Assembly: GCF_006345805.1 (NCBI RefSeq)
Contig: NW_021823779.1
Coordinates: 1 to 21,396 of the forward strand
Length of the DNA: 21,396 bases
Reading direction: 5' to 3'
From: Octopus sinensis
Taxonomy: Eukaryota
Part shown: positions 1 to 21,396 of the stretch, piece after piece
Position numbering within the stretch: the first letter of the stretch is position 1
Layout: each line of letters starts with the position of its first letter
The notes under the pieces: model-generated
The model's database searches: none
What the model was told of the DNA's origin: nothing
The model's input: the letters and a program-made list of their open reading frames with translations, nothing else
Position numbers and translations under genes: made by a program

Positions 1-490
1 TATCATCATCTTCAATGTTGACGTACTCACTTTTTGCCTCTTTGGCCGCAGGTAAAGTGGCAAAGAATTCTTCTGGGTTGTTTACTTGCCTGTGTCCCAG
101 AGGTGTAGTGAACACATTTTGGAATTGTTCGTTCAGTATTTCACTTATCCTCGTGTGATTTCCTGTGAGAGGGCCATCTTTTTGGGAGAGACGTCCTACT
201 CTCTGGTGCACTGTGGCTGTCTCTTTGGCAAACTTAAAGAAAACTTTAGGGTTGATATTATATTTTCTATTACCCAAACTTCTTTATCTGCTCTCTCCTT
301 TTCATAGGATTGATGCAGACTTTTCTCAATCTCCATTAGCATTCTCTCAAGCCGAGACTTCTCACCACTTATGGTGCGCTTGCTCAGGCGGTTCGCAATC
401 CTTCTCCGTCGCCACATAAGAATACTCCTTTCTCTTGGGATCCTGTTTTTGTTTTTGTGTGTGCTGGCCCTGTACACTGGGATATAATTG
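1..490 (-). mobile_element. Decayed non-LTR retrotransposon (LINE, CR1/L2-like) ORF2 fragment, endonuclease-RT linker region
   Basis: The minus strand reads ...[22 protein letters not shown]...EIEKSLHQSYEKERADKEV..IENI, then after one frameshift (~255) NPKVFFKFAKETATVHQRVGRLSQKDGPLTGNHTRISEILNEQFQNVFTTPLGHRQVNNPEEFF...EYVNIEDDD. 'NPKxFFxF' and 'IxExLNxxFxxVFT' are typical CR1/L2-type linker motifs. Runs off the window start. Confidence 0.75.
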
Positions 491-532
491 TCACATATGG
501 GTTGTATTATGGACATGAAGTGTTAGTGTTTC

Positions 533-537
533 ATGTT

Positions 538-570
<33 letters not shown>

Positions 571-597
571 ATGTGTGTGTATATATGTATATGTATG

Positions 598-642
<45 letters not shown>

Positions 643-645
643 ATG

Positions 646-676
<31 letters not shown>

Positions 677-865
677 GCGTATGTTATATATATATATATA
701 TATATTATGTACGTCTATGTATGTATATATATATATATATATATTATATATACATACATAGACGTACATATATATATATACATACATATATATATATAAT
801 ATATATATATATACATACATATATATCTATATATATAATATATATATATACATACATACATATAC

Positions 866-922
<57 letters not shown>

Positions 923-932
923 ATATATATAC
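533..932. repeat. Compound (TG)n/(TA)n/(TACA)n microsatellite; approximate left boundary of the duplication
   Basis: Directly visible; accounts for the spurious YI/CV-rich ORFs at 457-1053. Confidence 0.95.
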
Positions 933-1296
933 ATAAAATAAAATACGAAATGGGACAAGAATGCAAAACATCCGGACAACTAGGTAATAAAAAAAGGACA
1001 ACAAAACATCCCGAGAGACGATACAAAAAAAACTGACGGGTCATTCGAAACATCTAAATTTCAGTCAAGAACCGGATCATCCTCGCAATCACGGCTGATT
1101 AATCTTGAGAATGCTTCAATCTGGCCAGCCCCCCCCCCAAAAAAAAACTAAGCTATGAAGTTTAGATTCCTTGGAGAAAAGCATCGAATGTATACGCAAC
1201 TGGTACGGAAAAACGGACGATGTTACACCAATATAAATACAAAAATAATACAAAAAAAAAACAGTAACGACATCAACAACAATAATAATAATAATA

Positions 1297-1336
<40 letters not shown>

Positions 1337-1340
1337 TATA
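931..1340. repeat. Probable interspersed repeat remnant ending in an (AAT)n tract (paralogous copy at 12075-12447)
   Basis: A ~350-bp element shared by both copies, flanked by microsatellites. It resembles an octopod repeat I recall; family not assigned. Confidence 0.35.
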
Positions 1341-1700
1341 ACAGGACATAATAACAGGCGTCTTTCGACTGGAGACAAATTGAATTCGTCTGGCGTGTTG
1401 GGAATTAAGCCTTACGGCAGAGGGAAGGGAGTCGCTGTAGCAGTGACCGTGGTCAAACGAAAAAGAGCTAACGGTTAGCGAACGGTCACGTGAGCATAGA
1501 AGAGAGAGAGTAAAAGGAACAAAGGAACCAAAGAGGGAGAGAAGAGAGAGAAAAAATTGGAAGAAAGTTATTAAGGAGGGGAGAAGAGAGAGAGAGCGAG
1601 AGAGAGTGTAGACGGAAGAATCAAGGAGTGGTGAGAAAAAAAGAGATACTGACACAGTGAAGGGCAAAGTAAGAAAGGCAAAGAAATGTGAGAGAGGGGA
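1340..1700. promoter_or_regulatory. Candidate promoter/5'-UTR region: relatively GC-rich block with a TCACGTGA E-box followed by a GA-rich tract
   Basis: GGTCACGTGAGC (CACGTG at 1487-1492; 13351-13356 in copy B) and TGACCGTGGTCA are conserved in both copies. A donor-like AAA|GTAAGA lies near 1668 in both. No transcript evidence. Confidence 0.3.
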
Positions 1701-1803
1701 AAGAGAGTGTGTTGAAGAAGTCGTTCAAAATTTAGTGACCTGTGTACTTACATATAAGAGAACAAAGTGTACGTACGCCACAATACATATATATATATAT
1801 AAT

Positions 1804-1851
<48 letters not shown>

Positions 1852-2556
1852 TGTGTATCATCTTCTCTTTGTGAAAGGGATAAGTAATGGGTTGTGTAAA
1901 ACATATGAACGACTTTGTGGCGATATTTGTCAAAACATGCAGCTACACTTCTCATCGACAAAATCTTACAGCAATTACTCTTTCAAACTGTTGCTGTCAT
2001 CTATCATGAAGATACTCTGCCCGATTGCAATGCCAAGTGCAGGATACGAGATGTGTACTGTCAGCATATTTCGCGGAAGCCTTAAAACATCACAGAAAAT
2101 GCTTTTTGGTATTTATTCAGGCTTCTATATTCTGAGTTCGAATCCCTGCATTTCAACTGTTCTTTCCCTCATTTTTGAGACGATAAAAAAGGTTCCAATA
2201 TTCCCCACCCCCTTTCCGATATTCGTAGAAACTTGAGGTCGTTTAATTAACGTCCAGAAATTATGACAGTTTCTAACACGATTTTTGACCTTAGGTAGCA
2301 ACTGTTATTTGCTCTTTGCTTATCCCTAGAAACTACGCAGAATGAATAATATTTCCTCCAGACATTCATGTCCTTAATAGAAAATGTATCACTTTGAAAG
2401 CATTGATGTCAAGGCACAAAAGCAAAGTGTGAAGATATAAATTTCGATATAGGTGGAAGTGATGTTTTCTAATTACAAATTCAGACAGCTGGACGAAGTG
2501 CACTGCGGGTTAGTAAATATTGCATCTCAAAATATTAATCGAATTGATGATGCTTA

Positions 2557-2676
2557 TACATACACACGTACATACATGCATAAACACATACACACATACA
2601 TACATAGATACATAAATACATACATACATACATACATACATACATACATACACACATACATACATACATACATACA

Positions 2677-2707
<31 letters not shown>

Positions 2708-2776
2708 GTACATACACACATACATACATAGATACATACATACATACATACATACATACATACATACATACATACA

Positions 2777-2807
<31 letters not shown>

Positions 2808-2844
2808 GTACATACACACATAGATACATACATACATACATACA

Positions 2845-2877
<33 letters not shown>

Positions 2878-3048
2878 TCATACATACATACATACACACA
2901 TACATACATAGATACATACATACATACATACATACATATGTACATACACACATACATACATAGATACATACACACATACATACATACATACATACACACA
3001 TACATACATACACACATACATACATAGATACATACATACCTACATACA

Positions 3049-3081
<33 letters not shown>

Positions 3082-3251
3082 TCATACATACATACATACA
3101 CACATACATACATACATACATACGACACACATACATACATACATATGTACATACACACATACATACATAGATACATACACACATACATACATAGATACAT
3201 ACATACATACATACATACATGCATGCATGCATACATACATACATACATACA

Positions 3252-3286
<35 letters not shown>

Positions 3287-3308
3287 GTATTTTTATATGT
3301 ATATATGC

Positions 3309-3348
<40 letters not shown>

Positions 3349-3425
3349 TGTGGATATGTATGTATACACACACACGCGTACGCACACACACATATATATA
3401 TATATATATGTGTGTTTGTGTGTGT
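2557..3425. repeat. (ATAC)n/(TA)n compound microsatellite
   Basis: Directly visible. The paralogous tract at ~14285-14492 is much shorter. Confidence 0.95.
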
Positions 3426-5149
3426 ACCGAAAAAGAGAAAACACAAGGTGTGTACATTCAAGAATAGAAAGAAACGACAGCTTGAGTAAGCAAAGTTTAA
3501 CGGTGGTCAGTGTATAACTAGCATTACACAACCCTCATCAACCACTTTGAACTTTGCACAAGAGAAAGTCTACTGAGCTGTTTGTAAAATACCGTTCGAA
3601 TCTAACTAGTATGTATCATTTAAATTATTCTTTGAGGCTGTATGTGATTAAGTAATAGCATTCGACAGAGTATGTTATGGAAATGATGATGATGGTAGAG
3701 CTTATACCGTTTGTTGCCTGTTTGCATGTGTACAATCCAAGAGAGAGATACCGGAATGATTTACTGATTTTCACTTTACATCTCATCGATTGTATTTGAT
3801 GAAAGGGAATCAGTTGACCCCTTAAGTTTTGGATGAAGTCGGGCTTTTCTAAATAAATTTTTTAATTAACATAAATCGTTTGCTAGGAAACAAGTGAACC
3901 TATTTTGGCTGGATGTTTGTGTTATACGTTTCTTATTATTTTACAAAAGATTTTCCCATTTTCTTACTTTATGTCAAAACATTCTCATCCAACAAACTGC
4001 TGATCTTTGCTACACTGGCCAACTGCTACCCTCTTTTCCATGGAACACTATTTGAACAATTTTGCTATCCGTGGGTTGCTGTTTGTATTGAGTTGATTGA
4101 CCATTATTCTTTGTTTTAAATCGTGTAAATATATTCTGGTTCTGGAGTAGCCTTGTCATAATAGTCAAAACAATGTGTTTTTCATATAGCGTTTTTACTG
4201 GGGGGGGGGGCGTGTGTGTGTCTATGTGTGTCTGTGTGTCTGTGTGTGTCTGTGTGTCATTGTGTCCGTGCGTGAGAGTTCGGTAACAACGCTATATCTA
4301 AAGATGAATGTAGGATGTTGAAGATATTTTTTGACAGTTAGTGAATACTGTCCCGTATTTAGAGCAAAGCCGACATGCATAACCTTCTTCTGATATGAGA
4401 CGTATACCTGGAGTACTTCTTCATCGATTCTTCGCTTAGTTTTTCTTTGCCCAGATTAGTCGTTGACATCCCTCAAAAATAAAAACAATAGTAAGGCCAT
4501 TAATTAAAAGAGATACGTAACATAATGCTCTTCCAGAAAGTATTGTATTTATAAAGATATACATGATAATCATATTTCTATGTGAGGATAACATGACACA
4601 TGTATTCAGCATCAAGCAATTGTATTTAGTTATGTATAGTCGTAGATTGTTAGATATCAGTGCAACAGTTTATACAGTGAAATGTGCTGGAAAGTATTAT
4701 TTGGGTTTAAGAAAACAGTGAAAATACATTTGACTGAGTGCATTTCACATACAACATTCCTTTAACTGCGAACTGACAAACATCTCATAATTATTTTGAT
4801 TGCAGAAATAAAAATAATATAGCTATAGAAGCTAGATATACTTGAAGTAAAAATATTTCATTCACTGTTAACAATATGGGGAATATTTAAGGACAAATGC
4901 TTCGAAGACATCATCGTCGCATAATTTATATATTCACATTTGTAATTAAATCTAGATTAGTTCTATAGATGCAATTAAATTAGTCATATTACTTATTGTT
5001 TAAATTGTACATCTTGGATTTTTAGTGAAATATATTTGAACAGCTCAAAGATAATTGTTACCTAAATTTCAGCTGTAGACTTTTGCTTAATTTCTAAGAA
5101 AAATACTTTTGTATTAATCACTCTCGTTATATGTGTCTATCATCAGGTG

Positions 5150-5213
5150 ATGAAAGGTACCAGCGTCCTATTGTTTTGTGTATTCATTTCATACACCTTC
5201 TCGGATAAACAAG
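5150..5213 (+). CDS. Knottin-like precursor gene A, coding exon 1 (signal peptide MKGTSVLLFCVFISYTFS-DKQ)
   Basis: Acceptor ...tctatcatcag| at 5146, ATG at 5150, donor AAG|GTAAGT at 5214 (phase 1). Basic n-region, hydrophobic core and T-x-S c-region. Frame and splice sites are conserved in copy B. Confidence 0.8.
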
Positions 5214-5493
5214 GTAAGTATAATCAGAAATTTCTTTTATTTTATAGCAATCCGAAATGTAGTGGGAGAAAAGGCGGAAAATAGAAGGGCGGGAAGGAGG
5301 AAAATGAATAACGTTAACTTAACGGTCTTTCGGGTGTACCCCATTTATATGCAATTACAGCTTTTAAATAAATAACTCAATTTAGCAACACTACGCATAG
5401 ACCAAGTATACGGAGTTAAGATTCATTTAATTAACAATATGAATGATACAAATCGGGAAGGATTCTAGTGGTGTGCTCTCATCTCTTACTCCT

Positions 5494-5577
5494 GTATTTG
5501 ATTCAGAACGTAAACACAAACGAAAGGACACTGAACACCTTGCTCGTCCTGCTAACCATTCTGCCAGCTCTCCGCCG
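5494..5577 (-). mobile_element. Decayed 5' head of SINE family B (paralogous copy ~16814-16897)
   Basis: ttcagaacgta...gctaaccattctgccagctc matches the head of the copies at 8525-8743 and 16381-16598. Confidence 0.55.
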
Positions 5578-5958
5578 CCCTTAGAATTCTTAATTATTAA
5601 AATAATTACAGAAGAGATTCAGCAAGTGCTGTATATATAATGTTTCACGTGTCTTTTGTTTGTTTGTTTTTTTTTGTCATTCCTTTTTATTGCTCCTTTG
5701 GGTTTTTTAATCTCCTTTTATGTATAAAAAACATCCATCACTACAGTGATGAGCCATATTTAAGTGTAGGAGTGAGGAACTTCGAGTTCCAGTCTTCCTG
5801 ATCCTGCATCCTGTTTCAAATCGTCTTACCATAAATACGTTTTCCTCTATTCAATGAATTACCTGTTGAGTGATGCATGGGTAATTTGTGTATTTCTACA
5901 CGAAACTTTGGTAAATAGACTTCTAATGCTTTCATATGTATTTTAATATTTCTTTCAG

Positions 5959-6019
5959 ATGTCGCTTCCGTCCATCAACAGAGAGGAGCTTCTGTAGGTT
6001 TAAGTAATATGACTAAAAG
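5959..6019 (+). CDS. Knottin-like precursor gene A, coding exon 2 (propeptide DVASVHQQRGASVGLSNMTK[R])
   Basis: Strong acceptor atttctttcag| and donor AAG|GTAAGA. 61 nt, phase 1 in and phase 2 out, open in frame with exon 1. Conserved in copy B. Confidence 0.8.
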
Positions 6020-6231
6020 GTAAGATCTACATATCTACATATGTTATCGAATTAATAGACAAGCGCCCTCTAGTAAGGTTTCAAAGCTTGTGTCTATAGT
6101 AGTGAGGTCATCAATATTGGCGCAGTTTTTTTCTTCCAACCCATTCCTGATTGTAGTTTTGGTGTAAAAGAGAATATGAAACTGGAATATATCAAGTGAG
6201 ACGATAGGAGAAAATTTTCACGAGTGATATA

Positions 6232-6535
6232 GGCGTAGGAGTGGCTGTGTGGTAAGGAGCTTGCTTACCAAACACATGGTTTCGGGTTCAGTCCCACTGC
6301 ATGGCAACTTGGGCAAGTGTCTCCTACTATAATCTCGGTCGACCAAAGCCTTGTGAGTGGATTTGGTAGACGGAAACTGAAAGAAGCTCGTCGTATATAT
6401 GTATTTATATATATAGGTGTGTGTATAAGTTTGTGTGTCTGTGCTAACCCCTACCCCCAATATCGCATGACAACCGATGCTTGTGTGTTTACGTCCCCAC
6501 AACTCATAGGTTTTGCAAAAGAGACATAATAAATA
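6232..6535 (+). mobile_element. tRNA-derived SINE family A (GGCGTAGGAGTGGCTGTGTGGTAAG... head, B-box-like GGTTCAGTCCC)
   Basis: Several related copies in the window (7813, 8199, 17545, 19481). A/B-box-like head and an internal (TA)/(TG) tract. Confidence 0.85.
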
Positions 6536-6613
6536 ACTACACTTATGCGATAAGCAATGGTCACTATGAGAAAAAAATTAGTTCATAAAAATAGATACTT
6601 TTCACTATCAACA

Positions 6614-6676
6614 CACCACCACCACCACCACCACCATCACCACCACCACCACCATCACCACCACCACCACCATCAC
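6614..6676 (+). repeat. (CAC)n trinucleotide repeat; only a short remnant in copy B (~18160-18185)
   Basis: Directly visible. It produces the poly-His in ORF 6557-6928, which is not considered coding. Confidence 0.9.
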
Positions 6677-7812
6677 AGCAGCAGCATTCTCATTCTCTCT
6701 CTCTCCCTCGTATTCTCTTTTTCTCTCGTTCTTCGCCTCTCCATTCAGCTCACCAATCAACGCATTTGGCTTAACTATATCATTTCTTCCTCTCTTTTTC
6801 TTCACACCTCCCTCTCTCTCTCTCTCCTTCTCAGCCTTACTCCACCTCGCACCCACTCCACCTTCAGCTTTCGAACTAATCTATCTCTATATAAAGCTGA
6901 AGTTGTCTGTGCGTGGCAGGTTTGGTAGCCTTCAACTAACACTATCTCCTCCGAGACCCTGTGGCGCAATTTGACCAAAATTAAGGGTATGATAGAAGAA
7001 GGCTTGCTCTTCCTTCCGTAGAAGAAGAAATTCAAATCGGGCAATGTTAACACCAAAAATTATTTACATCACAAAGGTGCGTTTTTTTCTATGAAAATCC
7101 CTACTTTTTACGATTATTTGACTGCCGTGTCGCCATTTTTCCGTGTATTTCAACCAGAAAAATGTTCACTTAAAGAGGATAAAAAACTACATAATGCAAA
7201 ATTTTTACTTTTCAAAAATTCTAATTCTAAAGGGTCGAAACAAAGCCGAGCAACGCAGAGACATATTGCTAGTTAATATATAATGGGCGAACGAACAAGT
7301 AGATTATCATAGAGATATGTGTTTGCATGTGCGCGTATATTTGCCGTTCTTGGATTGCACAATTTGTGATGTAATGTAACGGTCACTTACACAAACACAA
7401 GAGAGGTTGATCTTCATATTCATATTACTATTTTCTTGGAGAGACAGATAAACCAAAGTAACCAGATTTGAAAATCATATAAAGGTTAAGATTCCCATAT
7501 CAAATGTTATTTTCAAAATGGAGGATTGTTTTGTCTCTTCTTTTGGAAACGTCGTTTTCATATCTCATTTAGGATGCGTAGAGAAGTACATAGGACAAAC
7601 CAACATGACCGTAACAAAAGAAATGATACCACATACAATGCAGGTTTGATTTCCCAGTTGCAGACGAGAAACTCTCGGGTAAAATCTGCTGAGATTCATG
7701 AATCAAAATTTTAACTTATTAATTTATGTCACAACAGTGACGATAAATTCTAACATAGAGGATCTATAAGACTTAGGCTGATTGAAGAATATCGGGGGGG
7801 GTGATTTAAAAG

Positions 7813-8196
7813 TAGACACAGAGGCTGTGTGATAAGTAGCTTTCTTACCACAATTACATGGTTTCGGGTTCAGTCCCATTGCGTGGCAACTTGGGAATTT
7901 GACTCCTACAATAGCCTCGGCCGACAAAAGCCTTGTGAGTGGATTTGGTAGACGGAAACTGAAAGAAGCTCGTCGTATATATGTATTTATATATGTAGGT
8001 GTGTGTATAAGTTTGTGTGTCTGTTTGTCCCATCCTCCAATATCACTTGACAACCGATGATGGTGTGTTTACGTCCCCACAACTTATAGGTTCGGGAAAA
8101 GAGACCGATTGAATAAGTACTTGGCTTACAAAGAATAAGGCCTAGGGTAGATTTGCTCGTCTAATGGCGGTACTCCACAGTCAAATGACAGAAACA
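7813..8196 (+). mobile_element. SINE family A, near full length
   Basis: Same head and body as 6232-6535, plus the 3' part ...cggttcg..aaaagagaccgat..gaataagtact...cagtcaaatgacagaaaca. Confidence 0.85.
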
Positions 8197-8198
8197 TT

Positions 8199-8287
8199 AC
8201 CTTGGGTAATTGTGTTCTACCATAGCCTCGTAATGACCAAAGCTTTGTGAGTGGATTTAGTATACGGAAACAGAAAGAAGCTCGTCG

Positions 8288-8359
<72 letters not shown>

Positions 8360-8481
8360 ATGTATATACTGTCCTCCTAAAATCGCTTGATAACCGATTT
8401 GGGTGTGTTTTCTTCAGCGTAACGTAGCGGTTCGGCAAGAGATAAGATAGAATAAGTACTAGGCAAGTCCTGGTGGCGATT
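8199..8481 (+). mobile_element. SINE family A, 5'-truncated, with internal (TA)n
   Basis: accttggg...atagcctcg...tgtgagtggattt...gaaagaagctcgtcg matches the family A body. Confidence 0.75.
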
Positions 8482-8524
8482 ATTAACAGACATACATCAA
8501 TACCCAACTTCTTACTTCTCTTCT

Positions 8525-8743
8525 AACTATTCATTTCTACTCTAGGTACAAGGCCCGATATGTTGGGTGAGTGGGCCATTCTTTTAGATCGACCCTAGTA
8601 TGCAACTGGTACATAATTTATCAACCCCGAATGGATGAAAGGCAAAGTCGACCTCGGCGGAATTTGAACTCAAAACCTAGTTGCAGACGAAATACCTCTA
8701 AGCATATCGCCCGGCGTGCTAACGATTCTGCCAGCTCACAGCC
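8525..8743 (-). mobile_element. tRNA-derived SINE family B (left arm of an inverted pair)
   Basis: The reverse complement matches 8796-9012 (gagctggcagaa.cgttagcacgccgggcg...gagttcaaattccgccgaggtcgactttgcctttcatcc). Confidence 0.85.
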
Positions 8744-8795
8744 TTTCCCCTCTATCTATTAACACCATTTATTTATTAATTACCCTGACACTAAT

Positions 8796-9012
8796 GCGGT
8801 GAACCGGCAGAAACGTTAGCACGCCGGGCGAGGTGTTAAGCGGTATTTCGTCTGTCTCTACGTTCTGAGTTCAAATTCCGCCGAGGTCGACTTTGCCTTT
8901 CATCCTTTCGGGGTCGATAAATTAAGTACCAGTTATTTACTGGGGTCGATCTATTCGACTTGCCCCACTCCCCCAAAATGTCGGGCCTTGTACCAAGACT
9001 AGAAAAGAATAG
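8796..9012 (+). mobile_element. tRNA-derived SINE family B (right arm of an inverted pair)
   Basis: B-box-like GAGTTCAAATTCC and central gcctttcatcctttcggggtcgataaattaagtacc. Several copies in the window. Confidence 0.88.
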
Positions 9013-9285
9013 CCATATCACTGTCTACATCTACTTATCTACTTATGAAATTCGGAAAATATATATTCATAGACTTGGTCTTTAAAATATACTGGAGAAA
9101 GTACAAATGACAATTTTTGAAAGAACGAAAAAATATGACCCGTCCTATTTGTTTCGGTTCTGCATGCTGTACGTTCACATCCCGTTGGATTTTCTCGACG
9201 TCAATAAAATATAACAGCTTCTTCCCTAACGAGAAAACATAATTTAATGAGTTTCATACTTCACTACAATATTCTGTATTTATAG

Positions 9286-9475
9286 GGTCGCTTGCTCAAT
9301 GGATAATTGTCGCAGATATCTGCCAGTCATTCACTGCTGCCCACATATGGCATGTATTTGCACTTTATCGAGTTGCTGGTGTAGAACACAAAATAAAAGC
9401 CGCGCCACTCATAATAGTATGCTCCAAAGTGTAATCGCTATTCTCGTTTTCCTTGTAAATTTACCAATTTATTGA
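9286..9475 (+). CDS. Knottin-like precursor gene A, coding exon 3: 8-Cys ICK-like domain plus hydrophobic C-terminal tail
   Basis: Acceptor tattctgtatttatag| at 9285. The phase-2 join AG+G gives Arg, completing KR immediately before VACSMDNCRRYLPVIHCCPHMACICTLSSCWCR... Cys spacing is C-x4-C-x8-CC-x4-C-x-C-x4-C-x-C; stop TGA at 9473-9475. Missed by the ORF track because the internal-ATG ORF is only 58 aa. Confidence 0.83.
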
Positions 9476-9604
9476 CGTCCTGCTCTTTTGAATCTTGTGG
9501 ATATATGTCATGGGTCAGATTGTTTGTATAGAAGGAGAAAATCTACTATTTTTCTATTTTGTAATTTAACCAATCGTCAAATCCTATGATAGTAGAAAAC
9601 TATG

Positions 9605-9610
9605 AATAAA
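9605..9610 (+). promoter_or_regulatory. Candidate polyadenylation signal for gene A (another AATAAA at 9851-9856)
   Basis: AATAAA 130 nt after the stop codon. The sequence is AT-rich, so it could be chance. Confidence 0.35.
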
Positions 9611-10121
9611 CATCAAGAGACATAGTGTAATATAAAATATCAACGAGCAGAAGTTTGATTTTGTAATTTATCCTGGAAAGAAATTCACGTATGTTGCACC
9701 AAAAACTGAAATGGTAAAAGAAGAGAAAATCTGCAAACCATAACTTACAACTGTGACTTTTCTTACAAACCTAAATTAATACGACGAACGTATTTAATAT
9801 CTAATATATTTATGTTATTATTCCGTCAAATTTTAATGAAATCTCAATTAAATAAATTTATTAAAGCATTACAAATACTTAGTGCTTCGTTTTTCACTGT
9901 GCTATTTGTTTGTAAGTTACTGAACGGTAACAAAGTCTTTGTGGTTTCTTCTTCGCTGTGGTGTTTGCCTTTAAGTTATCGATATGAATGGTAAGACTTT
10001 ACATTGCAGCGTTATGCTATATTATTGTAAAAACATATATTCTCCGAGTTCTATTTTATAACATTTAAAAAAGAAATGGGAAAAAAATAAGAGATAAGAA
10101 AGGAAAAGAGAGAAAAACAAC

Positions 10122-10725
10122 TTAACCAGTAGAAATTGAGGGGAGAGTCGATTGTTCACATAACCCAGAACGAATAGTGTGCTCAGCTGGGCCTCGCAGT
10201 AGTGACTCTGATGGCTTTGCCGCGAAGAACGTTGCAGCAGCCACTTCCTGAGGCTCATTAATCCAATGGGCCGCCTTCATCCCTCTGCTGGGAATGAAGT
10301 CCAAGAACACCTGAGGTCTTGACGTAACCGGTACAAACTGACAGTAGCCAGTGAGGACCAAATATTTCTTAAATGTTCTCTCCTCATGATTATGGAAGGT
10401 GACACCCGGGTTTGCAGCCGTTGCAGCAAGGTTGGTTCCTTGTCAAAAATATTTAGTGATATTTTGGTGTTGTTCATCGGACAATCGTAGTCGAGCAGAC
10501 AGGTGATTGAATTATGATCGATAGGTGATTGAGTTATGATCACTTATAAATTCGTTTTGAAAGATATAATGTGTATAAGTTCCCTCTGTGCGCTCTGTCG
10601 TTCCATTCTTAAGAAGGCGGCAACTTGATACGATGATGGGTTTTCAGTAATTCGTTGCCAGGCGAGTGATCACGATGTCTTCCGCATCTCCTTGACTGAG
10701 GTTGCAAAATTGAACAAAGTATGTC
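10122..10725 (-). pseudogene. Decayed ORF-like segment, possibly retroelement ORF1 debris
   Basis: GC-richer than its flanks. Minus-strand frames give protein-like text broken by stops and by a 22-bp tandem duplication (10501-10541). Family not recognised. Confidence 0.3.
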
Positions 10726-10734
10726 AAATAAATA

Positions 10735-10809
10735 AATACATACACACAAATATGTATAAATATAAATATATATATATATATATATATAGATAGATAGATA
10801 TATAGATAA

Positions 10810-10864
<55 letters not shown>

Positions 10865-11004
10865 CATGCACATATATATATGTTTTATGTATATACATAT
10901 GTCTCACTCTGTCTCTGTCTCTCTCTCAATATATATTTATATACATATATATATATAATTATATATATATATAAGTGCATACATGCATACATGCATAGAA
11001 ATAG

Positions 11005-11041
<37 letters not shown>

Positions 11042-11095
11042 ATATGCGTGCATACATACATACATGCATACATGCATAGAAATATATATATAATT
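10735..11095. repeat. Compound (TA)n/(GATA)n/(TACA)n microsatellite
   Basis: Directly visible. Confidence 0.95.
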
Positions 11096-11213
11096 AATAA
11101 TACCAAAGGTTAATTTGAAATATTTCCATGACCTGAGGCCTAGCATGTAGTAAATTTACCCAATGGACTATATATTACTCATATAAATACAGTGTACATT
11201 TAAACACAAAAGA

Positions 11214-11848
11214 GGTATCCATCATAGGACTACCTGCACGCTAGAAAGGACAGATAAATTCCAAACCACTATTCGGGATAAAATTTAGAATGGAAAGAAA
11301 AACTAAACATTTACCTTCTTATACCTGGACCAATGGTTTCAGACGTTTTTTAGCAAATAAAATAATTTGCTAGGCGAAGGCTTCTTCAGCTGGTACAACT
11401 TAGATTAAATATATATACACGAGGCAATCCAGTATCTGCCTCGTGCTTATACATTCTAATATTTTCAAATCTACCGCGCAAGTGCAGCTCCCTCTCGGCA
11501 GTCAGTAAACATTGCAGCTTTTTATTTCGAAAATTATCCAAGAAATAATTTATCACTAATTAATAATTTTAAAGTGTAATCTGAAATATTAGAAATTTCC
11601 AATACCAGTGGCCTATCGTGTAAAACATTTACTCAATAGACTAGATATTATTCATATAAATGCAGTGTACATTTAAACACAAAAGAGGTATCCATCATAG
11701 GGATACCTGCACGCTAGAGAGGACAGTCATTAGGGAAAAATTTCGAATGTAATGAAAGTATAACATTTACCATTCGAAATTTTATCACTAATAGTGGTTT
11801 GGAATTTAACTGTCATCTCTAGCGTGCAGGTACCCTATGATAGGTACC
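11214..11848. mobile_element. Foldback/MITE-like structure with ~80-bp inverted repeats (11214-11293 vs 11770-11848) and an internal direct copy of the left arm (11687-11749)
   Basis: ggtatccatcataggactacctgcacgctagaaaggacagataaattccaaaccactattcgggataaaatttagaatgg aligns with the reverse complement of 11770-11848. No clear TSD seen. Confidence 0.6.
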
Positions 11849-11851
11849 CTA

Positions 11852-11852
<1 letters not shown>

Positions 11853-11897
<45 letters not shown>

Positions 11898-11898
11898 A

Positions 11899-11944
<46 letters not shown>

Positions 11945-11945
11945 A

Positions 11946-11989
<44 letters not shown>

Positions 11990-12075
11990 ATATGTATGTA
12001 TGTAAATATATATGTATGTGTATAAATATATATATATATGTGTATATCATATATATATATATGCATATATATATA
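11853..12075. repeat. (TA)n/(TATG)n microsatellite at the junction before duplication copy B
   Basis: Directly visible. Confidence 0.95.
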
Positions 12076-12447
12076 CATATAAAATACAAATTGGAAAAGA
12101 ATGCAAAACATCCGGACAACTAGGTGATACATAAAGGGACAACAAAACATCCAGATAGACGATACAAAAAAAAAGGTCGGATCATTTGAAGCATTTAATT
12201 TTCAGTCAAGAACCGTATCATCCTCGCAATCTCGGCTGATTAATCTTGAGATTACTTCAATCTGGCCAGCCCCAAGGAAAACTAAGCTATGAGCATTTGA
12301 TTCTTTGGAGATAAGCATCAAATTTATACGAAACAGGTACGGAAAAACGGACGATATTACACGAATATAAATACAAAAATAATACAAAAAACAGTAACGA
12401 TATCAACAACAATAATAATAATGATAATAATAATTATAATAATAATT

Positions 12448-12813
12448 AAAAGTATATGTATTTGGAAAAAGTATATGTATTTCTGAAGGGAGCTAACTTC
12501 TCGTCGACAACCATATTGTCACACGCGATGAAGGTAAACCCTTGAAACTCGGGTCCGTGTGTATCATGAGTTGAAGACGGGAGGATGACTCCCCTTCACA
12601 ATACTGAGAGGACACAGATAGTGTGTCTATAGCCAGCTGGAGGAGATATCTTCCTGGGGCTACAAACTACAGTAGCATCCACCCTTAAGGTTAGCCATAT
12701 TCAAATGGTAAATATGCGTCACGATGTGTTACCGCTACTGTTTATAACTCGCTCTGAGATTTATCATTGTTTAATAATATAATAATAATAATATAATAAT
12801 AATAATATAATAC

Positions 12814-12852
<39 letters not shown>

Positions 12853-13095
12853 AATAATGGATAATAATACTAATACTAATTATAATAATAATAATATTTT
12901 TTTATTTGTTTATTTATTTATTATATTTTTATTTTTTTATTTTGTATTAGACATTCACTAGTACAACACAAAAAACACACAAAAAAAAACAAACAAAAAA
13001 CCCCATTATGGCACAGAACTTCCAACCTGTTGTCTCTTGAGGTCTCTGGTGAGACTTGGAGCCAACTTTTACAGACATAAGCAAAAGTCAAACAG
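12448..13095 (+). mobile_element. Copy-B-specific insert: probably two retroposon 3' ends, each followed by an (AAT)n tail
   Basis: Absent from the paralogous (AAT)n tract at 1281-1340. Two non-repetitive segments (12448-12770 and ~12950-13095) each end in AAT repeats. Confidence 0.45.
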
Positions 13096-13124
13096 AATAA
13101 TAAATAATAATAATATAATATAAT

Positions 13125-13156
<32 letters not shown>

Positions 13157-13606
13157 TAATAATAATATATAATAATAATAATAATAATAATCATCATAAT
13201 AATAACAGGACATTGTAACAGGCGTCATTTGACTGGAGACAAATTGAATTCAGCTGGCGTGTTGAGTATTAAGCCTTACGGCAGAGGGAGGGATGTCGAT
13301 GTGGCAGTGACCGTGGTCAAACAAAAAAGGGCTGACGGTCGGTCAACGGTCACGTGAGCGGAGAAGAGAGAGAAAAAAGAGTAACAAAGGAACCAAAGAG
13401 GGAGAGAAGAGAGAGAGTGTGTGCAGACGGAAGAATCAAGGAGTGGTGAGAAAAAAAGAGAGATAGTGACACGGAGAAGGGTAAAGTAAGAAAGGCAAAG
13501 AAATGTGAGAGAGGGGAGAGGGAGAGTGTTAAAGAAGTCGTTCAAAATTTAGTGACCTGTGTACTTACATATAAGAGAACAAATTGTACGTACGCCACAA
13601 TACATA

Positions 13607-13657
<51 letters not shown>

Positions 13658-13682
13658 ATTATATTATATATATATATATATT

Positions 13683-14122
13683 TAAGTAATACTAAGCAAT
13701 AAAGGGTTTAGCAACGAATTGCCTTACCACATACCGATTTAGAAATAGCAGTCAAAAGTTATAGCTATTTCTTCTACTAAAAAGGAGATCTCAGTAAAAA
13801 CAGCAATTGGAAGGCAGACACAAACAGGTAAGAGAGAATGAATTGACGGCATCTATCATACATTTTAAGTTATCTACGGACGTACGTTTCGAAATCAAGT
13901 TTTTAGGAAAGCATAAGAATTAAATATTAAATAATTCTATCTCACCAAAACTTCTTTTCTCTTCAGCGTAGAATACTATAATCATAAATGATTATATATT
14001 GAATTTTGAGATACTAGAAGGCACCAACTCAACTCAGTATCAGAGCGAGCTAGAATCCGCAACTAGTATCACCAAATCCAATGTGTGAATGAAAAGATTG
14101 TGTCACCAGCCCCTTCCCACCC
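13683..14122. other. Copy-B-specific ~440-bp segment between TA microsatellites, probably an interspersed repeat
   Basis: No counterpart in copy A between ~1790 and 1850. Confidence 0.45.
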
Positions 14123-15283
14123 TATATATATATATATATATATTTATAGTTGTGTGTGTGTGTGCTTATGTTTCTGTGTCATCTTCTATTTGTGAAAAAG
14201 ATAAGTAATGGGTTGTGTAAATTATATGAACGACTTTGTGGCGATATTTGTCAAAACATGTAGCTACACTTCTCATCGACAAAAATACACACATGCATAC
14301 ATACATACGTACATACATACATACATACATACATACATTACATACATACGGACGTACATACTTGCATACATACATATATACATATATATATTTATATATA
14401 TATGTATATGCATGTGGTTGTATGTATGTATACACACACGCGCACGCACACACACAGATATATATATATATATTATATAGATGTGTGTGTGTGTAAAGAA
14501 TAAGTGAAAACACAACGTGTACAACTTCAAGAATAGAAAAGAAAACGACAGCTGGAGCAAAAAAAGTTTAACGGTGGTCAGTGTATAACTGGCACTACAC
14601 AACCCTCATCAACCAGTTTGAACTTTGCACAAGAGAAAGTCTACTGAGCTGTTTGTAAAAATACCGTTCGAATCTAACAAGTATGTAACATTTAAATTAT
14701 TCTTTGCGTCTGTATGTGATTAAGTAATAGCATTCGATAAAGTATGTTATGGCAATAAGGATGGTGGTAGTGGCAGAGCTTAAACCGTTTGTTGCCTGTT
14801 TGCATGTGAACAGTCCAAGATCTGCAAAGAGAGAGGATAACCGGAATGATTTTCTGATTTTCACTTTACATCTCATCGATTGTATTTGATGAAAGGGAAT
14901 CAGTTGAGCCCTTCAGTTTTGGATGAAGTCGAGCTTTTGTAAATTTTATTTTTTGATTAACGTAAATCGTTTGCTAGGAAAAAGTGAACCTATTTGGCTG
15001 GAGGTTGTGTTATTCATTTCTCATTATTACAAAAGATTTTCCCATTTCTTACTTTATGTCAAAACATTCAATCCAAACAAACTGCTGATCTTTGCAACAC
15101 TGGCCAACTGCTTCCCTCTTTTCCATAAAACACTATTTGACCAATTTTGCTATCCGTAGGCTGCTGTTTGTATTAAGTTGATTGACCATTTTTCTTTGTT
15201 TAAAATCGTGTGAATATATTCTGGTTCTGGAGTAGGTTTTTCATAGCAGTCAAAACTATGTGTTTTCATATAGAGTTTTTAGT

Positions 15284-15335
<52 letters not shown>
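15284..15335. repeat. (GT)n microsatellite
   Basis: Directly visible. The paralogous tract at ~4198-4270 is interrupted. Confidence 0.95.
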
Positions 15336-15336
<1 letters not shown>

Positions 15337-16214
15337 TGTGCGTGCGTGTTTGGTAACAATGCTATATCTAAATGATGAATGTAGAATCTTGAAGATATTT
15401 TTTGACAGTTACTGAATACTGTCCCGTATTTAGAGCAAAGCCGACATGCATAACCTTCTTTTGATATGAGACGTATACCTGGGGTACTTCTTCTTCGATT
15501 CTTCGCTTAGTTTTTCCTTGCCCAGATTAGTCGTTGACATACCTCATAAATAAAACAATACTAAGACCATTAATTAAAAGAGACACGTAATATGATGCTC
15601 TTCCAGAAAGTATTGTATTTAAAAAGATAACGATAAACATGTGTCTCTGTGAGGATTATATGACACATTTATTCCGCACCAAACAAATGCATTTAGTCAT
15701 GTATTGTCTCAGATTGTTAGATACCAGTGCAACATTTTATAAGTGAAATGTGCAGGAAAGTTTGATTTGGGTTGAAGAAAACAGAGAAAATACATTTGAC
15801 TGAGTGCATTTCGCATACAAGATTCCACCAACTGCGAACTTACAAACATCTCATAATTGTTTTGATTGCAGAAATAAAAATAATATAGCTATAGAAGCTA
15901 GATATACTTGAAGTAAGAATATTTCATTCACTGTTAGCAATATGGGGAATATTTTGGACAAATGCTTCGAAGACGTCATCTTCTCCTAAATTATATATTC
16001 ACATTTGTAATTAAATCTAGATTAGTACTATTGGTGCAATTAAATTAGCCATATTACTTATTGTTTAAATGGTAAATCTTGGATTTTTAGTGAAATATAT
16101 TTGAACAGCTAAAAGATAATTGTTACCTAAATTTCAGCTGTAGATTTTTGCATATTTCTAAGAAAAATGCTTTTGTATTAATCACTCTCGTTATATGTGT
16201 CTATCATCAGGTGC

Positions 16215-16281
16215 ATGATGAAAGGCAACAGTGTCCTATTGTTTTGTGTATTCATTTCATACACCTTCTCGGATAAACGAG
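16215..16281 (+). CDS. Knottin-like precursor gene B, coding exon 1 (MMKGNSVLLFCVFISYTFS-DKR)
   Basis: Paralogous to 5150-5213. Acceptor at 16210, donor GAG|GTAAGT at 16282, frame intact. Confidence 0.75.
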
Positions 16282-16380
16282 GTAAGTATAATTAGAAATT
16301 TCTATTATTTTATAGCAATCCGAAATGTAGTGGGAGAAAAGGCGGAAAATAGAAGGGCGGGAAGGAGGAAAATGAATATA

Positions 16381-16598
16381 TATTTCTTTACTACCCACAA
16401 GGGGCTAAACTTAGAGGACAGACAAACGGATTAAGTCGATTACATCGACCCCAGTGCGAAACTGGTACTTTTATTTATCGCCCCGAAAGGATGAAAGGCA
16501 AAGTCGACCTCGGCGGAATTTGAACTCAGAACGTAACGACAGACGATATACCGCTAAGCATTCCGCCCGGTACGCTAACGTGTCTGCCAGCTCGCTCT
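16381..16598 (-). mobile_element. SINE family B insertion with a 15-bp target-site duplication (AGGAAAATGAATATA, 16366-16380 and 16599-16613)
   Basis: Perfect 15-bp flanking direct repeats; the empty site is present in copy A at ~5298-5310. Confidence 0.92.
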
Positions 16599-17271
16599 AG
16601 GAAAATGAATATAGTTGCCTTAACGGTGTTTCGGGTGTACCCCATTTATATGCAAATACAGCTTTTAAATAACTAACTCTATTGATCAAAACTACGCATA
16701 GACCAAGTATAGGAAATTAAGATTCTTCTATATAATATATAACATTTAATTAACAACATGAATGATACAAATCGGGAAGGTTTCTAGTGGTGTGCTCTCA
16801 TCTCTTACTCCTGTATTTGATTCAGAACGTAAACACGAACGAAAGGACACTGAATACCTTGCTCGTCGAGCTTACCATTCTGCCAATATTCCGCCACCCT
16901 TAGAATTCTTAATTATTAAAATAATTACAGAAGATATTCAGCAATTGCTGTATATATAATGTTTCACGTGTCTTTTGTTTGTCTTCTTGTCATTCCTTTT
17001 TATTGCTCCTTTAGTTTTTTTTATCTCCTTTTATGTATTAGAAACATACATCACTACAGAGATGAACCATATTTAAGTGTAGGAGTGAGGAACTTCGAGT
17101 TCCAGTCTTCGTGATCCTGCATCTTGTTTCAGATCGTCTTACCATAAATACGTTATCCTCCATTCAATGAATTACCTGTTGGGTGCTTCATGGGTAATTT
17201 GCGTATTTCTACACGAAACTTTGGAAAATAGACTTCTAATGCTTCCATATGTATTTCAATATTTCTTTCAG

Positions 17272-17332
17272 ATGTCGGTTCCATCCGTCAACAGAGAGGA
17301 GCTTCTGTAGGTTTGAGTAATATGACTAAAAG
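17272..17332 (+). CDS. Knottin-like precursor gene B, coding exon 2 (DVGSIRQQRGASVGLSNMTK[R])
   Basis: Paralogous to 5959-6019, with identical splice sites and length (61 nt). Confidence 0.75.
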
Positions 17333-17544
17333 GTAAGATCTTCATATCTACATATGTTATCGAATTACTAGACAAGCGCCCTCTAGTAAGGTTTCATGGC
17401 TTGTGTCTATAGTAGAGCGGTCATCAATATTGGCGATATTCCATTCTTTAGACTCATTCCTGATTGTAGTTTTGGTGTAAAAGAGAATATGAAACGGGAA
17501 TATTTCAAGTGAGACGATAGGAAAAAAATTTCACGAGTAATATA

Positions 17545-17772
17545 GGCGTAGGAGTGACTGTGTGGTAAGGAGCTTACTTACCAAACACATGGTTCCGGGT
17601 TCAGTCCCACTGCGTGGCAACTTGGGCAGGTGTCTCCTACTATAGCCTCGGGCTGACCGAAGCCTTGTGAGTGGATTTGGTAGACGGAAAGGAAAGAAGC
17701 TCGTCGTATATATGTATTTATATATGTAGGTGTGTGTATATGTTTGTTCCACGTCCCAATATCGCTTGACAA
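17545..17772 (+). mobile_element. SINE family A (paralog of 6232-6535) with its 3' part replaced by an unrelated insert
   Basis: Matches family A up to ...atatcgcttgacaa. Confidence 0.85.
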
Positions 17773-19480
17773 TACCAGATGAATGAATTTGGTCGAGGAA
17801 AAGTGAATGGAATTCAATAATATATATCTACTATAGAGACCTGTCCAAATTCCACGGAATTGGAAATAGTAAGAGGACCTGTTTATGAGAGAAAGGAGTA
17901 TTCTTTAAACATTCTTGACGTTTGTCTGCATCCATTTCCTCACGTCATCGACTGCATTATTTTTACCTGTTTCCCCCTCTGATCCGTGCTCCATGTCTGC
18001 TCATTCTTTCTCGAGCAGCTTGTAACTGTATTTCCTGGGAATCCAGAGTTGGCCTTTATAAGCGAGCACATAATAAATATCTACACTTATGCGATAAGCA
18101 ATGGTCACTATGAGAAAAAAAATTAGTTCATAAAAATAGATACTTTTCACTATCAAAACACCTCCACCACAACCCCCACCGTCACAGCAGCTGCGTCTTT
18201 TTCCCTATCTCTCTCTCACACTCTCTCTCTCTCTATCTCTCTTTCTCTCCCTCTCAATCGTGTTCTCTTTTTCTCTCGTTCTTCGCCTCACCCTTCAGCT
18301 CACCAACCAACGCATTTGTCTTAATTATATTAATATTACTCACTTCTCTCTACTTCTTCTTCTCTTTTTCTTCACTCCTCCCTCTCTCTCTTCTCCTCAG
18401 TCTTACTCCACCTCGCACCTACTCCACCTTCAGCTTTCGAACTAATCTATCTCTGTATAAAGCTGAAGTTGTCTGTGCGTGGCAGGTTTGGTAGCCTTCA
18501 ACTAACACTATCTCCTCCGAGACCATTCGGCGCAAGTTGAGCAAAATTGAGAGTATGATAGAAGAAGGCTTGCTCTTCCTTCCGTAGAAGAAAAAATTCA
18601 AATCAGGCTATTTTAACACCAAACATTTTTTACATCACGAAGGTGCTTTTTTCTTCTATGATAATCCCTACTTTTTACGATATTTTGATTGCTGTCTCGC
18701 AAGTTTTCCATGTATTTCAACCAGATAAATGCTCACTTAAAGTTAATAACAAACTACATAATGCAAAATTATTACTTTTCAAAAGTTCTAATTCTAAAGG
18801 GTCGAAACATAGCCGAGCAACGCCGAGCGATACTGCTAGTTAATATATAATGGGCGAACGAACAAGTAGATTATCATAGAGATATGTGCTTGCATGTGCG
18901 CGTATATTTGCCGTTCTTGGATTGCACAGTTTGTGATGTAATGTAGCGGTCACCTACACAAACACAAGAGAGGTTGATCTTCATATTCATATTACTATTT
19001 TCTTCCAGGCTAATTTAGCCAAAACTATATACACAAATGTGACATGGTATACAGCTTCAAGAACTTAAGCATTTACTCATAAACAGACATTAATGTTCAT
19101 TTTAATTGATACAGAGGTAAATAAACCAAAGTAACCAGATTTGAAAATCATATAGAGGCTAAGATTCCCATTTCAAATGTTATTTTCAAGATTGAGGATT
19201 TGTTTTGAGTCTTCTTTTGGAAACGTCGTTTTCATATCTTATTTAGGATGTGTAGAGAAGTACATAGGACAAACCACAATGACCGTAACAAAAGAACTGC
19301 AGGTTTGATTCCCCAGTTGCAGACGAGAAAATCTCGGTTAAATTTTGCTGAGATTCATGAAACAAAATTTTAATTTATTAATTTATGTCAGAATAGTGAC
19401 GATAAATTCTAACATAGAGGATCAATAAGACTTAGGCTGATTAAAGAGTATCGGGGGGGGGGGGGGAGATGGCATTTAAA

Positions 19481-20830
19481 AGTAGACAGAGTGGCTGTGT
19501 GATAAGTAGCTTGCTTACCACAACTACATGATCTGCTGAGATTCATGAATCGAAATTTAATTTATTGATTTATGTCACAAAGTGACGATAAATTACAACA
19601 TAGAAGATAACTGGGCTGACCAAATCTTTGTGAGTGGATTTTGTAGACGGAACTGAAAGAAACTCGTCGTAATATGTATGTATGTATGTATGTACGTAGT
19701 ATGTATGTATGTATGTATATGTATTATGTATGTATGTGTGTGTGTGTGTATGTATTGTATGTATGTATATGTATGTATGATGTAGTATATGTATGTATGT
19801 ATGTATGTGTGTGTGTGTGTGTATGTATGTATGATGTATGTATGTATGTATGTGTGTGTGTTGTGTATGTATGTATGTATGTATGTGTGTGTGTAGTATG
19901 TATGTATGTATGTATGTATGATGTATGTATGCATGCATGTATGCATGCATGCATGTATGTGTGTGTTGTGTATGTATGTTGTATGCATGTATGTATGTAT
20001 GTATGTATGTATGTATGTATGTATGTGTGTGTGTATGTATGTATGTATGTATGTATGTAGGTATGTATGTGTGTGTGTGTGTATGTATGTATGTATGATG
20101 TATGTATGTGTATGTATGTATGTATGTGTGTGTGTATGTATGTATGTATGTATGTATGTATGTATGCATGCATGCATGTATGTATGTATGTATGTGTGTG
20201 TGTATGTATGTATGTATGTATAGTATGTATGTATGGTATGTATGTATGCATGTGCATGCATGCATGTATATGTATGTATGTGTGTGTGTTGTGTGTGTTG
20301 TATGTTATGTATGTATGTATGTATGTATGTATGTGTATGTATGTATGTGTATGTGTGTGTGTGTGTATGTAGTATGTATGTATGTATGTATGTATGTATG
20401 ATGTGTATGTGTGTGTGGTGTATGTATGTATGTATGTATGTATGTAGTATGTTTGTGTGTGTGTATGTATGTATGTATGTGTATGTAGTGGGTGGATGTA
20501 TGATGTATGTATGTATGCATGCTGCATTCATGCATGCATGCATTCATGCATGCATGCATTCATGCATGCATGTATGTATGTATGTATGTATGTATGCATG
20601 CATGCATGCATTATGTATGTATGTATGTATGTATGTATGTATGTATGCATGCATGCATGTGTATGTATGTATGTATGTATGTATGTATGTATGTATGTAT
20701 GTGTATGTATGTATGTATTGTCCTCCTAACATCGTTTGATAACCGATCCTGGTGTGTTTTCATCCCCGTAACGTAGCGGTTCGGCAAGAGATAAAGATAG
20801 AATTAGTACTAGGCAAGTCTTGGTGGCGAT
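19481..20830 (+). mobile_element. Rearranged SINE family A sequence (head 19481-19530, body from ~19610) with a greatly expanded internal microsatellite
   Basis: The head matches 7811-7860. The body and 3' end match 8222-8481. Confidence 0.7.
19673..20718. repeat. ~1-kb (TATG)n/(TG)n/(TGCA)n microsatellite
   Basis: Directly visible; source of all ORFs between 19570 and 20776. Confidence 0.95.
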
Positions 20831-20877
20831 TATTAACTGACATACATCAATACTCAACTTATTACCTTCCTTCTAAC

Positions 20878-21093
20878 TATTCTTTTCTACTCTTTGTACA
20901 AGGCCCGAAATGATGGGGGAGTGGGCCAGTCGATTAGATCGACCCCAGGACGCAACTGGTACTTAATTTATCGAACCTGAAATGATGAAAGGCAAAGTCG
21001 ACCTCGGCGGAATTTGAACTCAGAACGTAGCGGCAGACGAAATACCTCTAAGCATATCGCACGGCGTACTAACGATTCTGCCAGCTCACAGCC
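20878..21093 (-). mobile_element. SINE family B, left arm of an inverted pair (paralog of 8525-8743)
   Basis: Colinear with copy A. Confidence 0.85.
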
Positions 21094-21145
21094 TTTCCCT
21101 TATAACTATTAAAACCATTTATTTATTAATTACCCTGTCACTAAG

Positions 21146-21368
21146 TCGGTGAACCGGCAGAAACGTTAGCACGCCGGACGAGGTGTCAAGCGGTATTTCG
21201 TCTGTCTCTACGTTCTGAGTTCAATTCCGCCGAGGTCGACTTTGCCTTTCATCCTTTCGGGGTCGATAAATTAAGAACCAATTGTTTACTGGGGTCGATC
21301 TATTCGACTGGCCCCCTCCCCCCCCCAAAAAAAAATTTCGGGCCTTGTGCCAAGAGTAGAAAAGAATT
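21146..21368 (+). mobile_element. SINE family B, right arm of an inverted pair (paralog of 8796-9012)
   Basis: Colinear with copy A. Confidence 0.85.
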
Positions 21369-21396
21369 ACCATATCGCTGTCTACATCTACTCATC

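Follow-up and report, generated by a model that had tools for sequence, protein, structure and literature searches.

A Probable Tandem Duplication of a Three-Exon Knottin-Like Gene in Octopus sinensis

Organization of the Locus

The window analysed here, a stretch of 21,396 nt from Octopus sinensis (contig NW_021823779.1, positions 1 to 21,396), comprises two colinear units on the plus strand. Unit A (936-11853), delimited by blastn self-comparison, realignment and TRF, is complete and includes the whole of gene A together with about 2.4 kb of downstream sequence, whereas unit B (12082-21396), delimited by self-comparison and realignment, is interrupted where the window ends, at the equivalent of position 9039 of A. 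A (TA)n microsatellite directly before unit A (580-935) and an (AT)n microsatellite where A and B join (11854-12081) were both found by TRF. The start at 931 given in the initial annotation corresponds to the end of the former array, and unit A has been set from 936. The left flank (1-530, minus strand) lies outside the duplication and its translations contain decayed non-LTR retrotransposon-like ORF fragments, an assignment to transposable elements made by inspection only. This flank had no match in the O. bimaculoides loci compared and no Pfam family.

Gene A is made up of three exons on the plus strand. Exon 1 (5150-5213) contains the ATG and the signal peptide MKGTSVLLFCVFISYTFSDKQ, and ends at a phase-1 donor (AAG/GTAAGT); exon 2 (5959-6019) encodes the propeptide D-VASVHQQRGASVGLSNMTK between the acceptor tttcAG and a phase-2 donor (AG/GTAAGA). 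The third exon (9286-9475) first completes a KR site and then encodes a domain with eight Cys, arranged as C-x4-C-x8-CC-x4-C-x-C-x4-C-x-C (spacing 4,8,0,4,1,4,1), followed by a 30-aa tail with a hydrophobic end and a TGA stop. Its acceptor, tttatAG, is at 9284-9285, and the exon begins 247 nt past position 9039, just as previously annotated. The splice sites are canonical, phases 1 and 2 match, and the spliced product is an in-frame protein of 104 aa. A probable 3′UTR with AATAAA at 9605 follows (9476-10069, plus strand), in a region 85-88% identical to what follows exon 3 in two paralogues from O. bimaculoides. In this layout, exon 1 supplies the signal peptide and exon 2 a propeptide ending in a Lys-Arg site that spans the splice junction, and exon 3 supplies the domain with its 8-Cys cystine-knot framework and the conserved 30-residue tail, hydrophobic over its last ~18 residues.

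The first two exons of gene B are also intact. Exon 1 (16218-16281, plus strand), encoding MKGNSVLLFCVFISYTFSDKR, retains the ATG, the signal peptide and a consensus donor (GAG/GTAAGT), and exon 2 (17272-17332, plus strand), encoding D-VGSIRQQRGASVGLSNMTK, has its acceptor and donor as in A. Over both exons, 8 of 125 nt differ between the two genes, and the balance of five non-synonymous to three synonymous changes gives no clear sign of purifying selection. A search of the protein collection found no annotated protein for either gene.

Comparison of the Two Units

Self-comparison of the window with blastn returned 9 colinear blocks linking A 710-9039 to B 11850-21396, the last of them pairing 8314-9039 with 20662-21396, in agreement with the initial annotation, which had described B as colinear with A and matched base 21396 to 9039. 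Once realigned without microsatellites, the units share 91.7% substitution identity over 6,099 nt, which upholds the proposed tandem duplication of ~11 kb against a chance match. The A-to-B offset in the block comparison rises from 11,140 to 12,357 as a consequence of private indels, some of them on the kb scale. Block comparison and TRF located an (ATAC)n array private to A (2556-3285, within a 1.26-kb A-only segment at 1964-3225) and a (TATG)n array expanded in intron 2 of B (19673-20718). Moreover, intron 1 of B contains a SINE on the minus strand (16379-16598) that was inserted after the duplication, being flanked by a 13-bp target-site duplication, AGGAAAATGAATA, at 16366-16378 and 16599-16611, with the corresponding empty site at A 5298-5310. 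An inverted pair of the same SINE is found in intron 2 of A, shortly upstream of exon 3 (8584-8961), and again in intron 2 of B at the window end (20934-21320). As this pair is also present in the O. bimaculoides LOC128250516 locus, it is ancestral, and in the two complete genes, A and LOC128250516, it lies immediately before exon 3.

Sensitive blastn detected no second copy of A 9040-11853 inside the window, as expected if the B counterpart lies past the window end, and no third unit adjoining A on the left. The idea that the locus belongs to a gene array with more units holds in part: related genes are arrayed in O. bimaculoides, but no further unit adjoins this pair on its left side. As for its origin, a segment of ~11.1 kb between (TA)n microsatellites was copied in head-to-tail arrangement, for which unequal exchange or microsatellite slippage would be the simplest mechanism, and the copies have subsequently drifted ~9% apart and gained private insertions.

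Relatives in Octopus bimaculoides

In an exhaustive HMMER search, P0001 and P0003 showed the same layout of signal, propeptide, 8-Cys domain and tail. Wide searches through billions of proteins gave as sole relatives 8 O. bimaculoides products described as 'uncharacterized' (LOC128250513/514/516/517/536/541), all clustered on one chromosome (CM046622.1, GCA_001194135.2), and no name, domain or publication was found for any of these. The O. bimaculoides array holds 5 complete genes in ~70 kb at a spacing of 11-17 kb. Its exon copy numbers are uneven, with 9 copies of exon 3 (one of them, at 53.6 kb in the merged 80-kb sequence, a relic that contains a stop) against 6 of exon 1, two of which belong to a single gene, indicating that partial duplicates and decayed exons do occur in the cluster.

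These proteins share with the window genes (with gene A in the case of exon 3) the three-exon structure, the tandem spacing, the propeptide, eight invariant Cys of the same spacing class, a 30-aa tail ending in ...FLVNLPxY at the same stop position, and the signal peptide MKGxSVLLFCxFISY..., whose exon 1, with its phase-1 donor, is 90-95% identical to those of A and B. Introns show 81-88% DNA identity between the two species. On the other hand, amino acid identity to the window genes is only 52-59%, no protein is identical, and the window genes fall outside the 91 kb of the O. bimaculoides cluster that was compared. Gene A exon 3 also lacks the N-terminal 'SDKxKR' stretch of O. bimaculoides, the KR being re-created at the junction of exons 2 and 3. 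Altogether, the comparisons point to an undescribed gene family that appears to be lineage-restricted and fast-diversifying in octopus.

The eight Cys columns are invariant in the 8-9 sequences aligned, following the pattern C-x4-C-x8/10-CC-x4-C-x-C-x4-6-C-x-C. Across the family, pN is 0.61 and pS 0.47 in the loops, against 0.22 and 0.27 in the tail, and in the youngest exon-3 pair the corresponding values are 0.45 and 0.10 for the loops and 0.04 and 0 for the tail. The inter-Cys loops are hypervariable on an invariant Cys scaffold, as the initial annotation had anticipated, whereas conservation within exon 3 is highest in the tail, which has a constant length of 30 aa (28 in one member).

The Cysteine-Rich Domain

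At the level of prediction, the domain of gene A would fold as a knottin, a proposal based on the Cys framework and the predicted structure and not on significant homology. The eight Cys of gene A include the C-C-CC-C-C framework of knottins with compatible loop lengths, and all nine weak matches in a PDB profile search were cystine-knot toxins (eight from spiders plus conotoxin GS; E 0.18-6). An AF2 model of moderate confidence (pLDDT 70) displays a CxC...CxC hairpin and a C-terminal helix, and its best Foldseek matches were ASIP, ACTX-Hi:OB4219 and J-atracotoxin (TM 0.57-0.67). A replicate model of P0005 (pLDDT 56) again gave a Foldseek output dominated by cystine-knot peptides. For the top matches of the two models, target-normalised TM was 0.55-0.67, RMSD 2.4-3.0 Å and E 0.3-1.2. 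No known knottin was matched significantly (E ≥ 0.18 in PDB, E ≥ 0.3 in Foldseek), and Pfam gave no family at E ≤ 1 except a spurious DUF, with no conotoxin or other toxin family among its matches. The earlier designation as a knottin gene is borne out insofar as there is a real three-exon 8-Cys precursor with such a predicted fold, but not as homology to known knottins.

The closest structural parallels are 8-Cys ICK spider toxins of the agatoxin, purotoxin, palutoxin and atracotoxin types, which have the same C-C-CC-C-x-C-...-C-x-C framework with an extra CxC...CxC pair on a β-hairpin and rank at the top of the Foldseek neighbours of two independent models. They belong to a different phylum and gene family, show no significant sequence similarity (E ≥ 0.18) and lack the conserved, hydrophobic-ended 30-aa tail of the octopus precursors, so that the resemblance in scaffold is most likely convergent. 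Conotoxin genes consist of three exons for signal, propeptide and mature Cys-rich region separated by long introns, with a conserved signal, hypervariable loops and a history of duplication. The octopus family resembles these superfamilies in its three-exon layout with long introns, its conserved signal, its hypervariable loops and its duplication, and conotoxin GS was recovered weakly in the PDB profile search. Unlike conotoxins, it gives no Pfam conotoxin match, has a hydrophobic tail and includes alternative terminal exons in its annotation. The first position of agouti-signalling protein (ASIP) among the Foldseek matches of the gene A domain places the ASIP/AgRP C-terminal domain among the parallels and indicates that endogenous signalling ligands use such a fold, although ASIP contains 10 Cys and is not anchored.

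Alternative Readings of the Locus

Many Cys-rich pseudo-ORFs arise in the window from (TG/TA) microsatellites, and the ORF at 9286-9475 might likewise be taken for a chance or repeat-derived product instead of an exon. However, its sequence is not of low complexity, and its 8-Cys framework, found in 0 of 300 shuffles, has a single occurrence when the window is translated in six frames. Annotated O. bimaculoides proteins match the ORF from end to end, including the tail and the place of the stop, and its phase at the splice site keeps it in frame with exons 1 and 2, by which the chance reading is effectively refuted. Misassembly of two allelic haplotypes in tandem is a general risk in repeat-rich invertebrate assemblies, but as the source of A and B it is very unlikely. 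The K2P distance of 0.088 over 6.1 kb, the kb-scale private segments and the differing microsatellite expansions lie well above what would be expected between alleles, as does the SINE private to B with its target-site duplication and empty site in A; moreover, the left flank of A is not repeated upstream of B in sensitive blastn, and O. bimaculoides independently has a true array of such genes. Distinctness of A and B from haplotypes, on which the initial annotation had depended, is in this way well sustained, and the locus probably represents a genuine tandem duplication, in which the copied three-exon knottin-like gene is real and belongs to this octopus family.

A different question is how much of the gene was copied. 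Unit B could be a partial or decayed duplicate in which exon 3 has been lost, truncated or pseudogenised, leaving one gene and a fragment, with exons 1 and 2 of B intact by chance or through recent origin. Such a reading would fit the fluid exon copy number of the O. bimaculoides cluster (the stop-containing relic, orphan exon-3 copies and doubled exon 1) and the predominance of non-synonymous changes noted above, but it is unlikely, since the colinearity of B with A extends up to the final base of the window, and that with intron 2 of LOC128250516 takes in the ancestral SINE pair lying before exon 3. In addition, the four splice sites of B are all intact, and from the position of the junction at the (AT)n array it follows that the copied segment comprised all of 936-11853 and with it exon 3. 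A homologue of exon 3 in gene B is expected with good confidence some 250 nt past the window, at a predicted start of ~21643, so that the indirect evidence favours the exon near ~21640 proposed in the initial annotation, and the chances that it is intact are somewhat better than even.

Possible Function of the C-Terminal Tail

The tail of gene A, RTQNKSRATHNSMLQSVIAILVFLVNLPIY, is formed by a polar stretch of 11-12 aa followed by ~18 hydrophobic residues up to the C-terminus, with KD15 values up to 2.5 and a predicted helix, and the 18-aa hydrophobic end recurs in 7 of 7 tail-bearing members. Venom ICK toxins have a mature peptide that ends near the last Cys with no hydrophobic segment, which is not the case here. 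Together with the N-terminal signal peptide, this layout would fit a GPI-anchored or C-terminally tethered surface protein. From its composition, the tail suggests membrane tethering, possibly as a GPI-attachment or membrane-anchor signal, and the product would then be a knottin tethered to the cell surface, with a diversity arising from tandem duplication, duplication of exon 3 and alternative terminal exons. Lynx1-type proteins, the Ly6/Lynx1 'prototoxins', offer a precedent, in that a C-terminal signal tethers their toxin-like, Cys-rich domain to the membrane, although they have a three-finger fold and not that of a knottin, and the analogy concerns the mode of action only.

The main functional alternative is that the tail is removed and the peptide secreted to serve as a toxin or in defence, in which case the products would be soluble venom, defence or antimicrobial knottins and the tail a discarded propeptide or sorting signal. 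This possibility, to be taken seriously though with less than even chances, agrees with the signal peptide, propeptide and dibasic site, with a Cys scaffold whose loops show pN above pS, with tandem gene expansion, with structural neighbours that are toxins plus one antimicrobial knottin (tachystatin A), and with the annotated isoform P0009, in which an alternative 8-Cys exon carries no hydrophobic tail. Nevertheless, a best-conserved tail of constant length is unexpected for a disposable propeptide, the spider and cone-snail knottins matched have no such tail, and no toxin family was found in Pfam; a search of the octopus venom and salivary literature yielded no report of the family. The toxin or defence framing of the initial annotation finds no support in homology, and the conserved hydrophobic tail is atypical of venom knottins.

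Returning to the tethered form, a tentative and rather improbable proposal is that octopods may have lineage-specific knottins anchored to the membrane by GPI or by the tail itself, endogenous 'prototoxins' whose targets would be ion channels or receptors on the displaying or neighbouring cells. Their diversity would stem from tandem duplication of genes and of the terminal exon 3 and from the use of alternative terminal exons. If so, one signal and propeptide cassette would serve alternative Cys-rich exons, some of them giving untethered forms.

Tandem duplication of the gene

The initial annotation had proposed an ~11-kb tandem duplication with a knottin gene, and a knottin-like gene has indeed been duplicated in tandem: blastn comparison of the window halves gave nine plus-strand colinear blocks between A 710-9039 and B 11850-21396 (84-90% identity), and the two units, after microsatellite removal and block-by-block realignment, showed 91.7% substitution identity over 6,099 nt (ts/tv 0.79, K2P 0.088). 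The final block pairs A 8314-9039 with B 20662-21396, from which the correspondence claimed between the last window base, 21396, and ~9039 in A turned out to be exact. Private segments in each copy make the A-to-B offset grow from 11,140 to 12,357 nt. A 1.26-kb segment with an (ATAC)n array (2556-3285) is present only in A (1964-3225), segments of 689, 491, 220 and 316 nt are present only in B, and a (TATG)n stretch has expanded to 1 kb in B (19673-20718). Each unit starts directly after a (TA)n array, at 580-935 before A and at 11854-12081 before B, that is, at the A/B junction, so the limits of the units were set at 936-11853 for A and from 12082 to beyond the window end for B. Just before this junction, the inter-gene part of A contains a 132-nt direct repeat (11122-11253 and 11595-11726, 87% identity).

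Further flanking units had also been suggested as possible, which does not hold on the left: a third unit adjoining A was ruled out because nothing like the left flank (1-530) precedes B. The minus strand of this flank holds decayed ORF fragments (e.g., ...ILNEQFQNVFTTP...) that resemble the region upstream of a non-LTR reverse transcriptase, with no match in Pfam or in the octopus loci compared. On the 3′ side, A 9040-11853 has no second copy within the window, as expected if its counterpart in B lies past base 21396.

That A and B are a haplotype artefact is very unlikely, since they diverge by 8.8%, hold kb-scale private segments and differ in their microsatellite expansions. The clearest evidence against such an artefact is a SINE in intron 1 of B (16379-16598), which is bordered by the 13-bp target-site duplication AGGAAAATGAATA, whereas A keeps the empty site.

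This SINE-like element (~160-220 nt, core ...GGGGTCGATAAATTAAGTACCAGT...) has five copies in the window, at 8584-8737 (+), 8806-8961 (-), 16440-16593, 20934-21087 (+) and 21156-21309 (-), and no tRNA or other RNA head was recognised in it by ARAGORN or Rfam. It is abundant in the Octopus bimaculoides loci compared, at several places of the LOC128250516 (L001) and LOC128250514 (L002) loci, with 83-94% identity. Another repeat family, ~175-250 nt long, is represented twice in intron 2 of A (6269-6442 and 7851-8024, extending to ~8105) and once in B (17582-17755), the extra A copy being within a segment, 7861-8313, that lacks a simple counterpart in B.

Structure of genes A and B

The sole Cys-rich ORF of the window that is not a microsatellite translation is exon 3 of gene A, which starts at 9286, 247 nt after 9039 as originally stated. 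It follows the acceptor tttatAG, opens with VACSMDNCRRYLPVIHCCPHMACICTLSSCWC... and closes with a tail of 30 residues before the TGA stop at 9473-9475. The pattern of its 8-Cys framework has a single occurrence in the window and none in 300 shuffles. A scan for signal-peptide-like ORFs located exon 1 of gene A (MKGTSVLLFCVFISYTFSDKQ at 5150, consensus donor AAG/GTAAGT) and its counterpart in gene B at 16218 (consensus donor GAG/GTAAGT). In an exhaustive HMMER search, exon 3 matched the O. bimaculoides proteins P0001 and P0003, in which a signal peptide as in the MKGTSVLLFCVFISYTFSDKQ exon is followed by a propeptide, the 8-Cys domain and the common tail; a further hit of an exhaustive search, the 1672-aa ankyrin-repeat protein P0002, was discarded as spurious, its match being confined to 'WCRT...' repeats and the tail. 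With P0001 and P0003 as tblastn queries, exon 2 was placed at 5959-6019 in A and 17272-17332 in B, with acceptor tttcAG and donor AG/GTAAGA identical in both. The reading frame is thereby closed (exon 1 in phase 1, exon 2 in phase 2, the third base coming from exon 3), and the spliced product of gene A is a 104-aa open frame, MKGTSVLLFCVFISYTFSDKQ / DVASVHQQRGASVGLSNMTK / RVACSMDNC...LPIY, where a Lys-Arg site is created across the exon 2/3 junction. Downstream of exon 3 an AATAAA is found at 9605, and the sequence up to ~10069 is plausibly the 3′UTR, with 85-88% identity to what follows exon 3 in two O. bimaculoides paralogues. Intron 2 of gene A also contains a 123-aa ORF (6557-6928, +) with a run of ~21 histidines from a (CAY)n stretch, which is conserved in position in B (~18260) and is most likely non-coding low complexity.

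Exons 1 and 2 of gene B are intact, and 8 of their 125 nt differ from A (5 non-synonymous and 3 synonymous changes). A second exon 3 had been predicted near 21640, past the window end, and several features of the sequence favour it. The microsatellite at the A/B junction also precedes A, so the simplest event copied all of 936-11853, exon 3 included; B is colinear with A to its final base; intron 2 ends with an inverted SINE pair that is common to A, B and the LOC128250516 locus, hence ancestral, and that is directly followed by exon 3 in both complete genes (A and LOC128250516); and all four splice sites of B are intact. Altogether, an exon-3 homologue probably lies beyond the window end, with a predicted start at ~21643 from the terminal offset of 12,357, and we would expect it, with somewhat less assurance, to be intact.

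Relatives in Octopus bimaculoides

When the full precursor and then the family alignment were used as queries, eight family proteins were found among 5.8 billion; exon 3 alone gave no match in a word-indexed protein search, and neither did exact look-ups of two window ORFs or an exact 43-mer scan of metagenome contigs. All eight are 'uncharacterized proteins' of O. bimaculoides, encoded by LOC128250513, 514, 516, 517, 536 and 541 on chromosome CM046622.1 (GCA_001194135.2), which marks the window as DNA of an octopod. Five overlapping loci covering CM046622.1 29,174,124-29,265,230 were compared, and the window sequence is absent from this stretch, where the best DNA identity is 81-88%. The identity between A and B exceeds that value, which indicates that A and B were duplicated after the separation from those loci.

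The stretch holds five complete genes of three exons, found in both orientations and 11-17 kb apart (the same scale as the window unit), together with nine copies of exon 3 (one with an in-frame stop, two unannotated beside the LOC128250514 terminal exon) and six of exon 1, two of which belong to LOC128250516. The gene array that had been extrapolated from the window thus exists in O. bimaculoides, and the extrapolation itself has to be tempered because duplication in this family acts on single exons as well as on genes. The annotated isoforms of LOC128250541 have exons 1 and 2 in common and differ in their 8-Cys terminal exons, one of them lacking the hydrophobic tail. This isoform X2 (P0009) uses an alternative terminal exon that keeps the 8 Cys and has a charged C-terminus instead of the tail, and could be an untethered product from the same promoter.

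Other traces of duplication at the exon level were observed within the cluster. In LOC128250514, a single exon 1/exon 2 cassette is followed by three tandem 8-Cys terminal exons (L002 21893-22120, 22842-23087 and 26880-27101). The annotated product uses only one of them; the set may represent mutually exclusive terminal exons, or else unannotated orphan exons. The signal-peptide exon of LOC128250516 is duplicated ~3.6 kb apart with identical coding part (L001 6402-6467 and 10001-10066), so partial duplication also affects the 5′ part of genes. A decayed copy of exon 3 with an in-frame stop and a broken Cys pattern lies between exons 2 and 3 of LOC128250513 (53612-53776, -, of the merged stretch), evidence that relics of this exon survive in the cluster.

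Predicted fold and variability of the loops

Pfam gave no real match for the peptide or for seven other ORFs of the window, and the O. bimaculoides relatives likewise carry no Pfam domain. A family profile run against all PDB sequences yielded nine weak matches only (E 0.18-6), and all nine are cystine-knot toxins (purotoxin-1, mu-/omega-agatoxins, U4-agatoxin, delta-palutoxins and conotoxin GS) that align on the CC-x4-C-x-C-xn-C-x-C block. The AlphaFold2 model of exon 3, built on a nine-sequence alignment (pLDDT 70), displays a beta-hairpin with the CxC...CxC pairs, and its tail forms a C-terminal helix. Its top three Foldseek matches are the cystine-knot peptides ASIP C-domain, ACTX-Hi:OB4219 and J-atracotoxin-Hv1c (target-normalised TM 0.57-0.67, RMSD 2.4-3.0 Å, E ~1). 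A replicate model of full-length P0005, another O. bimaculoides family protein, has the same topology (pLDDT 56) and matches mostly cystine-knot peptides, namely ACTX-Hi:OB4219, tachystatin A, double-knot toxin, agelenin, palutoxins, psalmotoxin and leginsulin. The Cys framework and the predicted fold are therefore compatible with a knottin whose disulfide knot is putative; no curated family in Pfam and no known knottin family in the PDB profile search (E ≥ 0.18) was found to be homologous. A Ly6/uPAR three-finger domain, considered because of the tail, was ruled out by the four Cys after the CC pair.

The evolutionary pattern matches the expected picture of a fixed scaffold with hypervariable loops. 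All eight Cys are invariant across eight exon-3 DNA copies, and the pooled inter-Cys loops show pN 0.61 vs pS 0.47, the tail giving pN 0.22 vs pS 0.27. For the youngest pair, two copies ~1 kb apart in the LOC128250514 locus, the values are pN 0.45 and pS 0.10 in the loops, and pN 0.04 and pS 0 in the tails. In the loops, all of these pairwise counts are saturated and sensitive to the alignment, and gene conversion offers an alternative explanation for the conservation of the tail.

Role of the C-terminal tail and significance of the family

Family precursors consist of a signal peptide, then a propeptide that carries a dibasic site, a Cys-knot-like domain and, lastly, a tail of constant length, composed of 11-12 polar residues and then ~18 hydrophobic ones up to the C-terminus. 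Such a tail could act as a GPI-attachment or membrane-anchor signal, in which case the cell would present the knottin-like domain on its surface. Ly6/Lynx1 'prototoxins' act while tethered, and agouti-type ligands are endogenous users of a knottin-type fold; a tethered display like that of the prototoxins is proposed here, but on a different fold. From the composition of the tail, tethering is a tentative reading to which we give nearly an even chance. The main alternative, a soluble secreted toxin, defence or antimicrobial peptide from which the tail is removed, seems a somewhat less probable outcome, and other roles take up the rest. The framing as a toxin in the initial annotation is unsupported. 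The libraries searched yielded neither expression data nor publications on these genes, and nothing on an octopus knottin family or these octopus relatives.

Tandemly expanding, hypervariable Cys-rich peptide genes are familiar in venomous animals, cone snails and spiders among them, and our searches found none described for cephalopods. The octopus family has tandem expansion in common with those of cone snails and spiders but is distinguished by the hydrophobic tail and the alternative terminal exons, and represents an undescribed, apparently octopod-restricted variant of the theme. For the assembly, two unannotated genes gain a precise, falsifiable annotation. Two features stand out, namely a knottin-like domain that bears a conserved hydrophobic tail at its C-terminus and the combination of one signal/propeptide cassette with several alternative terminal Cys-rich exons; together they make the family a tidy system in which to study the generation of peptide diversity and a candidate source of new channel or receptor ligands.

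Follow-up and report, generated by a model that had tools for sequence, protein, structure and literature searches.

An intact member of a tandem family of eight-cysteine peptide genes restricted to Octopus and probably derived from the CCWamide/agatoxin-like peptide gene

The window analysed here, a 21,396-nucleotide stretch of the Octopus sinensis genome, contains a three-exon gene (gene A) that is probably an intact member of an Octopus-restricted tandem array encoding small secretory-pathway peptides, derived from the CCWamide/agatoxin-like peptide (ALP) gene. That 5150-9475 is a true octopus gene, specifying a small eight-cysteine toxin-like peptide in three exons, is confirmed by sequence comparison with its homologues. 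Joined together, the three exons (Table 1) form an uninterrupted reading frame of 315 nt that encodes a 104-aa precursor (MKGTSV...NLPIY*). Both introns have GT-AG ends, with donors GTAAGT (5214) and GTAAGA (6020) and acceptors TTTCTTTCAG (up to 5958) and TGTATTTATAG (up to 9285), and exons 1 and 2 (64 and 61 nt) end in phases 1 and 2, respectively. The KR site is encoded by AAA AG|G across the exon 2/3 junction, so that intron 2 interrupts the R codon. Every gene A splice site is invariant among the paralogues: exon 1 shares 90-100% amino acid identity with exon 1 of every family member and is followed by an invariant GTAAGTA donor, and the exon 2 acceptor and donor (GGTAAGA) show no variation across four copies.

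The gene model was validated by end-to-end alignment with O. bimaculoides proteins labelled just 'uncharacterized' in that annotation. LOC128250516 and LOC128250514 align with the gene A precursor over 98-100% of the length at 56% and 52% identity, with 8/8 Cys matched, and the O. bimaculoides protein models share the exon junctions of gene A. These comparisons confirm what a preliminary description, made from the letters of the DNA, had proposed, namely a three-exon gene with GT-AG sites in phases 1 and then 2 and a KR site formed by the exon 2/3 junction. Its start at 5147 has to be moved, as this codon is GTG and every homologue starts at the next one, ATG 5150. The expectation that annotation would overlook the gene was well founded, the locus being missed or garbled in deposited genome models; it had, however, escaped notice that paralogues already stand in NCBI as 'uncharacterized protein'. 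A transposon origin of gene A was rejected: no TE domain was matched, and what is repeated is a segmental duplication that carries the gene.

Table 1 Features of gene A and gene B in the window
Feature	Position	Strand	Description
Gene A exon 1	5150..5213	+	start codon and signal peptide MKGTSVLLFCVFISYTFS, cleavage likely before D19; phase-1 end
Gene A exon 2	5959..6019	+	pro-region (D)VASVHQQRGASVGLSNMTK(R), conserved N-x-T sequon; phase-2 end within R codon of KR
Gene A exon 3	9286..9475	+	base 1 completes R42; then 8-Cys domain, linker, hydrophobic tail, stop 9473-9475
Cystine-knot-type domain	9293..9382	+	C45-C74, C-x4-C-x8-CC-x4-C-x-C-x4-C-x-C
Hydrophobic C-terminal tail	9419..9472	+	MLQSVIAILVFLVNLPIY; both species keep the tail; AF2 helix
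AATAAA polyadenylation signal	9605..9610	+	129 nt past gene A stop; offset 130 in O. vulgaris orthologue
Gene B (tandem paralogue) exon 1	16218..16281	+	MKGNSVLLFCVFISYTFSDKR
Gene B exon 2	17272..17332	+	(D)VGSIRQQRGASVGLSNMTK(R); exon 3 expected about 250 nt past window end

Where the preliminary description had recognised a single gene, the gene itself is real but a hypervariable tandem family had been overlooked, together with a second copy (gene B, from 16218) that is cut off by the window end. The window is collinear with the O. vulgaris locus L003 at 93-96% nucleotide identity; this locus holds at least 7 family copies within 76 kb, and an intact gene A orthologue is found there (exon 3 at 65869-66058), the deposited model of which translates exon 3 in the wrong frame. 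O. bimaculoides carries the family in two clusters. An exhaustive HMM search placed all family matches in O. bimaculoides and O. vulgaris, barring two repeat-rich non-octopus proteins that we judged spurious. Searches of Logan (transcriptome-derived) proteins returned no family member, whereas CCWamide gave one, and literature searches, including LOC and CAI identifiers and octopus combined with knottin, ICK or CCWamide, returned no description of this family or of any inhibitor-cystine-knot (ICK) family from octopus.

Residues between the fixed cysteines change faster than the adjoining intron. Among the array copies, nucleotide identity drops from 0.86 in the intron to 0.69 in the Cys domain and rises again to 0.89 in the tail and 0.94 in the 3' flank (93-94% between copies), the Cys domain thus diverging more than the gene's own intron or 3' flank while the eight Cys stay fixed. 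At the non-Cys codons of this domain, copies of the O. vulgaris array give a dN/dS of 3.9 and O. bimaculoides copies one of 1.7, with Fisher p values of 0.002-0.03 in three pairs. Gene A and its O. vulgaris orthologue are separated by 9 nonsynonymous changes and 1 synonymous change, and dN/dS for this pair is thus drawn from 10 differences only.

The cysteines of gene A (C45, C50, C59, C60, C65, C67, C72 and C74) are all invariant in the family, and a six-frame translation of the window contains their spacing at a single site, against 0/300 dinucleotide shuffles. The domain contains the knottin core, defined as at least six Cys in the order C-C-CC-C-C within about 30-40 residues, for which the expected ICK disulfide connectivity is C1-C4, C2-C5 and a threading C3-C8, plus C6-C7. 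When exon 3 was modelled with AF2 including the tail (pLDDT 68), the tail helix dominated and most Foldseek matches were meaningless, and the Cys domain was therefore rerun alone. The resulting model (pLDDT 75) features a beta-hairpin (21-25/30-34), and about 18 of its 25 Foldseek matches are ICK/knottin peptides, all with E >= 0.6, the closest superposition having a TM of 0.60/0.67 and an rmsd of 1.8 A. Searching the PDB with the family profile produced eight matches, every one a spider 8-Cys ICK toxin below threshold (E >= 0.07), and the single gene A sequence produced one weak match (E 0.77). Neither the gene A precursor nor its mature peptide matched a Pfam family; Toxin_7 (PF05980) and Toxin_9 (PF02819) gave no above-threshold score, with sub-threshold hits in 2/16 and 1/16 family members (E 0.017 and 0.038). 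Across Pfam, PDB and Foldseek, gene A had no significant sequence or structure match to known knottins. The agatoxin-like or knottin-like framework proposed in the preliminary description is upheld by the identity of the sub-threshold PDB and Foldseek matches, and the AlphaFold model of the Cys domain offers a hairpin and knottin-like neighbours, short of Foldseek significance.

Shared intron phases, a basic codon split in the same way and similar profiles link the family to the CCWamide/ALP genes; it is not an orthologue of this protostome gene but most likely arose from a duplicate of it. In CCWamide/ALP genes a phase-1 intron is followed by a phase-2 intron that splits the last basic codon of the cleavage site between nucleotides 2 and 3 (PMC8557429). 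Lottia CCWa has the same phases and split basic codon as gene A, and this pattern is also found in the canonical octopus CCWamide gene, the structure of which we solved here (exons of 70 and 52 nt, split codon CG|A). Aligning the family with CCWamide/ALP in hhalign gave a local probability of 95%, an E of 2.9e-8 and a score of 33.6, a score reached in 0/150 runs of a cysteine-fixed null (15.8 +/- 3.6, max 23.8). With the CCWamide HMM, family exon 3s rank immediately after the true gene, paralogues having E values of 2e-4 to 0.08; the gene A copy of the window had no significant match. Gene A has C-T-L-S-S-C where the C6-C7 loop of CCWamide/ALP contains an aromatic (..C-N-L-W..), and several O. 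vulgaris paralogues retain a W in this loop (C-x-W-E..). Missing after C8 is an amidated aromatic (W/F/Y-Gly-basic), C74 being followed by RTQNKSRATHNS and then the hydrophobic tail with no Gly-basic. The canonical CCWamide gene was considered as a neighbour of the array and rejected, as it sits on a different, 208-Mb chromosome, and a CCWamide-like fragment in an intron of locus L005 was too weak (E 0.9). The tie to 'agatoxin-like neuropeptides' drawn in the preliminary description is supported by architecture and by profile similarity to the spiralian CCWamide/ALP gene, which is a closer parallel than the conotoxin genes it had also invoked.

Gene A continues for about 30 residues beyond its last Cys and ends in a conserved 18-residue hydrophobic tail, overlooked in the preliminary description, which makes it unsafe to call the product 'secreted' or to equate the mature peptide with residues 43-75. 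The tail may act as an anchor signal, for the membrane or through GPI, or may be a C-terminal propeptide that is removed. Because synonymous sites are conserved in the tail as well, its conservation may stem not from protein function but from constraint on the nucleotide sequence or from gene conversion. The family also includes tail-less members (locus L005), and in its alignment the stretch from C8 to the tail has no dibasic site that is conserved. One paralogue has isoforms with the tail spliced out. A possible internal donor (GTAATC, 9431-9436) lies in the gene A tail, and splicing of an O. bimaculoides paralogue uses the donor at the homologous site; nothing recognisable in the window corresponds to the small fourth exon of LOC128250541 X1/X2.

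Knottin frameworks can arise by convergence, and the family might be convergent or unrelated, with its likeness to CCWamide/ALP and to spider toxins reflecting framework constraint. The absence of a significant direct match of the window copy to CCWamide or Pfam toxin families, a C1-C2 loop and C-terminus unlike those of CCWamide, and an unlinked canonical gene would all fit this reading, but it leaves the identical intron number, phases and split basic codon of CCWamide/ALP to coincide, along with an hhalign score above 150/150 cysteine-framework nulls and several paralogues whose matches to the CCWamide HMM have E values of 2e-4 to 1e-2; we consider it rather doubtful. Gene A might also be a silent or decaying array member, a birth-and-death pseudogene-in-waiting. 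One array copy (Ov14k, at about 14 kb in L003) has lost C2, and gene A itself, compared with its paralogues, has deletions ahead of C1 and within the C6-C7 loop; however, these indels are in frame, and the window and the O. vulgaris orthologue both preserve the ORF, 8 Cys, splice sites and AATAAA, making decay improbable.

As to the mature product, a membrane-tethered knottin is a serious possibility, if short of an even chance, in which the tail would serve as a GPI signal or tail anchor and the peptide would modulate channels or receptors on its own or a contacting cell, like Ly6/uPAR proteins and unlike a toxin that is secreted freely. The 14-18 hydrophobic residues lack a downstream charge and are preceded by small/polar residues (S-R-A, N-S, N-T-G), the tail is kept in both species, modelled as a helix and not set off from C8 by a conserved dibasic site, and tail-splicing isoforms in one paralogue would be expected if tailed and tail-less forms function differently. 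Against tethering, the omega-site residues are variably ideal, the signal is short, synonymous sites are conserved in the tail as well and some members are tail-less. The family might instead comprise antimicrobial or immune effectors (knottin AMPs such as tachystatins) rather than neuroactive ligands. Tachystatin A is among the Foldseek matches and tandem arrays with dN/dS > 1 are also typical of immune peptides, but the gene A peptide is just modestly cationic and nothing specific suggests membrane activity, so that we regard this role as unlikely.

For gene A, we propose that the signal peptide would be removed after S18, that a furin/PC-type convertase would cleave after K41-R42, and that the Cys domain is predicted to fold in the ER as an inhibitor-cystine-knot with four disulfides. 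The product would work extracellularly by binding a channel or receptor, the venom or ion-channel role suggested in the preliminary description being a candidate of this kind, with the tail either tethering the knottin to the membrane (GPI or tail anchor) or being cut or spliced off to free it. Diversifying selection among paralogues would yield a repertoire of specificities, like those of venom, chemosensory or immune peptide families.

As in CCWamide/ALP genes (Thiel et al. 2021, PMC8557429), the coding sequence of the family spans three exons, the first of which carries the signal and the last the mature 8-Cys peptide; the C-C-CC-CxC-CxC framework and the CC-x-G-[LMY]-x-C-x-C motif are shared as well. 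In contrast to CCWamide, which is essentially single-copy and strongly conserved with an amidated aromatic end (..W-G-basic), the octopus family is amplified in tandem and hypervariable, has 4 rather than 6 residues in the C1-C2 loop, and replaces the amidation signal with a ~30-residue tailed extension; octopus retains the canonical CCWamide gene separately, on a different chromosome. Spider toxins of the omega-agatoxin-IV/purotoxin/U4-agatoxin type share the Cys framework, the predicted fold and an organisation in multigene families with hypervariable inter-cysteine loops, and the family profile retrieved no PDB sequences other than spider 8-Cys ICK toxins, which also give the best superpositions, with no significant match. 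They belong to another phylum and have no hydrophobic tail. Conotoxin superfamilies (e.g., the O-superfamily) are likewise molluscan, with signal, pro and mature regions on separate exons, conserved signal and UTRs, a hypermutable mature region and position-fixed Cys codons, but there is no similarity in signal or mature sequence and the O-superfamily has 6 Cys. Ly6/uPAR (Lynx1-type) 'prototoxins' offer a possible functional analogy that rests on the tail, a toxin-like disulfide-rich domain followed by a hydrophobic anchor signal, although they adopt the three-finger fold instead of that of a knottin.

The venom and signalling peptides of cephalopods have been poorly catalogued, and the family is a concrete example of short multi-exon peptide genes that annotation pipelines miss or chimerise. 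A 2026 review lists the spider U8-agatoxin as the sole toxin-type CCWamide derivative and gives the CCWamide receptor and function as unknown (PMC13311285). A bolder reading, which we consider less likely than not, is that a CCWamide duplicate became a hypervariable tandem knottin arsenal, paralleling the recruitment of agatoxin-type toxins in spiders, with a spliceable membrane-anchoring tail and several alternative mature-peptide exons per signal/pro pair; on this arsenal reading, the alternative mature exons and the spliceable anchoring tail would be new to knottin toxins. The octopus expansion would be the second independent one of the CCWamide/ALP scaffold, after spiders. If the arsenal reading is true and salivary gland, suckers or nervous tissue express these genes, no earlier ICK toxins or endogenous tethered channel modulators would be known from cephalopods. 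A CCWamide-derived octopus array under positive selection would be a second natural experiment in which a neuropeptide has been diversified into a whole repertoire, and would supply natural variants for finding the CCWamide target.

Splicing of the window DNA reproduced the three-exon structure proposed in the preliminary description for gene A, with GT-AG borders and intron phases 1 and then 2, and yields a 315-nt open reading frame encoding an eight-cysteine toxin-like precursor of 104 residues, MKGTSVLLFCVFISYTFSDKQDVASVHQQRGASVGLSNMTKRVACSMDNCRRYLPVIHCCPHMACICTLSSCWCRTQNKSRATHNSMLQSVIAILVFLVNLPIY. Exon 1 (64 nt) ends in phase 1 and exon 2 (61 nt) in phase 2; the donors read GTAAGT and GTAAGA, and both acceptors end in AG with a pyrimidine-rich tract. 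The Lys-Arg site is encoded by the codons AAA AG|G and thus arises through the exon 2/3 junction, as had been claimed. The start had been placed at 5147, a GTG one codon upstream of the true ATG at 5150. Apart from (TG/TATG)n microsatellite artefacts, gene A is the sole Cys-dense stop-free stretch of the window, and none of 300 dinucleotide shuffles contained the complete eight-cysteine pattern. Approximately 110 nt 5' of the ATG (5040-5149) are kept among paralogues and include the acceptor-like sites TTTCAG and ATCATCAG. Since Octopus bimaculoides isoforms splice an upstream exon into the matching region, gene A probably has a further 5' non-coding exon.

Coordinates of gene A, its tandem paralogue gene B, the O. 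vulgaris orthologue and the O. bimaculoides exon-3 cassettes
Feature	Sequence	Coordinates	Strand	Remark
Gene A exon 1	window	5150-5213	+
Gene A exon 2	window	5959-6019	+
Gene A exon 3	window	9286-9475	+
Gene B exon 1	window	16218-16281		within duplicated segment 14279-21396
Gene B exon 2	window	17272-17332		within duplicated segment 14279-21396
Gene A orthologue, O. vulgaris	L003 (array region)	61803-61866, 62635-62695, 65869-66058		intact
Exon-3 cassettes, O. bimaculoides	L002 (paralogue locus)	21905-22123, 22872-23090, 26886-27104
Exon-3 cassettes, O. bimaculoides	L007 (locus of LOC128250541)	14787-15014, 31639-31806

Among 5.8 billion proteins searched, two from O. bimaculoides matched the gene A precursor over 98-100% of its length: LOC128250516 X1 (56% identity) and LOC128250514 (52% identity), each deposited as an 'uncharacterized protein'. 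Both share with it a near-identical signal peptide, the eight cysteines in register and the conserved hydrophobic C-terminus. The O. bimaculoides paralogue loci L001 and L002 have the same three-exon layout with invariant splice-site sequences. Relative to the paralogues, gene A carries a 15-nt in-frame deletion immediately 5' of the first cysteine (C1), which is consistent with a maintained reading frame. Furthermore, window positions 1307-16500 are collinear with positions 58314-76017 of the O. vulgaris array region (L003; chromosome OX597835.1, 7.56-7.64 Mb) at 93-96% nucleotide identity, which points to a close congener such as O. sinensis, or to a diverged duplicate, as the origin of the window. 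The orthologue found there differs from gene A by eight residues, with nine nonsynonymous and one synonymous changes. The deposited O. vulgaris model CAI9738802 (L003 10001-66017) is a chimera: it chains exon-2 copies across a 56-kb stretch of the array, and its last exon is the orthologue of gene A exon 3, read out of frame. CAI9738754, spanning 121 kb, is likewise a chimera of exons from many array copies. Neither the 5.8-billion-protein search nor the family-wide searches found a protein identical to the gene A product. With these wrong models and no identical protein on record, the description of the gene as hidden holds for this locus, but not for the O. bimaculoides paralogues, which are annotated.

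At least seven three-exon units lie within 76 kb of the O. vulgaris array with a repeat period of 9-11 kb, and the window itself contains an 11-kb tandem duplication (3213-9039 versus 14279-21396, 87-90% identical). The duplicated segment carries gene B, a second copy of the gene unit, whose exon 3 is expected some 250 nt outside the window, beyond its 3' end. Two family clusters are located on O. bimaculoides CM046622.1, at approximately 29.2 Mb and 36.4 Mb, and O. vulgaris has an extra member on a second chromosome (L005 10001-15000; OX597817.1, 141.44 Mb), which the deposited model CAI9721905 mis-splices. Among predicted proteins, O. bimaculoides and O. vulgaris were the only species with family members, both by an HMM search run exhaustively over 1.84 billion representatives and by a second search based on words. 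In O. bimaculoides several intact exon-3 cassettes stand behind a single signal/pro exon pair, and the isoforms of LOC128250541 draw on two different cassettes, together suggesting alternative mature-peptide exons that share one promoter.

Repeats are interspersed with these genes. In gene B, a repeat of about 220 nt (16379-16598) is inserted in intron 1. In intron 2 of gene A, a short interspersed repeat is present as an inverted pair (8573-8745 and 8793-8965; 173-nt arms, 84% complementary), together with three copies of another repeat ending in a (TA)n microsatellite (6269-6442, 7851-8024 and 8235-8321); these elements also recur across related loci. Long microsatellites of the types (ATAC)n, (TATG)n, (TA)n and (CAC)21 in the window (2556-3345, 19673-20718, 580-935 and 6614-6676) produce long spurious Cys/Tyr/His-rich reading frames that dominate naive ORF or cysteine scans.

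The 18 family domains compared share the framework C-x4-C-x8-10-CC-x4-C-x-C-x4-7-C-x-C, and their cysteines are invariant except that one O. vulgaris copy, near 14 kb in L003, has lost C2. For the non-cysteine codons of the Cys domain dN/dS is 3.9 in the O. vulgaris array and 1.7 in O. bimaculoides, compared to 1.3 and 0.76 for the C-terminal tail; Fisher p values for three separate pairs were 0.002-0.03. Mean nucleotide identity among the window copy and six O. vulgaris copies is 0.86 for the last 400 nt of intron 2 and only 0.69 for the Cys domain, with 0.89 for the tail and 0.94 for the 3' flank, so that the mature-peptide segment has diverged beyond its own intron. Such a pattern is classic for ligand families under diversifying selection, toxin and immune families among them. 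In the family alignment of exon 3 (window 9293-9475 and paralogues) the cysteine codons are mostly position-fixed as TGT or TGC, and the tail is far more conserved at synonymous sites (pS 0.20 for tail and 3' UTR versus 0.53 for the Cys domain). A similar codon and synonymous-site pattern has been reported for conotoxin genes. The synonymous-site contrast suggests one of two processes: focal hypermutation within the mature region, or homogenisation of its flanks.

The mature peptide as originally delineated ignored the tail, approximately 30 further residues that follow the last cysteine (C8) of gene A, the final 18 of which, MLQSVIAILVFLVNLPIY, are hydrophobic. This hydrophobic tail is kept in both Octopus species and is predicted to be helical, and no conserved dibasic site between knot and tail was found in the family alignment. 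A C-terminal hydrophobic segment without cytoplasmic residues has the typical appearance of a GPI-attachment signal or a tail anchor. In the L005 member exon 3 terminates two residues after C8, leaving it tail-less, and in LOC128250541 X1 and X2 an internal donor (ACT|GTAAGC; L007 31806/31807) leads to a small fourth exon (32389-32457) and removes the tail that genomic read-through would encode. Both tailed and tail-less forms therefore exist in the family. The window has GTAATC (9431-9436) at the position homologous to this internal donor and no recognisable counterpart of the fourth exon. It is possible for the gene A product to be either tethered or released.

The AlphaFold2 model of the Cys domain (C45 to C74; 10-sequence alignment, mean pLDDT 75) has C65/C67 and C72/C74 in a beta-hairpin. 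In the Foldseek comparison of this model with the PDB, approximately 18 of 25 matches are inhibitor cystine knot (ICK, or knottin) structures, but no match has an E-value below 0.6. The knottins matched include the agouti C-terminal domain, several spider ICK toxins, tachystatin, asteropsin, a remipede double-ICK toxin and leginsulin; the best superposition has TM scores of 0.60/0.67 and an rmsd of 1.8 Å over 36 columns. Searching all PDB sequences with a profile of the family gave eight matches with E below 10, every one a spider eight-cysteine ICK toxin (best E 0.073). Pfam returned no match for the gene A protein, and three of sixteen family members scanned had sub-threshold Toxin_7 and Toxin_9 matches. 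We regard an ICK fold as likely for the Cys domain.

Spiralian CCWamides are orthologues of the arthropod agatoxin-like peptides (ALPs) (Thiel et al. 2021, PMC8557429), and their genes have three exons, the last with the eight-cysteine peptide, and introns of phases 1 and 2, the second of which splits the last basic cleavage-site codon between nucleotides 2 and 3 (PMC8557429). Gene A matches this exon layout, these phases and the split basic codon exactly. For O. sinensis LOC118768477, which is the canonical CCWamide gene of octopus, we worked out the splice sites: exon 1 (70 nt) ends in phase 1, and exon 2 (52 nt) ends CG|A in phase 2. Alignment of profiles from the 18 family domains and 24 spiralian CCWamide domains (sequences from the PMC8557429 supplement) with hhalign gave a local probability of 95%, E 2.9e-8 and a score of 33.6, a score reached by none of 150 nulls in which non-cysteine columns were shuffled and cysteine columns kept (15.8 ± 3.6, maximum 23.8). 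A CCWamide HMM run against 6,124 six-frame ORFs from the compared loci ranked the true CCWamide exon first and family exon 3s next (E 2e-4 to 0.08), with no significant match to the more derived gene A copy. The L005 intron holds a very weak CCWamide-like fragment at about 11261-11335 (E 0.9). Unlike CCWamide, the family lacks an amidated aromatic C-terminus and has a shorter C1-C2 loop, the C6-C7 loop of gene A has no aromatic residue, and the canonical gene lies on another chromosome than the array. The likeness to CCWamide/ALP could possibly reflect convergence; we read the family as a derived paralogous family of CCWamide and not as its orthologue. A 2026 review (PMC13311285) names spider U8-agatoxin as the sole toxin of CCWamide type and describes both the receptor and the function of CCWamide as unknown.

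The scaffold is well established and the paralogues are on record as uncharacterized proteins; neither this family nor any ICK peptide from octopus was found described in the literature. For gene A the exon structure, the membership of the family, the conserved cysteines, signal peptide and tail and the accelerated evolution of the mature domain are demonstrated; the mechanism we propose is one in which the signal peptide would be removed after S18, the Cys domain would fold oxidatively into a four-disulfide knottin, a convertase would cut after K41-R42, and the tail would serve as a membrane anchor or a removable propeptide. The peptide would then act extracellularly on a channel or receptor, and venom, neuromodulatory, chemosensory and immune roles are all possible.

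What the first reader, a model, noticed from the sequence alone, without database searches (positions are those of the whole stretch)
9383..9475. The knottin ends in a GPI-signal-like hydrophobic tail: a possible natural membrane-tethered 'toxin'
Seen: after the last Cys comes a polar linker (RTQNKSRATHNSMLQS, with an N-K-S sequon), then VIAILVFLVNLPIY and the stop, with no cytoplasmic tail. Established: small residues, a ~10-aa spacer and a terminal hydrophobic stretch form the GPI-attachment signal pattern. Natural tethered prototoxins such as lynx1 use the three-finger fold, and the tethered ICK toxins I know of are engineered tools. Inference: this could be an endogenous cell-surface ICK modulator of channels or receptors rather than a free venom peptide. 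Alternatively, cleavage at the linker Arg could release a soluble form.
Basis: partly seen in the sequence, partly recalled or inferred. Interest (0 to 1): 0.82.

Follow-up and report, generated by a model that had tools for sequence, protein, structure and literature searches.

The report
Octopus knottin-like peptide with hydrophobic tail
The stretch is the real end of an unannotated three-exon octopus gene for a small secreted cysteine-knot-like peptide, and its greasy 14-residue tail is kept in every known paralogue, so a membrane-tethered form is plausible but a GPI anchor is not shown.

Summary
Window 9383-9475 encodes RTQNKSRATHNSMLQS + VIAILVFLVNLPIY + stop. It is the end of exon 3 of a 104-aa, three-exon prepropeptide (5150-5213, 5959-6019, 9286-9475).

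The gene belongs to an uncharacterised Octopus bimaculoides family (LOC128250513/514/516/517/536/541) with no Pfam domain. It has the same exon structure as the RefSeq model for LOC128250516. The window protein itself is in no database searched.

All 10 family copies examined keep the linker and hydrophobic tail in frame. Eight of them have exactly 30 residues after the last Cys. The Cys-rich core is hypervariable; its predicted structure (pLDDT 81.5) resembles spider and cone-snail ICK peptides, but not significantly.

The GPI reading is only partly supported:
- The window copy fits the pattern (S80-R-A82, 8-residue spacer, 14 hydrophobic residues).
- Paralogues lack a canonical omega site.
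- Only 5 residues separate the knot from omega.
- Tail conservation matches that of the adjacent non-coding DNA (pN/pS 0.74).
- Two annotated isoforms of one paralogue splice out exactly at the linker/tail junction, and the window keeps the matching acceptor.

Most likely this is a membrane-association signal, probably GPI-type, possibly switchable by splicing. No predictor and no RNA data could be used.

The parts
5150..5213 (+). Exon 1 coding part: signal peptide MKGTSVLLFCVFISYTFS plus DKQ; donor CAAG|GTAAGT, phase 1
   Evidence: It is 90% identical to exon 1 of LOC128250516. It has the same 64-nt length as the RefSeq model. AlphaFold predicts a helix at residues 4-18.
5959..6019 (+). Exon 2: propeptide DVASVHQQRGASVGLSNMTK(R). 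It ends in the K-R dibasic site once joined to the first base of exon 3
   Evidence: The 61-nt length matches the RefSeq model. The KR site is conserved in 7 of 8 family proteins.
9286..9382 (+). Exon 3, first part: the 8-Cys knottin-like domain (R)VACSMDNCRRYLPVIHCCPHMACICTLSSCWC, framework C-x4-C-x8-CC-x4-C-x-C-x4-C-x-C
   Evidence: All 8 Cys are invariant in the family. AlphaFold pLDDT is 81.5. The top Foldseek hits are ICK peptides.
9383..9430 (+). Polar linker RTQNKSRATHNSMLQS. It holds the N78-K-S80 sequon and the candidate omega site S80-R81-A82
   Evidence: The length is conserved, but the sequence is only 70% identical among copies and pN/pS is 1.23.
9431..9472 (+). Hydrophobic tail VIAILVFLVNLPIY (14 aa, mean Kyte-Doolittle 2.55; the last 19 aa average 1.91)
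   Evidence: It is kept in frame in all copies. Mean nucleotide identity among copies is 86%.
9473..9475 (+). Stop codon TGA, at the same position in 8 of the 9 genomic exon-3 copies
9428..9436 (+). Candidate alternative 5' splice site AGT|GTAATC at 9430|9431, exactly at the linker/tail boundary. It is weak, lacking G at -1 and at +5
   Evidence: The homologous site ACT|GTAAGC is used in RefSeq isoforms X1 and X2 of LOC128250541.
9998..10030 (+). Conserved acceptor tttacattgcag| (ends at 10009) plus a hypothetical 4th-exon coding part, CGT TAT GCT ATA TTA TTG TAA = RYAILL*
   Evidence: The acceptor is conserved in 6 copies. L001 and L004 would read CHTILL*. Use of this exon in the window gene is not shown.
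9605..9610 (+). AATAAA, a possible poly(A) signal for the tail-encoding (3-exon) transcript. A second one lies at 9851-9856 in a block conserved among paralogues
   Evidence: The AATAAA count in the window is no more than chance.
16218..16281 (+). Exon 1 of a second, tandem gene copy (MKGNSVLLFCVFISYTFSDKR)
17272..17332 (+). Exon 2 of the second copy (DVGSIRQQRGASVGLSNMTK). Its exon 3 lies beyond the window end

Best explanation
Window 9383-9475 is the C-terminal 30 codons plus stop of an intact, unannotated member of an octopus-restricted, tandemly duplicated gene family.

The family encodes small prepropeptides with four parts: a signal peptide, a propeptide ending in K-R, a hypervariable 8-Cys knottin-like domain, and a constant-length extension of 16 polar and 14 hydrophobic residues.

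The extension most likely works as a C-terminal membrane-association signal read in the ER. The best guess is a GPI-attachment-type signal. In this copy that means cleavage and lipid transfer at S80, leaving a 38-residue knottin on the outer leaflet. A marginally hydrophobic uncleaved anchor is the fallback.

A weak 5' splice site at the linker/tail junction and a conserved downstream acceptor could yield a tail-less soluble isoform (...NSMLQS-RYAILL).

Shown: the gene model, family membership, presence of the tail in every copy, and the fit of this copy to the GPI pattern. Inferred: actual lipid anchoring, the omega site, use of the splice switch, tissue and target.
For: Gene and family:
- Exhaustive phmmer and profile searches find only O. 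bimaculoides LOC128250513/514/516/517/536/541 (E 1e-25 to 1e-53).
- The exon structure is identical to the RefSeq model.

Tail kept:
- 10 of 10 copies are in frame, and 8 of 10 have exactly 30 aa after the last Cys.
- No K/R/D/E occurs in the 14-residue tail of the 8 non-frameshifted genomic copies.
- In a simple star-tree neutral simulation, P = 0.06 for no stop and no charge, and P = 0.006 for hydrophobicity as high as observed.

Fit of this copy to the GPI pattern:
- Pattern from PMC10491789: omega small, omega+1 not Pro, omega+2 small, 8-12 residue spacer, hydrophobic end.
- This copy has S80/R81/A82, THNSMLQS (8 residues), then 14 hydrophobic residues with nothing after them.
- The last-19 Kyte-Doolittle average is 1.39-2.36 across copies, i.e. 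marginal to moderate.
- AlphaFold predicts a helix at residues 80-99.
- An N-terminal signal peptide and a K-R propeptide site place the protein in the secretory pathway.

Splice switch:
- P0009 and P0010 (LOC128250541 X2 and X1) end ...NAILQT|CHIMVS... through a donor at the tail boundary.
- The acceptor tttacattgcag| is conserved in the window and in 5 other copies.
Against: - No GPI, TM or signal-peptide predictor could be run.
- The hydrophobic run is 14 residues, with N and P inside it, against 15-20 in the quoted pattern.
- Only RTQNK (5 aa) separates the knot from S80, against about 10.
- Paralogues have no small omega / small omega+2 pair at the equivalent position or at a canonical distance. 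The only recurrent candidates touch the last cysteine.
- Tail substitutions show no third-position bias (6/7/5) and pN/pS is 0.74.
- The first 40 nt after the stop are 80% identical among copies, against 86% for the tail. The conservation may therefore be nucleotide-level (gene conversion, or mutation focused on the mature region) rather than selection on the peptide.
- The window donor GTAATC is weak, and guessed spliced isoforms of other loci are not annotated.
- No expression data were available.
Confidence: 0.42

Rival explanations
1. The tail is an evolutionary by-product. It would be the translated start of a former or alternative intron 3 and 3'UTR, whose nucleotide sequence is kept by gene conversion or low mutation. 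It has no selected function at protein level. The functional product is the soluble knottin, made from the spliced isoform or after unspecific trimming.
For: - The donor used in LOC128250541 X1/X2 sits exactly at the first tail codon, and the acceptor is conserved in 6 copies.
- Nucleotide identity is 0.86 in the tail, against 0.80 and 0.72 in the next 80 nt and 0.69 in the intron end.
- Variable sites fall 6/7/5 across codon positions, and pN/pS is 0.74.
- Second-position-T codons stay hydrophobic under most mutations.
Against: - Every copy keeps the frame and the stop position, and none gained a stop or a charge in the 14 codons (P about 0.06).
- One copy (L002 26913) has CT instead of GT at the donor and still keeps the tail ORF.
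- Most donors are weak (GTAATC).
- RefSeq models of five loci end with the tail.
- Predicted spliced isoforms of 513, 516 and 517 are not annotated.
Confidence: 0.25
2. The tail stays on the mature secreted peptide as a membrane-partitioning or self-association module. It would bring the knottin to target membranes, as in membrane-active C-terminal extensions of some spider ICK toxins, or in the hydrophobic domain of mollusc big defensins (here in the reverse order).
For: - There is no conserved omega site and no conserved basic cleavage site in the linker.
- Hydrophobic character is conserved and a helix is predicted.
- The hypervariable core with conserved flanks is typical of offensive or defensive peptides.
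Against: - The tail is uncharged and not amphipathic.
- A 14-residue purely hydrophobic end on a 62-residue peptide with an N-terminal signal would more probably be handled in the ER as an anchor or GPI signal, or cause retention.
- No proteomic evidence exists.
Confidence: 0.15
3. The linker and tail form a C-terminal propeptide, acting as a folding or sorting aid, that an endoprotease removes to release a soluble knottin.
For: The precursor is clearly processed at its N-terminal side at K-R. The window linker contains R75 and R81.
Against: The linker arginines are not conserved. Most paralogues have S/N at position 75 and H at 81, and no basic pair anywhere in the linker.
Confidence: 0.1
4. 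The window copy is an unexpressed recent duplicate (a nascent pseudogene), so its tail has no consequence.
For: The exact protein is absent from all collections and from the RefSeq annotation. It lies in a repeat-rich tandem duplication.
Against: The ORF is intact and all splice sites are canonical. The 8 Cys, the K-R site and the stop position are all preserved.
Confidence: 0.08

Closest known systems
Octopus bimaculoides uncharacterised proteins LOC128250516 (XP_052831637.1), LOC128250541, LOC128250514, LOC128250513, LOC128250517 and LOC128250536
   Same: Homologous, with 43-59% amino-acid identity and profile E-values down to 4e-53. They share the three-exon structure, signal peptide, K-R propeptide, 8-Cys framework, 30-residue C-terminal extension and hydrophobic end. 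They are tandem clusters on one chromosome.
   Different: The window protein is not identical to any of them, and the inter-cysteine loops are almost unrelated. The S80-R-A82 candidate omega site is unique to the window copy.
Spider 8-cysteine ICK toxins (U4-agatoxin-Ao1a 2n6n, mu- and omega-agatoxins, delta-palutoxins; Pfam Toxin_35 and Toxin_9)
   Same: They share the cysteine framework C-C-CC-C-x-C-C-x-C and a predicted C-terminal beta-hairpin. The best Foldseek match is 2n6n (TM 0.63/0.66, rmsd 2.6 A, 35% identity over 34 columns). Eight of the 9 best PDB sequence hits are such toxins.
   Different: No hit is statistically significant (E 0.7-5), and Pfam hits are below threshold and come from single members only. 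The host is a mollusc. The gene has introns separating signal, propeptide and mature parts. The uncharged hydrophobic C-terminal extension is absent from those toxins. The resemblance is probably convergent, or too short to prove homology.
Cone-snail O-superfamily (ICK) conotoxin genes
   Same: They are molluscan and have a three-exon layout of signal, propeptide and mature peptide. Signal and flanks are conserved around a hypervariable mature region, and synonymous divergence is also raised in the mature part (conotoxin gene behaviour is from established knowledge). The muO-conotoxins MrVIB and MfVIA are among the Foldseek hits.
   Different: This family has eight rather than six cysteines. 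There is no sequence similarity to conotoxin signal sequences, since no search found any. Conotoxins have no hydrophobic tail.
lynx1 / Ly6-uPAR 'prototoxins' (GPI-tethered three-finger modulators)
   Same: The concept is the same: an endogenous toxin-like disulfide-rich domain made with an N-terminal signal and a C-terminal hydrophobic GPI-type signal (established knowledge).
   Different: The fold differs (three-finger LU domain against knottin), and no UPAR_LY6 Pfam hit was found. GPI anchoring is experimentally shown for lynx1 and not for this family.
Agouti-signalling protein and AgRP C-terminal domains (endogenous vertebrate ICK ligands)
   Same: They are non-venom knottin-like ligands. 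ASIP (2kza) is the top Foldseek hit of the full-length model and fourth for the domain model.
   Different: They are soluble, have no hydrophobic tail and a different cysteine count. The hit is not significant (E 1.4-2.9).
Alternative 3' processing that switches anchored and soluble forms (acetylcholinesterase H/T forms, NCAM-120, IgM membrane/secreted)
   Same: The architecture is similar. A donor at the start of the anchoring segment competes with read-through and polyadenylation, so one gene could make tethered and soluble products (the comparators are from established knowledge).
   Different: Here the switch is annotated in only one paralogue. The window donor is weak and its use is untested.

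Membership tests
Octopus LOC1282505xx cysteine-rich prepropeptide family (uncharacterised) | Significant full-length sequence similarity | tested here: met
   phmmer E = 2.3e-8 with exon 3 alone. The full protein gives E = 9.7e-28, and the profile gives up to 3.7e-53.
Octopus LOC1282505xx cysteine-rich prepropeptide family (uncharacterised) | Same exon-intron structure (64-nt signal exon, 61-nt propeptide exon, terminal exon holding the Cys domain and tail) | tested here: met
   The window exons match the brute-force reconstruction of XP_052831637.1 on L001.
GPI-anchored protein (C-terminal GPI-attachment signal) | N-terminal ER signal peptide | tested here: met
   MKGTSVLLFCVFISYTFS is nearly invariant in the family and is predicted as a helix at residues 4-18. 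This is heuristic only, since no SignalP was available.
GPI-anchored protein (C-terminal GPI-attachment signal) | Small omega residue, omega+1 not Pro, small omega+2 | tested here: inconclusive
   The window has S80-R81-A82 (and N78-K-S80). Paralogues have no small/small pair at that distance, only C-S-S or C-N-S at the last knot cysteine. The pattern is from PMC10491789.
GPI-anchored protein (C-terminal GPI-attachment signal) | Hydrophilic spacer of 8-12 residues after omega+2 | tested here: met
   THNSMLQS, 8 residues.
GPI-anchored protein (C-terminal GPI-attachment signal) | Terminal stretch of 15-20 hydrophobic residues, with nothing after it | tested here: inconclusive
   There are 14 residues (VIAILVFLVNLPIY) with N and P inside, mean KD 2.55. 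The protein ends there. This is one residue short of the quoted range.
GPI-anchored protein (C-terminal GPI-attachment signal) | About 10 unstructured polar residues before omega | tested here: not met
   Only RTQNK (5 residues) lies between the last disulfide-bonded Cys (C74) and S80.
GPI-anchored protein (C-terminal GPI-attachment signal) | Positive call by a trained predictor; PI-PLC release or detergent-phase partitioning | not testable with these tools
   NetGPI, PredGPI and big-PI are not installed and there is no network. This needs bench work.
Inhibitor cystine knot (knottin) peptides | At least 6 Cys in a C-C-CC-C-C framework within about 30-40 residues | tested here: met
   The framework is C45-x4-C50-x8-C59C60-x4-C65-x-C67-x4-C72-x-C74, and all of these Cys are invariant in 8 family proteins.
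Inhibitor cystine knot (knottin) peptides | Knottin three-dimensional fold | tested here: inconclusive
   The domain model has pLDDT 81.5 and a hairpin at 22-25/30-33. Twelve of 15 Foldseek hits are knottins, the best being 2n6n at TM 0.63/0.66, but all have E >= 0.7.
Inhibitor cystine knot (knottin) peptides | Knotted disulfide connectivity I-IV, II-V, III-VI | not testable with these tools
This needs NMR or MS disulfide mapping.
Inhibitor cystine knot (knottin) peptides | Significant match to a curated ICK toxin family (Pfam Toxin_35, Toxin_9 and similar) | tested here: not met
   The window protein has no hit. Single paralogues hit Toxin_35 at E = 0.0065 and Toxin_9 at E = 0.049, both weak and confined to one member each.
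Ly6/uPAR three-finger prototoxins (lynx1-like) | LU domain (8-10 Cys three-finger fold) | tested here: not met
   There is no UPAR_LY6 hit in Pfam, and the structural hits are knottins.

The most novel reading that the evidence does not exclude
Octopuses carry a lineage-specific, rapidly diversifying family of natural membrane-tethered knottins. These would be an ICK-scaffold counterpart of the three-finger lynx1 prototoxins. Their anchoring segment could be skipped through a splice donor at its first codon, so each gene could deliver either a cell-surface or a diffusible modulator.
Probability: 0.18. Interest if true: 0.85.

Novelty: new variant of a known kind. Interest (0 to 1): 0.6.

Why it matters
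Tethered ICK toxins are known, as far as I am aware, only as engineered tools, and my searches found no natural one. Natural tethered 'prototoxins' use the three-finger fold.

If this family is lipid-anchored, it would be the first natural knottin of that kind. It would also be a cephalopod-specific gene expansion, so it could bear on octopus neural, sensory, immune or venom biology, and it would supply a set of ready-made tethered scaffolds.

Even if the tail proves to be only a soluble-form by-product, the locus still documents three things:
- an undescribed octopus knottin-like peptide family;
- conotoxin-style hypervariability focused on the mature region;
- a possible switch between anchored and soluble forms by alternative 3' processing.

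Tried and rejected
- The word-indexed protein search with exon 3 alone found nothing. The exact-sequence contig look-up of the 58-aa ORF found nothing.
- Pfam on exon 3 gave only a chance DUF6526 hit at E = 0.16.
- My first brute-force search for an upstream exon assumed a two-exon gene and picked a wrong donor, 5217. The homologues corrected this.
- A spider origin, suggested by the agatoxin-like CC...CxC...CxC motif, was rejected once the homologues proved to be Octopus bimaculoides proteins.
- Hit P0002, a 1672-aa repeat protein, matches only residues 30-57 in five repeated stretches. I treated it as spurious.
- P0003, P0001 and P0009 could not be located on contigs, because only the longest isoform is on record.
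- No locus fetched is identical to the window (81-88% identity in non-coding DNA), so the source species and position remain undetermined.
- Guessed tail-less isoforms of LOC128250516, 513, 517 and of the window gene are not in the collection.
- Literature searches found no paper on this family and none on a natural GPI-anchored knottin. The queries were knottin + cephalopod, ICK + octopus, GPI-anchored + knottin, and the LOC numbers.
- The full-precursor AlphaFold model was too poor (pLDDT 56.6) for fold assignment.
- There are no tRNAs in the window. AATAAA is not enriched.
- ORFs at the window start have no Pfam domain.

Full report
**1. What is in the sequence**

Translating 9245-9478 on the + strand gives an open frame of 74 codons. 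It ends ...CWC-RTQNKSRATHNSMLQS-VIAILVFLVNLPIY-stop. Position 9383 is the first base of the Arg that follows the last Cys, and 9473-9475 is TGA.

The window is AT-rich eukaryotic DNA full of microsatellites and SINE-like repeats. No tRNA genes were found.

**2. Is it a gene?**

Exon 3 alone found nothing in the word-indexed protein search and nothing in Pfam. The exhaustive phmmer search over 1.84 billion representatives found two real relatives, P0001 and P0003 (E = 2e-8 and 9e-5). Both are 'uncharacterized proteins' of Octopus bimaculoides (LOC128250541 and LOC128250536).

Their N-terminal parts located the missing exons in the window:
- Exon 1 is 5150-5213 (MKGTSVLLFCVFISYTFSDKQ, donor CAAG|GTAAGT).
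- Exon 2 is 5959-6019 (acceptor tttcag|, donor AAAG|GTAAGA).
- Exon 3 is 9286-9475 (acceptor tatttatag|).

The exon lengths (64 nt, 61 nt, terminal exon) and phases equal those that reconstruct RefSeq XP_052831637.1 on its own locus.

Searches with the full protein and with a family profile add LOC128250516, 514, 513 and 517. All lie on chromosome CM046622.1, in two clusters near 29.2 and 36.4 Mb. None has a Pfam domain.

The window protein itself is in no collection. No fetched locus is identical to the window; non-coding identity is 81-88%. The window gene is therefore an unannotated paralogue, or an orthologue from a related octopus.

The window also holds a second tandem unit: 710-9039 matches 11850-21396 at about 88%. 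It has its own intact exons 1 and 2. Its exon 3 falls just past the window end.

**3. Anatomy of the product**

The family alignment shows:
- a nearly invariant signal peptide;
- a propeptide ending in K-R in 7 of 8 members;
- eight invariant cysteines (C-x4-C-x8-CC-x4-C-x-C-x4-C-x-C in the window) separated by almost unrelated loops;
- a constant-length C-terminal extension.

Evidence on the fold of the core:
- A profile of the family against PDB sequences returns spider 8-Cys ICK toxins as eight of its nine best hits, all at E = 1-5.
- Single paralogues touch Pfam Toxin_35 and Toxin_9 weakly.
- AlphaFold on the 34-residue core gives pLDDT 81.5 with the expected terminal beta-hairpin.
- Twelve of its 15 Foldseek hits are knottins. 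The best is U4-agatoxin-Ao1a (TM 0.63/0.66, 35% identity), followed by muO-conotoxins and ASIP. Every E-value is at or above 0.7.

'Knottin-like' is thus a reasonable structural reading. It is not proven membership, and homology to arthropod toxins is not shown.

**4. Is the tail conserved?**

A regex scan of the window and the five O. bimaculoides loci finds nine genomic exon-3 copies. All are open through a hydrophobic end. With isoform X3 of LOC128250541, that makes ten copies.

Eight have exactly 30 residues after the last Cys and end ...VNLP-x-Y/C. Two share a 1-nt frameshift four codons from the end and read on into LIDVLFL, which is still hydrophobic.

What that conservation means is less clear. 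Mean pairwise nucleotide identity among the copies:

| Region | Identity |
|---|---|
| Cys-rich part | 0.49 |
| Linker | 0.70 |
| Tail | 0.86 |
| 3' flank, nt 1-40 | 0.80 |
| 3' flank, nt 41-80 | 0.72 |
| Intron end | 0.69 |

Variable sites in the tail fall 6/7/5 over the three codon positions.

Nei-Gojobori sums over pairs:

| Region | pN/pS | pS |
|---|---|---|
| Tail | 0.74 | 0.15 |
| Linker | 1.23 | 0.20 |
| Core | 0.86 | 0.52 |

Everything except the core is conserved, as in conotoxin genes. The tail is only slightly more conserved than adjacent non-coding DNA.

A crude star-tree simulation gives P = 0.06 for no copy acquiring a stop or a charged residue, and P = 0.006 for hydrophobicity staying as high as observed. 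Shared ancestry makes these values optimistic. My reading is modest evidence that hydrophobic character is maintained, and no evidence for constraint on particular residues.

**5. Is it a GPI signal?**

The pattern quoted in PMC10491789 has these parts:
- about 10 unstructured residues before omega;
- a small omega residue;
- any omega+1 except Pro;
- a small omega+2;
- an 8-12 residue hydrophilic spacer;
- 15-20 hydrophobic residues.

The window protein offers S80-R81-A82, then THNSMLQS (8 residues), then 14 hydrophobic residues to the end. That is a near-textbook fit, except that the tail is one residue short and only five residues separate the knot from S80.

In the paralogues the equivalent triplets are I-H-G, I-H-V, I-Y-G and similar. 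No small/small pair lies at a canonical distance, and the only recurrent candidates abut the last cysteine.

The last 19 residues average 1.39-2.36 on the Kyte-Doolittle scale across copies, and 1.91 in the window. That is marginal to moderate hydrophobicity. From established knowledge (Galian et al. 2012, listed as reference 39), marginal hydrophobicity is what efficient GPI signals show. AlphaFold draws a helix at residues 80-99 at low confidence.

No trained predictor could be run. I put GPI anchoring of this copy at roughly one in three, and some form of membrane association at roughly one in two.

**6. The splice alternative**

The paralogues point elsewhere.

RefSeq isoforms X1 and X2 of LOC128250541 (P0010, P0009) end ...NAILQT-CHIMVSIKKTVMAELAVDDRRYG. 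On the genome the same exon reads on as ...NAILQT-VSAFLVFLVNF... These isoforms use a donor ACT|GTAAGC exactly at the first tail codon, and a fourth exon about 580 nt downstream.

The window has AGT|GTAATC at 9430|9431. Most copies have GTAATC, which is weak because it lacks G at +5. One copy has CT instead of GT.

The acceptor tttacattgcag| is conserved in the window (it ends at 10009) and in five other copies. Spliced, the window protein would end ...NSMLQS-RYAILL*. L001 and L004 would end CHTILL*.

Such isoforms are not annotated for the other loci. Two AATAAA motifs (9605 and 9851) lie between donor and acceptor, although AATAAA is not enriched in the window.

One gene could thus make a tail-bearing product (read-through plus early polyadenylation) and a tail-less product (splicing). 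The same data also feed the rival view that the tail is merely translated intron.

**7.

Release by cleavage 'at the linker Arg' is not a family feature, because R75 and R81 are not conserved. The conserved processing site is the K-R before the knot. The statement that natural tethered prototoxins use the three-finger fold stands as established knowledge. My literature searches found no natural GPI-anchored knottin and no paper on this family.

**8. Verdict**

- The feature is a real, conserved C-terminal hydrophobic extension of an undescribed octopus knottin-like prepropeptide family.
- A GPI-type or other membrane-anchoring role is the best single explanation (about 0.4). It is not established, and a by-product or alternative-splicing explanation remains serious (about 0.25).
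- Novelty: a new variant of a known kind.
- Interest: 0.6, rising to about 0.85 if tethering, and especially a tethered/soluble splice switch, were shown.

Noticed in passing
window 710-9039 and 11850-21396: These are two copies (about 88% identical) of an 11-12 kb tandem unit. The second carries its own intact exon 1 (16218-16281) and exon 2 (17272-17332) of a sister gene, whose knottin exon should lie about 250 nt beyond the window end.
   Followed up: partly
window 8527-9012 (intron 2); also 16434-16593 and 20877-21322: A 486-nt inverted repeat, with inner arms of 173 nt at 84% complementarity, is built from two head-to-head SINE-like copies about 270 nt upstream of the knottin exon. The same element recurs in the second unit and in the O. 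bimaculoides loci.
   Followed up: partly
window 6240-6525, 7820-8105, 17558-17747: A second SINE-like repeat family (83-90% identity between copies), each copy followed by TA/TG microsatellite.
   Followed up: no
window 520-930, 2500-3480, 19600-20740: Long compound microsatellites (TG, TA and CATA-type) translate into spurious Cys-rich ORFs (CMYVCMYV...). They could mislead a by-eye search for cysteine-rich peptides.
   Followed up: yes
L002 21932-22123, 22899-23090, 26913-27104: LOC128250514 of O. bimaculoides has three intact knottin-plus-tail exon-3 copies behind one exon 1. LOC128250541 isoforms also use different exon 3s. This may be an array of alternative terminal exons, so that one signal/propeptide unit feeds several knottins.
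   Followed up: partly
window 9293-9382 versus 9383-9472, and the paralogous copies: Synonymous divergence is 2.5-3.5 times higher in the Cys-rich part (pS 0.52) than in the linker and tail (0.15-0.20). This is conotoxin-like hypervariability focused on the mature region, gene conversion of the flanks, or partly alignment noise.
   Followed up: partly
window 6002-6010 (N38-M-T40 in the propeptide): An N-x-T glycosylation sequon in the propeptide is kept in most paralogues (SNMT, NNMT, SNVT).
   Followed up: no
window 2-522, minus strand: Two overlapping ORFs of 94 and 108 aa have ordinary amino-acid composition but no Pfam match. They may be a decayed retroelement fragment.
   Followed up: partly
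window 5135-5149 and 16182-16217: The reading frame stays open upstream of the start ATG (..VYHQV-MKG..). This is the same region that RefSeq uses to give LOC128250541 and LOC128250536 isoforms N-terminally extended, non-signal starts. Those longer isoforms may be annotation artefacts.
   Followed up: no
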